A stretch of 64,000 nt of DNA. Source: Candidatus Bathyarchaeota archaeon. Lineage in GTDB: Archaea > Thermoproteota > Bathyarchaeia > Bathyarchaeales > Bathycorpusculaceae. Of the stretch, positions 1-64,000 are shown piece after piece (position 1 is the stretch's first letter; each line of letters opens with the position of its first letter). The notes under the pieces are model-generated. The model saw only the letters and a program-made list of their open reading frames with translations, had not been told where the DNA came from and made no database searches. The position numbers were made by a program, and so were the translations under genes. Location of the stretch: NCBI GenBank assembly GCA_963782525.1, contig CAWAKC010000007.1, positions 192,001-256,000 on the forward strand. Reading direction: 5' to 3'.

Positions 1-7
1 CGACAAA

Positions 8-922
8 CTAACCAAGATAGGCTAAATCCTTCGCGTAGGGCAAGCCTGCGCGGGCGCCCATAGCCAACACTTTTCGGGACCCAACAAAATTGCCCAGTTG
101 ACCGCATTCGTAGAGACTTTTTTCGTGGATTAAACCGTAGAGAAAGCCCGCGTTGAAAGCATCTCCCGCGCCGGTGGTGTCGAGTGCTTTAACTTTGAAG
201 GGTTCCACACTGAGATGTTCTTGACCATCCGTAACGTAGCAACCTTTGCTTCCGAGTTTCACCGCCACGATCTTGACGCCCATACCAATCATGAAATCGG
301 CGCCTCTACGAAAGTCTTCTTCGCCTGTTAACAGTTCAAGTTCAGCCGCATTAGGCATCAAAACGTGGGAGTTCTTAATTAGGGGTTCTATGACGCCGAA
401 ACCTTTTTGTGCATACACAGAGCCCGGATCGAAGCTGATTTCGACCCCTTCAGGCAAGGCGCTTAAGAGTTTTTTTTGTGCACGGAACGATTTTTCACCT
501 ACAAAAGAGGATAGGTGGACGAGTTTGGTTTGGGAAACGTATTCGTATTTGATTTCTCTGGGCTCGATTAAGTCGTTGACGCCTGAGTTAATGTAGAGTG
601 TTCTTGCGCCTGTTCTGTCCACGAAACCCATCACTGAGCCGCTTCTGCCCTTTGTTGTATCGATGATTCCGCGGGTGTCCACGCCTTCGGCTTTGAAGCA
701 GTCAAGCTGCAGTTTGCCTTCGCGGTCGCCAGCAACTTTTCCTATGAAACCAACTTTGCAGCCAAGCCTAGCTAGCCCTACAATCGTGTTTGCGGCTGAG
801 CCTCCGCAGGCTTCCTTGTAGTCTTCGATGAAGCTTTCTTTTTCAGCGGTTGCAAATTTGTCTACTTTGAAGAGCATGTCAACGTTGAGTGCTCCGAATC
901 CTATTACGTCAAATTTTGTCAT
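8..922 (-). CDS. PfkB-family carbohydrate/nucleoside kinase (EhaT-like)
   Basis: GGSAAN N-terminal PfkB signature and [13 protein letters not shown]-terminal signature; overlaps the upstream gene by 4 nt. Confidence 0.9.
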
Positions 923-1827
923 ACAAACAACTCTTTTAATGGGATTTTGTGTTCGCCCAGTTTGCCGCCGTAGTTACCAGCGGATATCCGCACGACGCCA
1001 TCTACGTCTAATACGGCTTTTATTCCTGCTTTGGTGGCTTCTTTAACAGCGTCTATGGAAATGCCGTCGAAAACGATTTCGGCGATGTAGTTGACGCCTT
1101 CTGGAACCTTCGATTCCTTGCCTAAGCGTGATTTAAGCGAGGGACAGTACAGGTGGTTGGTGGTAGGCCCTATTTTCGGATAATGGGTTTCGGGTTTGGA
1201 ACCAGCTGAACAGATATCAAAGGTAGTCACGACGCCATACACTTTGTGAATTGCCTTCAGGGCTTTGGCGCCCGCGTAATTAAGCGCCTCTTTTGATGTG
1301 CACATTATCCAAAAGTTGCCGCCCATAACACCCCGAGCGTAACCAAGATACCGTTCAATAACAAAGTCAGGAACCATAAGTGGAACAACGATGACTTCTC
1401 TACCAAAACGCTTTTCGACCCACTCATAGCCATCGCCGCAGTGACCCACACTCTCCATCATGTCTAACTTGCCCTCGGACCTTGGTAAAGCATCAAAAAC
1501 GGCGGTGAAGGGTTTAACGAGGATGTCTTGGCGGATGCGGTAAGAGAGTTCGGTTTCGAACTTTTTTAGTGATTCCGCGAAAGTTTTTTTGGGATTGATT
1601 TCGCCCCAAAACTGCAAGGTTGCGCCCATGCGTTTGTCGGGTGTTTCGTTTGGGTTTAGGTATTTTTCTACGCCACCTTCAGTTCTGCCAATGACAACCG
1701 ACGGAGTCGCTGTGGAGTCTTCAGCTGCCTTACGCATACTCTGTTCATCATCCGCAGTAATAATTACCCTGCAAAAAAGCCCCGTAAACGCTTCAGCGTA
1801 AGTGTCTTCGATTACTGCTTTACCCAT
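919..1827 (-). CDS. Formylmethanofuran:H4MPT formyltransferase-like protein (divergent Ftr paralog, EhaS-like)
   Basis: IEDTYAEAF start, [21 protein letters not shown] and [10 protein letters not shown] Ftr motifs; [12 protein letters not shown] replaces the canonical RIGQCVLT.PTT. Confidence 0.85.
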
Positions 1828-2910
1828 TTATCCAAGTCTCCCGATGGCTACTCCACGAACGCTCTTCCTAAACGCACTGCTCTCTTTTATGAGTGATTCC
1901 ATATTTTTGGCTGAAACTATTTGAATTTTGGGCAGGGCATCAGGGTACAGGGTTGAAAGCTGTTTGAGAAGGGCCTCGTCAACCGTAATTTTATTAAGAG
2001 ATTCATAATCCCATGAACCAAGAGCCTTCAGGGTTTTTGCTTTGCCAAACTTGCAGAATAAGTCAACTATCACTGCCGTGACTAGGTTGCTTTCTGACTG
2101 TACAGCCACCTCAGCGTTCTTCACTGCATAGCTGTTTCCGTTGAAAGACACAGTTAAGCCGCCGTAATCGCGGATAAGTTTGAAGGCTTCCACGTCAGTT
2201 ATGCTGTCGCCCACATACATGACATCCCCTAATCCCACTCCTAATCGTTTCGCTGCGTCACGAATAGATTCAGCTTTTTGTTCCCCACCAACCGTCACGA
2301 CATCGATGAGGAATTTTCCGACAAACATCTTAGGAATTAATCTCCAGAAAATCTCATCCAACCGTTGGATAATGGCTTGGTCGCGGATTGAAAAATCTTC
2401 GATTGTTTTTGCGTTCGGGGGAATATCGATTAGGTGCATATTTGCGATTTCTTGCGCTATTTCCCTCAACAGCTCTTTCTCTTTGGGGGTTATGGGGATT
2501 TTGTCGAGGGCTACTTTTGTGCAGTAAGTGTTCTTGTAGGGGAATTCGACTGCTTTGCAGAGTGCTTTGATGTAATGCTCGTAGCTAGTGCTAACGATAA
2601 AGGAATCAGCTATTTTTTGTATATGGTTTAGGGTGATTTTGCTGTTGGAGATTAGTATTAAGTTTTTTGAAGAGAAATCGTCCATCTGGCTATCAGTTAT
2701 TCCGTAAGCTTTGAAAAAGGGCAAAATCAACTTTAGCGTGCTTCCGGCGGAGTAACCAGGCTTCTTTATCGCATCAGCCAAAACGTCATCGTAGAGGCTG
2801 ATATTTGTGAAAAATTTGTCGCCATTTGGAATAAAATTTTCAGCTAACTCGAAAGCGTTATCGTTTTTGGAAATGGGCCCTTCGCAGTCGGAAACAAAGA
2901 TCCGTTTCAA
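1828..2910 (-). CDS. HAD-superfamily hydrolase, EhaR-like
   Basis: N-terminal DCEGPISKNDNA (HAD motif I variant), IVSTSY, YVGDSITD (motif IV), SFNGN. Confidence 0.75.
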   Translation of the reverse strand: MKRIFVSDCEGPISKNDNAFELAENFIPNGDKFFTNISLYDDVLADAIKKPGYSAGSTLKLILPFFKAYGITDSQMDDFSSKNLILISNSKITLNHIQKIADSFIVSTSYEHYIKALCKAVEFPYKNTYCTKVALDKIPITPKEKELLREIAQEIANMHLIDIPPNAKTIEDFSIRDQAIIQRLDEIFWRLIPKMFVGKFLIDVVTVGGEQKAESIRDAAKRLGVGLGDVMYVGDSITDVEAFKLIRDYGGLTVSFNGNSYAVKNAEVAVQSESNLVTAVIVDLFCKFGKAKTLKALGSWDYESLNKITVDEALLKQLSTLYPDALPKIQIVSAKNMESLIKESSAFRKSVRGVAIGRLG

Positions 2911-4328
2911 CGTTTGTGCCTCAACTTATCCATGTGAGTGATGCTTTTGGCTATGTGTTGTTTTGAGGCGACGTCGGTTCGGTTCCAGAGTGCACCGCCC
3001 GTGATAGTAATGGCGCCTTCTTGGCTGATTTGGCGTGCTTCCTCGATACTGCTACCGATGCCAAGGACGCCGATAGCGCGAGATTTAAGCGCGTAGTTTT
3101 TACCATCTCGCAGTTCCATAGAGCCAGGGTAGATTCGGATTTTATTTCCGTACTTTTTAGTTAATTCCTGAGCTTTTGTGAGGTCAACTGGCGTATTGAT
3201 GACGGTTTTATCAACTATGTTTGAGAATGTTTCTGCGTAACCGCCGTAGTCTGCCGGGACTTTATAGGTTAGAACTGTCGCAGACTTCTCCATCACAACG
3301 CCTCTGAGATTACCATCCGCCATTTTAAGGCAGACATCTACGAAGTCGTCTTTTATGATTGGGAGGAGGTTCATGATTTCAGGGTCACCCGGGCGGCTGT
3401 TAATTTCGAGGATTTTGATGCCCTTGCCTGTATGCATAAAAGCAAGGTACAATGGGACACCACGAAGCGCGGTGTCATCGCTGATTTTTGCTTTCCAACC
3501 TGTGAAAACTTTGTTGGCCAAAACCAGTTCCTGTTCACGTTCAGCAGCTGTTAAGAACGGCAGCCAATCAACAACGTCCTTGTAGGAACCCATGCCACCC
3601 GTGTTGGGTCCTTTGTCGTCGTCGAAGGCACGTTTGTAGTCACGGGTGTCGGGCAAGGGGATGAAGTGTTTGCCGTCGCAGAAGCCCATGCAGCTGGATT
3701 CTTCACCATCGATTTTTTCTTCGATAATAACTGAACCGTATTTGAAGTTGGACATAAAGTGCTCAAAAAGTTGCTCGCGGTTTACAAAGTGATCGCCCCA
3801 GACGCCAACGCCTTTGCCCAAGGCGGGTTTGTCGGGTTTAACAACGGCTTGGTTGTCCAATTCATCCAGCCATTGGTAAACATCTTTCCGTACATCTTTT
3901 CCTTTGTAATCGGCTGGGTGAAAAACTTTGAAGCGCGGGTTAGCTTCAGGCGCTATCTCTTCGAAAAGCACTCTTTGAGCAACTTTGCTTTCTTCTATAG
4001 CGTATTCTTTGGTGGGGCAAATAACGGGTATGCCAGTTTGTTTCTCGATTAGGTCGCGTATTCCTTCGATTATAGGTTTCTCGGAGCCGACCAGAACAAA
4101 ATCGAGTTTGTCCTTGTTTTCCTCTGCGAATTTGCTGATTTCTTGGATGTCAAGGTTCGGGATAACCTTGTGTTTGGTAGCGTGCTCTGCATTGAAGGGG
4201 TTGCATTGTTTGTCGGCTACGTAGAGTTCCACCTGGTATTTTTTGCTTCTTAGAAGAGCATCTGCCATGGCGACTTCTCGTGCGCCGTAAGAAATAACTA
4301 GGACACCTACTTTTTCCATCCAAGACAC
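2907..4328 (-). CDS. purD: Phosphoribosylamine--glycine ligase
   Basis: GARE N-terminus, GKGV, DYKRAFDDDKGPNTGGMGS, EINSRPGDPE. Confidence 0.93.
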   Translation of the reverse strand: MSWMEKVGVLVISYGAREVAMADALLRSKKYQVELYVADKQCNPFNAEHATKHKVIPNLDIQEISKFAEENKDKLDFVLVGSEKPIIEGIRDLIEKQTGIPVICPTKEYAIEESKVAQRVLFEEIAPEANPRFKVFHPADYKGKDVRKDVYQWLDELDNQAVVKPDKPALGKGVGVWGDHFVNREQLFEHFMSNFKYGSVIIEEKIDGEESSCMGFCDGKHFIPLPDTRDYKRAFDDDKGPNTGGMGSYKDVVDWLPFLTAAEREQELVLANKVFTGWKAKISDDTALRGVPLYLAFMHTGKGIKILEINSRPGDPEIMNLLPIIKDDFVDVCLKMADGNLRGVVMEKSATVLTYKVPADYGGYAETFSNIVDKTVINTPVDLTKAQELTKKYGNKIRIYPGSMELRDGKNYALKSRAIGVLGIGSSIEEARQISQEGAITITGGALWNRTDVASKQHIAKSITHMDKLRHKR

Positions 4329-4367
4329 CGTTAGTGAATAGACATTGCAGGGAACGCTTAATAGCAG

Positions 4368-5852
4368 TTACGCCTGAGCTTCTTCGGATTCGTAGATTCT
4401 GTTTTTCTCTTCGAAGCCTTCTTGGAAGCGTTTTTTCATTATGGTAGCCATTTTCTGCGCACACGGCGTTGGATACTTGCCTGTGACGCAGGCTAAGCAA
4501 AGCTCGTTTTCTGTACAACCTATCGCTCGAATGAGTCCCTCGAGGGATTGGTAGCATACGGCATCTGCACCAATGATTTTAGCGATTCCCGCTGGATCTT
4601 GTCTTGAACCGATGAGTTGCCCATATGTTGACATGTCGATGCCGTATAAGCAGGGACCAATTATACGTGGGAAAGTTACGAAGACATAGACTTTTTTGGC
4701 GCCTACTTTCCGCAGTTTCTCGATGATCACTTTGGTTGTATCTCCGCGGACGATACTGTCCTCGGTTATTATGACACGTTTCCCTGCAACTTTGCTGCCT
4801 AAAATGTTAATTTTCTTATCAATAGTCGAGAACCGTTCCGTATTCAGCAGAATAAAGGCTCGTTCGGTAACGTAGCGATGTCGCCTTGAAGCTCGTTCCC
4901 AACGTAAACCTGACTCTTCATGAACCCCCATCGCAGAGTCGTCGCCAGTCTCAGGAACCGACATGATTATGTCGCCGTCCTTGGCGATTTCTGGGAATTC
5001 CCTCACGATATTTCTGCCGAATTCCTCGCGCATTTCATAGACGTATTTGTCGCCGCCGAAAGTTGAGTCGGGCCTTGCAAAATAAGCGTACTCAAAAGCG
5101 CAGAAGGCTTCACGAGGGTTTTGGATAAGTTGGGTGCGTTTGAAGCCATCAGGTGAAACTGTTACGAGTTCGCCCGGTTTTAATTCAAAATCTTGCACAA
5201 AACTGTTCATGTCCAAGCTGACGGTTTCAGATGAAAAAGCAAACGTTTTCCCATTTGGGTCATGTCCAGCGCACAGGGGTTTTATGCCATGCGGGTCCTT
5301 GAATGCAAAGAATTCTCCGTCTCCCGTTATACCTGTTACTGAAAACGCTCCATCTAAGCTCTCCATTACGTTGCGAGCGGCAGCCTCCAAAGTTTTGCCC
5401 TGCTTAAGTCCCAGAAGGAATTTGTGACAGACAATGTCGGAGTCGCAGTTGTAGATGAAGTCCGAGAAGTTTTGGTTCATTTCTTTTTTTAGTGGCATCG
5501 TGTTGACGATATTGCCGTTAAATGAGAGGGCAACTGTTATTCCATCACTGGATGCAACGACTGGCTGAGTGCCGTCAATTATTGACACATCGTCACATTT
5601 GCCCGATGTTGTGTACCTTACGTTGCCTATGCCTATGGATCCGGGCAAGCGGCCAAACCATTCTTGGATAGCGTTGCTCTTGACTTTAGGGACTAGATCC
5701 AAGTTCTTGTAGGTGAAGAATTGTTTGTCGCTGTATGTTAGGAAACCATGTGATTGGTGTCCCCTATGGTTCTGTGCACGTAAACCCCAATAAACATACG
5801 GAAAAACTGGTTGATTATCATAATTTATTGCCCCAAAGATACCGCAGCCTAT
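4368..5852 (-). CDS. purF: Amidophosphoribosyltransferase (Fe-S type); true start is upstream of the ORF-track start, at an ATA codon
   Basis: Reading frame extends 150 nt upstream of 5702 to (M)GCGIFG...QNHRGHQSHG; VRYTTSG, FNGNI, EDSIVRGDT; cluster Cys in CAFE, PCLYG, CLAC. Confidence 0.93.
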   Translation of the reverse strand: MGCGIFGAINYDNQPVFPYVYWGLRAQNHRGHQSHGFLTYSDKQFFTYKNLDLVPKVKSNAIQEWFGRLPGSIGIGNVRYTTSGKCDDVSIIDGTQPVVASSDGITVALSFNGNIVNTMPLKKEMNQNFSDFIYNCDSDIVCHKFLLGLKQGKTLEAAARNVMESLDGAFSVTGITGDGEFFAFKDPHGIKPLCAGHDPNGKTFAFSSETVSLDMNSFVQDFELKPGELVTVSPDGFKRTQLIQNPREAFCAFEYAYFARPDSTFGGDKYVYEMREEFGRNIVREFPEIAKDGDIIMSVPETGDDSAMGVHEESGLRWERASRRHRYVTERAFILLNTERFSTIDKKINILGSKVAGKRVIITEDSIVRGDTTKVIIEKLRKVGAKKVYVFVTFPRIIGPCLYGIDMSTYGQLIGSRQDPAGIAKIIGADAVCYQSLEGLIRAIGCTENELCLACVTGKYPTPCAQKMATIMKKRFQEGFEEKNRIYESEEAQA

Positions 5853-6007
5853 TTTTCAGTCCCCTCAAGCAGTAAATGCTCATAGATTGAAAGAAGGGGT
5901 TTATACGCTTTTAGTACAAATTTACGTATAAACCATGGGGTTTTTGACATAATACAGATTAGCAGAAACGGGGGAGGAAAAAATAATTCTAAAAAGAAAA
6001 GGAAGGA

Positions 6008-6421
6008 TTATGGTTTTTGCGTGTACTCCAGCATGCCAAAAGCGTTGCCATCGGGGTCAAGCGCCAGTGCCCACCAGCCTATGCCCGGAATCTCCATCTT
6101 CTGCTGGATTATTTTGCCGCCTAACGCCTCCACCTTCTTGCTGTATTCCTCTACAGACTCCACTGAAATGTAGTTTATTGGCGTAGCCCTCTCCGGCATT
6201 GAAGCATCCTTTTTCTCGTACAGTCCACCATTGACGCCTGGTCGAATCGGCATCATGGTTTTTTCATCCACGGGAACCGTTCCGACAAGATAATAGACGG
6301 TTGGTCCAGGATACTTATTCATCGTCCATCCAAACAAATCCATATAAAATTTCTTTAACTTCTCGATGTCATTGGCTGGAATTTCAAAATGTACAATTGT
6401 ATGGTCCACAAAAATCACCAA
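6008..6421 (-). CDS. VOC/glyoxalase-family protein
   Basis: IVHFEIPA...FYMDLFGW, GINGG-like motif, DPDGNAFG; likely start is the GTG at about 6409. Confidence 0.85.
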   Translation of the reverse strand: MVIFVDHTIVHFEIPANDIEKLKKFYMDLFGWTMNKYPGPTVYYLVGTVPVDEKTMMPIRPGVNGGLYEKKDASMPERATPINYISVESVEEYSKKVEALGGKIIQQKMEIPGIGWWALALDPDGNAFGMLEYTQKP

Positions 6422-6507
6422 TTTCTAGAAATTGGGCGGATTATAAAAGAATTTCTTAAAAGCTAAATTGAATAAAAAATAAAAATAAAATGAGAAGGGG
6501 GATGGCT

Positions 6508-7941
6508 TTATGGTTGCCATTTTTCAATAAGGTACTTGGGTATCTCTGAGCTGTCGCGTGGTCCAACTTGGACTTTCCAGCCGCTGAGTTCTTCGATTTC
6601 GCCGCTGATGCGTGAGGCTTTGCCAGGGATGATGATTTTGCGGTGTTTGACTTTCTGTTCTATGCCGCTGGCTTTGATTGCTTCTGCGACTCTTTCGGCT
6701 GTGAGTTTGCGTCCTGCGACTCCGCTGTCGATTGCTGAGCCCTCTGTTTCGACGACGATTAAGTAGGCGTTGAGTTTGTTTGCTTCGATGTCTGAGGCGA
6801 CTGTGTAGTAGGTAAGGGCGAAGTTTGATGTGAACATGACTGGTGAGTTCTCGTCTGGGGTGCCGTAGACTTTGAGGCCTGGTGCGACTGCGACTGGTTT
6901 GCGTGGATCAGTGTAGATGTTCTGGCGTAGTACGGTTGTTGGTAGGAGTGCCCATCCGTCGTTGCCGTGCATGATTAATACGTCTGCGTACCGGACTACG
7001 AGCATGGATGCAATGTATGCTTCGCGCCATTTTACGAGGTCGTCTGCTGTTTCGCCTTTATCTACCCAAGCGACCATGGGGACGCCGAGTAGAGGTAAGC
7101 CTGCGAGTTCTTCGCCGCCTTTGGTTGCTGCTCTTCGGAGCATGGTAAAGTTGTCGATTGTGTCTGGTAAGCCTTCGTTTATGAATGTGCCAGGGTCTAG
7201 GACGATGTCTTTTACGCCGTAAGCCATCAGGGTTTTTGCGAGTGAGACGAGGGTTGTTAGGTCGTTTGGTGCAGATGCGACTATTGGGCAATCGTACATT
7301 AAAGCGAGTTCTGCCATGTCTTTCCAGTTGGTTTGGTTTGCTGCGTAGAGGAGTGGTCTTGCTTTTGGTGCTGCCATTAAGCCTGCTTCAGCGATTGCTG
7401 GGCTCATGGTGCAGAGAATCATAGGCAACTTTGTGGTATCTGAAACTTTTTTGACTGTTGCCTTGAATTTGTCTGCATCACCTGAAGTGCAACGAACTGC
7501 TATCATGTCGAGTTTTAGGGTGTTTCCGATGTATTCGAAAGTAAAGTTATCTGTTTTTTGGACGCGTGAGACAATTTCGGCATCGCTCATTTCGTCAGTT
7601 ACGTCGATTGCGATGGCTGTTGGGTTTTTATATGTGAATTCGTGGCGGTACATGACTAGTTTGCCGCCGATTTTTTTGGCTTTGTCGCCGACGCCTACGA
7701 TGACTTCTTTGACTGCTGGTTTTAGGAGTTCTTTGAGTACAGCGTATGCTTTGGCGTTTTCGGGTTTGAGGAGTGGTTTGCAACTGTCGAGTTCTACTTC
7801 GCGGTTGACAATTTTTGTGGCGAATGCCATGCAGTTGTTGACGCCGCATTCTTTGCAGTTAATTTTTGGCAAGCTCTTGTAAATGGTTATGGGGCTTAGT
7901 TCTTTTAATCCGCCTTTTTTCTTTTCTGCCATATTAGTCAT
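6508..7941 (-). CDS. cdhE: ACDS complex gamma subunit (corrinoid Fe-S protein large subunit)
   Basis: LPKINCKECGVNNCMAFA 4Fe-4S motif, IYTDPRKP, NFALTYYTV, VGPRDSS. Confidence 0.95.
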   Translation of the reverse strand: MTNMAEKKKGGLKELSPITIYKSLPKINCKECGVNNCMAFATKIVNREVELDSCKPLLKPENAKAYAVLKELLKPAVKEVIVGVGDKAKKIGGKLVMYRHEFTYKNPTAIAIDVTDEMSDAEIVSRVQKTDNFTFEYIGNTLKLDMIAVRCTSGDADKFKATVKKVSDTTKLPMILCTMSPAIAEAGLMAAPKARPLLYAANQTNWKDMAELALMYDCPIVASAPNDLTTLVSLAKTLMAYGVKDIVLDPGTFINEGLPDTIDNFTMLRRAATKGGEELAGLPLLGVPMVAWVDKGETADDLVKWREAYIASMLVVRYADVLIMHGNDGWALLPTTVLRQNIYTDPRKPVAVAPGLKVYGTPDENSPVMFTSNFALTYYTVASDIEANKLNAYLIVVETEGSAIDSGVAGRKLTAERVAEAIKASGIEQKVKHRKIIIPGKASRISGEIEELSGWKVQVGPRDSSEIPKYLIEKWQP

Positions 7942-7947
7942 GTCTCC

Positions 7948-9189
7948 TTAAGCTTTCACTGTGACCCAGTTTGCGTATTTTGATGGGTCTGCTTTTTTGC
8001 CGCTTGTTAGGTAGTTTGTGACGTCTTTTAGTGTTTTTACTGCTGCTGGATGCATCATCATGAATAGGTCTACGCCTGCAAGCAACAGTGTTATGGCTGT
8101 TGTTACTTCCCAGAGTGGACCTCTGAGTTCGCGTGGTTCCCATTGAGCATCCATCTTTAGCCAGGCTTCTCTTGCTGCCCAAGCGTTGGTTGTGCCTGAG
8201 GACATTGGGTGTGCGAGTTCAATGTCGCCCATTAAGCCGCCGATTCTTGCGCGTTCCATGTTTGTGAATGCGTAATCTAAGCCGTAGCCTAAGGCTGCTG
8301 TGGTTAGGTCCATAACGATGTCTTCTCTTGCGACGTAGTCATAGAGGCGTCTGTTTAATTCGCGTGCCAAGTTGAGGTCCATTGGTGTGAATGAGAGGAT
8401 TGCGTGGCCTGCTTTTTTGATGAATTTTGCGCATTTTTCGACATCCATGTCGCGTGTGACTGAGCTAATTAGGAAACGTTCGCCTGGGAATTGTGCGCAT
8501 ACTTCTTCGAAGACCGCTGTGTCTTTAACTGGGTCGCCGCATCCGCCTATAACGAGTGGAACGTCAACTGCTTGCAGGACTTTCTCTATGGTTTTGCATG
8601 CATCTTTTGGTGTTGCATCTTTGAGTAGTGGATCTACACTGATTAGGTGCATTGTAACCATGTCTGCGCCGAATTTGTCAACAGCAAGTTTTGCCCAAGC
8701 TGCGGGGTCGCCGACGACGTCTTTAACGTGCATCTTTACGGCCTTTGACAGTGGAACTTCCATGTCGAAAACGTCTAAGGTTACAATTGGTTTGTGTGTT
8801 GTTGGTGCTTCAAAATTGTAGTAAGCGGGAGATACTTCTCCGCCTATGAGGAATGATTTGCCGCGTGTTCCGCCTTCGCTTTTTGTTGCCCCTAGTTTTA
8901 CTGTGGTGATTTTGTTCGGGTATTTTTCGATTGGTGGTAAAAAGGGTACTTGCAGCATGCTTAGTGGTTTGCCACCTGCTATTGCCGCGGTTGGTGGAAG
9001 CTTAAGTTTAGGCATTATTTGGCCTGCTGCGCCTGATTCGAAGATGATTTCGAGTTCTTTAGCATCAATTTGGAAGTCTTCCAGCTCAATGGTCTGGAAT
9101 TTTGCAAGAGCTGCTAGTAGGTCTTCGCTTAGCTGTAGTCCTTCAGCGTCTTTCTTTTTGTCGTTGTCGTTTTGGGGCGTTGAAATCAC
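7948..9189 (-). CDS. cdhD: ACDS complex delta subunit
   Basis: GATKSEGGTR, DLTTAALGYGLDY, GTTNAWAAREAW, MMMHP. Confidence 0.95.
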   Translation of the reverse strand: MISTPQNDNDKKKDAEGLQLSEDLLAALAKFQTIELEDFQIDAKELEIIFESGAAGQIMPKLKLPPTAAIAGGKPLSMLQVPFLPPIEKYPNKITTVKLGATKSEGGTRGKSFLIGGEVSPAYYNFEAPTTHKPIVTLDVFDMEVPLSKAVKMHVKDVVGDPAAWAKLAVDKFGADMVTMHLISVDPLLKDATPKDACKTIEKVLQAVDVPLVIGGCGDPVKDTAVFEEVCAQFPGERFLISSVTRDMDVEKCAKFIKKAGHAILSFTPMDLNLARELNRRLYDYVAREDIVMDLTTAALGYGLDYAFTNMERARIGGLMGDIELAHPMSSGTTNAWAAREAWLKMDAQWEPRELRGPLWEVTTAITLLLAGVDLFMMMHPAAVKTLKDVTNYLTSGKKADPSKYANWVTVKA

Positions 9190-10598
9190 CGTTTGTCTTT
9201 GTTGTCTTTAACGGTTGTGATGATGACTTTGTTAGCGTAGATTTTTGCGTCTTTGAGTATGATTTTGAATCCGCCGGCCATAATTGGCATTGAGCTCATC
9301 GTTGCGACTGGCATCATGGTGCCTGCTGCTTCTTCGTTAACGGTTATGGCTTGTGCTTCTGCTGCTGGTGCTGCTTCTGCTGCCCATCTTGCTACGACTG
9401 GGTGATTCTTTGCTTTCAGGAATACTTTGAGTTCATCGACATTCTTGGCATCTTCTTCGGTTGCAATTTTGTCAACGACGTCTGCTGGGATGAAGTCTTT
9501 TACTTTTTCTTTTACTTCTTTAGGTACCCAAACGATGCGGTTCCATCCACCATCTGCAGCAAAGAATTTTTTGCTTCGCATGTATTCGATGGACATTCCG
9601 TGGAATCCGTCTATCTGTCGTCCGCCTGCTGCTGAATCTGCAAGGGTGCTGAAGGGTAAGCCGTTTACGGCTGCGCCTTTGAAGTTTCTTTGAACTACGC
9701 CTAATCCGTCAACTTCTGGGATATAGAAGGTTACTGCTTCGAAGCATCCGCATGAAGTGTGTGGATGGTCAAATGCTGTGTAGAGCCAGACCTTGGTGAC
9801 TTCGCCCATGCTGCGTTTCTTTGCGGCTTCGTTAACACCGCTGAATTCGCCTTTCTCTTCGTTGATCATTTCGCCTCGTGGAATTGCGAAGACTGGACCC
9901 TTAGGATCGATGCTTGCTGAGGCTTTACCGTCAAACCAGCTGATTGCACCGCAGTTGCTGTATCTTTGTGGAGTGATAATGCAGACGTGGCTTGGTGCGA
10001 ATGATTGGCAGAGTGCACATCCATAGAATGTGTCAACTTCGCTGTCTTTGAGGCCTCTGGCTTTTGCATCGCGTGATTCGTAGGCTTGCATTGCGTCAGG
10101 AGTCATTTCTTCGAGTTTTTTGGGGTCTGTTACGAAGGTAATTTGTACTTTCTCAATGATTGGTAGTTCACTTTTGAAGAGTCGCAGAAGTACTTGGCCG
10201 ATTGGTTCAAAACTGTTTAAGCCTTTAGCGAAGGATTTTTTGCCGATGCGTATCCAGATGTCATAGCGCTGGTTTAGGTGCATAAAGCCCTCGATGTAGT
10301 TTAGGTATCCGTGAATGCGTCTTTCTATGACACCTTCAAGGCCTGCATCGAGTTTTGCGCCTGCTGCTTCAACGAGGATGCCGAATGGGTATGCGCCGCC
10401 TTCTTTTAGGTCTTTTAAGTCTGGGCCAAGAATGGTGATTTTGCCATCTTGGATTTCATTCATGGGTTTTACTTTTGCCAATTCAAACTTTTGTTTGACT
10501 GTGGGTCCGCCGAGTTCTATTTGCATGTCGTTTCTTCGGATACGTTCTCCTTCGTAGATTACGCCAACTTCAACAGGTATATCTTTAAACATTGACAT
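9186..10598 (-). CDS. cdhC: ACDS complex beta subunit (acetyl-CoA synthase)
   Basis: YEGERIR, CALCQSFAPSHVC, PHTSCGCFE A-cluster motifs. Confidence 0.96.
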   Translation of the reverse strand: MSMFKDIPVEVGVIYEGERIRRNDMQIELGGPTVKQKFELAKVKPMNEIQDGKITILGPDLKDLKEGGAYPFGILVEAAGAKLDAGLEGVIERRIHGYLNYIEGFMHLNQRYDIWIRIGKKSFAKGLNSFEPIGQVLLRLFKSELPIIEKVQITFVTDPKKLEEMTPDAMQAYESRDAKARGLKDSEVDTFYGCALCQSFAPSHVCIITPQRYSNCGAISWFDGKASASIDPKGPVFAIPRGEMINEEKGEFSGVNEAAKKRSMGEVTKVWLYTAFDHPHTSCGCFEAVTFYIPEVDGLGVVQRNFKGAAVNGLPFSTLADSAAGGRQIDGFHGMSIEYMRSKKFFAADGGWNRIVWVPKEVKEKVKDFIPADVVDKIATEEDAKNVDELKVFLKAKNHPVVARWAAEAAPAAEAQAITVNEEAAGTMMPVATMSSMPIMAGGFKIILKDAKIYANKVIITTVKDNKDKR

Positions 10599-10601
10599 TT
10601 T

Positions 10602-11147
10602 TTAATTTCCTCCTTCATTAAATTTTGAGGTCATTACTTTGAGGTTTACAGCCCAATCTTCTAGGCTTGCGTTGGGGAAAGACCAGCTTGCGTGTACATG
10701 ATAGAGGTTGTCGATAGTCATGGTCTTTAGGTCGGGTGCGAAGTGCTTGAGCCCCGAGAGGATAAGCGCTTCCATATAGTAGGGTAAGCCAACGAATATG
10801 ACAAGGTCAGGGTGTCCTTTGCCGTCGAGTCCTTGCCATGTTGGGTCAACGACTCTCTGGCCTATGTCCATTGCGGTCATGAAGCTTGCGGGAGTGTACC
10901 CTCGTTTTATGAATTCACCGACCATGTGGGCTGTTGCTACTACTGGAACTTTAGAGGCGTTAGCGAAATCGATTAGATAATCGATTAGTTGTCGTCCATC
11001 CATCCAGCGTTCAGTGGCGTTGCTCCCCACAATAAGGAGGGGGCGAGCGGCTCTTTTGATCATTGCTACTGCTATCTCGGGCTTTTGGATTGGGTTTGCT
11101 TTTTTAGTTGCAGCTATTTCTGCACATTGCCATGGTTCACACGACAT
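10602..11147 (-). CDS. cdhB: ACDS complex epsilon subunit
   Basis: AMIKRAARPLLIVG, WQGLDGKG, LSGLKHF, ASWSFPN; lies between alpha and beta. Confidence 0.93.
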   Translation of the reverse strand: MSCEPWQCAEIAATKKANPIQKPEIAVAMIKRAARPLLIVGSNATERWMDGRQLIDYLIDFANASKVPVVATAHMVGEFIKRGYTPASFMTAMDIGQRVVDPTWQGLDGKGHPDLVIFVGLPYYMEALILSGLKHFAPDLKTMTIDNLYHVHASWSFPNASLEDWAVNLKVMTSKFNEGGN

Positions 11148-11153
11148 TCATAA

Positions 11154-13502
11154 TCACTCCTTAATTTTCCTGATCATTCTTGGAAGCATTGTCGGGTCAG
11201 GAATTATTGATTCCTTCCATCCTTTTGCTTTCAGAATTTCATTGATTTCATCTTTCATGGTTATGGGTATGTCAGCTGTTGTTCGAACGAACATGTCGAT
11301 GTCTGGAGGCATTACGCCGTAGTGACGCTTGTGTAAGTCGATATAGTGTGTTAGTTTTCCCATGCGCCCTTTCCATGTGTCGTTGGGTCTTAGGCATAAC
11401 TTTGCAATTTGGACCATTGCTTCTTGCGGGGTTTCGACTGTTTGGAAGAGATGTTCTGGTGTGGGACCGACGTTTACTTTATCGCCTGTACGTGCATCGT
11501 AAACTTCCCAGTTTTCAGGTTTATCTGATCTACCCATTAGCATACGACGGTATTTGCTACCGTGTGGACCAACGAGTACTGGAACGCCTAAACTCCAGAA
11601 GCCTGCTGCAATTGATGCTGCTTTTTGTGAATATGCACCCCAAGCTAAACCGACTGCGCCCACACGGTTGTGTATGTAGTCAGCGATTTCTTCATAGTTT
11701 CCTCGTAGGTTGCGTTTGGCGAAGATGTTTGCTACTTTGATTGCTGCGCCTGCGATGTGTGGGTTAGAAACGCATGATCCGACATTTAGTACACCGCCAG
11801 CTTCGAAGCCGCCTGGGAATTCTTCGTAGAGTGTCTTGCCTTCGTCATTTTTGTAGGAACCAGCAGACATAGCTGAGCAACCAGAAGTCACTACGATGTA
11901 TCGTCGTGAAGCGAATTCTCTACAGATATCATATACGTCTTTACCTCCATGTGGATAGTTAGCGCAACCGACTAATGCAACAATTCCCGGAATTTCACCT
12001 AGTACGATTGGACCACCGACACTCCTGATTTCAACATCTGACACAGCACCTCTTCCTGAGCGACAGAAGTTCGTTTCTTCGAGCATTTTCTTCTCGCCGA
12101 CTTTCAGTATGAAGCTGTGGATTTCTAGTTTCACAGGGCAAGCTTGTTCGCATCTTCCACATCCAATGCATTCCTCATATAACGCAGCAAGTTTAGAGTA
12201 ATCACCTTCAGCAGCCGCCTTCACTGCAGGTTCAATGCTAAGGTCTTGAGGGCAACTTCTTTGACACATGTTGCAGTGACGACATTTCTTTGCGAGTTCC
12301 TTGATTTGCGCTAATTCTGGAAGTGACTTCATTTTTTTGCGGATTGGAGCAATTTTTTGCGCTACTCTTACAGCAACTTCGCCGACTTTATCAGGGTCAA
12401 GAATTAGAACGCCTGCCACTTTGCCGCTAACGAGGTCTTCAACAATTTGGTCTGCAGGATCGTTTGTGCGGTCTTTGTAACCTATACAGTTTTTCTCTGA
12501 CGCGGCAATGACGGGAGCTTTAACACGTTCAGCCTCGAGTGAAGCATCTGTGCGTACACATTGTTCGTCTAGAACCACGACGTCTGCAAATCCGCCGCGT
12601 ATGAATCGAAGTTCCCACGAAATTGGTCCAACGATTTTTCCGCGGTCGAAATATCTTGTATTGTCAATGGCAGTGCAACATAAGCCAACTACTTCCATTT
12701 TATCGTCAAGTTTGTGGTCTTTCATGTAATCAATAATTCCGACTGAAGGCACGACGTTGTGACCAATGCACATGATAACTGGTTTCTTTTGATCAACTGT
12801 TCCAATACCCATCTGGATCAGTGGAGCTTCAGGATCTGCCTTTGGGAAGCCGAGAGTTGAAATCTGAGCAAGATCTGCTATTTCCATGCCTACTTGGTCC
12901 ATTCTACCTGCATGAAATGCTTTGGATTCAAAATCTAAATTATTTGATTCTTGGCCTGTATGTGCAGCAGAAACTAGATGGGTAATTTGTGATTCAGTGT
13001 ATGATAAAATATCGTCTAAGTCGCCAAGGGTCTCAGGTTTTACTCCGGTGATAAGCCTTGTACATGGCGCTTCAACTTTAACGTTTAATCCTCCCACATC
13101 GAGTGGAAACCTTCGACCGTATTTTTCAATTAAATGGTCAACAACATGCCGAGCGTGACCGTTATGGGTTGCAGCGCCAATACAACAAGCGATAAGCACA
13201 ATACGAGATGACTGAGCTGCAATGTCGAGTCCACATGCACCGCGTTTCCCAGCAGTCAAGTCACATTTTCCGTATGTACAAAGGCAGCATAGGTCGCAAT
13301 CAGGCATGTAGAAGGGCTTGTACTTGTTGAGCAGCATCATGTCCCAATCTCGCAGGGTAGTTATGTGGGGCATTGGAGTTGGACCCATTGGTTCAGTCCA
13401 GTTATCGTTGACAACTTTGCCAATGGATAATTCAAGATTTTTAATAAGACCACTACTGGTCTTCATTTCGTCTATTTTTACATGGACGTTTTTACTAGTC
13501 AA
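11154..13502 (-). CDS. cdhA: ACDS complex alpha subunit (CO dehydrogenase)
   Basis: MGPTPMP, CDLCCLCTYGKC, IGHNV, CCT, two ferredoxin CxxCxxCxxxCP motifs, GSCVSN. Confidence 0.97.
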   Translation of the reverse strand: MTSKNVHVKIDEMKTSSGLIKNLELSIGKVVNDNWTEPMGPTPMPHITTLRDWDMMLLNKYKPFYMPDCDLCCLCTYGKCDLTAGKRGACGLDIAAQSSRIVLIACCIGAATHNGHARHVVDHLIEKYGRRFPLDVGGLNVKVEAPCTRLITGVKPETLGDLDDILSYTESQITHLVSAAHTGQESNNLDFESKAFHAGRMDQVGMEIADLAQISTLGFPKADPEAPLIQMGIGTVDQKKPVIMCIGHNVVPSVGIIDYMKDHKLDDKMEVVGLCCTAIDNTRYFDRGKIVGPISWELRFIRGGFADVVVLDEQCVRTDASLEAERVKAPVIAASEKNCIGYKDRTNDPADQIVEDLVSGKVAGVLILDPDKVGEVAVRVAQKIAPIRKKMKSLPELAQIKELAKKCRHCNMCQRSCPQDLSIEPAVKAAAEGDYSKLAALYEECIGCGRCEQACPVKLEIHSFILKVGEKKMLEETNFCRSGRGAVSDVEIRSVGGPIVLGEIPGIVALVGCANYPHGGKDVYDICREFASRRYIVVTSGCSAMSAGSYKNDEGKTLYEEFPGGFEAGGVLNVGSCVSNPHIAGAAIKVANIFAKRNLRGNYEEIADYIHNRVGAVGLAWGAYSQKAASIAAGFWSLGVPVLVGPHGSKYRRMLMGRSDKPENWEVYDARTGDKVNVGPTPEHLFQTVETPQEAMVQIAKLCLRPNDTWKGRMGKLTHYIDLHKRHYGVMPPDIDMFVRTTADIPITMKDEINEILKAKGWKESIIPDPTMLPRMIRKIKE

Positions 13503-13637
13503 AGTGTAAACCTCTGTAAAGGTTTATGTCTATGCTGCAATACAGACCTTTTAAACCTTTCCTGATTTTTTCGGCAAAAGTCACGATACCGTTACAGATA
13601 TGCAAGATTTCCTAAAATTACGTAAAAGATTGGGGGA

Positions 13638-14411
13638 TTATAAATAACCCAAGGATTTGAGGATGTTCTTTACCGAAAGGAACGCTTTGTTGTCTTTTGA
13701 GAGCTCAAGGAGGGATTTTCCATCCAAAACATACCCATCTAACTCGTCATCAGCCTCGATTTTGCCCAAATACTTGAATTTTAAGTCAGCTTCAGCTTGC
13801 TTGCCCAGTTCAGCCGGGAAACGGTAGCCGCCAACTATGTAAAAGTTTTCGAACTGCATGTCAACTTCTTTAGCTATTTTGTAAGCACGTCTGACATGAT
13901 CTTGAGACTTCTTTGAATGATCCAATATGTCGAATACATCGTTAACGTTTGAGGTTATGCGTCGGTTGAGGTTTTCGAGCCCAGCCGGGGAATCTATTAG
14001 TACATACTTATAGGTTTTAGTCAGGTTTTCCAGAGCACCTTTTAGTGCAGAGTTGGGCATGCAGTAGCACCCTTCCACCCATTTCGTCCCTACAGCCATA
14101 AAATCGAAGTTTTTGCTTTCATAGAGCCCGTTTTCCCAAATCCGGCTTTCAATGCGTTGGGTTGGTGGAACTCCAACTGTGGTGCCGCCGCCTTTGATAA
14201 AGGTGCTCACTATGAGGTCGGCTATGGTCGATTTACCCGCTTCTTTGAGGTCTACCCCAAGCATCTCCGCAAGGTTCTGGTCAGGATCAGCATCAACCAA
14301 AAGTATCGGGGCTTGATTAGCTTCAATGAAGGCTTTTGCCATAAGAGCGGTGAAGCTGGATTTCCCTGTTCCACCGCGACCAATAGTAACCAAAGTTTTC
14401 ATACAAAACAA
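13638..14411 (-). CDS. cooC: CooC-like Ni-insertion ATPase
   Basis: GRGGTGKS, VDADPD.NL, EGCYC, DSPAGLE; directly upstream of cdhA. Confidence 0.85.
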   Translation of the reverse strand: MFCMKTLVTIGRGGTGKSSFTALMAKAFIEANQAPILLVDADPDQNLAEMLGVDLKEAGKSTIADLIVSTFIKGGGTTVGVPPTQRIESRIWENGLYESKNFDFMAVGTKWVEGCYCMPNSALKGALENLTKTYKYVLIDSPAGLENLNRRITSNVNDVFDILDHSKKSQDHVRRAYKIAKEVDMQFENFYIVGGYRFPAELGKQAEADLKFKYLGKIEADDELDGYVLDGKSLLELSKDNKAFLSVKNILKSLGYL

Positions 14412-14620
14412 CCTCGTGCTTGTGCTGTTTTCTTAATCAACGCTCGCATATATTGTCTATGGTCTTAATTGGTGCGTTTCGTTATTTTTAACCCTTCAAA
14501 ATTATTTTTTTTAATGAAGAAGAGGTAGGAACCAAAGAAGTTTTAAATCTCGGATAAGATTATTGAATACTGGAGAAATAATCGCTAATTTTACAGAACT
14601 TCCACAATGGAGGTGATTTT

Positions 14621-14905
14621 ATGTTATATGAAGCTACACATTCTCATCCAGCAGCACAATGCCCGCTCCTAAGTGCTGAAGGAAAAGCCATGCTCAAGCA
14701 GCTTTTCTCAGAGCAGAATATAAAAAATGCTGGAATAAACTTGACCGCTGCCTACATGAGTTGCCCCCAAGACACGGCTGTGGACCACAAAGGTTTCTTT
14801 ACAATAGAAGCCCAAAGCCCTGAAGCAGTCAAAAAATTCTTCGGCTCAATGACAACTGAAGTAAGGCCAGTTAAACAGTTAAGTGAAGTTGCAAAAACTT
14901 TGTAG
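14621..14905 (+). CDS. Small hypothetical protein (ferredoxin-like fold, His/Cys-containing)
   Basis: GGAGGTGA Shine-Dalgarno, H.HP...CP N-terminus, downstream T-rich tract. Confidence 0.7.
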   Translation: MLYEATHSHPAAQCPLLSAEGKAMLKQLFSEQNIKNAGINLTAAYMSCPQDTAVDHKGFFTIEAQSPEAVKKFFGSMTTEVRPVKQLSEVAKTL

Positions 14906-15093
14906 TTAACGATTTTTCTATCCTTTCAGCAACACTACTTTTTCTAATATGCCTATAAAAGTATAAAATGAAACGAGAGATAAGAAAATATTGCCAATTA
15001 TCCGTAATAACAAAATTAGTTCAATATCCTAAAAAATCTGTGCTAAGAATACCAGCTAGGAGACATTAATGCAAATAATTTTCACTATTGAAA

Positions 15094-15537
15094 TTAAAGA
15101 ATGCCTAAAATGTGTATTAGCGCACCGTTGATTATAGATACTACCCAAATGACGAAGATCGGGGTCATCCATTTTCTCCACCTTACGCAACCCAATTTTG
15201 CTGGTCCTCCACACAACCATACTGCAATCAAAATAATCCCCAACGCCTCGGCGGCTGTGCCCAAAACTACGTGTGACCAAACGGTCACTGAAGCAAATAG
15301 AGAAAGCCCGCCAAGTTCGCTCAAACCATTTGTGAAGGTTGGAACCATGACTAAAAATATTAGAGCAGTATGCAAGGTAAGTGCAATAACAGTCGAGTAC
15401 CCATGCAATATAAAATTCTTCCTATTGCTTGGGCCCCTAAAAAACGGCAGACCCAATATCAACAAAAACAAAATCACAATCTGAAGTGATAAACTTACGT
15501 TACCAACAGGATCTAACGCTACAAAAGAAAACAACAA
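15094..15537 (-). CDS. 4-TM membrane protein with His residues (DUF420/cytochrome b561-like)
   Basis: Four hydrophobic helices with HG, LH and HVVLG histidines. Confidence 0.65.
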   Translation of the reverse strand: MLFSFVALDPVGNVSLSLQIVILFLLILGLPFFRGPSNRKNFILHGYSTVIALTLHTALIFLVMVPTFTNGLSELGGLSLFASVTVWSHVVLGTAAEALGIILIAVWLCGGPAKLGCVRWRKWMTPIFVIWVVSIINGALIHILGIL

Positions 15538-15643
15538 CTCGCACCAACCGTTTTAAAGCTATCACTGAATAGGATTAATGCTTAATTTATTTTAGTTTCG
15601 GAATTAACTAATATCGTAGCCTGAACTTCTAATAATATTAGAA

Positions 15644-18067
15644 TTGATTATTATGGACAATAATCAAAGTCCTGACGACTTCAATGCTCTAACAATAGAT
15701 GAAACTTTGAGCCGATTGCAGATTAATCCAGCGACAGGTTTAACCCAAACAGAAGTAAAACAAAGAATTGAACGATATGGCCCTAACGCAGTAGAAGAAA
15801 AGCAGCAGAATCCAGCAATTGCTTTTTTGAAACGTTTTTGGGGTCTGACCGCTTGGATGCTTGAAATAGCAATTATAATATCACTTATTTTAGGTAATTA
15901 TTTAGATTTATACATAATAACGGCTTTACTGCTTGTAAATGCGCTTTTAGGATTTTTTCAGGAACAACAAGCAACAAGAGCTGTAAAAGCACTCAAACAG
16001 AAGCTGCAACTGCAAGCAAGAGTGTTAAGAGATGGATTATGGTCAACAATTTATGCAGAAGAGTTGGTTCCTGGTGACATTATTCGCATAAGGTCGGGTG
16101 ATCTCGTACCCTCAGATCTTAAAATCATTGATGCCGAGATCTCTGTAGATCAATCTGCAATAACTGGAGAATCTATGCCTCTGGAAAAGAAAAAAAGTGA
16201 TCTCATATTTTCCGGTTCTATGATACGAAAGGGTGAAGCCACAGGCGTAGTGACTTCTACAGGTGCTCACACATATTTTGGCAAAACAACTCAATTGGTT
16301 CAGCTAGCCAAACCAAAATTGCACATGGAAACAGTCATCGCTGGATTGATGAAGTGGCTTCTAGTCTTAGTTGTTAGTTTGCTTGCTATTGCCTTTGTCG
16401 TATCATGGATACGTGGAATAAACTTGTTAGTTATGTTATCTTTAGCGTTAATTTTATTGGTGTCAGCAATTCCAGTTGCCCTGCCCACAATGTTCACCAT
16501 TACAATGGCGCTTGGATCTCAAGAACTCGTAAAGAAAGGAGTCTTAGTTACACGCCTTAGCGCATCTGAAGACGCTGCTCTCATGGATGTTTTATGCGTG
16601 GACAAAACAGGTACACTGACCATGAATATGCTAAAGATAGCTGATGTCGTGGAAATTAATGGCCACACAAAAGAGGACGTTATATTATTTGGCGCTTTAG
16701 CATCTCAAAAAGCAAACCAAGATCCTATAGACATAGCGTTCTTAGCAGCAGCCCAAGAAAAAAACCTGTCTTTAAATGATTATACCCAAAAAATGTTTAT
16801 CCCGTTTGATCCAACAACCAGAAGAACAGAGGCAATACTAGAGAAAAATGGACATGAACTACGTGTCACCAAAGGAGCTGCGGCAGTAATAGCCCCGATG
16901 TCTGGGATTTACGGAAAGGAATTTGCGGAGTTAGAAACAAAAATGGAGAACTTCGCGAGCAAGGGATACCGAATTATTGCAGTCGCCGTAAGTCAAGAAG
17001 CGAAAATGCAACTTGCCGGTTTAGTAGCACTCTACGATCAACCTAGACCTGATTCTGCAAGCATTATAGCAAAACTTCGAGCGTTAGGAATATCCGTTAA
17101 AATGCTTACGGGAGATTCTTTACCGATTGCAAAACAGGTGGCCGAAGAGGTACATTTAGGTAACAAGATAGCACGAGCTCCTGAAATCAAAGAAAAGGTA
17201 AACAAAGATGCAATTGATGCAACAGAGATAGTTGAAAAAAGCGATGGCTTCGCTGAAATTTATCCGGAAGGGAAATACCAAATAGTAAAAGCTCTGCAGT
17301 CCAGAAAACATGTGGTTGGGATGACGGGAGATGGCATAAATGATGCCCCTGCCCTAAAACAAGCGGAAGTCGGAATCGCCGTAAGTAATGCAACCGATGT
17401 GGCCAAGGGTGCAGCAAGCGTAGTTCTAACTGAACCAGGATTAACAAACATTCTAAGTCTTGTAATATCCGGAAGAATGATTTATCAAAGAATTCTAACG
17501 TGGATATTTAATAAAATTGTAAAGACATTCCAAGTAGTAGTATTTGTCGTCTTGGCCTTTCTTTTTACTGGACTATTCGTTGTCAACGCCTTTCAGGTTG
17601 TATTATTACTTTTCTTAGTTGATTTTGTAACTATTTCGCTTGCTACTGATAATACAAGAGCTTCAGAAAACCCTGAAACTTGGAATATAGCTTCGCTTCT
17701 TAAAGCGTCGATTATCTTAGGCATATTTATTGTTGTTGAATCCTTTGGACTGCTATACTTAGGCCTAACATACTTGAATCTTTCAGATACTGCTCAATTA
17801 AACACGTTTGTCTTTGACATTTTGTTATTTGGCGGGTTATTTACAATTTTTGTGGTACGAGAGAGAGATAACTTCTGGAAATCAAAACCAAGTAAGCCGC
17901 TTCTTCTTGCGATTATTGTCGATATAATACTCTCCTCGGTAATATCTGCGGTCGGTATCCCGGGACTTACGCCAATACCGCTACTTTACGTTATGATTGT
18001 TTTAGGCTGGTTCTTCATTTTTGGGATTTTGGTAAATGATCAAATAAAAAAGCTATTGATGCATTAA
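15644..18067 (+). CDS. Plasma-membrane proton-efflux P-type ATPase (type IIIA)
   Basis: TGES, IPVALP, DKTGTLT, PFDP...[20 protein letters not shown]. Confidence 0.92.
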   Translation: MIIMDNNQSPDDFNALTIDETLSRLQINPATGLTQTEVKQRIERYGPNAVEEKQQNPAIAFLKRFWGLTAWMLEIAIIISLILGNYLDLYIITALLLVNALLGFFQEQQATRAVKALKQKLQLQARVLRDGLWSTIYAEELVPGDIIRIRSGDLVPSDLKIIDAEISVDQSAITGESMPLEKKKSDLIFSGSMIRKGEATGVVTSTGAHTYFGKTTQLVQLAKPKLHMETVIAGLMKWLLVLVVSLLAIAFVVSWIRGINLLVMLSLALILLVSAIPVALPTMFTITMALGSQELVKKGVLVTRLSASEDAALMDVLCVDKTGTLTMNMLKIADVVEINGHTKEDVILFGALASQKANQDPIDIAFLAAAQEKNLSLNDYTQKMFIPFDPTTRRTEAILEKNGHELRVTKGAAAVIAPMSGIYGKEFAELETKMENFASKGYRIIAVAVSQEAKMQLAGLVALYDQPRPDSASIIAKLRALGISVKMLTGDSLPIAKQVAEEVHLGNKIARAPEIKEKVNKDAIDATEIVEKSDGFAEIYPEGKYQIVKALQSRKHVVGMTGDGINDAPALKQAEVGIAVSNATDVAKGAASVVLTEPGLTNILSLVISGRMIYQRILTWIFNKIVKTFQVVVFVVLAFLFTGLFVVNAFQVVLLLFLVDFVTISLATDNTRASENPETWNIASLLKASIILGIFIVVESFGLLYLGLTYLNLSDTAQLNTFVFDILLFGGLFTIFVVRERDNFWKSKPSKPLLLAIIVDIILSSVISAVGIPGLTPIPLLYVMIVLGWFFIFGILVNDQIKKLLMH

Positions 18068-18105
18068 GTTGTTTCAGCCTTTCAAGACAACAGTTACTGC
18101 CGGCG

Positions 18106-18591
18106 TCAAGTATGTTTTACTTCAAAGGAGTAAGTTATCAGTGCAACTTTTTTAAGCATGGCGCCTACAGAGCAATACGTTTCCATCGATAGTTCTATTG
18201 CCCGTTTTGCCGCCTCTTCAGTAACATTTTCGCCCTTGATAATATAATTCAAGTGGATTTTTGTAAAAATCTTAGGAGGAGGATCTTCTCTCCTTTCAGC
18301 CGTCGCCTCAACTGAGAAGCCGGTGATTATTTGTCGCTTCTTTTTTAAAATTATTAATACGTCATAGCTACTGCAAGCTGCTAAACTGGCAAGCACATTT
18401 TCCATTGGCGTTAAAGCTGTTTCCTCGCCCCCAAATTCAGGTGAAGCATCGAATCTCACTGACAGCCCTTTTTCGTTTTTCGCTATTAACTGAAAATTTC
18501 GTTCCCATTCAAGCACCATTTTCTTTGTAGACGTCATAATTTTTAATAAAGTTGCCCGGTATATTAGTATTTTAATCTGTGAAACATACAA
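18106..18591 (-). CDS. OsmC/YhfA-family protein
   Basis: PME..LASLAACS and YCSV; real start is probably the ATG at about 18537. Confidence 0.85.
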   Translation of the reverse strand: MYVSQIKILIYRATLLKIMTSTKKMVLEWERNFQLIAKNEKGLSVRFDASPEFGGEETALTPMENVLASLAACSSYDVLIILKKKRQIITGFSVEATAERREDPPPKIFTKIHLNYIIKGENVTEEAAKRAIELSMETYCSVGAMLKKVALITYSFEVKHT

Positions 18592-18663
18592 TCCATATAG
18601 AATTAACTATCGATAGCTACATTTTTAACAGTCTATTTACTTTATAATATTTGAGATGGTTTT

Positions 18664-19407
18664 ATGGCTAATTTGATAGATAAAATAGCTATTGTTACTG
18701 GAGCGGGTCATGGCATAGGAAAAGGAATTGCTATGGAACTGGCTCGCAATGGGGCTGATGTAGTTGTTACAGACCTCTCGGATGAAATTTTTAATGTTGG
18801 TAAAGAGCTTGAATCATTCGGTTCAAAAGCATACCCTGTAAAATGTGATGTTACAGACCTTAAAGAAGCACAAACAATAGAGGAAAAAATTGTAGACAAA
18901 TATGAACGCATAGACATACTAGTAAATAATGCTGGAATTTACCCTCAAAAATCATTTCTTGAAATGACAAATGAAGATTGGAGCAAAGTACTAAACGTAA
19001 ACTTAAACGGTGTCTTCCATTGCACTAAGGCGGTAGCCCCAAAGATGGTGCAACAAAAATATGGTAAAATAATAAACATCGCCTCAATCGCTGGAGCCGT
19101 TGTAGGATATGTAAATTTGGCTCATTACTCAGCAAGCAAAGCAGCCATCGCAGGCTTCACCAAATCATTAGCCTTAGAAATGGCTCCTTATGGAATTAAC
19201 GTAAATGCCATTGCACCCGGAGCAATAGATGTAGGCTCCATACCTGCTGGTTCGGAGATGCTCCAACAAGTAATAAAAACTATTCCCATAGGCAGAATGG
19301 GACTTCCATCGGACATAGCAAACTTGGCGGTTTTCTTGGCAAGCGATGAATCAAACTACATAACAGGCCAATGCATAGTATGTGATGGCGGATACACAAT
19401 TCCATAG
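18664..19407 (+). CDS. SDR-family oxidoreductase (FabG-like)
   Basis: TGAGHGIG, NNAGI, YSASK, NAIAPG. Confidence 0.92.
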   Translation: MANLIDKIAIVTGAGHGIGKGIAMELARNGADVVVTDLSDEIFNVGKELESFGSKAYPVKCDVTDLKEAQTIEEKIVDKYERIDILVNNAGIYPQKSFLEMTNEDWSKVLNVNLNGVFHCTKAVAPKMVQQKYGKIINIASIAGAVVGYVNLAHYSASKAAIAGFTKSLALEMAPYGINVNAIAPGAIDVGSIPAGSEMLQQVIKTIPIGRMGLPSDIANLAVFLASDESNYITGQCIVCDGGYTIP

Positions 19408-19559
19408 AATGTTCTAATAAAGAGATGCCGTTCTGCTCTGACCTGCGCCTAAATCCAAAAAATTCCATGCAAAAACAGGGACTTGCTTTATCTTCAATGT
19501 TATCGTGCCTTTACATTGGCGAGATTTTTATTACTAATGGTAAGAGTTAAATATCTTTG

Positions 19560-19591
19560 CAGTAACACTTTTTGTTGTAATAGTGTTACTG
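19560..19591. promoter_or_regulatory. Perfect 10-bp inverted repeat with NikR-like architecture (GTAACA-N16-TGTTAC)
   Basis: CAGTAACACT-N12-AGTGTTACTG between a TTAAATA box (19547-19553) and the ATG at 19606. Confidence 0.7.
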
Positions 19592-19605
19592 AAAAGGTAT
19601 TGTAT

Positions 19606-20200
19606 ATGACTTACTTTAATAGTCGAGATATAGCTGCAATAGCGATGTGCGCAGCACTATGGGGGCGTACTTAATTCGATTTTCTCACCAATAGTTTTCA
19701 GTATAACACATCTTCCCATACTCTGCGATTTAATCGGATTCACGATCCTGACGGTAGCCGCTTGGTGGATAAGAAAATTCGGTGCTATAACCGCTATCGG
19801 ATTTATAGCCACCATCATAAACTTCATATTTAACCCCCAAGCCCTTACATTCTTAGGTTTTACAGCCGCTGCCTTCGTATTCGACTTAATATTAGCACTT
19901 GTTGGGTTCAACAACTTTTTCAAGAGAGCATTAAACACAACTATCATAGCAACTATCATCTCAACCCTTTCAGCTGCCATTGCTGGGTTCATTATAGGCT
20001 CGTTTTTCATGGCTACCCCAGCATTGTCGCTTTGGGGTGGCGTGTCTGGTTGGGCAGGATTGCACGCCGTGGGCGGTATAGTCGGTGGAGCAGTGGGGGC
20101 CACTCTAGTTGCATCTCTAAATTCCCGAAAAATTATGGGCAATGGTCAAATGATTCATGAACAAAAAAAGAGTTTGTCTTCAGGCGGTTGCGTTAAATGA
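19606..20200 (+). pseudogene. Frameshifted multi-TM protein resembling an ECF transporter S-component
   Basis: MTYFNSRDIAAIAMCAALWG joins VLNSIFSP...CDLIGF...RKFGAITAIG...FD and the 20009-20200 ORF if one G is removed from the G5 run at 19661-19665. Confidence 0.7.
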
Positions 20201-20823
20201 GTCGCCAAGAATATTTTAATCAACTCGCTGACTCTTGGGATAAACGTTTCCAGACTGAGCCGCTGTCAACTTTCTTAGAGCAGTTCGTTCCAACGTTCGG
20301 TTTATTGCTTGGACAAAAAGTTTTAGACGCGGGCACTGGAACAGGCGTACTGATTCCCTTCTTGCTTAAAGCCGTTGGACCAACAGGACAAGTTTCAGCG
20401 ATTGACTACGCCGAGAAAATGGTCAAAATATGCAAAGCGAAATACGCGCATCTCCCGAACGTCACCGTTACTGTTCAGCAAGTTGAAACGCTCAATTTTG
20501 CACCCCAGACTTTTAACGCTGTCACCTGTTTCGGTTTGTTTCCTCACTTGGAAAACAAAGAAGAAGCGCTACGACAATTTAATCGCATACTGAAAACAAA
20601 CGGCAAACTCATCATAGCTCACGCTCTTAGCAGTAGGGAAATAAAAGCACATCACCATAACGCATCATCAGTAGTTGCCAACGATATACTACCAACCGCT
20701 ACAATAATGAAAAAGTTGTTGAAACAAGCTGGCTTCGAGAAAATCAATATTATTGACAAACCAGGTCAGTACTTCAATCTTTCAATAAAAGCAAATAAAG
20801 CTATTGGGACGACAGATGAATGA
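20197..20823 (+). CDS. Class I SAM-dependent methyltransferase
   Basis: YFNQLADSWD, VLDAGTGTG, FPH, LIIAH. Confidence 0.88.
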   Translation: MSRQEYFNQLADSWDKRFQTEPLSTFLEQFVPTFGLLLGQKVLDAGTGTGVLIPFLLKAVGPTGQVSAIDYAEKMVKICKAKYAHLPNVTVTVQQVETLNFAPQTFNAVTCFGLFPHLENKEEALRQFNRILKTNGKLIIAHALSSREIKAHHHNASSVVANDILPTATIMKKLLKQAGFEKINIIDKPGQYFNLSIKANKAIGTTDE

Positions 20824-20892
20824 GCGGGATGGTCTCATTGTGATTTGCCCCATTTGTTTTAATATGACTTTGGTGGGTATTTCTTAAATAAG

Positions 20893-22170
20893 ATGTCAAA
20901 AACAGGGTCTGAAGAAGAAAATCACGATGGATGGCCATACAAAAAATTGGAACATTGGCCTCCGATGACTTACAGAAACCGTTCAATCACCAGTCCTGAA
21001 ACTAATCATGCCTTTATAGGTCTCCTTGAGATAGAAAACAAATCAAGGCATAACATGGAATTGCAGCCGTGGATTCCATTCTGTGACGGCAAATGCACTT
21101 TCTGCTATTTCCCAGTAAACTGCGACAAGCAAAAAGTCGACCTATACATTCAAACGTTGAAAAAAGCGTTGAGTTTCTACGCTAAAAGTCGTTATGTTAA
21201 ATCAAGCGTCTTTAGCGAGTTTTACATAGGAGGAGGAAGTCCATCTGTCCTTTCTGGAATCCAAATAGAAGAAATTCTTCGTTTTTGCAAAGAAAAATTC
21301 AGCTTCAATTCCAACTCTACCACCAAGTTCACCGCCTGCACTAACAATCTTACCGAAGAAAAAATCCAACTTTTTTCTTCAAATGCGGTCGACCAATTGG
21401 ACATAGGAATCCAAACCTTTAATGAGAGTCTTCGCAAGATTCTCATGCTCCGTGATAGTAGCACAAATGCCAAGCAAAAACTCAAAGAAGTTAAGAAACA
21501 TGGATTGCATGTTAGTATAGACTTGCTCTATAACCTACCAGGACAATCGATGGAACAATGGAAAGAAGACTTGCGTCAATCGGTTGAATTAAACCTAGAA
21601 AGCGTTGATTGCTATCCTTTGGAGTTGTACCCTGGCACGCCGCTTGCAAACAGAATTGCCGCAGGAGAGCTACCGCCTGCTAATGGCGATGGGAAAGAAC
21701 TTGAAATGTACCTTGAAGCATACTGCTTTTTCAAAGAAAACGGTTACGCTCCTACTTGCCATAATAGGTTTTCAAGGCTCAAAGAAGACTTCGACAAGCC
21801 GTCTTCGGAAGTAATTGGTACGGGAGCGGGCTTTTTCATGGGGCGTTTAGGAAGCTATCTATATTCAGATATAGAAAACGTTGAAGAATACGTTGCTGCT
21901 GTTCAAAAGGGTGGTTTACCAGTTTCTAAGCTTGCTGAGCTTTCTTTGGAAGATGAAATGAGAACGGCTATGATGCTGATTTATGTTCGTGTTCCTGTAG
22001 ATCGTGGAGAATTCAAGTCTCAGTTCGGCAAGTTTCCCGAAGAAGCCTTTCCAAAAGCTATTGATAAACTCCAACGTATTGGGCTAATAAAGGTAGAAGA
22101 TAATAAAATACGCTTAACTGAGAAAGGCGACCCGTGGAGATTCAATATCGCGTGGGAGTTCTTTAAGTAA
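20893..22170 (+). CDS. HemN/HutW-like class C radical SAM protein
   Basis: IPFCDGKCTFC, YIGGGSPS, DIGIQTF, DLLYNLPGQ, C-terminal LTEKG (HemN_C). Confidence 0.88.
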   Translation: MSKTGSEEENHDGWPYKKLEHWPPMTYRNRSITSPETNHAFIGLLEIENKSRHNMELQPWIPFCDGKCTFCYFPVNCDKQKVDLYIQTLKKALSFYAKSRYVKSSVFSEFYIGGGSPSVLSGIQIEEILRFCKEKFSFNSNSTTKFTACTNNLTEEKIQLFSSNAVDQLDIGIQTFNESLRKILMLRDSSTNAKQKLKEVKKHGLHVSIDLLYNLPGQSMEQWKEDLRQSVELNLESVDCYPLELYPGTPLANRIAAGELPPANGDGKELEMYLEAYCFFKENGYAPTCHNRFSRLKEDFDKPSSEVIGTGAGFFMGRLGSYLYSDIENVEEYVAAVQKGGLPVSKLAELSLEDEMRTAMMLIYVRVPVDRGEFKSQFGKFPEEAFPKAIDKLQRIGLIKVEDNKIRLTEKGDPWRFNIAWEFFK

Positions 22171-22243
22171 GGATTTGGACGGAAACTCTGGCATAAAAGA
22201 AGACTCAGAAAAACTGAAATATTGTAATCGAGAATGGTACTGT

Positions 22244-22573
22244 TTACCGTTTTGGGTTAGCAACAATCCATTTTACGTTATCAAACCCATACCTTGCCAG
22301 TAGCGGCGCTAAAAAATTTGGCAGAACCTCGTCTGCTACCTCGCCCAAAACTACGGTGTCGCCTTCCTGATAAACCAGCGCTACACAGGAGAAGTCTTTT
22401 TGGTGTTCGTATTTAGATAGGATTTGCCAGTATTTTTCTATGCCTTTGCCTTTCTGGATGATCCAGACGCATTTATCGTTAGATGTTTCTTCTTCAAATG
22501 TGTTGAATGCGCGGACGACTTCAGCTACAGTGTTTGGGGTTTGGGCTGTTTTGACGCAGAACCAGATCGTCAT
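22244..22573 (-). CDS. Hypothetical protein
   Basis: 109-aa ORF with protein-like composition, convergent with the HemN-like gene. Confidence 0.6.
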   Translation of the reverse strand: MTIWFCVKTAQTPNTVAEVVRAFNTFEEETSNDKCVWIIQKGKGIEKYWQILSKYEHQKDFSCVALVYQEGDTVVLGEVADEVLPNFLAPLLARYGFDNVKWIVANPKR

Positions 22574-23057
22574 ATAATTTCTACCGCAAATAAAATTAGC
22601 CGAAGCTTCTTATCTATTTTATCTAACAAGCGATAAGAAAAGGCGAGGCTTAAGGGTGTTTGCGCACTGTAACCTGAGCCTCTGAGCACAGCTTTTGGAT
22701 AATACTCGTGAGTTATGTTATGCTGACGGGTTACTTGTTCCAAACAATCTGGGCAGAAAAGACTAAATGTATAACTTATATTGCGCTTTAAGAAGGGGCA
22801 TCAATATTCTTGGAGTTAGAACATAATTGCTTTGGTGAAGGCGTAAGAAAAGCAAGACAAGTAGCATCCAGTGCTAGAAGAGAGTTGAAGCCAAAGCGCG
22901 CTTCGTTTCTAATTCCAAGTTTTTACACAATCTGATTTGGGTTCAAAACCCCGGAAAAAATCAGCTTAAAAATTCTCTGCCAACAACTATTCAGGTAGCA
23001 GGCAGTTTTAATCCTCGGTTAAAGAGAAAAATAGCTCAGTTAGCGACTTTGCTAAAG

Positions 23058-23276
23058 TCAATTAATTTTTAATTTAATTGCTTTTGCGCGACATTTTGTT
23101 AAGCAATCGCCGCATCCTCTACAAAATGTCGGATCTACAAAATTTGGGTCGTTGCTATCAATGCGAAAAATAGCTTTGAGGGGGCATGCCTTTGCTGCCT
23201 GGCACTCAAAACATCGAAGACATTCATTTGGGTCAATAAAGGCCTTATGCATAGACCTCACTTGGAAGGTTTCCAC
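23058..23276 (-). CDS. 2x[4Fe-4S] ferredoxin
   Basis: CLRCFEC....ACP and CRGCGDCLTKC. Confidence 0.85.
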   Translation of the reverse strand: METFQVRSMHKAFIDPNECLRCFECQAAKACPLKAIFRIDSNDPNFVDPTFCRGCGDCLTKCRAKAIKLKIN

Positions 23277-23379
23277 AACGCCTTATTGCGATTTGCGACC
23301 CGACTGGCTACACCAAACGCCGAAATTCCTAGTAAGCTAACAAGCAACAAAAGCTTAATCAAGTTAAACTCCCCCGAGG

Positions 23380-23874
23380 CTATAATACCTCTTTTGGATT
23401 TTTTGGTTTTCTTGGTCGCCATGTTAGAGCACTAAAGATCGTAAATACTAAGAGAGCCACAAACACTGCTGCTTTGATGACCGTGAAATCTACGATGGCT
23501 GAGTAGAGTGCGAATGCTGCGGGGAATCCTCCGATATATAGTGTGAAAAATATTGCTGTGGGCAGTTTGTAGTTGTATTTGTAGTCTTTGAAGATGCGTC
23601 TGCCAAAGTACAAGGCTGCCAAGCGCCCCATGCCGTGAGTGCATTTTATGCAATTGTAGCATGGACGTAGGCAACCCAGAAGGTGAAGTACACCATAAAT
23701 CAAGATAAGTGTTAGGATAAAAAACACAATACCTGCTGTGAAATCATACAGCAGAAAAGCCACTGAATCAAGAACAATCCATAGGAAAAGCGATAGGTTA
23801 CCAAAGAGAACTAGGTTTTCTGGGAAGAAAATTGGGCGACCGTTTTTTGGTTCTGTCATGACAGCCTCTTCCAA
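23380..23874 (-). CDS. Membrane protein with a Cys cluster
   Basis: 4 TM segments around CLRPCYNCIKCTHGMG. Confidence 0.7.
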   Translation of the reverse strand: MEEAVMTEPKNGRPIFFPENLVLFGNLSLFLWIVLDSVAFLLYDFTAGIVFFILTLILIYGVLHLLGCLRPCYNCIKCTHGMGRLAALYFGRRIFKDYKYNYKLPTAIFFTLYIGGFPAAFALYSAIVDFTVIKAAVFVALLVFTIFSALTWRPRKPKNPKEVL

Positions 23875-24027
23875 GCGATTGACATATAAGGTTTTTTTAG
23901 CCCAACAAATTCGCGCGCGTGCAATAAGCTATTCCAGCGGATAGCCAGGAGGTTGCCGCCAGCAAACCGTGATTTTACCGCTTCTATTTTTTCTTCAACA
24001 CTCGTCATGTGCAATCCTCTGTGTCTG

Positions 24028-24438
24028 CTATCCCAGATACCGTTTGATCATCGCTTCGATATGCGCTTTGGGGTGAGCACCCACTAATCTCTCAACTTCT
24101 TTGCCATGGTTGAAGATAATTATAGTTGGAATGCTCATTATTCCAAAGCTACTCGGCACTACTTGATTCTCGTCAACATTCATTTTTCCAAACGCTGCTT
24201 TACCGGTATATTCAGCTGATAGGGCCTCAATTATGGGTCCTACCATTCGGCATGGACCACACCAAGGAGCCCAAAAGTCGACCACCAGTAATTCATTTGC
24301 TGAGACTGCTCCTGAAAAGTTGCTATCAGTCAGAATTATTGGCTGTTTTGCAACTGGTGTTTGACCTTTTTTGGAGGCGTCTAGCATTGCTTGAATTTTT
24401 CTGAGTCTAATTTGTTCTAATTCATTTTCTTCATACAT
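24028..24438 (-). CDS. trxA: Thioredoxin
   Basis: VDFWAPWCGPC, SIPT cis-Pro motif, N-terminal ELEQIR extension. Confidence 0.93.
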   Translation of the reverse strand: MYEENELEQIRLRKIQAMLDASKKGQTPVAKQPIILTDSNFSGAVSANELLVVDFWAPWCGPCRMVGPIIEALSAEYTGKAAFGKMNVDENQVVPSSFGIMSIPTIIIFNHGKEVERLVGAHPKAHIEAMIKRYLG

Positions 24439-24634
24439 GCCTTAACTACCTTCATTTTCTTTTTATTGGGGATTTTAAGCTTGTTTTTGAGTGTTTTCCC
24501 TGGCTACCCAGACCTTGCAGGTTGGAGAGTGGTCGCATAGTTCTTCGGGGATACCGCGCGGGCATTCAATTTTTTTCTGCATTACTATACTTCCTATGCA
24601 ACAACAATGTAACTCGCAGCCAAATATATCTTAC

Positions 24635-24649
24635 GGTATTGTCAATACC
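24635..24649. promoter_or_regulatory. Perfect palindrome GGTATTG-T-CAATACC, candidate operator
   Basis: Lies in the divergent trx / HTH-regulator intergenic region just upstream of TTTATA (24661); extra CAATACC half-site at 24653-24659. Confidence 0.5.
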
Positions 24650-24690
24650 AAACAATACCATTTATATGTAAGATTTGATAAATAGTCTTT

Positions 24691-25068
24691 ATGGAAAGCA
24701 TTAACCTACTAACAAAAAAAGGCGCCTCCTGCACCGACTTACTTACATGCCTATATAACCTAAAACCCGCAGACCTTGAAGTCCTCCTTGCAGTGGCAAA
24801 AAATGAAAACGCTACGCTTGACCAAATCGCAAAAATAGTGCAGAAGGATCGAAGCTCAGTACACCGCTGTCTTTCTAAGCTTTTAAGCATAAATTTAGTA
24901 AACAAGCAGTCAAAATCTCTCAAGGGCGGCGGATACTACCACACTTACGCCATGCTTGACCCAGCAACAATTAAGAAGCACGCACTCGAGCGAGTAAAAG
25001 AAATTCATGAAAGCCTTGAAGCACTCGTAGACAGCTTCGAATTAGACCTTCAAAAACACTTAAAATAA
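24691..25068 (+). CDS. TrmB/MarR-like winged-helix transcriptional regulator
   Basis: C..LL.C.YNL, DRSSVHRCLSKL HTH, GGYYHTY wing. Confidence 0.85.
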   Translation: MESINLLTKKGASCTDLLTCLYNLKPADLEVLLAVAKNENATLDQIAKIVQKDRSSVHRCLSKLLSINLVNKQSKSLKGGGYYHTYAMLDPATIKKHALERVKEIHESLEALVDSFELDLQKHLK

Positions 25069-25163
25069 GCAAAAAAAAGTTATGGAAAAGAAAATAAGTA
25101 GAACATAGAGACTACATTCGACACCTAAAAATTCCTTTGGCAGCCAGCATGCGTTGACTATCC

Positions 25164-25601
25164 TCAAGATCCTCGTAATGCTAGTAAGGCTTCCTTAGCA
25201 TGCTTATTGAAATGAAGTTGTGAGACAAAAACGTGCTTAACGATGCCTTCCTTATCTATAACGAATGTGACCCTTCCAGGAACCCCGAAAGTAGGTGAAA
25301 CGCCGTATAGTTTTCTAACTTTGTTATCGGCGTCGCTCAATAAGATATATGGCAGATTATGATGATTGGCAAAACTTTTATGGGATTCCACACTTTGGGC
25401 ACTTATGCCAATTACTTCAGCATTCTTTTCTTTGAAGGCTTCATAGTTATTTCTGAACGCCTCTGCTTCTTTACAACAAGTAGGTCCTTCATCCCGCGGA
25501 TAAAAGAAAAGAACAACATTCTTTTTTCCTAAAAACTGTGACAAACTAATATTCTCACCAGTGTTTGATTGAAGGGTAAAATCTGGTGCTCTGTCTCCCA
25601 T
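25164..25601 (-). CDS. Peroxiredoxin (Bcp/PrxQ-like)
   Basis: GDRAPDFTL, LFFYP...C..EA..F, RVTFVIDKEG. Confidence 0.88.
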   Translation of the reverse strand: MGDRAPDFTLQSNTGENISLSQFLGKKNVVLFFYPRDEGPTCCKEAEAFRNNYEAFKEKNAEVIGISAQSVESHKSFANHHNLPYILLSDADNKVRKLYGVSPTFGVPGRVTFVIDKEGIVKHVFVSQLHFNKHAKEALLALRGS

Positions 25602-25791
25602 TTTGATTTTAACTATACTCTTACCTTCTTGGCGCTTATTGGAAAATTAATCGGTAATAAAAGAATTTGTGAATGTCATTTAACTTATCTTTTAATTATC
25701 ACAATCAGACTTCAGAACATAATTTTATTGCTTAAAATATCTGAATTATGATAAATGGCTGAATATTTTTTTATGATTTTGACCTCACTTT

Positions 25792-26382
25792 TCAGCTATG
25801 TGTTTTGGGCGATAATTTTGCAATTAACTCATAATGGTAAGGTCCTGCATTAGTCTGTTTTACAAGAGTAAAGCCACTCTCTGCAAGAACCTGCTTGGCT
25901 TCATCTTCCGAGAGTCGTTCTTTTAATGGCGGTCCATGTTCTGTTTGAATCTTTTTCCAGTCTACATCAACAATGAAGGCTGTTGATTTAGATATACGTC
26001 TAACTTCTTGGAAGAACGCTTTCCTGTCTTCTACCTCATGTAGAACGTTGGCGAAAAGGACAAGGTCGACGGATTCTTCAGGGATCCCTGTATGGCACAC
26101 ATCGCTATTTACTATTTTTATGATATTCGGGTTAACTTCTAACTTGGCAATGTTTTCTTTTAAACCATTTATCATTGCCGGGCTGCTATCGACGGCATAT
26201 ACGAGGCCTTTTTCTCCTGTCATCTGAGCCATTGGTATAGTAAAGAAGCCAGGTCCCGAACCCAAGTCTGCTATAATCATTCCTCTCGTAATGCCTGCCT
26301 CGTTTAGAATGGTTTCTGGATTATGCCATTGCTTTCTTTCTTCAGACATTAAAAACTTGACACGGTCAATATGATGTTCCAT
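25792..26382 (-). CDS. Class I SAM-dependent methyltransferase
   Basis: ADLGSGPGFF, VYAVD, NVLHE, VDW...GPP. Confidence 0.88.
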   Translation of the reverse strand: MEHHIDRVKFLMSEERKQWHNPETILNEAGITRGMIIADLGSGPGFFTIPMAQMTGEKGLVYAVDSSPAMINGLKENIAKLEVNPNIIKIVNSDVCHTGIPEESVDLVLFANVLHEVEDRKAFFQEVRRISKSTAFIVDVDWKKIQTEHGPPLKERLSEDEAKQVLAESGFTLVKQTNAGPYHYELIAKLSPKTHS

Positions 26383-26485
26383 TGCTAACTCCTCAAATGC
26401 TTAAGCAAAAATCAATCGAGTATTAATGTACACTTGTTGAAAAATTCTTTAGCAAAGGAAATAAACAAGGGCTCTTAGCGTTAGA

Positions 26486-26878
26486 TTGGTTTTCAATATG
26501 CTGTGTGACCGTTGTGGTTTAGATGTTAAGGAAGGCGAAGGTTATGATCTTAATGGCAAGCACCTATGTGAGGACTGTTATATGTATGAGACTAATCCGC
26601 CTAAGGCTTGTGACCCCATGGCTGTGTCATCAGCCTTATCTGTACGAAAACAATTAGGCCAATCAGGCAGTTCAGGCTTAACTGAGCTACAGCAAAAAAT
26701 CTACAACACCATAGAGAAATATGGCAAAATCACAAAAGAAGACTTGGTCAAAACCCTAAACATCAAACCAGAGCAATTGGAGCAAGAGTTTGCTTTCTTT
26801 AGGCATTGCGAACTACTCCGTGCTTTTAAAGAAGATGATAAAATTTACTTTACAAAATGGGAAACAAAAAGCTCCTGA
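26486..26878 (+). CDS. Zn-finger plus winged-helix hypothetical protein
   Basis: CDRC...LCEDC, ACDP, C-terminal HTH-like segment with RHCEL. Confidence 0.7.
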   Translation: MVFNMLCDRCGLDVKEGEGYDLNGKHLCEDCYMYETNPPKACDPMAVSSALSVRKQLGQSGSSGLTELQQKIYNTIEKYGKITKEDLVKTLNIKPEQLEQEFAFFRHCELLRAFKEDDKIYFTKWETKSS

Positions 26879-26907
26879 AATTTGAACCCTTAGAAAAGGT
26901 TGCCGCA

Positions 26908-27268
26908 TTATTTAGCCAGTGAAATGCGTAACTGCAATTCCGAAATTCTTTTTTGCACTAGTCCGTCAACTTTTCTCGAAGATTTTCTTCTGAAATATTT
27001 TTGTCCAATTTGTCAATTGTCAGGGCGAGTTCCTCATCGCCGACTGTAGTTCTTAACCACTTCTGGAAGTCACCGCGATCAAAGTGGAATTTGATCGACT
27101 CTACATCAGCGCTTCCCATGTCTCTTAAGAAAGAACAAAGGGACAAATGCTGTTTCACCAGAATAATGACCATCTGGCATGAAGAAATGGAAGCCTTGAG
27201 CATAAGGAAACTACTTTCAGAATTTTCTGGGCAGCTTCTGCATTGCAACTTTTTTGAGCGTTAACCAA
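26908..27268 (-). pseudogene. DUF5752-like pseudogene
   Basis: EAAQKILKVV/PYAQGFHFF...GETA/LSLCSFL...SIKFHFDRGDFQKWL...GDEELA; needs two frameshifts and read-through of a TAG at 26958-26960. Confidence 0.65.
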
Positions 27269-27285
27269 AATGACCACCAACAGAG

Positions 27286-27822
27286 TTATAGCAGCTTACC
27301 TATGCGCCTTGAGTCATCTTTAATGATTTGCAACTGTTCGGCAGTAGGTTTTCCCCTAACATCACCCAATCTACCTAGTGTACTGTGCTCAATTGAACCA
27401 TGGAATTCGCTAAGAACGTACCATTCATCGATAACATTGAAGCCTATGTGCTCAAAGTATTGTCGTATATCCTTGCCAACGGGAGTTGCCTCGTCTATTC
27501 CTGTATGTGGTCCCGAGTAAGTAACAAAAACTATCGCGTTTTTGCCTGGCACTTTTGGGGCTGAAGGCTTGATTTTACCATTTTGACGATATTCAGCGAA
27601 TTTTTTCTTTAGAAAGTTTGTCATCGGTTCAGGAGGATGCCATGAGTACGAGGGGCAACCTACGCAAACTAAATCATAGTCAAAATAATCAAGCGCTTCT
27701 GCTGCCTCAGGCTTTTTAATGGTTACTTCGACGTCAGCTTCCTCTAGCCCTTCTTTGATTGCTTTGGCGACTTTCTCTGTATTTCCGGTTTTAGACCAGT
27801 AGATTATTAGTGCAGTTTTCAT
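27286..27822 (-). CDS. Flavodoxin-family protein
   Basis: IYWSKTGNTEKVA FMN-binding loop, DLVCVGCPS. Confidence 0.88.
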   Translation of the reverse strand: MKTALIIYWSKTGNTEKVAKAIKEGLEEADVEVTIKKPEAAEALDYFDYDLVCVGCPSYSWHPPEPMTNFLKKKFAEYRQNGKIKPSAPKVPGKNAIVFVTYSGPHTGIDEATPVGKDIRQYFEHIGFNVIDEWYVLSEFHGSIEHSTLGRLGDVRGKPTAEQLQIIKDDSRRIGKLL

Positions 27823-27841
27823 TTCTTAAGCTCGTGAGGGG

Positions 27842-28258
27842 TTATTCTGTTTTTCCTTCAAATTCAACCGTTACGTCAGTTGGTTGTTTGAAGACGAACA
27901 TAACAGGGCAGTTTGCTTCGGTTCTTCTCCAAGCCGCCTCTAGCAGTTCTTTTCTTGCGGTGGAGGAAGCGTTGACTTTCATGATAACGCCGCTTATTAT
28001 TGGCGAATCTGGAGATTTGTCGGCTTCAACGGTTACTTCGACTTTGTTTAGTTTAATATTGCTTTTTTTGCAAACGTCAGCGAAAATTGTTACGCCGCAA
28101 TCGGCTAGCGCCATCAAGCTGAGTTCAAGTGCTGTTGGACCGCAGTCTGTTCCGCCTGCAGCAGTGGAGAGGTCACATTCTACACTGTGGTTTCTTTGAT
28201 TATCAACCTTTGAACGGACGTTTTCAACCCATGTTGCTTTGGCTTTTACTTTTGGCAT
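27842..28258 (-). CDS. OsmC-family protein
   Basis: GGTDCGPTALE...LADC and NCPV. Confidence 0.85.
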   Translation of the reverse strand: MPKVKAKATWVENVRSKVDNQRNHSVECDLSTAAGGTDCGPTALELSLMALADCGVTIFADVCKKSNIKLNKVEVTVEADKSPDSPIISGVIMKVNASSTARKELLEAAWRRTEANCPVMFVFKQPTDVTVEFEGKTE

Positions 28259-28308
28259 TCTATTTCACCATTTAATCTTTCTCTCAGATTTGGATTTAAA
28301 ATTTATGG

Positions 28309-28689
28309 CTAATGCTCGTGATGCTTTGCGTGTTCACATGCGCCCGCTAATGCTTTTAGTTTGCCTTCTTTGAAGCTTTCAACTATTTCCTTTACTGTTG
28401 TTCCAGTGGCTTGTAATACACTTATGCCGGCATCTTGAAGGCTACTTAAGCATCCAGGCCCCATTCCTTTCACAACAAAAATGTTCGGCTTTAAAGCTAA
28501 GAGATGTTCATGCGGATGCCCAGTGCCCCCAACGTGTTCACCCTTGTTCACTTCTGTTCTTACCCCAGTATTGTTGTTGTTCTCGTCTAAATCTACGATT
28601 GTGTAGTATGGTGCTCTTCCGAAATGTTCAGCTAAATGAGCCTCTAAACCCGATTTGTCTTCTGTTGGAATTACGATTCTTTTAGTCAT
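28309..28689 (-). CDS. NifB/NifX-family (dinitrogenase FeMo-cofactor) protein with His-rich tail
   Basis: RIVIPTED, HFGRAPYY, GMG, C-terminal CEHAKHHEH. Confidence 0.88.
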   Translation of the reverse strand: MTKRIVIPTEDKSGLEAHLAEHFGRAPYYTIVDLDENNNNTGVRTEVNKGEHVGGTGHPHEHLLALKPNIFVVKGMGPGCLSSLQDAGISVLQATGTTVKEIVESFKEGKLKALAGACEHAKHHEH

Positions 28690-28735
28690 TGTTTTTTTAC
28701 CTCATTTTTACTTTTAGAAGTTTGCTCAAGTAATA

Positions 28736-28781
28736 GTTTAAGTACTAAACTCTATTAATAGTTTATGTTGAGAAAACAAAC
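28736..28781. promoter_or_regulatory. Repeated two-box operator/TATA motif, copy A
   Basis: GTTTAagtacTAAAC-tc-TATTAATA-N6-GTTGAgaaaaCAAAC. Confidence 0.75.
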
Positions 28782-28935
28782 AAAAAGAGGTCGAACAAAC
28801 GAATTGTGAATAGACCTCATAAGACATTGTGAATCCATAGGAAGTTATTAAGGGTTGCCGGGTTTACAGTTGGAAGCTTTTTCGATCCCCGTTCTCTTCT
28901 TAACTGAGAATTGAGTGTCTATCAGAAAGGTTGGC

Positions 28936-30206
28936 TTATCTTTCAATTCTCTCCTCTTCTTCATGTGTCTCAGTTGGTGAAACCATTTTTTCTAATGAGT
29001 TTTGATTCAGAAGGCGAATTGCCTCTCTGATTTCTATAGCTTTTGGAAGAGAATAAATCTGTATGAGATTGTCGCCCAATACGTGAAAAGGTCCCTCTCC
29101 AAGACGCCCAGCCAGTACAACATCAACCTTTTCTTCAACCAAAAGATTGGCAGCTTGTATCCCCTTCTTACGCGACAGTGTCGCTCCTTCGTTCTCTCTA
29201 ACATTGAGACTCACAATTTGTCCTTCTTCAACCTCTATGAAGGCAAAATAAGGGGCACTTCCAAATGCAGAACAGCAGGAGAATCCATGCCTTTGTCTTC
29301 TTTTATTGGAATAGCAATCCTTGTTTTTTTCCTATGTGTAAGTCCCACATGAACAGTTATTAACTCCAAGTCTTTGAAACGCTCCTTGATTCTATTTTCT
29401 ACTTCTTCAGATATCGCATGCGCTTTTTCCAGAGAAAGCCCCTCCTGCAACTCCACATGTATTTCACCAAAGAACACAGGACCAGCTTTTCGCAACCTAA
29501 CCTCATGAGTACCCTTAACTCCATGAACACTCCCCGCTATTTCCTTCATTTCCTTAACCCTCTGCGGGCTCAGCGAAACATCCATCAAAACCAGCACAGC
29601 ATCTTTTCCAAACAATAACCCCCTTGCCAGGACATACGCACCCATCACAAAGCCAATCAGAGCCTCACCAGCTGGAAAACCAAGCACCCCTAGAAAAACC
29701 CCGACGAAAACCAACACAGAAGTGTAAACATCTATCATAGAATGCAAACCTTCACTGATTAACGCCTGTGAACCAATTTGGCGTCCCACTCGCCCCTTAT
29801 ATTTAGCAAGCAGATAATAGATAATCGCAGAGAACGCTGCCACAACTAGAGCTATTCCCGAAAATGAGATAACGTAGACCCCAAAAAACTTCTGAAAAGA
29901 CTCTAACATGATCAATATGCTTGATGCCACAAGTATCAAAGACACTGTCAGTAACGCAAATGTTTCTGCCTTATAGTACCCATAGGGGAACCTCTCGGTG
30001 GGTTTTTTCTTTGCGATTCTGAGTCCCACCCAAACAGCAATTGAAGAAAAAACATCCGAGAATGAGTCGATTGTACCAGCCAAGAGAGCTACGCTGCCGC
30101 TAACAACTGCAACGATTCCTTTCAAGATGCCGAGTGCTAGAAGAACAATTGTGGAAAGCTTTGCTGTTTTTTCTCCCTTTCTAAACGATATTCTATTTTC
30201 ACTCAT
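28936..30206 (-). pseudogene. Cation diffusion facilitator fused to a NifB/NifX domain, frameshifted
   Basis: CDF motifs (SVALLA..DS.SD, FPYGY.K.E, H...D) then RIAIP...HFGSAPYF continuing into the 28936-29214 ORF if one base is added at 29263-29265. Confidence 0.8.
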
Positions 30207-30398
30207 TTTTGATTCATCTATTTTTCGAAGTTGTCACGTTATTTCTTACTTAAACGCGCTTATTTCTTTTCAAAAACGATATCTTTTTGATCTGAAGTTT
30301 AATTGCTACCCAAAAAATGGGAGAATTGTGTTTGGACAAGTGGCGTCTATGCATTCTTGAAGTGTTGAAAGGCGTTTGGCTAATCTAACTTGACATTG

Positions 30399-30764
30399 TC
30401 ACTGATCTGTTGGCTGTTTTTTCTCTGATTCAAGCTTTGATTTCAATTCTTTTAGATGTGTTTCTATGTCGTTGATTTCTTGCTCTATGCTGGCTTTCTC
30501 TTCGCCAAATTTCTTTTTGGAGTTTTCCAACGCGACTAGTTCATCTTGTATATTAGGCGTTGGAAACTGATACGCGTATGTTGGGTCTGCCCACCAACAT
30601 CTTGGAAGCCCTGGAAATCTTGCACATGCCTGCGGATTAGCGCCCCCTCCTCTGCCATAACATCTGCCGCCGTATGCACGTCCGGGTCTTTGCCATGGTG
30701 GCAAGTGACTGAATGGTCCTCTGCCGGGCCACTGATCGAAATACGCTCTTCTTCTATATCCCAT
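30399..30764 (-). CDS. DUF5320-like Gly/Arg-rich protein with C-terminal coiled coil
   Basis: WPGRGPFSHLPPWQRPG, GRG repeats, heptad C-terminus; GAGGTGA SD. Confidence 0.7.
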   Translation of the reverse strand: MGYRRRAYFDQWPGRGPFSHLPPWQRPGRAYGGRCYGRGGGANPQACARFPGLPRCWWADPTYAYQFPTPNIQDELVALENSKKKFGEEKASIEQEINDIETHLKELKSKLESEKKQPTDQ

Positions 30765-30792
30765 TTTTGTTTCACCTCTTCCAATTTATTTT

Positions 30793-30830
30793 TGTGTTTA
30801 TGCACACAATTAATTATGTGATAATGCACA
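30793..30830. promoter_or_regulatory. Two imperfect 14-bp palindromes (TGTG-N4-TGCACA), candidate operator
   Basis: TGTGTTTATGCACA (30793-30806) and TGTGATAATGCACA (30817-30830) next to the TATATAAA box in a divergent promoter. Confidence 0.5.
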
Positions 30831-30907
30831 GAAATATATAAAAGTTCTGCACAACATAAACTACATTTAAGGAACCGAAACGGACAAGGTATCGAAGTGT
30901 AAAGAAC

Positions 30908-31066
30908 ATGAGAACAGAGCAAGAAATCAGAAAAAGCCTAAAGACCCTTGAAAATGAGACGCTAACCAATGGGCCATTCACCGAGTTTGAAATAATCGCT
31001 AGAAAAGCAGCACAGCAAGCGTTAGAATGGGTTCTCGAAGAAACAGAGAGCCTGTTAACGTACTGA
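30908..31066 (+). CDS. Small 52-aa helical protein (not in the ORF track)
   Basis: MRTEQEIRKSLKTLE...ARKAAQQALEWVLEETESLLTY; fills the gap upstream of the DUF134 gene. Confidence 0.6.
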   Translation: MRTEQEIRKSLKTLENETLTNGPFTEFEIIARKAAQQALEWVLEETESLLTY

Positions 31067-31103
31067 GCAAAAGGCAAACAAGCTCGAGAGGGAAAAATCT
31101 GCT

Positions 31104-31442
31104 ATGTGGCGAGGAAGACACAGATGCGGCGGACGAGGGAGATTCCCAAAACCCGTTACATTAGGGGTTTTTCCGCATATAACCAGCTTTACGCCTAATC
31201 CATCAAGGAACCTGGAACCTGTTTTCGTTGAATTCGCGGAGGTTGAGGCTTTTAGGCTAGTGGACATGGAGGGTTTGTCGCAGGAAGAAGCTGGACAAAG
31301 AATGAGCATTTCAAGAGGAACCATCTGGAGACTCGTCCAAAGCGCAAGAAAAAAAACCTCACAAGCACTTAGCGAAGGAAAACCAATATACATCGTTACA
31401 TCTAACCCAAATAGAGAAAACCGAAAAAGCGATAAGGAATAG
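31104..31442 (+). CDS. DUF134-family HTH protein
   Basis: E.EAFRLVDMEGLSQEEAGQRMSISRGTIWR...ARKK. Confidence 0.9.
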   Translation: MWRGRHRCGGRGRFPKPVTLGVFPHITSFTPNPSRNLEPVFVEFAEVEAFRLVDMEGLSQEEAGQRMSISRGTIWRLVQSARKKTSQALSEGKPIYIVTSNPNRENRKSDKE

Positions 31443-31474
31443 CTTTTCGTCCTCAAAAGCAGTTAGCCATAGAA

Positions 31475-31945
31475 GTGGAAGAAATGGAAAGTTCCGTTAA
31501 AATTACTGATAGAGTAGAGGATTATCTAAGGATAATCGATAAAATAATTGATAAGCAAGGTTTTGCTAGAACCGGTGATGTTGCTTCGGAGTTGGGAATC
31601 AAGCCAGCAAGTGTTTTTGAAATGCTGAGCAAACTTCAAAAACAGGGGTTGATTGTTCATAAAAAATACGGTGAAGTGAAATTAACCGGAAAAGGTCAAA
31701 GTATGGCAGATGCCATCAACAAGAGACAGGGTACTTTTCTTAAATTTCCAGATATAATTTTAGTTCCACATGACGTTGCAATTAGAGATGCCAATATACT
31801 TGAGCACAAGCTAGACTACACAACAATAATTCAGTTTTAGAAATTCGTTGACTTTATGACCTTAGAGCGACCATATGTCATTAAAAAATGGCGAGAATTC
31901 TTCAAATACTACTCTGGCATGGAAGAGAAAGATAGGCAGAATTGA
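31475..31945 (+). pseudogene. DtxR/MntR-family metalloregulator with premature TAG
   Basis: EDYL, SVFEMLSKL, LT.KG, LEH; in-frame TAG at 31838-31840 followed by a homologous-looking KFVDFM...WREFFKYY tail; usual RRH and C ligands altered. Confidence 0.75.
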
Positions 31946-32066
31946 TCATCAACAATCCCGTAAACTTCTTAATCAATAAATTTATTGCTCAACAAGTCAT
32001 TCATATCTTGTCTAAACAACGGCTTCTTGTGGTCCACATTTTTGCAGGAGTGAAACGGTGAACTAA

Positions 32067-32340
32067 ATGGTATCTGTAGTAGCGGTGGGTTGTCATCCAG
32101 ATGATGTTGAGAGCGGATGTTTTGGTACGTTAACTTTGTATAGGAAAATGAAAGCTGATGTCAAAATCCTTCTATTAACTGGGGGAGAAAATGGTGGAGA
32201 CAAAGAGGTCTGGTTAAGGGCACCGAATCCGCATGTTCAGTTATAGGCGCAACTTTAGTCTATGCAGACTTCAAGGATGGCCAAATAAATCAAGATTTTA
32301 CCAATCTAACCTGTTCTCCCCCAAAAAACCAGTCAAACAA
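32067..32340 (+). pseudogene. PIG-L/LmbE-family deacetylase N-terminal remnant
   Basis: VVAVGCHPDDVESGCFGTL...LTGGENGG, frameshift near 32220, then ESACSVIGA...DFKDG; ends at the IS. Confidence 0.75.
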
Positions 32341-32900
32341 GTGAACTACTCGCCACTTTCGTGGCGAGCATCTCCAGAAAACCGCGTTCACTTAGTCGAG
32401 TTTATTTTCTGTTGATGTATTCTTCGATTTCTGCGCCGGTAACGTCACCTGCAGTCCTCTCAGCGTAACCCTCTGACCACAAATGCCCACCCCAAAGATG
32501 CTTCTTAATATCAGGAAACTCGACGAAAAGCACTCTAGCGGAAACGCATTTGAGAACACGCCTTATCTTAGGGATCGACACTTTTGTTGGAGCAGAAACA
32601 AACACATGCACATGGTCGCCACCATGAACCCTGGCAACTAACAGTTGACAATCATTCTGATCAACAATCGTCTTAAGTACAGCTTCAAGCCTAACTTTAA
32701 CTGAGCCCAAAAGTACCTTGCGCCGGTATTTAGTGGCCCAGATAAGGTGGTAGTTGACTTGGTAAGCACACGTCCGAGCTTTATCCAGTCTCTCATCCCC
32801 TTATCCAACGGTGAGAAAACTAAACAAACGCCAAAAACATACGACTTACGGTACGAATACGCATTCATCCTGCCGCGTTAGCGGCAGGTATTCTGCTATG
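32341..32900. mobile_element. IS200/IS605-family element lacking tnpB (ends approximate)
   Basis: Subterminal hairpins CTCGCCAC-tttc-GTGGCGAG (32349-32368) and CCTGCCGC-gtta-GCGGCAGG (32869-32888) flank tnpA. Confidence 0.8.
32402..32796 (-). pseudogene. tnpA: IS200-type Y1 transposase, probably frameshifted at the 5' end
   Basis: YQVNYHLIWATKYRRKVL, DHVH (HUH), LWGGHLWS.GY, YI; ATG at 32796 is 2 nt out of frame, an in-frame CTG lies at 32788. Confidence 0.85.
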
Positions 32901-33082
32901 TTTTTTACAAACAACAGAGAGTGTTCTTATTACGGAAACTGCAATCGTGGAAGTTGAAAACAATAATTTACAGAATTTTGGATTGAGCGAAAAGAAGCTC
33001 ATACCTTTGCTACACGGGATTTTGCAGTGAAGCTCTTAAAGCAAGACATCAAATTCATTGCTCTTGATAGATCACGAAAAAA

Positions 33083-33943
33083 TTAGCGCAAACAAGTTCT
33101 TTTTAATATTGCAGAGCCTGTTTCCACTCCGACACCTTCGGCTATAATCGGGCACTTCACCTTCATAAGAAAAAACATTTCCTTATGTTGTATATCATTA
33201 AGAGATTCATAGTTACCTTGACCTTTACTAATCACGAGACTACTGGTTTCAAACTCCTCAAGAAACTCTGATGAGCACTCTCTAAACAGCACACCCGTGC
33301 AATCGGCTCCAATTGATATGACATTGGCAATCTTTGTGATCCCAGCTATTTCAGCATCTTGGAATGTTGCGTCATTCAGAATAGGAGCATCCTTGACTGC
33401 ATAAATCACCTCCACATTCTGCCTCAACAACTCTTCTATCAGTATCCTGTCAAAAACTGTTTCTCCAGCGTTATCTGCAAGATACAACACTTGTTTAGAC
33501 CCAAGAAGTGACCCTTTCAGCTTGCCTACATCGTTTATAGCAAGATCATTACTTAACATGTCTTCAACATCTTTTTCCAAGTTTATGTCCACCTTTGGCC
33601 CGAAATCTATTATGTTGCCAGTAATAGCTACCTTAGCCGCAGCAAGTAATGGATCATCCGCAGCTTCAACAATAGCGGCAAGTTTCGGATAAAGCTCCAA
33701 GGCAGCATGATTATATTTCCCCTTCAACTGGCTATACGGATCAGCGTTGCCTGTGACTTTTTTAATGATTCTGTGCACGTTTGTGGCAAGCTCAGGCGTA
33801 GTTCTATCCCATTGCGCGTTTGAAAGATAATTCATTACTTCTCTAAGAGCAGCCTCTCGCGTAGCCATATCAGTAGAACTCATTTTGGTTGCATCTAACG
33901 CTTGTCTTAACAAGCAAGGAATACACTCAAGATGCACTTTCAC
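33083..33943 (-). CDS. DUF89/ARMT1-like damage-control phosphatase
   Basis: ECIPC, DPY, GNIIDFG, DNAGE..FD, ILND, SKGQGNYESL, KC. Confidence 0.92.
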   Translation of the reverse strand: MKVHLECIPCLLRQALDATKMSSTDMATREAALREVMNYLSNAQWDRTTPELATNVHRIIKKVTGNADPYSQLKGKYNHAALELYPKLAAIVEAADDPLLAAAKVAITGNIIDFGPKVDINLEKDVEDMLSNDLAINDVGKLKGSLLGSKQVLYLADNAGETVFDRILIEELLRQNVEVIYAVKDAPILNDATFQDAEIAGITKIANVISIGADCTGVLFRECSSEFLEEFETSSLVISKGQGNYESLNDIQHKEMFFLMKVKCPIIAEGVGVETGSAILKRTCLR

Positions 33944-34932
33944 TTTTCAGCTCCTCCTCTATTCGGCAGCTTCCGCATATAATACCTGTTTCCTTCACAC
34001 TCAAGCTCTACAAGTTTGTCTGCAGCCAGAAGTTTCTCAATGATTCGCCAACCTGAATTTGATTTCCTTAAGAACTCCGTAACTGCTTCGTACCGCATGG
34101 GATGTACAGCCATTATGCTCAACAAATCTTCTTCAACATCCCCAATAAACGCAAATGTATTTCCTTCATAACCAATTAAATATTCAACTCTGTCAACGCC
34201 AAGCTTTTCAGAGAAAAGCTGAAAGGCAGCATTTATAACTTCTTCTCGGGCAGGTTTAACCCAATTCTCTGCTGGCGGTCTAGTAGGAACTGCAATATAT
34301 GCTCTATTTAGTTTTTTCAAACTTGCCAAAAAAGTTGCTATTCCTTCAAATTCGTTTCCGTAATCGATATCATCCAGAAGCATAGTTTCAGTTACAATCG
34401 TTCCCTTAAATGCCTCTGCAAAATCTTGGATGCCCGTCAGAATCGCGCTTAATTCTAAGTCTTTATGAGGTCTGTCAATCTTTCTCCACAAAGCGTTGCT
34501 GATAGCATCTACCTTTAAAGAAACATAATCAGCCTTTAGCAAATCTTGCCTAACATCTTTTAACCAGAGTATTGAAGCGTTAGTTAAGACAGCTATAGGA
34601 ATACCCATTCGCCTTAGAAGCGATATTTCTTGACCTATGTTAACATCTAGGGTTGGCTCTCCATCCGACACAAAAGTGAGATAATCAATTTGCTCATTCC
34701 GCTCGGTGGCATTGGCAACTTTTCGCTGAACTTCGTTCAAAATTTCGCATGGCTGGTAGAAGACTTGACGTTCAACAACATTTGCGTTGGTTTTTCCCAG
34801 CTGGCAATAGACACATGAATAGCTGCACGTCTTTGGGGGTATGTTATTTATTCCTAAGCTTTTTCCCAGACGTCTGGATGGAACAGGACCAAAAGCAATG
34901 GACATTGAATCAGATAGTGTATTCATTTCCAA
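33940..34932 (-). CDS. Radical SAM protein (uncharacterised GPVPSRRLG family)
   Basis: FGPVPSRRLGKSLGIN, CSYSCVYCQLG, DGEPTL. Confidence 0.9.
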   Translation of the reverse strand: MEMNTLSDSMSIAFGPVPSRRLGKSLGINNIPPKTCSYSCVYCQLGKTNANVVERQVFYQPCEILNEVQRKVANATERNEQIDYLTFVSDGEPTLDVNIGQEISLLRRMGIPIAVLTNASILWLKDVRQDLLKADYVSLKVDAISNALWRKIDRPHKDLELSAILTGIQDFAEAFKGTIVTETMLLDDIDYGNEFEGIATFLASLKKLNRAYIAVPTRPPAENWVKPAREEVINAAFQLFSEKLGVDRVEYLIGYEGNTFAFIGDVEEDLLSIMAVHPMRYEAVTEFLRKSNSGWRIIEKLLAADKLVELECEGNRYYMRKLPNRGGAEK

Positions 34933-35126
34933 GACTTTGTTGCCTCATTTTTCTTGTTTGCTCTTTCAACTGAGCAGGTGTACATTTCAGCGATTTCTTT
35001 TCGACACATGCATCCGTGTTTGGTTTTCCCAATTTAGATAAGCTAATTATTGAGCCATAACCATTTGTTTGGCTTTTGCTCATTTTCACCACGGTATCTG
35101 TTGCTTGTTTAAATTATTTCAAAAAT

Positions 35127-35172
35127 GTTTAATAGCTAAACATTATTAATAGTTTCTGTTTATAAAACAAAC
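35127..35172. promoter_or_regulatory. Repeated two-box operator/TATA motif, copy B
   Basis: GTTTAatagcTAAAC-at-TATTAATA-N6-GTTTAtaaaaCAAAC, ending immediately before the ATG at 35173. Confidence 0.8.
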
Positions 35173-36498
35173 ATGAGCTTAGTCGGAGATCAAACAATGG
35201 ATAACCTTAACGGGAAACAGAACAAACCAAGCGTTTACGATTCACGGGCAAATTGGCCACCCTACACCTACCGAGATTACCCAAACATAAAAGCTGAAAC
35301 GTACAAGGCCTTCACGGAGTTCTTGAATACGGAGAACACGTCAGGTAGACTCATGGAGTTGCAGCCGTGGATTTCAATCTGCGATTCAAAATGCGCGTTT
35401 TGTTATTTCCCAACGACAGCTACAAACAAGGTGCAGATAGAGACGTATCTTCAACTGTTAAAGAAAGAACTGGAAATGTATGCTAAAACAAAGTATGTCA
35501 AGACAAGCATGTTTGACGAGATAGTTTTGGGCGGCGGAACCCCAAGCGTACTCACATCTGAGCAGATGATTGATCTCATAGACTTTTGCAAATCAAACTT
35601 CCCCATAAACAAAGAATACTTCATAAAAGTCTCCGGTTCCTCCAAGACGTTGGCTCTCAAGAAAATTGATAAACTCGCCGAATACGGCGTTTACCAATTG
35701 GATATGGGTGCCCAAACATTTGATGACAAAATCCGAAAACTAATGTGCCTGCCCGACTCCGCGGCAAGCGTGGAAAACGCAATTAAACACGCACGCAAAC
35801 TCGGCTTATGTGTATGCGTTGACTTCATGTACAACTTTCCAACTCAAACAATGGAAAGCTGGATAAACACGCTTAAAAAAGCCATAGAGTTAGATGTAGA
35901 AATTGACGCTTACTCGTTGCACGTTGACTCTGGTACTCCGCTTGAGAAAATGATTAAAACGGGTGTGCTTCCTCCGCCTGGCGACGCGGAATACGAGAAG
36001 GAAATGTACTTGGCTGCGTACAAGCTTTTGACCGAAGCAGGATACAAAGCAGTGGGTCACGACCGCTACAGCCGAGTGGAATGGCACATGCGTGAGAACT
36101 GCCTCAACGGCTGGCCTTGGGGCGGAATCCTCACCACAGGTGCAGGCTGCTTCATGGGTTACCTGCAACGGTTCTCGTACTCTAACATAGATAACGTAAA
36201 TGATTACATGGCAACCGTTAGCTCTGGCAAACTGCCCATTCAACGGCTTTGCGAATCCACGGATGACGACATGATGCGGCGAGAAATGAGCAGGCTTTAT
36301 TTGCGGTTGCCCGTGAGTAAAAAGGAGTTTTTGGAGAAATTCGGCAAACTTCCCGAAGATGTCTTCCCACAGCAGCTGAAGAACCTTAAGGCTAAGGGCT
36401 TAATCGAGGTTGACGGCAAAGAAGTTCGTTTGACTAAGCAGGGTGAAGTGTGGAAGGGCAACATTGCTTGGGAATTCGCACCCACAACTGCTAAATAA
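35173..36498 (+). CDS. HemN/HutW-like class C radical SAM protein (paralog of 20893-22170)
   Basis: CDSKCAFC, LGGGTPS, DMGAQTF, DFMYNFP.Q, LTKQG. Confidence 0.88.
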   Translation: MSLVGDQTMDNLNGKQNKPSVYDSRANWPPYTYRDYPNIKAETYKAFTEFLNTENTSGRLMELQPWISICDSKCAFCYFPTTATNKVQIETYLQLLKKELEMYAKTKYVKTSMFDEIVLGGGTPSVLTSEQMIDLIDFCKSNFPINKEYFIKVSGSSKTLALKKIDKLAEYGVYQLDMGAQTFDDKIRKLMCLPDSAASVENAIKHARKLGLCVCVDFMYNFPTQTMESWINTLKKAIELDVEIDAYSLHVDSGTPLEKMIKTGVLPPPGDAEYEKEMYLAAYKLLTEAGYKAVGHDRYSRVEWHMRENCLNGWPWGGILTTGAGCFMGYLQRFSYSNIDNVNDYMATVSSGKLPIQRLCESTDDDMMRREMSRLYLRLPVSKKEFLEKFGKLPEDVFPQQLKNLKAKGLIEVDGKEVRLTKQGEVWKGNIAWEFAPTTAK

Positions 36499-36521
36499 AA
36501 AAAACAGATAGCGAGACTATG

Positions 36522-37097
36522 CTACTTTGAAGTCTTTGTTAGTAACCCATTTTTTGCAGATACAAAAACAGCGGCTGCAATAGTTGTTGTCCAAAAACCA
36601 TTCTTGTCTCCAGTGGCTGACTGCGTAATATTAGCTGTCTTTATAATTAGCCCCGTTGTTTTGAAGAGTTGTTTGCGTTCATCCCAAGCAGTTTTAGGAT
36701 CAAACTGGATACCCATAGTAGTAGCTAACATAGTAGCGGCTAGGTCTTCTGCATATTCCCCTGCAGCTTCATCCGTTTGCCCAAAGGAGTGGTGTTCACT
36801 GAGATAGCCGTACTGGTTTTTCTCCGATGGGATGGCAACACCGATAGATGATACAAGCAATCTATGTGGTTCCATAGCGGAGTTTCTAGCCAGAACCACA
36901 TAGGTGATTTCTCCGGGCTGCAACATCTTCAAACCCTGCTCTTGTGAAATCAATTTGCATCCAGCCGGAACTATGCTTGAAACATTCACAAGGTTACAAT
37001 ACTGAATGCCCGCATCTCTTAACGCAAGCTCAAAAGACTGCAATTGGTCTCTGTGTTTGCCGACACCCTTAGTCAGAAAAAATAATTCAGGTATCAT
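36522..37097 (-). CDS. pdaD: Pyruvoyl-dependent arginine decarboxylase
   Basis: [11 protein letters not shown]...[10 protein letters not shown] (Ser-Ser cleavage site), [16 protein letters not shown]. Confidence 0.93.
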
Positions 37098-37968
37098 GAT
37101 TTCCTGCTCCTAGAAATTCACTCATCTTGTTCCACATGTTCTTTATTTCGTCCGATACACCACTCTTGGGCGAGTATTCAACAACTGTTTTTCCATTAAC
37201 CATCGCTTGAGTAACTTCAGGGCTAAAGGGAATGATTCCCACAACTTCAATTCTGTTTTCCTTGCAGAAACTCAAAATCTTGTTAGTATTGCCCGTGTTT
37301 ACATCGTACATGTTTATGCAAACAAAGGGAGCAACATTAAAATGGTCTAGCAGTTGCAGGACTCTTTCAAGATCATGGATACCAGAAAGGGTCGGTTCAG
37401 TAATCACCAACGCAGCATCTACCCCAGTAATAGAAGCTATAACGGGACAGCCAATTCCCGGTGAACCATCGATAATAATTAGATCGCACTTTGCCTTCTC
37501 GGCAAGTATTTTGGCGTTCTGCCTAACCAGAGTGACAAGTTTTCCAGAATTCGACTCACCTGGATGAAGCAGGGCATGCGACATGAAACCATATTTAGTC
37601 TTTGAAATATAGGCCTCTCCAGACACCCTTTCAGCCAAAGTTATAGCATTTTTTGGGCAAACAACTGCGCAGACTCCGCACCCTTCGCAGGCAATAACGT
37701 CAACATTCAAATTACTAGTTATAGCGTCGAAGATACATTTCTCTTTGCATAAACCGCATTTGACACATTTTGTTTCGTCGATGACAGCTACCTTTGACCC
37801 TTTAAACTCTTGCGCTTTAATTATTTCGGGATGCAGAAGCATGTGAAGGTCAGGCGCGTCCACATCACAGTCAGCGACTACAGCGTTTTTTGCCAGAACA
37901 GCAAAAGAAGCGGTTATTGATGTTTTGCCAGTGCCGCCCTTGCCGCTTAACACAGTTAACTGCTTCAT
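37087..37968 (-). CDS. MinD-superfamily P-loop ATPase with inserted ferredoxin domain
   Basis: [18 protein letters not shown], two CxxCxxC motifs, NSGKLV, GCP, VITEPT. Confidence 0.9.
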
Positions 37969-38801
37969 TTTGTGGCTAACACCTTGATTTTATTGTAGAG
38001 CACTTGAAATTTATCTGCCCACTCAGGCATTTCCAAGCTAAACGGAATACCTTTAGAGTAGAGTTCAGCTATTCGTCTTTCATAAGGAATTTCCAAAAGA
38101 ATACGGATGCTCTCTTTTCCACAGTAATCATACACTTTTTTGTCACCTATGCCAGCGCGGTTAATAACTACACCAAAAGGAATCCCAACTTTTCGCAAAA
38201 CCTCAACTGCTATCTTCAAGTCATGTAAACCAAAAGGAGTAGGTTCAGTCACTAAAATACAGAAGTCACTGCCTCTAACAGTTTCCACAAATGGGCATGA
38301 GGTTCCAGGCGGAGAATCAAGAATCACATTTTTCTCCTCTGTAATCTGTTTTTTAACAGCTTTTATGACTGGAACAGCCATAGGCTTGCCTACTTCAAGC
38401 TCCCCATAAACAAGAGCCACTCCGTCAGTTGCACCAAAATTCAGCGTACCGATTTTGTGCTTTTCCCAAGTAATTGCCTTTCTTGGGCAAACCATAGCGC
38501 ATCCACCGCAGCTATGGCAGAGCTCTGGAAAAACAAGAATTTTCTCGGAGGCTACAAATATAGCGTTAAACTGGCAGAATTTTGTGCATTCCCCACAAGT
38601 GTTACAAAGGGTTCTATCTACTTTCGGGATTAAAGTGTAAACTGCTTCTTTTTTAGTCATTTCAGGATGCAAAAGCAGATATGCATTGGGCTCTTCAATG
38701 TCACAATCCAAAAGTTGAACGTTACCTACTGAAAGAGCCAGGTTTACCGCTACCGATGTTTTTCCCGTTCCACCTTTTCCACTAGCAACAGACACAATCA
38801 T
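37965..38801 (-). CDS. MinD-superfamily P-loop ATPase with inserted ferredoxin domain
   Basis: [43 protein letters not shown]. Confidence 0.9.
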   Translation of the reverse strand: MIVSVASGKGGTGKTSVAVNLALSVGNVQLLDCDIEEPNAYLLLHPEMTKKEAVYTLIPKVDRTLCNTCGECTKFCQFNAIFVASEKILVFPELCHSCGGCAMVCPRKAITWEKHKIGTLNFGATDGVALVYGELEVGKPMAVPVIKAVKKQITEEKNVILDSPPGTSCPFVETVRGSDFCILVTEPTPFGLHDLKIAVEVLRKVGIPFGVVINRAGIGDKKVYDYCGKESIRILLEIPYERRIAELYSKGIPFSLEMPEWADKFQVLYNKIKVLATK

Positions 38802-38844
38802 TTACTTACCTCTGAATATACACTTAAGAAAAAAATGGAGTTGA

Positions 38845-39237
38845 CTATATCTCTGAGCGTCCCTTTAGTTTTTCATACTCGGCGATTGCCTTTCGCAACG
38901 TTTTTATAGACAGCGTTGCGCAGTCGTGCTTTAACTTTGGCAAACCTCCAAGTTCATCCAATAGGGATTCTTCCGTCATCTTCTTCGCTTGATTAACAGT
39001 CTTGTCTTTCAAGAGCGTAGTCATAGCAGACGCTGAAGCAGCCGAACCAGGGCAGCCTAAATAAAAGAACGTGGCGCCTTCTATTTTGTCTTTTTTGTTG
39101 ATCTTTAGATATAGTTTTATGAGGTCGCCGCATGGACCAAGAAAAGTAGTGACAACACTAGGGTTCTCTAATGTGCCTACGTTAACATTGTTCACGTATA
39201 GATCGATTGCTTTCTTAGAGTACCCTGACTCAATCAT
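38845..39237 (-). CDS. IscU/NifU-like Fe-S scaffold
   Basis: YS..., GPCGD, GC...ASAS, HDCA: three conserved Cys. Confidence 0.88.
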   Translation of the reverse strand: MIESGYSKKAIDLYVNNVNVGTLENPSVVTTFLGPCGDLIKLYLKINKKDKIEGATFFYLGCPGSAASASAMTTLLKDKTVNQAKKMTEESLLDELGGLPKLKHDCATLSIKTLRKAIAEYEKLKGRSEI

Positions 39238-39315
39238 CAGTTTCAGTTCTTCGTCTGATAGTTTCCGTGACGTTTTTCCACCTCCAGAGCCACATCATCA
39301 CCATTGATTTCCACA

Positions 39316-39708
39316 TTAATGGTGATGCTCATGATGTTCATGTTGTTCATGCCCACAACCTTCGGTAAGCTCTTGGAGCTTGTCGTCTTTATAGGCGGCA
39401 ACCACTTTGTCAACCGTGTCTTCATTGGATCTTAGCACTGCAACTCCTGCGTTCTTAAAAATATCAATAGCCTTAAACCCCATATCATGGACAATTACGG
39501 CAGTCGGTTTCAACTCCAAAATGTGGTCTGGTGCAACACCTACGCCACCTGCATGCTCGCTAACGTTTGGAACAGACTTAACGTTTGAAACTTCACCTTT
39601 CTCGTCAAAGTCAACAACGGTATAGTATGGAGCTCTTCCAAAATGCTCTGCTAAACTTGCTTTCAAGCCATTTTGATCTTCTGAAGGGATTACTATTCTA
39701 TCTGTCAA
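39316..39708 (-). CDS. NifB/NifX-family protein with His-rich tail
   Basis: HFGRAPYY, C-terminal CGHEQHEHHEHH; paralog of 28309-28689. Confidence 0.88.
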   Translation of the reverse strand: MTDRIVIPSEDQNGLKASLAEHFGRAPYYTVVDFDEKGEVSNVKSVPNVSEHAGGVGVAPDHILELKPTAVIVHDMGFKAIDIFKNAGVAVLRSNEDTVDKVVAAYKDDKLQELTEGCGHEQHEHHEHHH

Positions 39709-39790
39709 TTACCTCACACCTCCATTTCTATTAACTCGAACATGTTCTTAGTTTGCTTAGTCGAAACTCGGTTTAATTTGTTTATGTGCT

Positions 39791-40177
39791 TCATCTTCCC
39801 CCGCCTCGCCCTCGGCCCATTCCGGAATGTTCGCCCACTGTAGGCGTGCCAGTTTTTCCATACTCGCCTTTCTTGAACTTTTCAACAACATCTTTGACAG
39901 TTCCGGATGCGCCGGTCACAATTTCTATGCCAGCCGCTGACAATGCCCCGAAGGCGTTAGGTCCAACATTTCCAGTTATGACCACTTTGACACCTTTGTT
40001 TGCTATGGTTTGTGCTGCTTGGATTCCTGCGCCGCCTGTTGCGCCTGCAGCCATGTTTGGAATTGCTTCAAACTGCATTGTTTCAGAATCCACAACTATA
40101 AGGTAGGGGCATCTACCGAAGCGAGGATCTAACTGCGCTTCCAAATTGTCTGCTGTTGCACTTACACATATTTTCAT
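39791..40177 (-). CDS. NifB/NifX-family protein
   Basis: DPRFGRCPY, GGAGIQAAQ, TGNVGPNA, GRGRGGGR tail. Confidence 0.9.
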   Translation of the reverse strand: MKICVSATADNLEAQLDPRFGRCPYLIVVDSETMQFEAIPNMAAGATGGAGIQAAQTIANKGVKVVITGNVGPNAFGALSAAGIEIVTGASGTVKDVVEKFKKGEYGKTGTPTVGEHSGMGRGRGGGR

Positions 40178-41115
40178 TTTTTTATCTCCTTATAATGATG
40201 AGTACCCGTATTTTCTAAGAATAGGTCAATCTTCTGGACAATCTCCATGAACGCCTTAGCTGCAGGAGAGGTTTTGTTTTCAGTAATGAAAGTCAATCCG
40301 TTGTCTGAGTCGTTACAGATGCTAGGGTCTATTGGAATACTGCCTAAGAGAGGAACTGACATCTCTTCAGCTATCTTTTTCCCTCCACCGGTTTTAAAAA
40401 TGTTAACTTTAGCTCCGCATTCAGGACAGACAAAACCACTCATGTTCTCAACTATGCCGATTATAGGTACGCCTATTTGCTTGGCAAACGTGACGGCCTT
40501 TTTGACTACGCCTTGCGAAACTTCAGAAGGCATAGTCACAATGACGACGCCGTCCATGTCTGGAATCAACTGGGCAACGCTCAATGATTCGTCTCCAGTT
40601 CCAGGCGGCAGGTCGATGAATAAATAGTCCAGTTCTCCCCATGTTACGTCAGATAGAAATTGTTGGATAGCTTTCATTTTCAATGGACCGCGCCAAATAA
40701 CAGGTGCTTCATCGTTTGGAAGAAAAAAATCCATTGATACAACTTTTATTCCTAGTTTGCCAGTAACTGGAAACATCATTCCCCCTGGCCCGCCTACAAG
40801 CGTCTGCCCTTTAAGGCCAAGCATCTTTGGAATACATGGACCGTGAATATCTGCATCAAGAACCCCGACTTTATCTTTGTGACCTTGCAATGCGAAGGCC
40901 ATGGCAAGATTTGCGGTTACGGTGCTTTTGCCAACGCCACCCTTGCCGCTGATAATTGCTACTTTATGCTTAATTTTGCTCAGTTTCAATTTTAGTTTTT
41001 GCTCTTGTTCATACTGTTGCTTTCTCTGATCCTCGCAACCGTCAGATGTTGAGCATGAATTGCATTTCCCGTCACATTCCTCAGCGACGTTCACCTGCTT
41101 CGTTGTATTTGTCAT
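40174..41115 (-). CDS. mrp: Mrp/NBP35 Fe-S carrier ATPase
   Basis: N-terminal Cys cluster, SGKGGVGKST, DADIHGP, WRGP, DLPPGTGD, ENMSGFVCPEC. Confidence 0.93.
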   Translation of the reverse strand: MTNTTKQVNVAEECDGKCNSCSTSDGCEDQRKQQYEQEQKLKLKLSKIKHKVAIISGKGGVGKSTVTANLAMAFALQGHKDKVGVLDADIHGPCIPKMLGLKGQTLVGGPGGMMFPVTGKLGIKVVSMDFFLPNDEAPVIWRGPLKMKAIQQFLSDVTWGELDYLFIDLPPGTGDESLSVAQLIPDMDGVVIVTMPSEVSQGVVKKAVTFAKQIGVPIIGIVENMSGFVCPECGAKVNIFKTGGGKKIAEEMSVPLLGSIPIDPSICNDSDNGLTFITENKTSPAAKAFMEIVQKIDLFLENTGTHHYKEIKK

Positions 41116-41140
41116 TTTTTCACCGTCTAATGCGGAATTA

Positions 41141-41186
41141 GTATATTAGGTAAATAATATTAATACCTTTTGTTTATAAAATAAAC
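41141..41186. promoter_or_regulatory. Repeated two-box operator/TATA motif, copy C
   Basis: GTATAttaggTAAAT-aa-TATTAATA-N6-GTTTAtaaaaTAAAC, upstream of the mrp operon. Confidence 0.75.
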
Positions 41187-41616
41187 TAAGTCATTTAGTC
41201 TATAACACTTGGTAACAGTAATACTTCATCAATAGATTCACAGAGTCTATTGCCAATTTCACTTTTCTTGAAATCACAACACCCTTCCAGTCTGTTTTAG
41301 TTACACTTCCTCTGAGCATTCATTATTAAAATTTCACAAATGGAGATATCATACATTGTTACATAATCCTGTGGACTTTCAAGTTGAAACATCGCTCTAG
41401 ATTTAGAGGCCCAGAAACCCTCCTTATTGGGCGTATTAAGTTTCTCTGACATGAAATAGCGCGCTGCCTTGTCCCGATATTAGGTGTCAAAGTAGGTTAA
41501 CTATGATCAAAGGAATCATAATATTACAGGTTTATGAGGGGTTGTAGTTGGAGGGTTACAGTCACACGTAGTTATATTATCGTGCGCGTTAATTCAACTA
41601 TAAAAGATGATATTAT

Positions 41617-41787
41617 ATGGCACACTGTCATGATATGAAAATAGGTCAGGTTTATTTTTGTGAAGAATGTGGACTCGAACTAAAGGTTGAAAAGAACTGC
41701 ACTGTAGACGGTAACCACCCCAAAGGAGTATCTTGTACTCGTTGCGTTCATGTCTGCTGCAACAAAGATATGAAATTAAAAGCGTAA
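41617..41787 (+). CDS. 56-aa Cys/His-rich desulforedoxin-like metal-binding protein (not in the ORF track)
   Basis: MAHCHDMKIGQVYFCEECGLELKV...CTRCVHVCCNKDMKLKA: CxxCG plus CC..M desulforedoxin pattern. Confidence 0.75.
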   Translation: MAHCHDMKIGQVYFCEECGLELKVEKNCTVDGNHPKGVSCTRCVHVCCNKDMKLKA

Positions 41788-41802
41788 TCAAGCGTTGATG
41801 AT

Positions 41803-41907
41803 ATGTGTGAAGATGTTCCGAAGAAAGATGGTTCTGGAAAAGGTAGAGGGCAGCTTGGGAAAGGTTGCGATAGGAAGCCGCGAAAGAGAAAAGGAAAGAA
41901 TCAATAA
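41803..41907 (+). CDS. Possible 34-aa basic Gly/Lys-rich peptide
   Basis: MCEDVPKKDGSGKGRGQLGKGCDRKPRKRKGKNQ, 15 nt after the previous ORF; resembles DUF5320-type N-termini. Confidence 0.4.
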   Translation: MCEDVPKKDGSGKGRGQLGKGCDRKPRKRKGKNQ

Positions 41908-42344
41908 AGTTATCGAGCTTAGGCATATCTGCAACAACAGCTGGACTTTTCGGGCGAGGCACCTTCTACTCTAAAGTTCACAACGCGCGAAATACTCTCA
42001 TGAAGAGTTAATGCTTCGAGAATCAAAACCATCATCTGAACTATTTCGGTAAAGAAAAAAGGGATAGCGGAGACTTCGCGTGCGTAAATATAACAGTCTT
42101 GGCATAAAACTTATACATGAAAATTATGGGAGTCTCCCTCTTTGAGGATTACCCTACAACTACCACACTGAATGCAGATAATCACTTTAATTATACTTCC
42201 CTTTGTTTATTTCCCTTGCGCTTCAGCTGTCAAAACATCCAGCATAACTACACATTCGGCTTTTAAAGCATAAGCAACACGAGCTTATTTGAAATGGACA
42301 AAATTATTCAGCCACACGCCTCGTTGAAGAGCAGGAACTGTTAG

Positions 42345-44423
42345 TTACGAACCTTTTGGTTTGTAAGTACACCATGGTTCCTCTGCTAAGTAGTCACCGT
42401 GCAGTTCAGTAGGTTCATGTAAATCGCCACAGAAATCTATGAAATCGCTAGTCAACCCATAAGCCCGAGCTCGGCAACCGCCGCAAACCTCATTATACTC
42501 ACATTTACCGCATTTGCCTTTCAGTTTCTTGAAATCTCGCAGGTTTCGAAGAACCTCTGAGTTGAACCAGATGTCCTTAAAGGATTTTTGGCGGATGTTA
42601 CCCAGAGCAATCGGAAGATAAGGACAAGGCGTAACTTCTCCAGTAGGGTAGATGCGACAGTAATATAACCCAGCCATGCAGCCTCTGACCCAACGGGTCA
42701 TGTCAATTCCAGTTTCCTGTGCAATACGCATGAACTGGGGTGCACAAGACGGCTTAACGTTAAGATTATACTGCATACTCTTTGAGAATGAAGAAGTGAT
42801 AATCTTTTCGTACATTTCAGGAGTTATATCTTCGATTCTTGCCCCTCTGCCCGTAGGAACTAAAAAGAACAAATGAAAATTCTCTGCGCCCAATTTTTCA
42901 GCTAAGGCAAAGATATCGCCCATTTGAGTGTAATTCTGCCGCGTCACAGTTGTGTTTACCTGAACAACTACTTCATTTCTTTTGAGTGCTTTAATTGCTT
43001 CCACAGCTCGTTGCCAAGAGCCTGTTACTCCTCGAAATTGATCATGCAATTCAGGCACGCTTGAGTCGAGACTGATTGACACCGTAGTTATCCCTGCATC
43101 TTTCAGTTTCCGCGCCACAATATCGTTAATTAGCATGCCGTTGCTCCCCATCGCCATCTTTAAACCGCGCTCTGTACCATATCTGATGAGTTCAAAAATG
43201 TCCTTTCTGAGCAGAGGTTCCCCGCCGCTTAGAATAAGTAAAGGTTTGCTGACTTCGGCAATCTGATGTATAAGCAGTTTTGCAGCATCAGTACTGAGTT
43301 CACTAATGTCTTTCTTTTCATCTGCATTTATGTAGCAGTGTGCACATTTCAAGTTGCATTTTGCTGTCACGTTCCAAGAAATCACCAGAGGAATGAATTT
43401 CGCTTTAGCCTCGTTTGATGGTTGGGCAAGTTTAAGGTGAAATTCGCATTTCCCATCAGAGGACATTCGTTTAGGTCGCGACATTTCAAATGTGAAAGGC
43501 AGAACAGTTTCAAACATAGCCTTTGCGTGGGCAACACAGAAATGATTGCAGAAGAGTTCAGCTGTTCCAGCCTCTGCCTTGAGTCTATCCAATATGTAAT
43601 TATGGCTTCCAAAGATAGGGCAATTCAAAAACCGCATAGAACCCTCTAGCTCAGACATATTCATCTTAAATTCAATATAATGGTCACTTAGCATGATTGT
43701 CTGCAGTTTCTGCCTCGAGATTCCAGCTCTAAGAGTCACGTTGAGGGCGGCAGTTGCCGTTGCCTTTCCAAACTTTTCTTGGACGCTATCCATAACCTTG
43801 CTGACGCGTTCGATCCCAAGATTACTTGTCAAATCAGCCAGAATCAAGAAGCCCTTTATTGTCGCGTATTCTTGCCTCATACGCATATCAATGACATTTG
43901 TCGCCCATTCTAAGAATGTTCTTTGCAACTCAAGTTCAGCGTTAAAATCTTCTCTTTTAAGCATGATTTCAACGGTTTTGGTCTTTTCTGTAAGTTTTTC
44001 GAATAAGGCGATTTTTTCTTCTTCTTCCAGGGTGACTTTGCATAATGTTGGTTTAGAGTTGACCTCTATTTTCAGCTTTTTGGTGAGTTCTTTAACATCC
44101 GAAACAAACGCGTCGAAGAAAGTCAACTCGCGAGCGGTGACGTCAGGTTCATCAAGTCCAAGTTCCTCCAATACAAATTTGGGCTCTGCCTCCATTTTAG
44201 TCACCATCGCCATATGATAAAGCAAAGATCCTTCCATACCAGGATCTGTGTCCTTGCTGTTTCGCGATTCTTCGCCATGAAAAATTTCAGAGACAAACAT
44301 CTGGGCTGTTTCAAAGTTTCCAGAGTGTATTGCTGCTATTGCTTGCTCCATCTTGCGACTTCTTTTTTCTAATAAAACAGCCCATTTGTGGCAATGTGCC
44401 TCATTGTATCTCGTCAGTTCCAT
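42345..44423 (-). CDS. Ahb/NirJ-like radical SAM/SPASM enzyme with a roughly 340-aa N-terminal fusion
   Basis: ISWNVTAKCNLKCAHCY, SGGEPLLR, FFLVPTGRG, PSCAPQF, GCMAG..YC.I...G.V.PCPY, KGKCGKCEY..VCGGCRARA. Confidence 0.88.
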   Translation of the reverse strand: MELTRYNEAHCHKWAVLLEKRSRKMEQAIAAIHSGNFETAQMFVSEIFHGEESRNSKDTDPGMEGSLLYHMAMVTKMEAEPKFVLEELGLDEPDVTARELTFFDAFVSDVKELTKKLKIEVNSKPTLCKVTLEEEEKIALFEKLTEKTKTVEIMLKREDFNAELELQRTFLEWATNVIDMRMRQEYATIKGFLILADLTSNLGIERVSKVMDSVQEKFGKATATAALNVTLRAGISRQKLQTIMLSDHYIEFKMNMSELEGSMRFLNCPIFGSHNYILDRLKAEAGTAELFCNHFCVAHAKAMFETVLPFTFEMSRPKRMSSDGKCEFHLKLAQPSNEAKAKFIPLVISWNVTAKCNLKCAHCYINADEKKDISELSTDAAKLLIHQIAEVSKPLLILSGGEPLLRKDIFELIRYGTERGLKMAMGSNGMLINDIVARKLKDAGITTVSISLDSSVPELHDQFRGVTGSWQRAVEAIKALKRNEVVVQVNTTVTRQNYTQMGDIFALAEKLGAENFHLFFLVPTGRGARIEDITPEMYEKIITSSFSKSMQYNLNVKPSCAPQFMRIAQETGIDMTRWVRGCMAGLYYCRIYPTGEVTPCPYLPIALGNIRQKSFKDIWFNSEVLRNLRDFKKLKGKCGKCEYNEVCGGCRARAYGLTSDFIDFCGDLHEPTELHGDYLAEEPWCTYKPKGS

Positions 44424-44456
44424 CGTACTCCTGATAAAGTTTCCTGCAAAATCACG

Positions 44457-45668
44457 TCAATTTTTCGAACTTGACGCTTGTAGCTGCCCAGAACTATTTC
44501 CTTCAGCGGCTTTTCGCAATAATGCTGCTTTGTCAGTTCTCTCCCATGTGAAGTCAGGATCGTTTCTTCCGAAATGTCCAAACACAGCGGTTTTTCTATA
44601 TATCGGTCTTTGAAGATCTAAGTGATCTATGATTGCTTTGGGTCTCATGTCAAAATATTTTTTTACCAATTCGAGGATTTTCTCATTAGGTATCTTGCCC
44701 GTACGAAACGTGTTTACCATTACTGAGACTGGTTGGGCAACACCTATTGCATAGGATATTTGGGTCTCGCATTGATCTGCCAATCCTGCCGCAACAATGT
44801 TTTTGGCGATGTATCTTGCCATGTAGCAGCCTGAGCGGTCAACTTTTGAAGGGTCTTTGCCTGAGAAACAGCCTCCGCCATGCCTTCCGACGCCACCATA
44901 CGTGTCAACGATGATTTTCCGACCCGTTAAGCCTGAATCTGCTAAGGTTCCTCCGACCACGAATCTTCCTGTTCCATTGACTATGTACTTTGTCTCTGAA
45001 TCCAGCAGGTTGGCAGGTATAACTTTCTTTATCACCTGATTTATGATGTCTTCCCGTATCTTCTCTGCATCAATCTCGGGAGCATGTTGAGCAGCAATTA
45101 CGACGGCATCCACCCTCTTTGGTTTTCCATTAACATATTCAACGGTAGCCTGAGATTTACCATCCGGTCGTAAATAGGGCAATATTCCTTTTTTCCTACA
45201 TTCAGACAGTCTTTCAACAAGTTTATGTGCAAGCATAATAGGTAAAGGCATCAACTCTTTTGTCTCATTTGTGGCATAGCCGAATACCATGCCCTGGTCT
45301 CCAGCCCCCTGTTCATGTCCATTGCTTTCGTTCACACCTACTGCGATATCTGGAGACTGCTCCGTAAAAGAAACTAGGATACCGCAGGTTTCGGAGTCCA
45401 AACCGTCTTTAGCGTTGTCAAAACCTATTTCCTTCAAAGTCTTTCTAACAACGTTTGGGATAGGTACATAGCAGGAAGTTGTGATTTGACCTGTGACTAT
45501 GATGTTGCCTTGCATGATTAATGTTTCACAATCTACCCTTGCTTTAGGGTCTTTGCTAATTATGGCATCTACGACGCTGTCCGATATTTGGTCTGCGACT
45601 TTATCGGGATGACCCTCTGCAACGGATTCAGAGGAAAACATGTGCCGACCATTTATTGTTGAGGCCAT
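44457..45668 (-). CDS. metK: S-adenosylmethionine synthetase, bacterial/eukaryotic type
   Basis: [71 protein letters not shown]. Confidence 0.96.
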
Positions 45669-45833
45669 ATGTAACCCTTCAGCTTTCCTTTTTTACCTTT
45701 CAAGGTAGACCTGAACTCTTTTCCTAGTTTTTTACGCAAGGGGGTTAAGCTTAAATCATATTTAACGTTAAATTCATTCATTCTTGTCACCGTTTTCTGC
45801 TTGATTCATGGTAAGGCGTGCATTTTAAAAACA

Positions 45834-45879
45834 GTTTAATAGATAAACCTTATTAATACTTTATGTTTATAAAATAAAC
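45834..45879. promoter_or_regulatory. Repeated two-box operator/TATA motif, copy D
   Basis: GTTTAatagaTAAAC-ct-TATTAATA-N6-GTTTAtaaaaTAAAC, 11 nt before the Lrp start and divergent from metK. Confidence 0.8.
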
Positions 45880-45890
45880 AGTGAAGATGT

Positions 45891-46460
45891 TTGGACGACA
45901 TAGACAAAAAAATAATTACCCAACTCCAAGTAGATGGACGAACAACATTACAAGACTTAGCTAAAAATACAGGCTTCTCAAGCATGGGAACCAAGAAAAG
46001 ACTCGAGCGACTCATAAAAAATGGAACTATAAAAGTATCAGCCCTACTTAATCCAAACGTCCTCAAACTTCACCCAGCAATCGTAATGCTAGAAATGGAA
46101 AGTGCAGAGGCAATGCAGAACGTTCTAGACCGCTTCGAGGAATGCCCCCGGATAATTCAGATATTCAAAACAATGGGAGGCTACAACTTAATCGCGCTTG
46201 TTGTTGCAGAAACAAAAGAAACCCTCGAGAGTATATCCATGGAAAAATGCTCCTTAAGATGTAGCAAAGGAATACGCCGCTCAGAATTCTACCCCATAAG
46301 TGACACATACTTTTCACCATTCCTTCAAATAAGAGAAAACCTGGCCCAAAAAGAGAGAAAGGTAACACCCTGCAAGGTAGAATGCAATCCCTGCAACCGA
46401 TATGAAACCCAGAAATGCGTAGGATGCCCAACCACAAGCCAATACAAAGGGTCTCTATAG
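45891..46460 (+). CDS. Lrp/AsnC regulator with a C-terminal Cys-rich extension
   Basis: DDIDKKII..LQ.DGR HTH, GGYNL RAM domain, tail PCKVECNPCNRYETQKCVGCP. Confidence 0.9.
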   Translation: MDDIDKKIITQLQVDGRTTLQDLAKNTGFSSMGTKKRLERLIKNGTIKVSALLNPNVLKLHPAIVMLEMESAEAMQNVLDRFEECPRIIQIFKTMGGYNLIALVVAETKETLESISMEKCSLRCSKGIRRSEFYPISDTYFSPFLQIRENLAQKERKVTPCKVECNPCNRYETQKCVGCPTTSQYKGSL

Positions 46461-46474
46461 ACCGGAGCCATGAC

Positions 46475-47482
46475 ATGAGCACTTCTGAGCATGAACACAT
46501 AAAGATTGCAGAAGTCGATAGACTGGAAGTTCTTAGTTTAGTTGATAATTCAATTGATTTCATCTCAACAATAAATAAAAAAGAAGTTAAGTCCTATAGA
46601 CAATGGACAACAAAGGGGATGAGCCGAGGATGCACAGATTATTTACAAATGCCCATTGCTGAACATGGATTTTCAATGCTTGTCAAAGTTTTCAACGGAG
46701 GGCAGTCATTCAACATCTTATTTGATACCGGCGTTAGTCCAGACGGAATTGTTGAAAATGCTAAGCGAATGGGTATAGATTTAAGTGAAATAGATTACAT
46801 CGTACTTTCTCATGGGCACTACGATCATTTTGGCGGATTAGAAGCTGCCATAAAAGCCATTAACAAAACCGATTTGCCCATAATAGTCCATAAAAGCATG
46901 TTTAAACGTCGAGGAACAGCAAACTCAAAAGGAATAATTCGAAAACACCCAGAATTTCCAGCAGAAGAACATTTAAACCCGGCTAAAATCGTCTTTACAA
47001 AAAATCCTCACCTGATAGCCAACAAAACTGCTTTCGTAACTGGCGAAATTCCAAGAAAAACAAGCTTTGAAAAAGGTTACTCGCAAAACAGGATCTTATT
47101 TAACAACAGATGGCAATCCGATTCTGATATTTTGGATGAACGAGCCTTAGTTTTTAATTTAAAAGAAAAAGGATTGATAATTATATCCGGTTGCGCTCAT
47201 GCAGGCATAATCAACACCATACGATACGCCCAATTGATCACAGGAGTAACAAATATTTACGCAGTTTTTGGTGGGTTTCATTTGGCCGGAAAAGAATGCG
47301 AAAAAAGAATAAAGCTAACCGTTAAAGAATTGAAACGAATCAATCCAGAGTTAATTATACCTTCACATTGTACAGGTTGGAGGGCAATAACTAACATAGC
47401 TAAAACGTTACCCAACGCTTTTATCTGGAACAGTGTTGGAAACCTCTATCAACTTAATTTTAATGAAACCAATTTAACTTAG
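46475..47482 (+). CDS. MBL-fold metallo-hydrolase (MJ0301-like pterin-related family)
   Basis: AEHGFS, LFDTG, LSHGHYDH.GGL, SGCAHAG, GGFHL, PSHCTG; start taken at the ATG following the Lrp stop. Confidence 0.88.
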   Translation: MSTSEHEHIKIAEVDRLEVLSLVDNSIDFISTINKKEVKSYRQWTTKGMSRGCTDYLQMPIAEHGFSMLVKVFNGGQSFNILFDTGVSPDGIVENAKRMGIDLSEIDYIVLSHGHYDHFGGLEAAIKAINKTDLPIIVHKSMFKRRGTANSKGIIRKHPEFPAEEHLNPAKIVFTKNPHLIANKTAFVTGEIPRKTSFEKGYSQNRILFNNRWQSDSDILDERALVFNLKEKGLIIISGCAHAGIINTIRYAQLITGVTNIYAVFGGFHLAGKECEKRIKLTVKELKRINPELIIPSHCTGWRAITNIAKTLPNAFIWNSVGNLYQLNFNETNLT

Positions 47483-47530
47483 AACTTGGAGAGTCCATGT
47501 TTTGACTAAAATAATTACGAGGAAAGAAAT

Positions 47531-50080
47531 ATGCCTAAATCGAAACTTGCAATAGCATTTTTACTCATAATTTTATTTTTTGCTAGTTTTAACGCTACCT
47601 CTTTAATTGGAATAGGCAAGGTAAATGCTAATATCTCTTCAACCTCTGCCACTCTTGAAAGCGATGAGAGCTTGTTTCAGTATGAGTGGCCCCAGTTCCA
47701 AGGCGATTCCTCTTTCTCACGGTCTTCAGCAGGACCAGCCCCAGCAACATCAAATGTTCTGTGGAAAACCAACATAACAGGAATAGAACCCTACCTTGTA
47801 GCTTTTGACGGAAAAATTTTCGTCTGCACTACCACAGGCGTTAGTGCAGTTGACCAATCTGGACAAGTTGTCTGGCACAAAGACATTCCCATGAATGGAA
47901 CATGGCCCGTAGCCTACAAGATTGACAATACACATATGGTTGTTGAAGGCACATGCCTTGACCCGCAAACAGGCAACATCATTTGGACCAGCACACAATT
48001 CTCAGCTGACACAGGCGTTCTATTCGTCGCCAACGTATATAGTCCCGAAGAAAAAATGTTCTACGCCAAAGTCGGTTCCTACATTGACGCTTGGGACTTT
48101 TCTAATCCTTCGGCACCTCCAACTTTGGCTTGGCAAACCTATATTCCCGGCGGCGGCACCACGGGTTCAGGAGTAACGTATGGTGGTGGACTTGTTTTTC
48201 CAGGATCTTTTGAGAATCACCAGATGGCGCTTGATGCCCGAACAGGCAAGTTTGTTTGGGATACGCTAACGAAGGGACCGATGATTTTCAGCGGCTCCCA
48301 CTATGAAGGCAGGTATCTTAGAGGAGGAACAGATGACAATACACTATATTGTTTTAACGCTACAAACGGCGACATCCTGTGGACATACACCCCCAACACT
48401 GACGGATACTTCTGTGTGGGGACTGCAGTAGGTTATGGTATGGTTTATGCGCTCAACAAGGATGGCAATCTTTATGCGGTCAACGTAGAAACTGGCAAAC
48501 TTGCATGGAACTATACAGGTCCTGGTCCACTCATTTTTCCAGGTGCCCCCACGGTTGCAGATGGCAAAGTCTACGCAACAACAGGTCAAAACGCATATTA
48601 CAACAATGAAGTTGGTGCATCACAATTTGCATGTTTAGACGCCTACACTGGACAGGTAATTTGGAAACTTGAGATGGAAGCCCTTGCGCCCAAAGAATCT
48701 GTCATCGTTGCATACGGAACATTATATCTTATTCCAGGTGAAGTGACGACTGCCGTTGATACAATCTCGGGAAACGAGTATTCTACAGTTAATCAGCTTT
48801 GGGCAATGGGCACAACCACAGTTCCCACTAGCAACTGGTCCATGTGGGGAGCGCACCCAACCCACTCATCAACCGCATCCGAAGGACCAAATAACCTTAC
48901 TTTAGCCTGGAAATTCACGACAAACGGGTCCGTTCTATCCTCACCAACCATTGTTGACGGAATCGTTTACTTTGGTTCTCAGGACAAAAACATCTATGCT
49001 GTTGGCGCATGGAGCGGTAATCTGCTCTGGAGTTTCGCAACCAAAGCAACTGTTGAATCTTCAGTTGCTGTCGTGAATGGAAAGGTTTACACGGGCGGAG
49101 ACGACGGCAACGTCTACTGTCTTGACGCTTACAACGGCAACCTCATCTGGACAACCGCTGTCAATGGCAACATGCAAGGTACATTTTCCACTATAGTTAT
49201 GAAATCTTCACCCGCCGTGTCAAATGGCCTTGTGTACGTTGGATCTATGGACGGCAACATGTACGCTCTTGACGCGAACGGCGGCAATGTTGTTTGGAAA
49301 ACGGCAACTCTTGGCTCGATAGAAAATTCTCCTTCAGTCTCTGACGGCGCTGTATTCTTCACTTCCCACGAACCGACAACTGGTATGCTCTACAAACTTG
49401 ACGCTGCTAACGGAGCTGTAATTTGGACTCGGTCAATTCCCTATGTTCCTGTTTTCATCGGTGGATCGGAAATGTTAGGTTCAACATCGGTGGCAGACGG
49501 CATGGTATTTACGTCATCCAATGTTATCACTTATTATGCTGTTAGCGAGGCAACAGGCGAGGTTGTATGGAATTTCACCAACAAGGATGCTGGCGAATTC
49601 ATCTATAATGCCCCGATATACCAGAACGGACAAGTTATTCTCATCGACAAATTCAATATAGCATGTCTCAACGCAAACACTGGAAAAGTTATTTGGAGCT
49701 TTTACACCGGTGATGAATTGTATGTTGCGCCAACATATGCAGACGGCAAAGTCTACGACGTAACTAGCCAACGCCACATATTCGTACTCGACGCTGCTAA
49801 CAATGGTGAAAAACTTGAAACTATGGATATGCCTTCAAGCAGCTGGTCTTCACCAACCATCGCAAACAACAGGCTATATATAGGCTGCAACGACTGGAAC
49901 GTTTATGCCTTTAGGGAAAACGTTACGAACCAACCCTCAACTACAATTTCCTCAAGCAGCTCAACTTTATCATCTGACATGTTAGCGTTGATTGCCATTT
50001 CAGTTGCAGCCGTGGTCATCGCAGTCTCGGCCGTGGGTTATGTAATTAAAAAAAGAAGCAAAAAACCGTTGAGCCTATAG
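47531..50080 (+). CDS. Membrane-anchored tandem PQQ-like beta-propeller protein
   Basis: Signal peptide, many A.D..TG..LW repeats in two modules (WPQFQGD / WSMWGAH starts), C-terminal TM plus KKR. Confidence 0.88.
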   Translation: MPKSKLAIAFLLIILFFASFNATSLIGIGKVNANISSTSATLESDESLFQYEWPQFQGDSSFSRSSAGPAPATSNVLWKTNITGIEPYLVAFDGKIFVCTTTGVSAVDQSGQVVWHKDIPMNGTWPVAYKIDNTHMVVEGTCLDPQTGNIIWTSTQFSADTGVLFVANVYSPEEKMFYAKVGSYIDAWDFSNPSAPPTLAWQTYIPGGGTTGSGVTYGGGLVFPGSFENHQMALDARTGKFVWDTLTKGPMIFSGSHYEGRYLRGGTDDNTLYCFNATNGDILWTYTPNTDGYFCVGTAVGYGMVYALNKDGNLYAVNVETGKLAWNYTGPGPLIFPGAPTVADGKVYATTGQNAYYNNEVGASQFACLDAYTGQVIWKLEMEALAPKESVIVAYGTLYLIPGEVTTAVDTISGNEYSTVNQLWAMGTTTVPTSNWSMWGAHPTHSSTASEGPNNLTLAWKFTTNGSVLSSPTIVDGIVYFGSQDKNIYAVGAWSGNLLWSFATKATVESSVAVVNGKVYTGGDDGNVYCLDAYNGNLIWTTAVNGNMQGTFSTIVMKSSPAVSNGLVYVGSMDGNMYALDANGGNVVWKTATLGSIENSPSVSDGAVFFTSHEPTTGMLYKLDAANGAVIWTRSIPYVPVFIGGSEMLGSTSVADGMVFTSSNVITYYAVSEATGEVVWNFTNKDAGEFIYNAPIYQNGQVILIDKFNIACLNANTGKVIWSFYTGDELYVAPTYADGKVYDVTSQRHIFVLDAANNGEKLETMDMPSSSWSSPTIANNRLYIGCNDWNVYAFRENVTNQPSTTISSSSSTLSSDMLALIAISVAAVVIAVSAVGYVIKKRSKKPLSL

Positions 50081-50367
50081 CCAAGCGGGGGTCTTTTCCG
50101 CTGCAGCTACAACGACGTCTACCTTTCGGTAACATTAAAACTCAATCTCTTCAGGGCATCTGGAACAAAATGCAAAGTAGCGAATTCTTCGCCAACGTCA
50201 GAGACAAGAGTAACCTAAAAGGCAAATGTGACATTTGTGAATACAAGGATATTTGCGATGGACACCGTACTTCGGCGCCGTTCTTCACAGGAGACATCTT
50301 GGGACCTGACCCACAATGGCCTACATCCTCAAAGTGTTACGCGAGAAATAAGCACTCTTACCTATAG
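50081..50367 (+). pseudogene. SPASM-domain remnant of a radical SAM gene
   Basis: GNIKTQSLQGIW...RDKSNLKGKCDICEYKDICDGHR...GDILGPDP; several Cys lost, no radical SAM core. Confidence 0.75.
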
Positions 50368-50532
50368 CTTGTTCTTAGCTATTGGCTGTTGATTAAGCCA
50401 AAGTCAAACAGTACAAAGAATTTAAAAAAGAGATGCACCTATGAAATATCCACCAATCCGAATAGCAGTTTTATATAAAAAAACGCTTGACTTAAATAAA
50501 CGTATATAAAAACTCGAACGAAGGCAAGCAAT

Positions 50533-52953
50533 ATGAGCCAAGAAAAAAACAAAAAAATTACCCTCAACATTGGCGGCATGAGTTGCATAAACTGCGCTCA
50601 CACCATTGAAAAGGAACTTGCCAAACTAAAAGGTGTAACCCAAGCTACCGTAAACCTCGCTGCTGAACAAGCACTAATAGACTACAACCCCGACCGCATC
50701 ACTCAAAAAACTATCGAAACCGCCATCACCGACGCAGGCTACCATGTAATCCACGAAAAAATCGTCCTTCAAATCGGCGGCATGTCATGCGTTAACTGTG
50801 CCAAAACCATCGAGAAAGCCCTGGGCAACCGCGAAGGAGTCTACAATGCAGTCGTCAATTTTGCCGCTGAAAGCGTCTCAGTTGAATACAACCCCCAGCA
50901 AATCAGCTTGCCAAGCATCAAAAAAACCATCCAGGACAGCGGATACCAAGTAATCGAACAACAACAAAAAACCCATGAGGATACAGCGGGTGAAGAACGC
51001 AAACGCCACATCCGGCACCTAAAAATTCTCTTAGTCACTAGCGTTGCCCTGACTATTCCAATCCTTGTTTTGATGTGGCTCTCACCTCTGCCCATGGAGC
51101 AAAACAACATCCTCATGTTCCTGCTTGCAACGCCAGTTCAGTTCATCGTGGGATGGACCTTTTACGTTGGCACCTACAAGGGGCTGCGAAACAAGACCAC
51201 TAACATGGACACCTTAATTGCCATGGGCACATCCACCGCATGGATCTACAGCACCTTCGTTACTTTTGCCCCAGGCGTTTTTCCAGGGGCTGGAGTATTC
51301 TTCGATACCGCTACCATGATTATGAGCTTCATTTTGCTAGGAAAACTCTTAGATGCCGTAGCTAAGGGCAGAACCTCGGAAGCCATCCGAAAAATCATGG
51401 GTCTCCAAGCCAAAACAGCCCGAGTCATCCGCAACGGTGAGGAACAGGAAATTCCAGTTGAAGACGTACAAGTAGGCGACATCGTCGTGGTTAGACCGGG
51501 AGAAAAAATCCCCGTCGACGGCACGGTTACCGAAGGCTATTCGGCAGTGGACGAGAAAGTCATCACGGGCGAAAGCATTCCAGTCGAAAAGAGAATCGGC
51601 GACCAAGTCGTAGGAGCCACCATGAACAAGACGGGTATGCTCAAGTTCAAAGCCACCAAAGTGGGCAAAGACACAGTTCTTGCCCAAATCATTAGCATGG
51701 TTGAAGATGCGTTAACTTCGAAAGCGCCTATTCAAAGATTAGCCGACATTGCTTCCGGATATTTCGTTCCAGCCATCATAATTACTGCGACACTTTCAGC
51801 AGTGTTATGGTACTTTATTGTCGGAGCATCCTTCATTTTCTCACTCACCGTTTTCATCGCAGTGTTAATCGTGGCTTGTCCTTGCGCTCTTGGACTCGCT
51901 ACTCCGACAGCGATAATGGTGGGTGTCGGAAAAGGAGCAGAAAACGGAATCCTAATAAAAAGCGGCGAAGCATTGGAAGCGGTATACAAGCTTCAAGCAG
52001 TTGTTTTTGACAAAACAGGAACACTAACGAAGGGCGAACCCGAAGTAACCGACATCGCCCCATCTGAACCGTTCGGGGAAACCCAGCTTCTGCAGTTCGC
52101 CGCTATCGCAGAGAAAAACTCCGAGCATCCGCTGGGAGCAGCCATAGTGAAAAGAGCAAAGGAAAAGGGAATTCAAGTTGATGAACCGGAATTGTTCAAC
52201 GCTATCCCTGGATACGGAGTAGAGGTGGAACATAGGGGCGCCAAAATATTGTTGGGTAACCGAAAACTGATGGAGGCAAACAACTTGGACATCAAGGCGC
52301 TTGAGGGGAAAATGTCGGCGTTTGAGGAAGAAGGCAAAACTGCTATGCTCCTCGCCGTTGACAACCAACTTGCGGGTTTAATAGCGGTGGCTGACACCTT
52401 AAAGGAGCACTCCGCCGACGCAGTTAAGACTCTTCAACAGATGGGATTGGAAGTCATCATGATTACGGGCGACAACCAGAGAACCGCCAAAGCCATCGCA
52501 GCGCAGGTAGGCGTTAACCGCGTCTTTGCAGAGGTTCTTCCAAGCGAAAAAGCAACAGAGATAAAGCGTCTGCAATCCGAAGGCAAAGTTGTTGCTATGG
52601 TTGGTGACGGAATAAACGATGCTCCTGCTTTGGCGCAAGCAAACATTGGAATTGCTGTCGGCAGCGGAACAGATGTAGCTATTGAAACGGGAGATATCGT
52701 GTTAATTAAGAATGATTTGAGGGATGTGGTGGTAGCTATTCAGTTGAGCCGCGCTACGATGAAGAAAATTCGCCAGAACCTTTTCTGGGCATTCTTCTAC
52801 AATATAGTCCTCATTCCCTTAGCGGCAGGAGCGTTCTACCCTATTTTACATGTGCTATTCAATCCGGTGTACGCGGCGGCAGCTATGGCAAGCAGCTCAG
52901 TAACCGTGGTTACCAACGCTTCACTCCTCAGGAGATTTAAACCAAAAATCTAG
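50533..52953 (+). CDS. copA: Cu(I)-translocating P1B ATPase
   Basis: Two GMSCxxC domains, [31 protein letters not shown] and MASSS. Confidence 0.95.
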
Positions 52954-52986
52954 TCACAAAATGTCAAGCATTGGAGGTGAAAAAGT

Positions 52987-53175
52987 ATGGCTAAAGATTT
53001 AGTGTGCAACATGGATGTAGACGAGAAAACTGCTAAGTACAAAACTATCTACCAAGGCAAATACTATTATTTCTGTGCTCCGGGATGCAAAAAATCCTTC
53101 GAAGCAAACCCCCAAAAATACATTGGAGGTAACTCGTCAAATCACAGTTGCAATTGCGGTCACGACCAATGCTAA
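52987..53175 (+). CDS. YHS/TRASH-domain copper chaperone-like protein
   Basis: DLVCNM...YYFCAPGCKKSF..NPQKY; GGAGGTGA SD; directly after copA. Confidence 0.88.
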   Translation: MAKDLVCNMDVDEKTAKYKTIYQGKYYYFCAPGCKKSFEANPQKYIGGNSSNHSCNCGHDQC

Positions 53176-53373
53176 ATCGTTAAGGTTTAGCCTATGACGT
53201 TCTTTTCTTTTGTTTCTTTAAGCTTTTTTCGCTCGGCAAATTTTGGTATTTTTATTCTTTTGATGAGCACCAAATAAGGGACAAACGCGTGCTCAATATC
53301 TTACGAAAATTTATTATATAAAAAGCTCGTTTTGAAGTATAGTGAGTCTGATTACTCACTCTTGGCGATAGAT

Positions 53374-53697
53374 ATGGAAAATTTGGAATCAAAGAATAAA
53401 CCGCAGACAGAGGCTCCAACTCTGGATGGGTTAATCAAAAGGGAATGGGAAATGATCATTGAACTCCACAAAATGCTCAAAGACCCTGAACTCACAGTAA
53501 CTGAGAGGACACGGGTAGCCACAGTTTTTGCCTTCCACGCAAACACATTGAACAGGATGCTAACCCAAAAGGGCGAAAAAAACCAGTTTGAAGACCAAAA
53601 CTTGGGGGACTATGTGAGAGGCATAGAACCAAGGGTAGCTAGACGTTTTAGGCGTGACTTTAGAGTATGGAAGAAAGCACTTACGTCGAGAAGGTAA
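53374..53697 (+). CDS. Small helical protein in the terminase small-subunit position
   Basis: 107-aa predicted helical protein with an Arg-rich C-terminus, overlapping terL by 31 nt; TATATAAA upstream. Confidence 0.65.
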   Translation: MENLESKNKPQTEAPTLDGLIKREWEMIIELHKMLKDPELTVTERTRVATVFAFHANTLNRMLTQKGEKNQFEDQNLGDYVRGIEPRVARRFRRDFRVWKKALTSRR

Positions 53698-55136
53698 TTA
53701 ACGATCCTGAATTCGCGTTCCAAGCCTATAATGATCTTAGGCGAAGACCCAAAGCCTTCAAAGAACTATGCTCTTACCGTGAAGTGACACGCAAACTTGT
53801 ACAAGATCCTGCGTTCTTTGCCATTTTAATGTGCGGCGACGGCTGGCTAAATAAAGCACCCAACCACCAGAAACTTCTTCAAGACCAGAGTTCAAGGCAG
53901 ATCGCTGTTTGTGGAAGAGGCTGGGGAAAAAGCCTTGTTTTTAGCCGAAAAAACCTCTGGCTTCTCTTCACAAAACCCAATTGCGAAAGTCTGATAATCA
54001 GCAGTACTCAACGCCAAAGCATGATCATGTTTGACTATTGCTACTCCACCATAATGGCAAATCCGCTTATGCGCGATATGCTTCAACGTCCTGGAACGAC
54101 GCGCACAGTTATTAAGCTAAAACCCCCGATAAACAGTAAACTCATCGCGTTGCCCTGTTCCCCAGATAAGCTCAGAGGTTATCATCCTGACTGGGTCTTT
54201 CTTGATGAGGCAAGCATTATCCCAACTGAGATGATCACTAGTGAAATCATGATGATGCTCACAAAACCCAGTTCCTCCTTAGTTATGAGCGGAACACCTA
54301 TGGCGTTTGACCACGTTTTTCGCAAAGCTTTCCTGGACACAAAACGCTACTCAATACATCATTACCCAAGCGATTCCAGCCCTCTTGTGAGTCAAGCGCA
54401 ACTCGAGGAATGGCGAGACATGATGACCAAGGAAGAATGGCAAAGAGAAGTTGAAGCGCTCTGGGTCGAAGCAACCCAGACTTTCTTTCCCATGGATCTC
54501 ATAGCAAAATGTATAGACCCTGAACTGGACAATCCAGCTTCCCCAAACCAGTATATCCAAGACATAGAACACATCGACAGCCAACAGTTGATCGGCAGGT
54601 ATTTTGGGGGTTTAGATTTGGGCAAACAAATTGACTTTAGCGTTCTGGTGGTGGTTCAGCTAACAGATGATGGCGAAGTTAGGCTGGTGCATAAGCGCCA
54701 GTTTCCTCTGGGCACGTCCTACCCAGAAGTTATCGCTTACGTAGCCAAAGCCTGTCAAGCCTTCAACTTTGACGGAATGTACGTTGACAAAACGGGTATA
54801 GGCGACGCCGTAGTGGATGAGCTCGAGGGTATAGGTATTCCAGAAGTAAAAGGCGTCTTCTTTACGGACGCAGAGAAAGAGAACATGCTCAACTACCTCA
54901 AATTACTAATGGAGAAAAAACAACTTCGCTTACAAGGCGGGGACAAGCAGCTTATTGCCCAAATTAACGAGCAACAATACGAGTACCTCCAGCCAAGCAC
55001 AGCGCAAGAACACATCCATATGAAATATAGGCACCCCAGAGGCAGACACGACGACCAACTATTTGCTTTAGCGCTAGCCTGTTATGCAACCAAAGAAGCC
55101 CAACCAGAACAGTTCGTTTTCATGGTCCCAAGATAA
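53667..55136 (+). CDS. Phage-type terminase large subunit
   Basis: HQ motif, Walker A GRGWGKS, LRG...VFLDEA Walker B, SGTP coupling motif, RNase H acidic residues GLDLG...DFS, VDKTGIG, HDD..FALALA. Confidence 0.9.
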   Translation: MEESTYVEKVINDPEFAFQAYNDLRRRPKAFKELCSYREVTRKLVQDPAFFAILMCGDGWLNKAPNHQKLLQDQSSRQIAVCGRGWGKSLVFSRKNLWLLFTKPNCESLIISSTQRQSMIMFDYCYSTIMANPLMRDMLQRPGTTRTVIKLKPPINSKLIALPCSPDKLRGYHPDWVFLDEASIIPTEMITSEIMMMLTKPSSSLVMSGTPMAFDHVFRKAFLDTKRYSIHHYPSDSSPLVSQAQLEEWRDMMTKEEWQREVEALWVEATQTFFPMDLIAKCIDPELDNPASPNQYIQDIEHIDSQQLIGRYFGGLDLGKQIDFSVLVVVQLTDDGEVRLVHKRQFPLGTSYPEVIAYVAKACQAFNFDGMYVDKTGIGDAVVDELEGIGIPEVKGVFFTDAEKENMLNYLKLLMEKKQLRLQGGDKQLIAQINEQQYEYLQPSTAQEHIHMKYRHPRGRHDDQLFALALACYATKEAQPEQFVFMVPR

Positions 55137-55150
55137 CAAAGCACAAATCT

Positions 55151-55501
55151 TTATCCTTGCTCAGAAACCGAACTTTTCAAAGCGTCTTCAATCTCACCCC
55201 TCAACTCAGAATCGCGCACCTTAAGCAACAACCCAACCAGACGGCCCGCAATATTTACCTCCACCCCTCCTTCTCCGCGGTAAAATCGCCTTCCCTTGCG
55301 TAACCAATCAACTAAAACCCGAGCCTCAGCCTCAAAACCTTCAATGTTTCTTTCAGGAAAAACCAAAAGCTCACCCTCCACACAAACGCCCATAAACTGC
55401 TCAAAAGCACCAGTTACGGTACACCCTCCTGCAGAAGCTACACTCTTGAAATCACTGTAAAGCTGGGCTTCAAACCTAAAGCCCTTAAAGACCTTAGCCA
55501 A
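55151..55501 (-). CDS. Putative ribbon-helix-helix DNA-binding protein
   Basis: TTG start with AGGGG SD; KVFKGFRFEAQLYSDFKSVA...TVTGAFEQFM strand-helix-helix pattern. Confidence 0.6.
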   Translation of the reverse strand: MAKVFKGFRFEAQLYSDFKSVASAGGCTVTGAFEQFMGVCVEGELLVFPERNIEGFEAEARVLVDWLRKGRRFYRGEGGVEVNIAGRLVGLLLKVRDSELRGEIEDALKSSVSEQG

Positions 55502-55515
55502 CGCACAAACCCCTG

Positions 55516-55550
55516 TATAAACAAAATATATAAACAAAATATAAACAAAA
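55516..55550. repeat. Three direct repeats of TATAAACAAAA
   Basis: Exact copies at 55516-55526, 55529-55539 and 55540-55550, over the promoter region of the RHH-like gene. Confidence 0.85.
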
Positions 55551-55745
55551 CGCCCAACGTCAACAAACACCTCTCAATCAAACAGTGAATAAGCTAGAGG
55601 AAGCATGTTTCGGGTCCTCATGCAAAAGCTCCCTATATTGTCCATGGTTAAAACACAGTTAAAATTCTTTTTTACAGTTTTAACTCATTCAGAGTGCTCA
55701 GAGACTTAAGAAAAAAAGGGTTTAATTTTGGATAATTAACACAAG

Positions 55746-56525
55746 TTAAGTTGTTTTCTTTATCAAAAGCTCACAAATACCGTCGATGCTTTGAACTGCA
55801 GCGATTTCCTTGTTTTTTAGCGGGGTTTCTCCAAGCATATCTGCCTCGATTACTTTTTGGTCCCATGGCACAAAAGCTAGAACCTCAATGCCGTTTTGGT
55901 CAGCAAAAGTTTGGATAGCATTTTTCTGGGTGTCGTTCATTACGCGGTTACCTATAAGATAGAGTTGTTTCATGCCCGCAGCCATTGCCATATCATGGAT
56001 GTGCTTTGCGATTTCCAGCGATTTCAGGTTAGAATCAGCGACAATTAAGAGGGCATCGACTTCTTTTGCGGTGCCCCTGCCGATGTGTTCCACGCCTGCC
56101 TCCAAATCCAAGACCACTGCCTCGTCGCGTTCCACGATTAGATTCCGCAGGAGCGCTCGGATAACGGCGGTTGGGGCACACATACAGCCTGCCCCCATGG
56201 AGTGAACTGTTCCCATAACAATTAAATTTACGCCAAGAGGGGTAGGAACAGAGTACTGTTTCACGATGTCGTCGACACTGAAGTTCAGATTGTAGACGCC
56301 TGAGTAACCCGTACTCGTTTTTGACTCAATCAAGGGTTTATTTTCTGAAATAGGAACTATCTTACGGGTTTCCTCCGTTGACAACCCCAACGTTAACCCC
56401 AAATTCGGAGAAGAATCCGCATCAATTCCTATAGTTTTTAAACCGCGTTCAGAAAAACCGCGGGCCAAGCCGCCAGCGATGAGAGTTTTGCCAACGCCGC
56501 CTTTACCAGAAACAGCAACCTTCAT
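55746..56525 (-). CDS. cooC: CooC-like Ni-insertion ATPase (second copy)
   Basis: MKVAVSGKGGVGKT, IDAD..PNL, GAGCMC, DLEAGVEHIGRGT. Confidence 0.9.
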   Translation of the reverse strand: MKVAVSGKGGVGKTLIAGGLARGFSERGLKTIGIDADSSPNLGLTLGLSTEETRKIVPISENKPLIESKTSTGYSGVYNLNFSVDDIVKQYSVPTPLGVNLIVMGTVHSMGAGCMCAPTAVIRALLRNLIVERDEAVVLDLEAGVEHIGRGTAKEVDALLIVADSNLKSLEIAKHIHDMAMAAGMKQLYLIGNRVMNDTQKNAIQTFADQNGIEVLAFVPWDQKVIEADMLGETPLKNKEIAAVQSIDGICELLIKKTT

Positions 56526-56729
56526 ACAATCACAAACTAAAAATAATTTCATAGTCAAACTAATTTACATTTTCCCTACCCCAAAACATTGGCAACATAA
56601 TTTTTTGGCGCAACAACAGCGCTCTCAGGCAACCTAGTCTACTTTGGCTTAACACATTCGCATTCACGATAGCAAGTACTAGTGCTGGCAAAGGGTATTT
56701 TTTATCTGCCTACTTTAGAGATAAATGGG

Positions 56730-57758
56730 TCAATAGCTGTCTATTTTCTTTTTTTTAATTACTATTATCGTAAGAAGCGTGAAAAGTAGCAGTGGCAGCA
56801 CTGTTAGCCACGAGAGCTCTGGAATTGAAGGAGACGGTGCTGCTGTTGGGCTTGGGGTTAGCATTGGTGTTGCACTAATATTGGGTGTGAAAGTTGCTGT
56901 CGGTTGTTGCGTTGGTATTGATTGAGGCGTCTGAGTAGGTGTGGGTGTTGGAGCGGGGGAAGTTGTCGGCTCTGCAACACTATAGTCTAACAATTCTAAT
57001 GAAAAAGCCAGCGAACCCCCTGGCATATAATCTAGTTCTTTTACTTGTCTGTGTGCCTTTTCTGAGTAATAAATATCTGAGCTTGAGCCTCCGCTGTCTG
57101 TCCTTCTAATCACAAAGGTTTGAAAACTACCGGCTGGCACTTGAACATCCTCAGTTCTTAGCACTGAACAGTTTTGAGTTATTTTTTGGTTACTAGTACT
57201 ATTGGTTAACACGCCATTCAAATAATGTTTAAAAGTTATGGCTTGAGTGGTTGTCGATGACCAGGTTTTTCCAACATAAAGAGGAAAAGCGATGTCGTTT
57301 AATGGTGGATTGCAAATGGTTTCTGTTGTGATTGTTTCGTTAAATGTCGTAGTAGTTGTTTTTATAGTGTTTTCTGTTTTGGGTGTTGTGTAGTCTGTTT
57401 TTGTTTCATATTGTTTGCCGCTAGTTGTCCAGTTGCCTGTGTAACCTGATCCTGAAGTGGTTCCTCCACCTGCCATTGTGAATTCTGTACAATCATAGCC
57501 CGAAGCTGAAACAGAGGTGCTCGTAATCTCCTCAGTCATGGTGCCTTTTAATCCAGAAGGCTGTTGGTAGTTGACGCTTAATGTCCACTTATCGCCCAAG
57601 GTTCTGGAAGGCAATGAAGCAGTTTGACCTGCCACCGATGAAATATTAGGTAAAATTGAGCTTACCAAAATTGCCGCAATTAAAACAACTAATATCGACA
57701 AACTTCTCAAGTTAGCCTTGGGCAATATGAGTCCTTCACATTGGAAACTATAGTACAT
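56730..57758 (-). CDS. Secreted/surface protein with Pro/Thr linker and PEF-CTERM-like anchor
   Basis: Signal peptide, V.VPAGSF.T motif, PT-rich linker, IPEL + TM + KKKK. Confidence 0.8.
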   Translation of the reverse strand: MYYSFQCEGLILPKANLRSLSILVVLIAAILVSSILPNISSVAGQTASLPSRTLGDKWTLSVNYQQPSGLKGTMTEEITSTSVSASGYDCTEFTMAGGGTTSGSGYTGNWTTSGKQYETKTDYTTPKTENTIKTTTTTFNETITTETICNPPLNDIAFPLYVGKTWSSTTTQAITFKHYLNGVLTNSTSNQKITQNCSVLRTEDVQVPAGSFQTFVIRRTDSGGSSSDIYYSEKAHRQVKELDYMPGGSLAFSLELLDYSVAEPTTSPAPTPTPTQTPQSIPTQQPTATFTPNISATPMLTPSPTAAPSPSIPELSWLTVLPLLLFTLLTIIVIKKKKIDSY

Positions 57759-58043
57759 TTTTGTCTTAAGCCTTTCTCATGCTAACGGTTTTTCTTCTAA
57801 AGATGCCAAGAATAGGCGACATATCAAAAAGCATGGTATCAACACATTACCGAGACAAAGCCTCCGCTTAGAAGTATCTGGCTCAAATCAGCTTAACTTT
57901 CTTTTTTGCTACTCAATTAAAAACCTTTATTCACTCAGAAAAAACTCAGATTACGTTTTACTTTCCTAATTATTAATTATCGTTTTGTTAGGTGAATAGT
58001 AACCTTTATCTGCAAATAGGTATGAAAGTTATACTGTGAGAAT

Positions 58044-58334
58044 GTGGATCAAGAAAACTCCGACATCGCCGTGGTGGGAACCAAAGGCCAGATAGTTATT
58101 CCTCAACGCTTCAGAAAAGACCTGGCAATAACTCCAAACACCAAAATTATTGTATACCGAAAAGACGACAAACTTGTCCTAGCAAAACTCAAAGTTCCAC
58201 CACTAGAAGAACTAAAAGAACTTTTTGCAGAAATCGACCAACAAAACAAACAAAATAAAAAGCCAACCGAACAAGAGATTCTAAGCGACATTCAAGCTTA
58301 CCGACGAAAAAAGCGAGAAAGCAAAGGCGCATAA
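58044..58334 (+). CDS. AbrB/MazE-type antitoxin
   Basis: VGTKGQIVIPQRFRKDL; precedes a PIN gene. Confidence 0.88.
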   Translation: MDQENSDIAVVGTKGQIVIPQRFRKDLAITPNTKIIVYRKDDKLVLAKLKVPPLEELKELFAEIDQQNKQNKKPTEQEILSDIQAYRRKKRESKGA

Positions 58335-58335
58335 A

Positions 58336-58745
58336 ATGGTTCGCGTGGTCCTTGACGCTAATCTTTAGTGTCATCTCTTATCGATGAAGGAAAACCGCGA
58401 AGAGTTGTTTTTGAACTTTTAGACAAACATACTGTCGTATTATCTCAGCAAATGCTAGCTGAACTAGCCGATGTAATTTCAAGAGATAAATTTAAGGTTA
58501 CAATATCTCAGGTTGATAGGTTTGTTTCAAGCTTAGTTCGTTTGTCTAAAATGGTGCCAGATAGTGCCCGTTTTAAAGTTGTGTTGCAAGATCCTGATGA
58601 TGACGTAGTTCTAAACACGGTTTATACCGGGAGGGCCGAGTTTATCGTTACAGGGGACAAGCATCTTTTGGAGTTGGGTTCTTTCAAGAAAACTAAGATC
58701 ATAACTGTAAATCAGAGGCAAGACATCTTAATTGATAAAAAATAG
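58336..58745 (+). pseudogene. PIN-domain (VapC-like) toxin, frameshifted
   Basis: MVRVVLDAN is in a different frame from VSSLI...EL..V...DPDDD...IVTGDKHLL; one base missing near 58364-58366. Confidence 0.8.
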
Positions 58746-58922
58746 TTTAAAGTAAGTTTGCTGTTTGTTCGATGCAGTTTTTGATTTCTTTCGGTGTTGC
58801 TGGAGGCGTAGAGTGCGAGTTGGAGTTTCACTTTTTTGTTAGCGCTTTGTGGGTTCATTCATGCAACAACACATCTTAATTATTCTGTTTCAAGATAGAT
58901 GGGAAATAACGGGGATTGACAT

Positions 58923-59159
58923 ATGATTTCAGCAGTTGTTTTAGTTACTACCGATACAGGTGCCCAAGATAAAGTGTTAGAAAACATAAAACTTGTTGAG
59001 GGCGTTGAAGAAGCTCACGCATTATACGGTGTCTACGACCTTCTAATCAAAATTAAGGGCAATTCTGTAGATAAGCTTAAGGAAATTACTAAATTACAAA
59101 TAAAACCGATAGCGGGCGTAAACAGTTATCTGACATTGATGTTAGTTCAAGACAATTAA
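58923..59159 (+). CDS. Stand-alone Lrp/AsnC ligand-binding (RAM) domain protein
   Basis: GVEEAHALYGVYDLLIKI, 78 aa, no HTH. Confidence 0.85.
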   Translation: MISAVVLVTTDTGAQDKVLENIKLVEGVEEAHALYGVYDLLIKIKGNSVDKLKEITKLQIKPIAGVNSYLTLMLVQDN

Positions 59160-59516
59160 CTATTTGTTGTTGTTTCATTTTGTGACAACATCATTTTATA
59201 TTATTTCAAGCGCTAATACGCTAACCAGACATAGTCCAACAGTAGCAGATAGTTGGGCGGGTCTGGCTGCTAAATAAGGAGAAGGCAATCCCCCTTTCTT
59301 GCTGCATCCTGCTTTAGCGCATGGCTTGGTCCGCTTAACTTAACATTTTGGGATAAGAATTGCTTGAAGGCTAATCGCCATTCAATATTAACGGTACTCA
59401 TTTTTTGGATGGTTGACTTTCGAGGAGCAAATAAAATTTCTATATGTTCTTTGTTGAACGGTTAAGTTAGTTGGTCAAAAATTATTTATGCAGAGTGGAT
59501 GTAAGATAGTTAGCCG

Positions 59517-59723
59517 ATGACTGTGAGTAAATCGAAAGCTTCGGATTATTTTGTTGCAGGAATCACTCTCATAGTTTTAGCGGGAGTTATCTGGCTAGTT
59601 GAAAACCTTGCTTTGAATAAAACAGTCGACAACAGTATTTTGCTTTTTATCCCCAGTGTTTTCATTATGCTAAGTGTCACTCATTTTATCGTAGCAAGCA
59701 AGAAATGGTATTCTTCGCATTAA
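59517..59723 (+). CDS. Small 2-TM membrane protein
   Basis: Two hydrophobic helices. Confidence 0.5.
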   Translation: MTVSKSKASDYFVAGITLIVLAGVIWLVENLALNKTVDNSILLFIPSVFIMLSVTHFIVASKKWYSSH

Positions 59724-59747
59724 CTTTTTAGCCAAGAGATCAAGCCC

Positions 59748-59963
59748 CTAAGAAGTGGGCTTTTTTGTTTCAGATTTTCCGCTCAGAACAATAACCCAAA
59801 GACCTAACCCAATTAACAGAAAACCAATAATAAAGCCAATAAACGATGAAAAACTTCGATAGTCGTTAGTAGGAAAAGTAATGACGCAGCCAAAATCCAT
59901 CGATACAATTGCGCCACCAATGGCAAAAAGTATTGCACCCAATAATCCAAATACAGATTTCAT
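59748..59963 (-). CDS. Small 2-TM membrane protein
   Basis: Two hydrophobic helices and a basic tail. Confidence 0.55.
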   Translation of the reverse strand: MKSVFGLLGAILFAIGGAIVSMDFGCVITFPTNDYRSFSSFIGFIIGFLLIGLGLWVIVLSGKSETKKPTS

Positions 59964-60032
59964 GCTTTCACAATTTTTGTATTGTTTTGATCTTGCTTAA
60001 AAGTTTATAAAATCAGCCCAATTACTTTTTTC

Positions 60033-61589
60033 TTGATTCCCCTAAAATACACCATTATTGATAACCCAATAGCAACAATTACAAAACTTTATACTGCTAC
60101 GACGTCTGAATATAGGTCGGTGCTAATACACACGAATAAGTTGTGGGCGCTCGCAGTTGTAATCTGCACAGTTATGTTTTCAAGCTTGCTTTTTGTTCCC
60201 TTTGCGTGCGCGGATGTGCCTGCTGAACTTTGGGATTTTGCTTCCAACACAACCACTAACAATGTTTCTTGGGAAAGTGGCGTGGTAGTTGATGGAATAG
60301 CCTATGTATGGAACACTGAAACATACACAATACCAGGCGAACAAGCCCGCTACGAATCGATGTTTCCCCTAACACATTCGCTAGGAAACATTTACGCCCT
60401 AAACTCTCAAAACGGCGCCAAACTCTGGAACTACACTGTGACGGGTGATATTCGTTCTTTCCGCGTTCTCGACGGCGTGGCCTATGTTTCTGCAAGTGAA
60501 GGACTTAATATTGATGGAAAATATGGCGGAGGCGGCGTTTATGCATTTGACGCATCTACAGGCACTCAAAAATGGGTATATAAAATTGACGGCGACATTA
60601 TTAGGTGCTCAATTAGCAATAGCACGATCTATGTCTTCTTTCATGCTTCAGGCGATTACAGTTCTTTGCTTTGCGCAGTCAATGCAACTAATGGCAAGGA
60701 ACTTTGGAGGTGGAACGCTGGCTACTACGTTTTTCCTTCAATGTTTACCTTTAGTGATGAAGCACTCTTCTTTAGTATTAACCACCAAAACGATTATCGC
60801 TATTATGCTGTCAGCACGAGAGATGGCAACTTGCTTTGGAGCACACCAATAAACGGATCTGTAAACTGGTATTCCACAATTGGTGACGGCGTCGTCTATT
60901 TTAGCTCAACCCAAACAACCTACGCCTTAAACACCCAAGACGGCAATCAACTCTGGAGTTACCGGGCTGCAAGTTACGGCATAAGCGATAGCGGCATCCT
61001 CTACAACACAGTCGGCGACAACGTTTATGCCTATGATGGATTAAAAGGAAATCAAGTTTGGAATTACTCCACCGACGGTAGAACGATCCTATCTCTTGCA
61101 CGCATTGATAACGCGGTTTATTTTAGTACAAACGGCACCTTAACCGCCTTGAACATTGCAGACGGCACACCATTATGGAATAGCAGCACAGATGTAAATG
61201 GAACATTAAGCATCAGCGATGGCAGCTTTCGTTACTATAGCTTTGGCGCTTATGCTAGTGTTAATGGCGGAGTCTTTTATTATTATTCGGGAAAAACGCT
61301 TCATATCTTAGATGCGATAAATGGTAACAGCCTTTGGAATCACACAATTAGCAGTGACCAGTCGTTTGTTACAGTTGCCGACGCCATTGCTTTCTATAGT
61401 GGAAATAATTCAATTCATGCTTTGAGTTTTCCCACAGTTTCGCATCCTTCATCTAGTCCAACAGCAGCTCCTAATGGGACATCAATGAACTTGGTGTCAT
61501 TTAACCCGGCATTGATAATTGGGTCAATTGTCGTTGTGATTGTAGCATTATTAGTCATAGTTTTTGTTAGAAACAGAACTCGGAAATAA
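60033..61589 (+). CDS. Membrane-anchored PQQ-like beta-propeller protein (start probably near 60120)
   Basis: Repeated YALN...G..LW motifs, signal peptide, C-terminal TM plus RNRTRK. Confidence 0.85.
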   Translation: MIPLKYTIIDNPIATITKLYTATTSEYRSVLIHTNKLWALAVVICTVMFSSLLFVPFACADVPAELWDFASNTTTNNVSWESGVVVDGIAYVWNTETYTIPGEQARYESMFPLTHSLGNIYALNSQNGAKLWNYTVTGDIRSFRVLDGVAYVSASEGLNIDGKYGGGGVYAFDASTGTQKWVYKIDGDIIRCSISNSTIYVFFHASGDYSSLLCAVNATNGKELWRWNAGYYVFPSMFTFSDEALFFSINHQNDYRYYAVSTRDGNLLWSTPINGSVNWYSTIGDGVVYFSSTQTTYALNTQDGNQLWSYRAASYGISDSGILYNTVGDNVYAYDGLKGNQVWNYSTDGRTILSLARIDNAVYFSTNGTLTALNIADGTPLWNSSTDVNGTLSISDGSFRYYSFGAYASVNGGVFYYYSGKTLHILDAINGNSLWNHTISSDQSFVTVADAIAFYSGNNSIHALSFPTVSHPSSSPTAAPNGTSMNLVSFNPALIIGSIVVVIVALLVIVFVRNRTRK

Positions 61590-61700
61590 AATTTTCAAAA
61601 ACTTGGTTAGATAGGACCAGCAATTGGAAGCATTTCTGGATCCATTTTAATGCTCTGCGAAGTTGCTTGGAATAAGGCAATTTTTCATGAGCACCAAAAG

Positions 61701-62960
61701 TCAACTGTCTGAGTTAGGATAGTGTTTGATTCTCAATGTTACTAATGCTAGAGTAATTGATATCATCAAAGCGGTTATCGCCCAGGGGAATAGTTCTGGA
61801 ATAGGAGGAGTCGCTGTTGGAGTTGAGCTTGGTTGGACTTGAGTTAAACTGATTTTTGCCATCCAAGCGATTGGAATTGGTTTACTTGTATCTGATCCAG
61901 CTATAACATAGCTGCCATCAGGTAACTGCACAAGAGCATAAGCCTCATGGTTTTCTCCAAAGACCACTTCCGACTGTTCATTCCCTGAGGAGGCACTTGC
62001 AATAACAAGTTTGGTTCCGACAAGTGCAAAGTCTCCAATATTGTTTTTAGTCATGAATCTTGCTTGGCCAGCTCCATAGTATTTTGTCCATTGTGAATTT
62101 CCTAAAGCATCGGTTTTGACTGTGGCAAGGTTTGGTCCGCCGCCATTGCTGCGTAGCCACATCCAACCGCCCAAAGCGTAGCCACCATCACTTGTTTGAA
62201 TCACTGAAAAGGCGAAATCTTCATCTTGACTTCCGTAAGTTTTGCTCCACTTCAAATCACCGGTAGAGTTTGCTTTTATAAGCATGTAGTCGGGCAAATT
62301 ACCGATACCTCCAGCCAAAGCATAACCTCCGTCGCTTGTCTGGATAATCGAATTTACCTCTCCATCTCCAAGAGTCTTATTCCACTGTTCATTACCCAAA
62401 GCATCAGTTTTAACTAGCCAAATAGTTCCTTTGTTTCCGACGAGGTTGGTTTGACCTATCATTGCATAGCCACCATCGTTAGTTTGAGTTAAGGCTACCG
62501 CTGAGCTGAATCCTGACCCGCTGTAGGTTTGATTCCAGAGTATGTTGCCTTTGCCATCGATTTTTTCGAGCCAATAGTTCCCTGCATATTGACCAAATAT
62601 GGCATATGCGCCATCGTTGGTTGCAATTAGCCAGTTGCTGTAAAGATTCCCTTTGGCAGCATAAGTTTTATTCCATTGTAGGTTGCCGGTTGCGTCTACT
62701 TTGACAACTTCAATATTTGGTATGCTATTTGGCGAAAGGGCGGTTGAACCCGCTAAGAGAAATCCGTCATCAGCAGTTTGAACTATTGAGTCAACTTCAA
62801 TTAAGCCGCTTCCAGTAAATGTGCGATTCCACGTTATTGTCGGGACCATGGAAACGTCGGATGCTGACACATTTATCTGGAAAGCAAAGGAAGGCGTTGC
62901 ACAATAAGTCAGGGTCAATCCAAAAATCAGCATTATCAAAAGGGCACTTGGCGATTTCAT
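61701..62960 (-). CDS. Secreted beta-propeller repeat protein with PEF-CTERM-like anchor
   Basis: Repeats of QT.DGGY...G and K.D..GN..WNKTY; IPEL + TM. Confidence 0.85.
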   Translation of the reverse strand: MKSPSALLIMLIFGLTLTYCATPSFAFQINVSASDVSMVPTITWNRTFTGSGLIEVDSIVQTADDGFLLAGSTALSPNSIPNIEVVKVDATGNLQWNKTYAAKGNLYSNWLIATNDGAYAIFGQYAGNYWLEKIDGKGNILWNQTYSGSGFSSAVALTQTNDGGYAMIGQTNLVGNKGTIWLVKTDALGNEQWNKTLGDGEVNSIIQTSDGGYALAGGIGNLPDYMLIKANSTGDLKWSKTYGSQDEDFAFSVIQTSDGGYALGGWMWLRSNGGGPNLATVKTDALGNSQWTKYYGAGQARFMTKNNIGDFALVGTKLVIASASSGNEQSEVVFGENHEAYALVQLPDGSYVIAGSDTSKPIPIAWMAKISLTQVQPSSTPTATPPIPELFPWAITALMISITLALVTLRIKHYPNSDS

Positions 62961-63226
62961 CCTAACCCTCCAATTACACCATAGTGCGCCTTCTTCTTAT
63001 CGTTTGCTGGATAAAGATAAAACACTTTTTCAAAACTTAATTCCTTATTTTAGTCCTTCTCTTTGCTTTAAATAAACCATCATAACAGTAAACAATAGTG
63101 CAAAAACCATAATTATCCACAGACTGGAAATTCTGGAACTTGAGTGCGAGACAATAAAAAATGATAACTTTCAAGTATGTACTTGAACAGTTGAAATTAC
63201 CCTCGAAGAGCCCACCTATAACATAC

Positions 63227-63721
63227 TCAATATTTTAACCAACGCTCTTTCAATACTTCATCAATTAATGCTTTGGTTTCTTCCATTCGCTTCAAATGCC
63301 TTTGTCCTATAAGAAGCCAATTAACCTGAAGGTCACCAGCCTTAATTGAATTCTGGTTCTGCACAAAAGCCTCTTTCGCATCTCTTACTCTTACAGCTTC
63401 ATAATCAGTGCCTTTTATTTTGCCATATACTTTAGTTAGCTTTTTTAATTGATCGGAATCTAAAAGTTGTAGTTGTCCGCTGGCAACGGCTAAATCCCAC
63501 ACGTCAGGATAAAGTTTGTAGGCATCACCAGTTAAGCTTTCTTTCAAGCTATTAAGCTCACAAGAAATATTCTTTAGCAATTCTTTTTTTGTATGTTGCG
63601 CTTTTCTCCAATCAATAACTCGGTCAAGCATGAAAGCCAGAAAAACTCCAGAAAATGTAACTACTAATTCGAGTAATAGAGCTACTTGATTGATACTTTC
63701 AGACATCTTGTTAACTTTCAC
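63227..63721 (-). CDS. Hypothetical protein with N-terminal TM helix
   Basis: ELVVTFSGVFLAF TM followed by a helical domain. Confidence 0.65.
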   Translation of the reverse strand: MKVNKMSESINQVALLLELVVTFSGVFLAFMLDRVIDWRKAQHTKKELLKNISCELNSLKESLTGDAYKLYPDVWDLAVASGQLQLLDSDQLKKLTKVYGKIKGTDYEAVRVRDAKEAFVQNQNSIKAGDLQVNWLLIGQRHLKRMEETKALIDEVLKERWLKY

Positions 63722-64000
63722 TTTAGCTAAATATTTCTACGCTATTTAGTTTTAAGTGTTTGCTGTGAAAGAAGATGGTTGAATAGGGGGTGGAATTGAG
63801 GTTAACGTTGGACTCCATAGTACGGTTAAGTAGAAAATGGATAAATTCTGACATTACTAATCAAAAATGGTGGTGTTAGCTTCTGTTAGCTTATTTTACT
63901 AACATTTAACGTCAATAGATGGTTAATCTTTCGTATTCAAATACTTGCCACCATCATTTGTTGGAACATTCAATATATCATATATTATTTTGAATGCCGA

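Follow-up and report, generated by a model that had tools for sequence, protein, structure and literature searches.

A HAD hydrolase, a divergent Ftr paralog and a PfkB kinase encoded in a Bathyarchaeia purine cluster as a candidate system for purine step 3

The closest described relatives of the gene trio considered here are EhaR, EhaS and EhaT, which end the eha operon of Methanothermobacter, belong to the same three families and have no known function. EhaS is annotated as Ftr and EhaT as ribokinase in the available text of Kaster (2011). For the third step of purine synthesis (GAR to FGAR), the accessible part of Brown (2011) reports that purN and purT were not found in two Archaeoglobi, Methanopyrus kandleri and four species labelled Methanomicrobiales, the last being taken to be the Methanothermobacter, the Methanosphaera and the two Methanobrevibacter named next in its text. 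The same pages assign a single PurP to Methanobacteriales and name A. fulgidus as a user of methanopterin-type coenzymes. According to excerpts of Chadwick (2022), a divergent Ftr paralog, Ftr2, occurs in Archaeoglobales, M. kandleri, M. marburgensis, ANME-1 and ANME-2a/b, and ANME-1 is without PurN and PurT; the two observations are not connected in those excerpts. No paper tying a HAD-Ftr2-PfkB trio to the missing purine step 3 was found in the literature searched.

The window analysed here is a 64,000-nt stretch of a Bathyarchaeia genome with a completeness of 95.8%. Its minus strand carries purF, purD and the genes of a HAD hydrolase, an Ftr2 and a PfkB kinase (Table 1), with the positions, common orientation and junctions that a sequence-only reading had given. 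PfkB and Ftr2 overlap by 4 nt, Ftr2 and HAD abut (gap 0), HAD and purD overlap by 4 nt, and purD and purF lie 39 nt apart. The HAD/purD overlap looks like translational coupling with purD. The genes to the left of the window proved to be purM, purL and purQ (Pfam GATase_5, AIRS/AIRS_C and FGAR-AT linker), purQ being the immediate neighbour. With purF-purD on one side and purM-purL-purQ on the other, the trio is thus surrounded by purine steps 1, 2, 4 and 5. This setting and the order HAD-Ftr2-PfkB, with no adjoining hydrogenase gene, distinguish the trio from EhaR/S/T, to which it is putatively orthologous by names and papers rather than by a tree. The cdh operon had been placed about 650 nt from purF; cdh gamma ends 655 nt upstream of purF, but a glyoxalase-family gene that went unmentioned lies in between. 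The spacer upstream of purF is likely a promoter region and contains GAGGGG 8 nt ahead of the purF start.

Table 1 Features of the trio locus, in window positions.
Feature	Position	Strand	Details
purQ 3' end	1-25	+	ORF; purM-purL-purQ = G000:C7:187416-192025, convergent on PfkB
PfkB/ribokinase-family kinase (EhaT-like)	8-922	-	304 aa; last gene of the operon; PF00294, 177 bits
Ftr2, divergent Ftr paralog (EhaS-like)	919-1827	-	302 aa; PF01913 + PF02741
HAD-superfamily hydrolase (EhaR-like)	1828-2910	-	360 aa; weak Pfam HAD matches
purD (GAR synthetase)	2907-4328	-	473 aa; GARS_N, GARS_A, GARS_C domains; divergent type, sole copy
purF (amidophosphoribosyltransferase)	4368-5852	-	494 aa; sole copy; ATA start
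A+T-rich spacer upstream of purF, putative promoter region	5853-6007	-	155 nt; sequence reading
Glyoxalase-family gene (context)	6008-6421	-	
cdh gamma (context)	6508-7941	-	
cdh delta (context)	7948-9189	-	

PurF matches positions 1-432 of 432 in TIGR01134 with 308.9 bits, under the cut-off of 350, and retains the DSIVRGDT motif; the runner-up in the genome scores 116 bits. Its N-terminus, K-I-G-C-G-I-F-G, immediately follows an in-frame TGA and no ATG, GTG or TTG precedes the catalytic Cys, so the start must be ATA (5850-5852). PurD matches positions 3-423 of the 425 in TIGR00877 with 236.7 bits, under the cut-off of 288, and retains RPGDPEIM. It is the single full-length match genome-wide, the other match being weak (27.4 bits) and located inside a 1,091-aa open frame. 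These low scores favour a rival explanation in which Ftr2 serves purine synthesis through chemistry other than formylation of GAR or its riboside, for example by formylating glycine or some other precursor for the divergent PurD, or by freeing formate from bound C1 units for a formate-dependent enzyme. The PurD scores of Bathyarchaeia point the same way, as values of 222-281 bits go with Ftr2 and those of at least 303 bits with PurN or PurT. However, low-scoring PurD also adjoins a weak PurN-like gene in three genomes (G202, G210 and G232), so the PurD type looks like a lineage trait. Moreover, the GDPE motif and the three PurD domains are all retained, and PurT-bearing organisms need formate for PurP too, yet are without the trio. 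This explanation is considered improbable.

The Ftr of the cluster had been called divergent on the strength of the string [12 protein letters not shown], which corresponds to residues 97-108, and wider comparison bears this out. A strongly supported tree branch splits Ftr2 from canonical Ftr, and the A1 profile separates Ftr2 (at least 359 bits) from canonical Ftr (at most 298 bits). The window protein scores 338.6 bits against NF002554, above the cut-off of 297, and 237.8 bits against TIGR03119, below the cut-off of 292.6. Both fold lobes of Ftr (PDB 1FTR, 1M5H, 1M5S and 2FHJ) and of FhcD match Ftr2 over its full length, 1M5H with 183 bits. Residue E250 aligns with the conserved oxyanion-stabilising Glu of Ftr/FhcD, which is conserved to at least 90% in 97 Ftr2 and 47 Ftr1 sequences; by alignment, the catalytic-type residues of Ftr2 are intact. 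As a separate paralog group, Ftr2 differs from canonical Ftr by a 9-residue insert near residues 76-84 and by the specific residues (canonical Ftr in brackets) Y10 (F), L31 (A), E93 (Q), R99 (G), V104 (T), C130 (F), G186 (A), A208 (S), E213 (G) and P221 (A).

Ftr2 and canonical Ftr have about 60 residues in common, the catalytic Glu among them. In a tree with FhcD-like outgroups, the rooting of which is unreliable, canonical Ftr is nested in an Ftr2 grade, so the ancestral activity may be the ordinary one. Both observations are compatible with an isoenzyme reading, in which Ftr2 is just another formylmethanofuran:H4MPT formyltransferase and the trio provides accessory subunits or helpers for C1 energy metabolism or the Eha hydrogenase, as suggested by the names EhaR/S/T. 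The co-transcription with ehaA-R in Methanothermobacter, described in the available text of Kaster (2011), fits this reading as well. Against this stands the genomic context. No hydrogenase gene is annotated in positions 1-9189 of the window, in agreement with the sequence-only reading, or in the 14 kb to its left. Among 150 ORFs neighbouring Ftr2 in other lineages, where each Pfam family occurs at most 4 times, the 25 commonest families include no hydrogenase. The Methanococci-type group (the phylum of a Methanothermococcus genome) has Eha, and Ftr2 was found in 0 of its 36 genomes, 33 of which have PurT above the cut-off. In ANME, the transcribed copy that predominates is Ftr1, as reported in the accessible part of Chadwick (2022). 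The isoenzyme and Eha explanation also leaves the PurN/PurT complement and the pur-cluster position unexplained, and it is the least probable of the three rivals weighed here.

The hydrolase carries the HAD motifs D8-x-E10-G-P, S107-T-S, K212 and G234-D-S-I-T-D; with Glu instead of Asp two residues past the nucleophile, it may not be a plain phosphatase. The A3 (HAD) profile matches PDB 1Y8A at E 1.2e-53. By sequence comparison the window HAD is an ortholog of this solved structure, AF1437 of Archaeoglobus fulgidus ('hypothetical protein'), which has the same first motif, D-x-E-G-P, but is shorter (332 aa vs 360 aa). The second-nearest solved relative is 2FEA, a phosphatase of methionine salvage. 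JGI applies the name 'energy-converting hydrogenase A subunit R' to proteins homologous to the window HAD at 36-40% identity, and a look-alike Atlas cluster bears it too; with the published annotations of EhaS and EhaT the proposed assignment of the trio to the EhaR/S/T families holds. The best NCBIfam match of the kinase is ribokinase, at 161.8 bits below the cut-off of 299.65, and the ribokinase-type sites D15, GG40-41, N..E194 and DTTGAGDAF248-256 are kept; the motifs of kinase and HAD alike are intact as read from the alignments. Its closest solved relatives are fructokinase 3HJ6 and ribokinases. A distant relative of the same PfkB family, matched at E 1.1e-12, is PDB 1TYY ('putative sugar kinase' in the PDB table), which we take to be the aminoimidazole riboside kinase of Salmonella and which offers a precedent for phosphorylating the riboside of a purine intermediate.

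Neither known step-3 gene was found in the host genome. PurN gave no match at E 0.001, and the best match to PurT (47 bits) falls within an unannotated 1,091-aa open frame. PurH is likewise missing, as no AICARFT domain was found in the genome, which contains one purF, one purD and two purP genes. A canonical Ftr is encoded separately on contig C1, ruling out that the window copy is the only one.

The rarity of PurN and PurT in trio-bearing genomes, on which the purine proposal hinged, was borne out. Among 161 Halobacteriota genomes, PurN and PurT are both missing in 64 of the 68 with Ftr2, PurN occurring alongside Ftr2 in 4, whereas 88 of the 93 Ftr2-less genomes encode PurN or a PurT-like protein of full length. 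Among 151 Bathyarchaeia genomes, 0 of the 59 with Ftr2 have PurN or PurT above the family cut-offs (57 have no PurN/PurT-like match and 2 have weak matches only), compared with PurN/PurT-like matches in 69 of the 92 without Ftr2. Seven Bathyarchaeia genomes contain purD while Ftr2, PurN and PurT are all missing. Within one Bathyarchaeia family (f11), a PurT-like gene is present in 6 Ftr2-less genomes and missing in 2 with Ftr2. A search for PurN only in 20 more Ftr2 genomes, drawn from various lineages, gave a match above the cut-off in one. Canonical PurN is present in 3/5 Promethearchaeota genomes bearing Ftr2, HAD and canonical Ftr. The HAD and PfkB orthologs (PfkB orthologs scoring at least 233 bits, paralogs at most 205) co-occur genome-wide with Ftr2; in Halobacteriota tables counted by eye, HAD is present in 63/68 genomes with Ftr2 and 8/93 without, and PfkB in 67/68 and 10/93, respectively. 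The genomes in all these counts, made with no species tree, share ancestry, and independent gains and losses are far fewer than the genome numbers; the distribution in Methanobacteriales and Methanopyrus is taken from papers. Ftr2 also follows folate-free physiology, which is separated only in part from the PurT contrast.

HAD and PfkB flank Ftr2 in 39 of 42 Bathyarchaeia-type loci, in which Ftr2 identity is as low as 58%. A neighbouring purD is found in 35 of them, the full five-gene set and order in 30, and additionally a convergent purL in 28. A locus of Ca. Borrarchaeum yapensis, an Asgard archaeon (L083; Ftr2 43% identity), reads purF-purD-HAD-Ftr2-PfkB-purL-purQ-purM on a single strand. 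This gene order is that of the purine pathway, with the trio between purD and purL. Outside Bathyarchaeia and this contig, pur neighbours are absent from 24 of 25 Ftr2 loci, and among 20 Halobacteriota regions a pur gene is close to Ftr2 in L180 and L181 only. Conservation of the pur linkage is thus seen across Bathyarchaeia and in a single Asgard contig, and not in nearly all other Ftr2 loci of that comparison.

Most lineages being without this linkage, the trio might act on another ribosyl or phosphorylated compound, in H4MPT or methanofuran synthesis or salvage or in a nucleoside or pentose side path. It would then simply co-vary with a lifestyle free of folate and PurT, and the linkage in Bathyarchaeia would reflect shared PRPP use or co-regulation. 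HAD-PfkB pairs also stand alone beside housekeeping genes (for example Nre and SAM synthetase). Four genomes with PurN (G022, G044, G053 and G061) contain such pairs but no Ftr2, a poor fit to a pair serving Ftr2 alone. The Promethearchaeota with both trio genes and PurN, and the kinship of HAD to 2FEA, favour the same explanation. However, 10 Halobacteriota genomes with a PurT-like gene, canonical Ftr and no PurN are without Ftr2, HAD and the PfkB ortholog, and the absence of the whole trio from such genomes is hard to explain by a cofactor pathway. The absence of Ftr2 from Methanococci-type genomes, the purD-to-purL placement in the Asgard locus and the 4-nt overlaps in the Bathyarchaeia cluster also argue against action on another compound, which we regard as unlikely.

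The reading preferred here, and judged reasonably probable, is that the HAD-Ftr2-PfkB trio performs or bypasses step 3 in archaea without PurN and PurT, as a third, non-homologous GAR-formylating system. Ftr2 would be the formyl-transferring enzyme, and the donor would be a carrier of the Wood-Ljungdahl or methanogenesis pathway, formyl-methanofuran or N5-formyl-H4MPT, in place of the 10-formyl-tetrahydrofolate or free formate of PurN/PurT. In the route graded most likely, which is the one proposed from the sequence and is nonetheless tentative, HAD would take the 5'-phosphate off GAR, Ftr2 would formylate the glycinamide riboside, and PfkB would convert the formylated riboside and ATP to FGAR; this follows the HAD-Ftr2-PfkB order between purD and purL. 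It is also possible, and put forward with the same caution, that Ftr2 formylates GAR directly while HAD-PfkB deals with riboside by-products or some other ribosyl compound. The trio bears no sequence relationship to PurN or PurT and comprises three proteins instead of one. The proposed net reaction is nevertheless alike, the distribution is mutually exclusive in the way typical of analogous enzymes, and the phosphatase-kinase route, like PurT, would consume a single ATP. Overall, the purine-module reading proposed from the sequence is partly supported: the PurN/PurT complement speaks for it, while the patchy pur linkage, PurN in Promethearchaeota and the Ftr2-less HAD-PfkB pairs hold the verdict back, as does the fact that we infer both the donor and the removal and restoration of the 5'-phosphate. 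The trio is found almost only in archaeal genomes that have neither known step-3 enzyme, and it is placed where step 3 is missing.

Five co-oriented genes lie on the minus strand between nucleotides 8 and 5852 of the window, as the sequence-only reading had described. They encode PurF, PurD, a HAD-superfamily hydrolase, a homolog of formylmethanofuran:H4MPT formyltransferase (Ftr2) and a PfkB-family kinase. The reported junctions were reproduced: purF and purD are 39 nt apart, purD overlaps the HAD gene by 4 nt, the HAD and Ftr2 genes abut, and Ftr2 overlaps PfkB by 4 nt. Upstream of purF, a 155-nt spacer is followed by a glyoxalase-family gene and by cdh gamma and cdh delta, all on the same strand; the glyoxalase/VOC-family gene thus separates purF from the cdh operon. 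Inspection of the genes to the left of the window revealed purM, purL and purQ on the plus strand, with purQ overlapping the 3' end of PfkB. Because purM-purL-purQ converge on PfkB, the trio of HAD, Ftr2 and PfkB genes is surrounded by genes of purine steps 1, 2, 4 and 5, and step 3, the conversion of GAR to FGAR, is the sole step without a gene at this pur cluster. A TIR effector domain of the CAP12/Pycsar type is carried by a 278-aa protein encoded just upstream of purM. In four wetland RNA-library runs, contigs with 90-99% similarity to the locus were found, and the PfkB/Ftr2, Ftr2/HAD and HAD/purD junctions are each bridged by single contigs. These provide a weak hint that the trio genes are expressed, as the contigs come from relatives, may stem from carried-over DNA and are not equivalent to transcripts.

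Coordinates of the features discussed in the text (G000, source genome; C7 and C10, its contigs; L-numbers, fetched loci).
Feature	Location	Strand	Remark
purF	window 4368-5852	minus	
purD	window 2907-4328	minus	
HAD-superfamily hydrolase	window 1828-2910	minus	
Ftr2, formylmethanofuran:H4MPT formyltransferase homolog	window 919-1827	minus	
PfkB-family kinase	window 8-922	minus	
Glyoxalase/VOC-family gene	window 6008-6421	minus	
CAP12/Pycsar-type TIR effector domain protein	G000:C7:186479-187315 (L013:8479-9315)	minus	278 aa
Tandem purP paralogs	G000:C10:24961-26600		two genes
Ftr2 with short flanking HAD-like and PfkB-like fragments	L165:9617-11064		genome G091
Ftr2 with short flanking HAD-like fragment	L169:10013-11149		genome G032
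EhaR-type HAD behind ~530-aa ATP-grasp	L185:9839-12730	plus	proteins P0272-P0276, P0290

The source assembly is 95.8% complete and contains one purF and one purD gene. PurF covers positions 1-432 of the 432 in model TIGR01134 with a score of 308.9 bits, below the cut-off of 350, and its assignment is supported by the N-terminal G-C-G-I-F-G with the nucleophile Cys and by the PRTase motif DSIVRGDT. Only AAA-ATA-GGC separates an in-frame TGA from the catalytic Cys codon (window 5844-5858, minus strand), so purF must start at ATA; GAGGGG is located 8 nt upstream. Several relatives (loci L017-L019, L026, L027 and L035) share the ATA-GGC-TGC arrangement, and ATG takes this position in L021 and L031. 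Gene callers limited to ATG, GTG and TTG would shorten purF by 50 residues, to a 444-aa ORF. PurD spans model TIGR00877 from end to end at 236.7 bits (cut-off 288) and retains the GARS N, A and C domains together with the GDPE motif, the aspartate of which is conserved (Brown 2011).

Neither of the known GAR transformylases, PurN and PurT, was detected in the source genome, in agreement with the proposal that the trio is a purine module. PurN (TIGR00639) has no match at E 0.001 in the genome, nor among the five operon proteins, and the best genome match to PurT (TIGR01142) scores 47.1 bits, lies inside a 1,091-aa open frame and does not qualify as PurT. A domain search of the genome likewise returned no AICARFT domain. 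PurP is encoded by two paralogous genes in tandem, with PF06973 scores of 227.6 and 254.9 bits. The second purP was considered as the missing GAR enzyme and rejected as a general answer, because a single PurP is described in Methanobacteriales, which are without purN and purT (Brown 2011).

Ftr2 belongs to the Ftr family, with both lobes matched at full length (PF01913, 148.3 bits; PF02741, 183.6 bits), and falls outside the canonical enzymes, scoring 237.8 bits on TIGR03119 against a cut-off of 292.6. The 12-residue motif on which the sequence-only reading based its divergent type was located at residues 97-108. The source genome has two Ftr genes, the window copy and a canonical Ftr (Ftr1) on contig C1, which score 150.4 and 188.9 bits, respectively, on PF01913 in the genome search. 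The closest homologs of the window protein are labelled Candidatus Bathyarchaeia. A tree built from 55 representatives places the window protein in an 11-member group beside a 37-member canonical group; in a second tree that includes named loci, a branch with 100% support sets Ftr1 apart from the remaining sequences, the window protein among them. When FhcD-like outgroups were added, canonical Ftr nested within a grade of Ftr2 sequences; the outgroup branches are long, and for this reason the root is not trusted. A profile built from the 11 Ftr2 representatives gives at least 359 bits to Ftr2 proteins and at most 298 bits to canonical Ftr, and this gap was used to classify genomes.

The active-site-type residues of Ftr2 are intact. 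E250 aligns with the Glu of the YEIV segment of PDB entry 1M5H, and this Glu is kept at 90% or more in both Ftr2 (n = 97) and Ftr1 (n = 47) sequences; in FhcD, Glu252 stabilises the oxyanion (Hemmann 2019). The oxyanion Glu is among about 60 positions conserved in both Ftr2 and Ftr1. Twelve positions are specific to Ftr2, and at 10 of them canonical Ftr has a different fixed residue, for example Gly in place of R99.

The occurrence of Ftr2 was compared with that of PurN and PurT in Halobacteriota, Bathyarchaeia and several further lineages, in counts that are uncorrected for the tree and, with interrelated genomes, overstate independent events. The Halobacteriota sample comprised 161 genomes at least 85% complete, with PurN called at E 1e-20 or better. 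Of the 68 genomes with Ftr2 (380-456 bits), PurN is present in four and PurT in none, which leaves 64 with neither, whereas PurN or a full-length PurT-like gene is present in 88 of the 93 genomes lacking Ftr2. Ten of the PurT-like genes score 437-459 bits, under the cut-off of 502, and two exceed it. The ten genomes with a PurT-like gene and no PurN are devoid of Ftr2 and of the HAD and PfkB orthologs alike; four of the five genomes with none of Ftr2, PurN and PurT have the HAD and a PfkB ortholog.

The Bathyarchaeia sample (151 genomes) gave a similar partition. No PurN- or PurT-like match was found in 57 of the 59 genomes with Ftr2, and the remaining two have a weak PurN-like (100.7 bits) and a weak PurT-like (175 bits) match, respectively. 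The 92 genomes without Ftr2 divide into 22 with PurN at ~150 bits or more (family cut-off 150.1), 37 with a weaker PurN-like protein of ~275 aa, 10 with a PurT-like gene and 23 with neither. For 15 of these 23 no purD is listed and seven have purD; G346, in neither purD list, presumably accounts for the one remaining genome without a match. According to the family labels used, Ftr2 occurs in 13 families and PurN- or PurT-like genes in 15, with only three families shared; in one family, f11, the two occur in different genomes. The ~275-aa protein, carried by many Ftr2-less genomes of families f18 and f15, matches PurN only over positions 1 to ~156, at 83-106 bits, and may represent a divergent formyltransferase that uses a different cofactor. 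PurD scores in Bathyarchaeia are bimodal, 222-281 bits with Ftr2 versus at least 303 bits with PurN or PurT. The split holds inside family f11 (for example, G211 and G233 versus G205 and G217). Both PurD types are present in genome G273, and the low-scoring type adjoins a weak PurN-like gene in G202, G210 and G232.

In other lineages, the phylum of a Methanothermococcus genome has Ftr2 in none of 36 genomes and PurT over the cut-off in 33. A PurN-only screen of 20 further Ftr2 genomes from assorted lineages, including Borrarchaeum, Alkanophaga and Pyrohabitans, placed PurN over the cut-off in one. Promethearchaeota run against the expected complementarity: Ftr2, the HAD and canonical Ftr are present in all five genomes tested (G351-G355), and canonical PurN accompanies them in three. 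Analogous enzymes do coexist in some organisms, and Escherichia coli contains both PurN and PurT.

Linkage to pur genes is found mainly in Bathyarchaeia. The scan of species-representative genomes yielded 80 loci, 67 with Ftr2 and 13 with canonical Ftr. The 42 Bathyarchaeia-type Ftr2 loci, with Ftr2 identity to the window protein down to 58%, have the HAD and PfkB genes flanking Ftr2 in 39 cases, purD in addition in 35, all five genes in 30 and a convergent purL in 28, and several of the exceptions are contig-end cuts. Elsewhere, full pur neighbours accompany only one of 25 Ftr2 loci, drawn from Methanophagales, Archaeoglobaceae, Alkanophaga, Hadarchaeota, Hydrothermarchaeota, Promethearchaeota and others. 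The exception is the locus of Ca. Borrarchaeum yapensis (L083, 43% identity), which reads purF-purD-HAD-Ftr2-PfkB-purL-purQ-purM on a single strand; if the trio stands for step 3, this gene order is the pathway order. In 20 further Halobacteriota regions Ftr2 is mostly alone, with one instance of HAD-PfkB-Ftr2; purM adjoins Ftr2 in L181 and purF lies ~4 kb from it in L180. Among 150 neighbouring ORFs of Ftr2 outside Bathyarchaeia there is no enrichment, no Pfam family occurs more than four times, and no hydrogenase family is found among the 25 commonest.

Two loci from other genomes, L165 of G091 and L169 of G032, contain short fragments beside Ftr2, HAD-like and PfkB-like in the former and HAD-like in the latter. 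Full-length copies of the HAD and PfkB genes are present at other sites in the G091 genome. The Ftr2 proteins of G091 and G068 nest inside the Bathyarchaeia clade with 99% support, which suggests that a Bathyarchaeia-type cluster was transferred and then decayed.

The HAD protein is an ortholog of A. fulgidus AF1437 (E 1.2e-53), the structure of which (PDB 1Y8A) was solved without an assigned function. Motifs II-IV are present, and motif I reads D8-C-E10, with Glu replacing the second Asp usual in the family phosphatases. This D-x-E is invariant across nine sequences and also occurs in 1Y8A; enolase-phosphatase E1 has a similar D-x-E. The kinase is a member of the PfkB/ribokinase family (PF00294, 177 bits) that scores below every equivalog cut-off, with GG40-41, E194 and DTTGAGDAF, including D254, invariant in nine sequences. 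Its nearest solved structures are fructokinase and ribokinase, a relationship consistent with phosphorylation of a ribofuranosyl 5'-OH.

The three genes co-occur across genomes. As counted by eye from the Halobacteriota tables, the HAD profile identifies 63 of the 68 genomes with Ftr2 versus 8 of the 93 without, and the high class of the PfkB profile, whose scores are bimodal (orthologs at 233 bits or more versus 205 bits or less), identifies 67 of 68 versus 10 of 93. In 12 of 16 fetched regions the PfkB gene directly follows the HAD gene and Ftr2 lies at another site; the neighbours of these pairs are housekeeping genes. The pair is kept in four PurN-bearing genomes without Ftr2 (G022, G044, G053 and G061). 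Such cases, with those of Promethearchaeota, show that the HAD-PfkB pair, at least, can function alongside PurN.

Protein fusions were also considered. The only fusion partners of long Ftr homologs are FwdA/FwdC-type domains, which have no bearing on Ftr2. Long HAD homologs (P0272, P0273 and the L185 ORF) have an N-terminal ATP-grasp, for which PF02222 scores 26 bits and the best NCBIfam matches are two PurT models (33 and 23 bits). Relatives of this ATP-grasp are fused to a ThsB-like TIR (P0276), and L185 is surrounded by an RM methylase, a GajB-like helicase and a SIR2/ThsA-like gene. Given the phage-defence-like context and the weak PurT similarity, the fusion was dropped as a link to GAR formylation; it may be an undescribed defence protein acting on a purine-pathway ribonucleotide.

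HAD, Ftr-like and PfkB proteins together make up the EhaR/S/T set, which is found here and genome-wide. The correspondence to EhaR/S/T stated in the sequence-only reading was verified: JGI names longer HAD homologs 'energy-converting hydrogenase A subunit R', a look-alike Atlas cluster bears the same name, and EhaS is described as Ftr-like and EhaT as ribokinase-like (Kaster 2011). The setting typical of EhaR/S/T, the end of an energy-converting hydrogenase operon, is not encountered at this locus, where the annotated neighbours are pur and cdh genes. The step 3 enzyme was not found in seven species of archaea whose pathways are complete in other respects (Brown 2011) and is still described as unidentified (Chadwick 2022). 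The latter work treats the Ftr2 distribution and, in another section, the absence of both PurN and PurT from ANME-1, Archaeoglobales and Methanobacteriales, with no joining of the two found in these sections. A full-text literature search, with subscription journals largely outside its coverage, returned no paper in which GAR formylation is connected with EhaS or an Ftr paralog and no match to the term 'glycinamide riboside'.

Comparative genomics, through the position in the pur cluster, the co-occurrence of the three genes, the complementarity with PurN and PurT and the intact active-site-type residues, lends good support to the reading of the trio as a step-3 system. On balance, the trio probably serves this step, either through the riboside or by direct formylation of GAR, and we infer that Ftr2 would move a formyl group from formyl-methanofuran or N5-formyl-H4MPT onto the glycinamide amino group. 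Tentatively, HAD, Ftr2 and PfkB could act by dephosphorylation, formylation and ATP-dependent re-phosphorylation, an order that the gene order HAD-Ftr2-PfkB suggests: the EhaR-type phosphatase would remove the 5'-phosphate of GAR, Ftr2 would formylate glycinamide riboside and the EhaT-type kinase would then restore the phosphate. The cost would be one ATP, the same as for PurT. Riboflavin synthesis offers a parallel, in that one intermediate loses its phosphate and the end product is phosphorylated again. That Ftr2 formylates GAR directly is about equally probable. The GAR head, NH2-CH2-C(=O)-, resembles the aminomethylfuran head of methanofuran, so GAR could occupy the methanofuran pocket while formyl-H4MPT donates the formyl group. 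Alternatively, GAR would take the place of H4MPT, with formyl-methanofuran as donor. Since ~40% of methylofuran is formylated at 0.45 M formate (Hemmann 2019), the formamide of a primary amine would be approximately isoenergetic with free formate, hence transfer from formyl-methanofuran to GAR would be near equilibrium and PurL could pull it.

If the trio does serve step 3, C1 units bound to H4MPT or methanofuran would feed purines directly; formyl-H4MPT is reportedly not regarded as a formyl donor (Brown 2011). It is conceivable that the trio constitutes a third, non-homologous class of GAR transformylase, in which an Ftr paralog acts on the dephosphorylated riboside, between the EhaR-type phosphatase and the EhaT-type kinase, and the C8 formyl derives directly from the methanogenic or Wood-Ljungdahl carrier pool. 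A purine-synthesis gap would then be filled for Archaeoglobi, Methanobacteriales, Methanopyrus and ANME-1, and EhaR/S/T would gain a function. Eha reportedly has an anaplerotic role, and if formyl-methanofuran drawn for purines has to be refilled through Eha-driven CO2 reduction, the riding of EhaR/S/T on the operon of a formyl-methanofuran-refilling hydrogenase would make sense. The long-standing gap is reduced to three assayable candidate proteins, solved structures exist for relatives of Ftr and of PfkB, and tractable methanogens can be used as well. With such a role confirmed, thousands of genes labelled 'Ftr', 'HAD hydrolase' and 'sugar kinase' would be re-annotated, and metabolic models of Bathyarchaeia, ANME-1, Archaeoglobi and Asgard archaea, which now contain a gap or assume purine auxotrophy, would be corrected.

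Follow-up and report, generated by a model that had tools for sequence, protein, structure and literature searches.

A 46-letter signal around the core promoter of Fe-S-handling genes, shared by many uncultured archaea, is the predicted operator of a Cys-tailed Lrp

The analyzed stretch of 64,000 nucleotides from Candidatus Bathyarchaeota archaeon (contig CAWAKC010000007.1, positions 192,001 to 256,000), here called the window, contains four copies of a 46-bp element, all of them intergenic. They raise the question which protein reads them, which genes they govern, and to which signal they respond. Each copy consists of a left box GTTTA-N5-TAAAC and a right box GTTTA-N5-YAAAC, with TATTAATA between the two boxes at all four sites, as a pattern match in the window revealed. 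A first-pass annotation of this DNA had reported four elements of identical spacing. Its coordinates and the box distance of 31 bp were borne out, while its written pattern is exact at two sites and carries one or two mismatches at the others:

28736..28781: operator/promoter 1; left box 28736-28750, right box 28767-28781 (one mismatch), TATA 28753-28760, BRE 28761-28766 on the minus strand
35127..35172: operator/promoter 2, exact; left box 35127-35141, right box 35158-35172, TATA 35144-35151, BRE 35152-35157; on the plus strand, a candidate BRE-TATA shares positions with the left box
41141..41186: operator/promoter 3; left box 41141-41155 (two mismatches), right box 41172-41186, TATA 41158-41165, BRE 41166-41171
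45834..45879: operator/promoter 4, exact; left box 45834-45848, right box 45865-45879, TATA 45851-45858, BRE 45859-45864; putatively autoregulatory, 11 nt ahead of lrp

The pattern matches four times in the window and not once in 100 shuffles. A PWM scan of the whole 2.87-Mb Bathyarchaeia genome, a check suggested with the first description of the motif, returned only the same four sites, with scores of 52-59 versus 18.5 for the next best, and revealed no copy at unrelated promoters. In a leave-one-out version, the four sites scored 37.5-50.1 and the rest of the genome at most 21.2. With a PWM built from orthologue sites they reached 46.9-71.5, and the only other score above 8 was the reverse reading of one of them (10.8). 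Chance and a common promoter sequence are ruled out as origin of the motif by the shuffles, the genome-wide PWM, and the metagenome site sample described below.

The genes around the four sites are the following:

26958..28689, minus strand: second conserved operon; genes for a nifX-domain protein (28309-28689), an osmC-like protein (27842-28258), a flavodoxin (27286-27822), and a DUF5752-like protein (26958-27248)
33083..35083, minus strand: accessory operon; 57-aa ORF (34910-35083), radical SAM gene (33940-34932), ARMT1-like phosphatase (33083-33943)
35173..36498, plus strand: HemN/HutW-like radical SAM gene, start at 35173 or 35200, no NCBIfam cut-off reached
36522..41115, minus strand: core ORP-like operon; mrp (40174-41115), two nifX-domain genes (39791-40177 and 39316-39708), an iscU-like gene (38845-39237), two ferredoxin-bearing P-loop ATPases (37965-38801 and 37087-37968), pyruvoyl arginine decarboxylase (36522-37097)
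42345..45781, minus strand: accessory operon; 42-aa ORF (45653-45781), bacterial-type metK (44457-45668, minus strand, TIGR01034 over cut-off), radical SAM/SPASM protein (42345-44423, minus strand, AhbD/NirJ2-like C-terminal half, below cut-off)
45891..46460, plus strand: Lrp/AsnC-fold regulator of 189 aa, the predicted cognate regulator; HTH 1-48, RAM domain about 60-144, Cys tail 160-189
46415..47482, plus strand: metallo-beta-lactamase-fold (MBL) gene, after lrp

The neighbours named in the first-pass annotation are correct, except that small ORFs stand first behind sites 35127 and 45834 (57 and 42 aa, at 35083 and 45781), each with a GGTGA ribosome site. PF02579 (NifX domain) exceeds its cut-off in four ORFs of the window. 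The two adjacent proteins combining ParA/CbiA and Fer4 domains are, by domain content, ATPases of the Orp3/Orp4 type; mrp and nifX are separate neighbouring genes rather than a MrpORP/Orp9 fusion (NF041136 352.8 bits, cut-off 450). The HemN/HutW-like gene occupies the place that is held by lrp at most sites. The metK, hemN-like, and AhbD-like genes of the window are second copies, and their other genomic copies have no motif. In 40 of 80 related loci the MBL gene directly follows lrp, and the two are likely co-transcribed.

Across these 80 loci, the genes found behind the motif are nifX (74), mrp (40), the Fe-S ATPases (38), iscU (30), osmC (27), and flavodoxin (18), and occasional targets, all redox or Fe-S proteins, are CdhA-type CODH (CdhA in five loci), FprA, peroxiredoxin, ferredoxin, and CMD. 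The conserved targets are the ORP-like mrp-nifX-iscU-ATPase and nifX-osmC-flavodoxin operons, and in many uncultured archaea it is the core promoter of Fe-S-handling genes that the 46-letter signal encloses. The ORP (orange protein)-like cluster had earlier been missed as the core of the regulon. Instead, the four sites had been taken for a dedicated regulon feeding radical-SAM enzymes of unknown product with SAM, clusters, and electrons. It is true that two of the four sites here have metK and three radical-SAM genes beside them, and that the order lrp-MBL-SPASM radical SAM gene occurs in 20 of the 80 loci. However, metK lies behind the motif in only six loci (and at 4-5 of 111 metagenome sites), the SPASM radical SAM gene in four, the 330-aa radical SAM gene in two, and the hemN-like gene in one; no site accompanies the hemN-like orthologues of four other genomes. 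Since metK is this rare and the radical-SAM genes, like metK itself, are local extras, a SAM supply line is unsupported and we regard it as hardly credible.

The motif is closely tied to lrp. A PWM derived from the three window sites not adjacent to lrp scored at least 20 immediately before lrp in 107 of 111 orthologues, the best 46-mers upstream of the lrp matches comprising 81 distinct sequences, and a wider PWM gave no match above 20 in 1.47 Mb of shuffled loci. In a sample of metagenome sites collected by the motif first, lrp lies to the right of 89 of 111 sites and mrp or nifX to the left of 78. Within the genus, co-occurrence with the Cys-tailed Lrp was confirmed: 21 of 22 genomes with this Lrp contain the motif and none of 14 without it, these 14 also being devoid of an ORP ATPase, so that motif absence there is partly a loss of the whole module. 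Motif presence in a genome lacking the Lrp would speak against the link; one further genome, G024 (93% complete, 180 contigs), carries the motif and no close Lrp was found in it. In nine genomes in which no ORP ATPase was found, lrp is still accompanied by the motif. No site occurs at three ORP clusters (L213-L215) whose genomes lack a close Lrp, G039 has the Lrp, yet its ORP cluster lacks a site, and in G044 the ORP contig is too short to contain the promoter.

The shape of the box follows the recognition helix of the Lrp. Among proteins with an xx[ML]G helix, 84 of 89 go with GTTTA-N5-TAAAC and none with GTTAC-N5-GTAAC; for a SHV/SHA helix, 11 of 22 go with GTTAC-N5-GTAAC, one with GTTTA-N5-TAAAC, and ten give a tie or no box, a match that represents one split in a quick tree, whose related members are not independent. 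A sister Lrp clade with a different recognition helix has a different box in the same layout, and box type shifts with the helix even between paralogues within one genome.

This last point bears on the idea that the boxes belong to another regulator or a global factor, with lrp merely one of its targets. Genes for DUF134, a truncated DtxR, and a TrmB-like protein are indeed present in the window, and G024 adds to this idea by its motif without a close Lrp. However, DUF134 was not found in 12 of the 22 motif-bearing genus genomes, while G005 has DUF134 and no motif; dtxR occurs in only two and trmB in nine of the 80 loci. On this distribution, DUF134, DtxR-like, and TrmB-like proteins were rejected as box owners, and foreign ownership in general is very improbable. 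The 46-bp element is thus predicted with high confidence to be the operator of the adjacent Cys-tailed Lrp. That the Lrp at 45891 controls the sites, as first proposed, is upheld by sequence comparison to the extent that it is very likely the cognate, autoregulatory regulator of an Fe-S-centred regulon.

By its HTH and its modelled RAM domain, the protein is a member of the Lrp/AsnC family. An AsnC-type HTH is present at the N-terminus (PF13404, 41.2 bits, cut-off 27), the RAM domain scores barely below cut-off (PF01037, 24.6 bits versus 25), and the model (pLDDT 93) superimposes on solved Lrps with a best Z of 14.2 and an rmsd of 1.9 over 145 residues (E 4.5e-11 in the fold search). The NCBIfam subfamilies LysM, LrpA, Lrp, AsnC, and ChrS gave 22-51 bits against cut-offs of 180-250. 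A reading as AhbA/B siroheme decarboxylase was rejected, the structure 4czd reaching Z 9.4 and rmsd 4.8 compared to Z 14.2 and rmsd 1.9 for a regulator. The HTH and RAM fold is common to FL11/PH1519, LrpA, Ptr2, LysM, Ss-LrpB, and BarR. Unlike solved Lrps, however, this one has a tail of 40 residues with five cysteines (C161, C165, C168, C176, C179) and an additional C85 outside the tail, and an Asn replaces the Asp in the G-x-x-D loop of FL11. In an alignment of distant representatives, the six cysteines are kept in 109-112 of 112 rows; the set used for the helix and box comparison would be circular for the tail, as the tail was its filter.

The tail may sense Fe-S clusters or oxidation, and for an Fe-S cluster as cofactor we consider the chances even, judging by the sequence. 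It seems unlikely, though a serious alternative, that the cysteines bind structural zinc or another metal or form a thiol-disulfide switch, in which case the signal would be a metal, sulfide, peroxide, or else a small ligand of the RAM pocket. Five or six cysteines also suit zinc or disulfides, which counts against a cluster. Searches with the tail against Pfam, PDB sequences, and the atlas gave nothing significant and matched no Fe-S family, the weak matches including zinc-finger-like entries (HTH matches in the tail search stem from one of 50 rows of alignment A2, which represents a wrong part of the gene). Folded alone, the tail gives a poor model (pLDDT 52). The same tail is fused to REC, GAF, and KaiC-like domains, and in sister clades its neighbours, as judged by eye, are thioredoxin-like, permease, TauE, B12 radical SAM, and heterodisulfide reductase-like ORFs. 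Against the zinc and thiol alternative stand the core regulon, which is devoted to Fe-S handling, the CxxxCxxC spacing in the tail, and the invariance of C85 outside it.

The first-pass annotation held that the TATA could fire either way. The BRE, however, is on the minus strand at all four window sites and orients the TATA leftwards, so it is not freely reversible; only the two sites that have a divergent gene also offer a plus-strand promoter of equal score. With a tRNA-derived promoter PWM applied to 144 sites, the minus strand reached a mean of 8.1 versus at most 2.5 in any plus register. The lrp sites show no enrichment of a plus-strand TATA within the left box (p 0.25). The right box is perfect at 103 of 126 distinct sites and the left box at 71. 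The four RNA runs compared are all contigs of relatives, with a word share of 0.02-0.09.

Our best explanation, to which we give an even chance overall, is that the BRE-TATA promoter with its two 15-bp boxes is the operator of the Cys-tailed Lrp for Fe-S-responsive repression. One dimer would occupy each box, the boxes presumably lying three helical turns apart on the same DNA face. The main transcript would run leftwards on the minus strand, therefore the left box would lie between TATA and start site, at about -20 to -6, where Lrp would block RNA polymerase. The Lrp would repress the ORP-like Fe-S-handling operons and its own gene, its cysteines likely holding an Fe-S cluster, and would release the DNA when the cluster is missing or oxidised. 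Given such a cofactor, repression by the cluster-loaded form is moderately favoured. The proposed logic is that of IscR and SufR, in which the cluster-loaded regulator represses cluster-handling genes and itself; their fold is unrelated to that of the Cys-tailed Lrp, and the likeness would be one of logic.

The right box weighs against this explanation. It abuts the BRE, would there take the activator position of archaeal Lrps, and also overlaps the predicted lrp start. As it is the better conserved box, the targets may be unaffected or activated when one box is occupied, and repressed when both are. With CdhA and ferredoxin among the targets, activation under reducing conditions is as plausible as derepression. 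A switch modelled on OrpR would go further: reduced, cluster-loaded Lrp at the BRE-adjacent box would activate the ORP-like operons under anoxia, and oxidation or high protein level would turn them off via the second box. The best-conserved box immediately upstream of the BRE is in activator position according to passages of PMC2995911, OrpR switches on the orp operons when redox potential is low (in the excerpted PMC8359166), and the oxygen-sensitive CdhA is among the targets. In contrast, the promoters reach scores comparable to those of tRNA promoters (mean of 9.1 for the non-lrp sites), whereas activated archaeal promoters tend to be off-consensus according to parts of PMC7408454, and OsmC, peroxiredoxin, FprA, and flavodoxin are targets too. 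We rate this switch as improbable.

Known systems share single features with the proposed repressor. Passages of the 2010 Lrp review (PMC2995911) describe archaeal sites as 13-17-bp inverted repeats with AT-rich centre, spaced two or three helical turns, in repressor and activator positions relative to the promoter; 15-bp repeats, AT-rich centre, three-turn spacing, and a site at the own gene are alike here. By contrast, the boxes here flank BRE-TATA on both sides and the targets are Fe-S/redox genes; the word 'cysteine' is absent from that review. The ORP cluster of Desulfovibrio vulgaris likewise contains Mrp, NifX-domain proteins, and two ferredoxin-bearing P-loop ATPases (excerpts of PMC6345978), with Mrp and NifX fused in MrpORP, and in Desulfovibrio it is run by a [4Fe-4S] redox sensor (excerpts of PMC8359166). 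OrpR resembles the present case in its small local regulon, its divergent gene, and its conserved cysteines, but, as far as excerpts describe it, is a PAS-AAA+-HTH sigma-54 activator, whereas the regulator here is a 189-aa protein of Lrp fold paired with an archaeal BRE-TATA promoter. The NifX-domain genes, the targets that recur most regularly here, are related by this domain to IssA/SipA (PF2025) of Pyrococcus furiosus, which is induced with iron and sulfide and stores Fe-S (excerpts of PMC5524996).

These results provide a full predicted set of regulator, operator, and regulon for Bathyarchaeia and other Thermoproteota, which are abundant in sediment and peat and almost without mapped regulation. 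If the cysteines hold a cluster, this would be a mode of Lrp-family sensing for which our literature search found no description, and an archaeal counterpart of OrpR reached via a different fold. More tentatively, and with some doubt, a widespread archaeal Lrp subfamily may have swapped amino-acid sensing for an Fe-S cluster in a six-cysteine module, forming a feedback switch that clamps BRE-TATA from both sides and activates or represses by cluster state, while in sister clades the sensor would serve again, with boxes and regulons of their own. For the ORP cluster itself, the grouping within one regulon with OsmC, flavodoxin, ferredoxin, CODH, and genes of oxygen defence suggests a role in the supply or repair of clusters.

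All four copies of the 46-bp element, in which two 15-bp inverted-repeat boxes (GTTTA-N5-TAAAC type) 31 bp apart flank a BRE-TATA, are present where the first-pass annotation had placed them (28736, 35127, 41141 and 45834). The following genes lie behind these sites, with intergenic gaps of -23 to 82 nt within the minus-strand runs:

Minus strand, run 1: nifX-osmC-flavodoxin-DUF5752
Minus strand, run 2: 57-aa ORF, radical SAM gene, ARMT1-like gene
Minus strand, run 3: mrp-nifX-nifX-iscU-two ferredoxin-bearing ATPases-arginine decarboxylase
Minus strand, run 4: 42-aa ORF, bacterial-type metK, AhbD-like radical SAM/SPASM gene
Plus strand, after site 35127: HemN-like gene
Plus strand, after site 45834: lrp (45891..46460), encoding a Cys-tailed Lrp of 189 aa

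Two sites match the written pattern exactly; 28736 deviates by one mismatch and 41141 by two. With up to three mismatches allowed, the full pattern occurs four times in the window and not once in 100 shuffles. A PWM scan of the 2.87-Mb genome reveals these four sites only (scores 52-59 vs 18.5 for the next), so the element is not common at unrelated promoters, and in leave-one-out scans the held-out sites score 37.5-50.1 vs at most 21.2 for all others.

In all likelihood the Cys-tailed Lrp binds this element. Its closest relatives reside almost exclusively in records labelled Bathyarchaeia. Using a PWM built from the three window sites not adjoining lrp, a score of at least 20 was found within 100 nt upstream of lrp for 107 of 111 hits (110 loci, 81 distinct best 46-mers, one contig-edge hit excluded). 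Among 37 genus genomes searched, Lrp was found in 22, two of them with a broken copy, and the motif in 22. The anticipated co-occurrence is seen in 21 genomes with both and 14 with neither, and fails in one with the motif only (G024) and one with Lrp only (G009, 56% complete, lrp at a contig end). Two loci (L108 in G028, L128 in G023) keep a perfect motif beside a broken lrp. Since the ORP ATPase was likewise not found in the 14 genomes, the shared absence could reflect loss of the whole module; the motif remains with lrp in nine genomes where this ATPase was not found. No site was identified at three ORP clusters in genomes without a close Lrp. A fixed link is spoken against by G039, a genome with Lrp and an ORP cluster that has no site. 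Searches for DUF134, the rival regulator candidate encoded in the window, found no copy in 12 of the 22 motif-bearing genus genomes. In 24 further genomes the strict pattern occurs in 3/10 with a close Lrp and 0/14 without. A motif-first metagenome scan yielded at least 122 loci with at least 111 distinct sites; among the matches listed, 111 sites have lrp to the right in 89 cases and mrp or nifX to the left in 78, while six left sides have no assignment and eight abut a contig end. Of 20 loci fetched from outside the class, 10 score above 26 and 11 show lrp and mrp in divergent orientation.

Recognition helix and box type were compared in 119 non-redundant Cys-tailed proteins. Upstream of the 89 proteins with an xx[ML]G helix, GTTTA-N5-TAAAC is present in 84 cases and the GTTAC-N5-GTAAC type in none. 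The SHV/SHA helix (n=22) goes with GTTAC-N5-GTAAC in 11 cases and the GTTTA type in one, with five ties and five lacking a box within two mismatches; eight proteins with other helices show no clear box. Nine genomes, read by eye, hold both clades, and each paralogue has clearly its own box type in six (two ties, one weak). As each clade forms one branch of a quick tree, this match counts as one evolutionary event, not many. In three SHV-clade loci the boxes keep their 31-bp distance although no TATA separates them, a hint that the spacing is dictated by the protein. A sister clade of Cys-tailed Lrps (L141-L144, L161-L168, L380) places its GTTAC-N5-GTAAC box relative to the TATA as in the element studied here. 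Inspection by eye showed thioredoxin-like, permease, TauE and B12 radical-SAM genes among its neighbours, and the two sites at L144 point to a second regulon.

The structure model of the Lrp (pLDDT 93) aligns with known Lrp structures across residues 1-150; the Cys tail was unmatched in that comparison and does not fold alone in modelling. Cysteines were counted among the 150 top-ranking representatives (50% identity), where 112 of 169 aligned rows span HTH and tail, the underlying profile favouring such proteins. C85, C165, C176 and C179 occur in all 112 rows, C168 in 111 and C161 in 109. The atlas clusters are archaeal, most commonly labelled Bathyarchaeota, Thorarchaeota, Methanobacteriota and Thermoplasmatota, and source names extend the range to Korarchaeota and Methanomicrobia. 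Some Cys-tailed Lrps carry a fused KaiC-like ATPase, response-regulator receiver or GAF domain, and the protein also occurs as a tandem duplicate (P0124, P0131, P0176, P0231, P0241, P0123). The chances that these cysteines hold an Fe-S cofactor appear evenly balanced; a zinc or thiol switch is a less probable alternative.

Targets were counted in 80 loci of at most 20 kb, where leftward runs, joined across gaps below 450 nt, may overreach. They contain nifX (74), mrp (40), ATPases (38), iscU (30), osmC (27), flavodoxin (18), DUF5752 (17), ferredoxin (8), arginine decarboxylase (7), metK (6), CdhA-type CODH (5), SPASM radical SAM (4), and FprA, peroxiredoxin and CMD (1 each). A theme of SAM supply, as first proposed, did not hold up: metK is found in 6/80 loci and a hemN-like gene in one, and further genomic copies of the window's metK, hemN-like, AhbD-like and mrp genes (77, 85, 56 and 68% identical) have no site. 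This rarity and the site-less second copies make SAM supply a local addition. To the right, an MBL-fold gene follows lrp in 40/80 loci, and in 20 loci a SPASM radical-SAM gene comes after it. A conserved ORF of about 60 aa and no family precedes ferredoxin behind the motif (L005:9497-9916 and similar) in 8/80 loci and at least eight of the 111 metagenome sites listed. The window's mrp operon resembles the Desulfovibrio ORP cluster as described in PMC6345978, but its mrp and nifX are unfused. Further window features are:

11157-13502 (-): cdhA-type CODH gene, not behind a site in this window, unlike in 5/80 related loci
30399-30764 (-): DUF5320-like gene, transcribed away from DUF134, the gap between the two lacking the motif; the DUF5320-like region has the deepest cover in 2/4 RNA contig sets, and contig cover cannot rank genes
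31104-31442 (+): DUF134
31475-31840 (+): short DtxR-like gene
32402-32710 (-): what we take to be a transposase-like remnant
41617-41787 (+): 56-aa Cys-rich ORF, weak desulfoferrodoxin N-terminal match (E 0.029), with similar DNA on contig C11
42345-44423 (-): radical SAM/SPASM gene, its 340-aa N-terminal part with cysteines and without Pfam match; the genome holds another full-length copy with 56% identity

Promoter direction was read with a BRE-TATA PWM trained, independently of the motif, on the regions upstream of 46 tRNAs in the genome. Over 144 sites the central TATA scores best on the minus strand (mean 8.1; no single plus register averages above 2.5). The earlier notion of a TATA firing either way is only partly borne out: at the two divergent window sites, 35127 and 45834, a plus-strand candidate is equally good (11.2 and 8.5). 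Plus-strand candidates average 7.5 at lrp-adjacent sites vs 6.0 at others, with a p value inflated by kinship. Five loci (L002, L003, L055, L064, L066) carry two full elements in tandem, 125-225 nt apart, with mrp on one side and lrp on the other, as if one per direction. With the TATA at -30 to -23 by convention, the left box spans roughly -20 to -6, and its partner on the right abuts the upstream side of the BRE, also covering the predicted lrp start.

According to PMC2995911, the left box occupies the position of LrpA repression and the right box that of activation by Ptr2, LysM and Ss-LrpB. An activator model like that of OrpR, the Desulfovibrio ORP regulator (PMC8359166), is a less probable alternative. 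Repression is favoured by near-consensus promoters, an argument drawing on PMC7408454, by one box in the polymerase path and by OsmC, peroxiredoxin, FprA and flavodoxin as targets. Under repression, cluster-loaded Lrp would silence these promoters, and cluster loss or oxidation would release them. The regulator plausibly works like OrpR or IscR and is unrelated to either. No description of such an operator or regulator was found in the open-access papers searched. Its fold and the anatomy of its sites place the regulator in the Lrp/AsnC family, outside every named subfamily, and on the strength of comparative genomics the predicted operator-regulator system is well supported as real.

What the first reader, a model, noticed from the sequence alone, without database searches (positions are those of the whole stretch)
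53264..55550. Orphan terminase cassette (TerS-like, TerL, convergent RHH-like gene) with no other viral genes
Seen: an uninterrupted TerL with ATPase and nuclease motifs, an overlapping small helical gene, and a convergent RHH-like gene, set between copA/YHS and cooC. There is no portal, capsid, tail, integrase or replication gene anywhere in 64 kb, and no decay in the cassette although other accessory genes in the window are pseudogenised. Established: terL is normally followed by portal and head genes. Inference: a maintained, domesticated module. Options are a GTA-like or transduction-promoting packaging unit working in trans, a satellite that hijacks helper heads, an antiviral dominant-negative or decoy terminase, or a mobile unit using the RNase H-fold nuclease.
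Basis: partly seen in the sequence, partly recalled or inferred. Interest (0 to 1): 0.8.

Follow-up and report, generated by a model that had tools for sequence, protein, structure and literature searches.

The report
Orphan viral terminase kept by Bathyarchaeia
A DNA-packaging enzyme pair taken from a head-tailed virus sits alone, intact and under purifying selection in the chromosomes of one family of Bathyarchaeia, so it probably still does something, most likely in conflicts with related viruses.

Summary
The cassette is real. It holds a ~107-aa helical protein gene that overlaps an intact 489-aa TerL by 31 nt, and a convergent ~116-aa RHH-like gene preceded by three direct repeats.

It is not a one-off. 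The small+TerL pair recurs in 45 Bathyarchaeia species genomes and 80 metagenome contigs. TerL identity is 61-99% where whole.

The family is viral in origin. In 2 of 97 distinct loci with enough upstream flank, the same pair closes a structural-gene module. Those viral copies nest inside the orphan tree. None of the viral structural proteins matches the 45 genome loci or the window.

Syntenic orphan pairs give TerL dN/dS of 0.06-0.12, and every ATPase and nuclease motif is invariant in 39 intact copies. Six of 43 assessable genome copies have decayed.

Distribution is narrow and patchy: 14 of 401 class genomes, nearly all in one family. The TerL tree partly disagrees with the host tree.

No inverted or direct terminal repeats, integrase or tRNA flank it, so it is not a transposon or a recognisable satellite. 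Cognate structural genes are missing from 30 of 42 carrier genomes, which argues against a self-contained GTA.

Best reading: an exapted orphan terminase that acts in trans on related viruses. The mechanism is inferred, not shown.

The parts
53245..55665 (.). DNA block shared as a unit with close relatives whose flanks differ.
   Evidence: Blastn breakpoints against L040, L041, L042, L078 and L080 fall at about 53245-53300 on the left and 55663-55667 on the right. The right edge is an ~870-bp deletion in the window relative to L040-L042, not an element end.
53309..53328 (+). AT-rich TATA-like stretch upstream of the small gene; presumed promoter (inference).
   Evidence: Read directly from the sequence. 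It is conserved in L040-L042 and L078.
53342..53361 (+). 7-bp inverted repeat AGTGAGT-N6-ACTCACT between the TATA-like stretch and the ATG; a possible operator or 5' hairpin (inference).
   Evidence: Sequence. It is conserved in the closest relatives, and other lineages carry different palindromes at the same place.
53374..53697 (+). Small three-helix protein of ~107 aa (ORF open from 53332), in the TerS position, overlapping terL by 31 nt.
   Evidence: - The AlphaFold2 model has pLDDT 81.8 with helices 17-35, 42-65 and 86-105.
- It has no Pfam, PHROG or NCBIfam family and no specific fold match.
- BLASTP finds it upstream of TerL in 43 of 46 loci. It holds the same place in viral contigs.
- dN/dS is 0.03-0.37.
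53667..55136 (+). Intact terminase large subunit of 489 aa: ASCE ATPase plus RNase H-fold nuclease.
   Evidence: - Family matches are.
- The ATPase motifs GRGWGKS, LDEA and GTP, and the nuclease motifs GLDLGK, VDKTGIGD and HDDQ, are invariant in 39 intact orthologues.
- dN/dS is 0.05-0.13 for pairs with dS below about 0.8, apart from two distant pairs at 0.134 and 0.161.
55151..55501 (-). Convergent ~116-aa protein (ORF open to 55570) with an N-terminal RHH-like part and a C-terminal helical domain.
   Evidence: - The model has pLDDT 78.
- The weak best Foldseek rows include RHH antitoxins and ParG, at E about 1-2. RHH_5 matches 2 of 22 members at E 0.11. An Atlas RHH_5 cluster scores 0.90.
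- It is present in 24 of 46 loci.
- dN/dS is 0.07-0.38.
55516..55550 (-). Three tandem direct repeats (TTTGTTTATA core, spacing 11-13 nt) just upstream of the convergent gene's start; presumed operator overlapping its TATA region.
   Evidence: - Repeat calls are; the three exact copies occur only here in the window.
- Read by eye from the printed sequences, a matching and co-varying triple repeat lies upstream of the gene in the 24 loci that carry it.
- A strict exact-7-mer triple is found in 8 of 35 loci with the gene and 0 of 67 without it.

Best explanation
**What it is.** This is the packaging enzyme of a head-tailed Bathyarchaeia virus that has become a stand-alone chromosomal module and is kept functional.

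**Shown.**
- The small+TerL pair is the same pair that closes a structural module in a few viral contigs.
- In nearly all other loci it stands alone among cellular genes of one Bathyarchaeia family.
- Related species carry it at the same chromosomal place.
- These orphan copies evolve under strong purifying selection with all ATPase and nuclease residues intact.
- The C-terminal tail, where terminases usually touch the portal (recalled), looks the same in orphan and viral copies.

**Inferred mechanism.**
- The small protein recruits TerL to DNA.
- The enzyme acts in trans when a related virus replicates in the cell. It cuts or engages that virus's concatemers and competes for its procapsid portals.
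- The net effect is most likely interference with virus assembly, that is, a superinfection-exclusion type of defence.
- The convergent RHH-like protein binds the three repeats over its own promoter and autoregulates. It is an accessory part, present in about half of the loci.

**How sure.**
- About 0.8 that this is a selectively maintained, enzymatically competent, virus-derived orphan terminase.
- About 0.35 for the specific interference mechanism.
For: **Identity and intactness.** TerL family matches are. Motifs are invariant in 39 intact copies, with 146 of 489 columns invariant.

**Viral origin.**
- L118 (TerL 65% identical) and L039 (75%) carry tail and structural genes directly upstream of small+TerL.
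- These viral copies nest inside the orphan tree.

**Orphan state is the rule.**
- None of the L118 or L039 structural proteins matches the 45 genome loci (up to 10 kb of flank each side) or the window.
- 3 of 98 loci with at least 1.5 kb of upstream flank show structural genes. Two of those three are the same contig, so the count is 2 of 97 distinct loci.

**Selection in the orphan state.** Syntenic orphan pairs give TerL dN/dS as follows:
- window with L040, L041 and L042: dS 0.10-0.13, dN/dS 0.06-0.12
- L054 with L068: 0.066
- L066 with L069: 0.067
- L063 with L065: 0.071
- L058 with L064: 0.079

**Architecture.** N and C termini look the same in viral and orphan copies.

**Accessory-gene behaviour.**
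- Distribution is patchy: 14 of 401 class genomes, with 12 of 103 in family f1 and 9 of 40 in the genus.
- The TerL tree disagrees with the host RpoA' tree at depth.
- The unit lies in a variable region between copA/YHS and cooC that spans 0 to 29 kb in genus genomes.
- Defence genes lie near some copies: pAgo E 6.5e-155, type IIG restriction-modification, and HmaB/HmaC.

**Contrast with ordinary decay.** In bacterial prophages, terminase genes are preferentially lost during decay (PMC7744054, passages read).

**Weak expression hint.** Contigs from four metatranscriptome libraries cover all three genes at 90-97% identity.
Against: - No direct evidence exists for any activity or phenotype.
- None of the three proteins matches a PADLOC model.
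- The near-versus-far neighbour scan gave no usable enrichment. It returned 93 model hits among 134 near ORFs and 17 among 101 far ORFs, but the tool reports models, not members, and my rough member estimate is about 10% in both sets. The 10 neighbours were hand-picked.
- A catalytically intact enzyme is not what a simple dominant-negative decoy would need.
- 6 of 43 assessable genome copies have decayed, so the module is dispensable.
- The small protein has no demonstrable TerS fold.
- The RNA evidence comes from contigs, which cannot exclude DNA carry-over.
Confidence: 0.4

Rival explanations
1. Helper-dependent packaging unit, the satellite-like or GTA-like 'transduction promoter' reading. 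The orphan small+TerL recognises a site near itself and loads chromosomal DNA into procapsids of a resident or infecting related virus. That spreads itself and neighbouring genes.
For: - The terminase is intact, with the same termini as viral copies.
- The TerL tree disagrees with the host tree, and two carrier genomes hold two copies.
- It lies in variable regions.
- 12 of 42 carrier genomes hold a homologue of a cognate structural protein elsewhere.
- The window's genome has a head-tail provirus-like region on contig C4.
Against: - 30 of 42 carrier genomes, the window's own included, lack the cognate structural marker.
- No conserved repeat is tied to the small+TerL pair itself. The only conserved repeats travel with the convergent gene: 0 of 67 loci without that gene have them.
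- There is no integrase, replication gene or conserved cargo.
- Flanks are not co-transferred between lineages.
Confidence: 0.22
2. A cellular DNA-processing role unrelated to capsids, for example an ATP-driven nuclease used in repair, restriction of foreign DNA, or chromosome or plasmid handling.
For: - Purifying selection and intact motifs, with no capsid genes in most carrier genomes.
- ParA/MinD-type genes lie within about 3 kb in 11 of 46 loci, from two unrelated ParA families.
Against: - The gene is found in only 14 of 401 class genomes and is often lost, so it is not a housekeeping function.
- The architecture is unchanged from the viral copies.
- The ParA adjacency could be chance: about 6 such genes occur per genome.
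Confidence: 0.12
3. An inert remnant of decayed proviruses. The low dN/dS reflects divergence that accumulated while the genes were still in active viruses.
For: - Viral-context copies nest in the tree.
- Intermediate stages exist. Three contigs keep only the two viral genes next upstream of the small gene, alongside the pair (L195, L196, L208).
- 6 of 43 genome copies are broken.
- Paralogous TerL loci in the same genome are decaying.
Against: - Pairs that share orphan flanks, and so diverged as orphans, still give dN/dS of 0.06-0.08 at dS up to 0.66.
- Exactly the same two genes survive in about 95% of loci.
- Terminases are normally lost early in prophage decay (PMC7744054).
Confidence: 0.1
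4. A selfish addiction or toxin-antitoxin-like pair. The TerL nuclease is toxic and the RHH-like protein, or the small protein, restrains it, so loss of the module is penalised.
For: - The weak best fold rows for the convergent protein include RHH antitoxins AtaR, RelB and DinJ.
- Toxin-antitoxin genes are frequent neighbours.
Against: - The RHH-like gene is convergent, not co-transcribed.
- It is absent from 22 of 46 loci where TerL is mostly intact.
- Broken TerL copies keep the RHH-like gene in L070, L078, L080 and L081.
Confidence: 0.08
5. A transposon-like mobile unit that uses the RNase H-fold nuclease as its transposase.
For: - The RNase H fold is shared with DDE transposases (established knowledge, recalled).
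- The unit occurs in differing contexts.
Against: - There are no terminal inverted repeats or target-site duplications at the block edges.
- The window's genome holds one copy.
- Contexts are stable within host subclades.
Confidence: 0.03

Closest known systems
[quoted passage not shown]
   Same: - Two-domain ATPase plus RNase H-fold nuclease with all motifs.
- PDB sequence matches 5m1f and 4zni.
- HGTV-1 TerL is 28% identical at E 1e-36.
- A small gene sits directly upstream and overlaps it.
   Different: No portal, capsid or tail gene lies next to it in the window or in the 45 genome loci. It is chromosomal and vertically inherited within host subclades.
Domesticated genes of defective prophages (recalled: Bobay, Touchon and Rocha 2014; read here: PMC7744054)
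   Same: Virus-derived genes kept under purifying selection in a host chromosome after the rest of the virus is gone.
   Different: In bacterial data, terminases are among the genes lost first (PMC7744054). Here the terminase pair is the part that is kept, repeatedly.
Gene transfer agents such as RcGTA (recalled; PMC5026251 seen in a search listing only)
   Same: Host-maintained packaging genes of viral origin.
   Different: GTAs keep a full head-tail gene set in the genome. Here 30 of 42 carrier genomes lack the cognate structural marker.
Phage satellites that redirect or block helper packaging (SaPI TerS, recalled; PLE of Vibrio cholerae, abstract seen in the listing)
   Same: A chromosomal element meddling with a virus's packaging step. 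This is the kind of action proposed here.
   Different: - From recall, satellites carry an integrase, replication genes and regulators. They typically encode a TerS or an inhibitor, not a TerL.
- None of those satellite genes is present here.

Membership tests
Terminase large subunit (TerL) | N-terminal ASCE ATPase with Walker A, Walker B and coupling motif. | tested here: met
   GRGWGKS, LDEA and GTP are invariant in 39 copies. The region aligns to the P74-26 ATPase 4zni. phrog_2 scores E 2.4e-35.
Terminase large subunit (TerL) | C-terminal RNase H-fold nuclease with conserved acidic residues. | tested here: met
   Terminase_6C scores above its cut-off. The region aligns to the Thermus phage terminase nuclease 5m1f (depositor's name: phage terminase large subunit), with GLDLGK, VDKTGIGD and HDDQ conserved.
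Terminase large subunit (TerL) | Encoded within a head-morphogenesis module, next to portal and capsid genes. | tested here: not met
   No structural-protein match occurs in the window or in the 45 genome loci. The feature is met only in viral contigs L118 and L039.
Terminase small subunit (TerS) | Gene immediately upstream of terL and co-inherited with it. | tested here: met
   The overlap is 22-34 nt, 31 nt in most loci. BLASTP finds the gene in 43 of 46 loci. The arrangement is the same in viral contigs.
Terminase small subunit (TerS) | Recognisable TerS family or fold: DNA-binding domain plus ring-forming core. | tested here: inconclusive
   No Pfam, PHROG or NCBIfam match. Fold matches are only generic helical ones. 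The PDB profile search gave no significant match (best E 0.12).
Ribbon-helix-helix regulators (CopG/Arc/MetJ) | N-terminal strand-helix-helix DNA-binding domain. | tested here: inconclusive
   The model shows two helices after an unmodelled conserved FKGFRF stretch. Support is weak: Foldseek rows for AtaR, RelB, DinJ and ParG at E about 1-2, RHH_5 in 2 of 22 members at E 0.11, and no significant match in the PDB profile search (best E 0.77).
Ribbon-helix-helix regulators (CopG/Arc/MetJ) | Tandem repeat operator at its own promoter. | tested here: met
   Three repeats lie upstream of the start, read by eye in the 24 loci that carry the gene, and they co-vary with lineage. Binding was not tested.
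Gene transfer agent | Head and tail structural genes maintained in the same genome. | tested here: not met
   The window's genome lacks the cognate structural proteins. 30 of 42 carrier genomes lack the 287-aa marker. Pfam portal and capsid models find nothing in the window's genome, but they also miss the provirus-like region on contig C4, so their sensitivity is low.
Phage or virus satellite (PICI, P4 or PLE type) | Integrase, replication genes and a discrete integrated element. | tested here: not met
   No PF00589 match on contig C7. No tRNA nearby. No neighbour family is shared by more than 12 of 46 loci.
Known anti-phage defence systems (PADLOC) | Match to a catalogued defence protein model. 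| tested here: not met
   None of the three proteins has a match at E up to 0.1.
Type II toxin-antitoxin module | Two adjacent co-transcribed genes that always occur together. | tested here: not met
   The RHH-like gene is convergent to terL and is present in only 24 of 46 loci.
DDE / RNase H-fold transposon | Terminal inverted repeats, target-site duplication, and multiple copies. | tested here: not met

The most novel reading that the evidence does not exclude
Bathyarchaeia have captured a complete viral terminase (recognition subunit plus motor-nuclease) as a stand-alone conflict device. It works on the packaging step of related viruses, either blocking them or stealing their capsids. That would be a class of virus-derived system built on TerL that is not in the defence or satellite catalogues searched here.
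Probability: 0.35. Interest if true: 0.85.

Novelty: new variant of a known kind. Interest (0 to 1): 0.62.

Why it matters
Terminases are treated as the most reliable hallmark of a tailed virus. They are used to call proviruses and to build virus trees. Here a terminase family lives mostly as a host-maintained orphan, which has three consequences.

- Terminase-only 'viral' calls in Bathyarchaeia, and the IMG/VR-style contigs based on them, can be wrong.
- It offers a natural case of which viral parts a cell or island finds worth keeping.
- It gives a testable candidate for an archaeal system that acts at the DNA-packaging step. Little is known about that step in archaeal virus-host conflict.

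None of my six literature searches found a description of such orphan terminases.

Tried and rejected
- **Complex prediction** of TerL + small + 2x convergent protein: score 0.00, no verdict. It is not used as evidence either way.
- **Fold and profile searches** for the small protein and the convergent protein gave no significant match. Only weak RHH-type rows appeared for the latter.
- **Atlas search** gave leads only.
- **Pfam portal (PF04860) and capsid (PF05065) models** found nothing in the window's genome. They also miss the provirus-like region on contig C4, so this negative is weak.
- **PHROG scan of contig C4 proteins** named only TerL and a tape-measure-like protein. The capsid and portal there are inferred from gene order only.
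- **Terminal repeats and target duplications.** The 8-bp match ATTCTTTT at both block edges, read by eye, was rejected as a target duplication. The right edge is an ~870-bp deletion relative to L040-L042, and the left-edge comparison showed no duplication either.
- **The repeat motif** was sought at the small gene's promoter and is not there.
- **Defence-island enrichment, near versus far**, was inconclusive. The tool reports model counts, not member counts.
- **ParA/MinD adjacency** was left as an observation.
- **RNA libraries** are contigs only, 90-97% alike. Strand, ends and levels cannot be told, and parts without cover mean nothing.
- **The bacterial promoter and terminator scan** is not applicable to archaea.
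- **Not run:** The search of protein representatives, codeml or RELAX branch tests, and supplements of papers (closed; they might list such genes in Bathyarchaeia provirus surveys).
Full report
**1.

- The window has three ORFs at the stated place: 53332-53697 (+), 53667-55136 (+) and 55151-55570 (-).
- The middle one is a terminase large subunit.
  - phrog_2 scores E 2.4e-35, and 10 of 12 PHROG matches are TerL families.
  - Pfam Terminase_6C scores above its cut-off.
  - PDB sequence matches are the Thermus phage terminase nuclease 5m1f and ATPase 4zni.
  - The closest cultured-virus TerL is Halogranum tailed virus 1, at 28% identity and E 1e-36.
- From alignments with relatives, the small gene most likely starts at the ATG at 53374, giving 107 aa.
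- The convergent gene most likely starts at the TTG at 55501, giving about 116 aa.
- The flanks are a copA-like ATPase plus a YHS gene on one side and a CooC/MinD-type gene on the other.
- The window holds no match to related viral structural proteins, contig C7 holds no PF00589 integrase, and there is no tRNA at 40-64 kb.

**2. It is a recurrent unit, not a one-off**

- The protein search found 646 relatives at E <= 0.001. The best 120 are 70-98% identical and 435-505 aa long. Where a source names them, they come from Bathyarchaeota/Bathyarchaeia.
- 45 loci came from species-representative genomes. Their record titles name Bathyarchaeota or Bathyarchaeia, 'uncultured archaeon', or in one case Crenarchaeota. 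Contigs reach 2.3 Mb.
- BLASTP finds the small gene directly upstream in 43 of 46 loci. This count includes the window and one IMG/VR contig. The overlap is mostly 31 nt.
- The convergent gene is present in 24 of 46 loci. It is usually adjacent, but in seven loci 1-8 kb of toxin-antitoxin and other genes lie between it and terL.
- No other gene family is shared by more than 12 of 46 loci.
- In the window's genome the small and convergent genes are single-copy.

**3. Origin: a viral terminase**

- Two IMG/VR contigs carry the same small+TerL pair at the end of a run of structural genes. TerL is 65% identical in L118 and 75% in L039.
  - The run includes 287-aa and 182-aa proteins and a 693-aa or 763-aa protein.
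  - A 126-aa or 129-aa and an 85-aa or 91-aa protein lie just upstream of the small gene.
  - In L118 an ABC-ATPase-like gene lies downstream.
  - A provirus-like locus in a related genome (L034) has the same gene order.
- In trees rooted on paralogues, these viral-context copies nest among the orphans.
- In the pooled set of 128 loci, the contexts break down as follows. The pool holds some duplicate contigs: 111 tree rows, 103 of them different.
  - 3 of 98 loci with at least 1.5 kb upstream show structural genes. L039 and L149 are one contig, so this is 2 of 97 distinct loci.
  - 6 of 98 (5 distinct) keep the two genes that lie next upstream.
  - 32 of 86 loci with at least 1.5 kb downstream have the convergent gene.
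  - Of 76 loci with both flanks, 47 have neither marker, 27 have only the convergent gene, and 2 are viral-type.
- L195, L196 and L208 are intermediate forms: four viral genes without the structural module.

**4. The orphans are maintained**

- Pairs that share orphan flanks must have diverged as orphans. They give the following TerL dN/dS by the Nei-Gojobori method:

| Pair | dS | dN/dS |
|---|---|---|
| window - L040 | 0.098 | 0.062 |
| window - L041 | 0.129 | 0.107 |
| window - L042 | 0.133 | 0.124 |
| L054 - L068 | 0.33 | 0.066 |
| L060 - L061 | 0.49 | 0.072 |
| L066 - L069 | 0.60 | 0.067 |
| L063 - L065 | 0.63 | 0.071 |
| L058 - L064 | 0.66 | 0.079 |

- The small gene gives 0.03-0.37 and the convergent gene 0.07-0.38.
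- All catalytic motifs are invariant in 39 intact copies.
- N and C termini do not differ between viral and orphan copies.
- Against universal maintenance, 6 of 43 assessable genome copies are truncated, split or fused: L070, L075, L078, L080, L081 and L082.
- In the same genome, four TerL paralogues of about 30% identity are mostly decaying. One on C1 is N-terminally odd, one on C3 has a stop, and on C6 the neighbouring gene is split. This contrasts with the focal unit.
- For bacteria, terminase genes are reported as preferentially lost from incomplete prophages (PMC7744054, passages read).

**5. Distribution and inheritance**

- In an even draw of 401 genomes of the class, 14 have an orthologue at E <= 1e-120.
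  - In the window's family: the window's own genome plus 12 of the other 103.
  - In its genus: 9 of 40.
  - In another family: 1 of 5, at 52% identity.
- The host RpoA' tree and the TerL tree agree on shallow pairs. At depth they disagree: two TerL lineages cut across one host clade, and G061/G062 change partners.
- Two carrier genomes have two copies.
- So inheritance is vertical over short spans, with transfer or paralogue sorting and loss over longer ones.
- In the genus, copA/YHS and cooC lie 0 to about 29 kb apart. The unit lies in that variable stretch in the window's close relatives.
- The block edges show no inverted repeats or target duplication. The right edge is an ~870-bp deletion in the window.

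**6. The other two proteins**

- The small protein is a three-helix protein with a basic C-terminal helix and pLDDT 81.8. It has no family or specific fold match. Calling it TerS-like rests on its position in both viral and orphan loci.
- The convergent protein has a conserved FKGFRF stretch, then two helices, then a helical domain, with pLDDT 78. Its RHH assignment is weak.
- Three 11-13-nt direct repeats lie just upstream of the convergent gene's start.
  - Read by eye, they are present and co-vary in the 24 loci with the gene.
  - A strict triple is found in 8 of 35 loci with the gene and 0 of 67 without it.
  - The motif is not at the small gene's promoter.
- I therefore read the repeats as this protein's own operator, not as a packaging site.

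**7. Which function**

- *Self-contained GTA.* This is unlikely. The window's genome has none of the cognate structural proteins, and 30 of 42 carrier genomes lack the 287-aa marker.
- *Satellite or transposon.* Neither is supported.
- *What is left.* An enzyme able to act in trans on related viruses, or a capsid-independent nuclease-motor.
- *Why I lean to interference with related viruses.* The gene behaves like an accessory conflict gene: patchy, lost and regained, in variable regions. Some copies lie near pAgo, type IIG restriction-modification and Hma genes.
- *Why that support is soft.* Those 10 neighbours were picked by me from 48 large ones. The near-versus-far scan was inconclusive. 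PADLOC has no model for the three proteins.
- *Expression.* It is hinted at only by metatranscriptome contigs at 90-97% identity from four libraries.

**8. Literature**

- Searches for terminase with Bathyarchaeia, and for orphan, lone or stand-alone terminase, exapted or domesticated terminase, and archaeal satellites, found no description of this unit.
- Passages read concern ordinary viral terminases.
- Supplements were not available.

**9. Verdict**

This is a real, conserved, virus-derived orphan terminase module under purifying selection in one Bathyarchaeia family. The function remains inferred.

Noticed in passing
G000 contig C4, about 9.5-26 kb (loci L116, L117): A head-tail provirus-like region with its own divergent TerL (phrog_2 E 3.6e-30) and a tape-measure-like gene. 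The run of genes is ordered like a head and tail module. Pfam portal and capsid models and PHROGs miss the rest.
   Followed up: partly
G000 C1:446411-448411, C3:74589-77046, C6:13641-17253, C7:54-1914: Four TerL paralogues of about 30% identity. At three of them a Myb/HTH-like small gene lies just upstream. On C3 and C6 a ~483-aa ABC-ATPase-like gene follows (phrog_293 E 1.4e-33). Several are broken or split. The same trio occurs in relatives (L036).
   Followed up: partly
window 55746-56558, and loci L053, L058, L064, L075, L079, L082: A ParA/MinD/CooC-type P-loop gene lies within about 3 kb of the unit in 11 of 46 loci. These come from two unrelated ParA families in two TerL subclades. The window's genome has about 6 such genes, so chance is not excluded.
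   Followed up: partly
window 53175-53332 and 55665; G001, G010, G012, G023, G088, G099: The stretch between copA/YHS and cooC is a variable hotspot, 0 to about 29 kb across the genus. The window lacks an ~870-bp segment with a 148-153-aa gene that L040-L042 carry at 55665.
   Followed up: partly
L119 (IMG/VR contig, 18.4 of 32 kb seen): A TerL 43% identical to the window's sits with a DNA methylase-like gene, large unknown genes and a 402-aa gene at the contig end. I guess that last gene is an integrase; it was not scanned. No structural genes appear in the part seen. It may be a capsid-less integrative element.
   Followed up: no
L058:5373-6890, L065:5576-9073, L079:6533-8959, L195:318-6171: Defence genes lie close to some orphan units: pAgo (E 6.5e-155), type IIG restriction-modification enzymes, and HmaB/HmaC directly upstream of a four-gene form of the unit.
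   Followed up: partly
loci L053, L058, L079 and others, about 100 nt upstream of the small gene: In one TerL lineage the small gene's promoter region carries its own short tandem repeats (ATGTTGAA / ATATTTGG type). These differ from the window's inverted repeat.
   Followed up: no
G043 and G051 RpoA' genes: The RNA polymerase A' gene reads with many stops in these two genomes. This is probably assembly error and is a caution for calling pseudogenes there.
   Followed up: no
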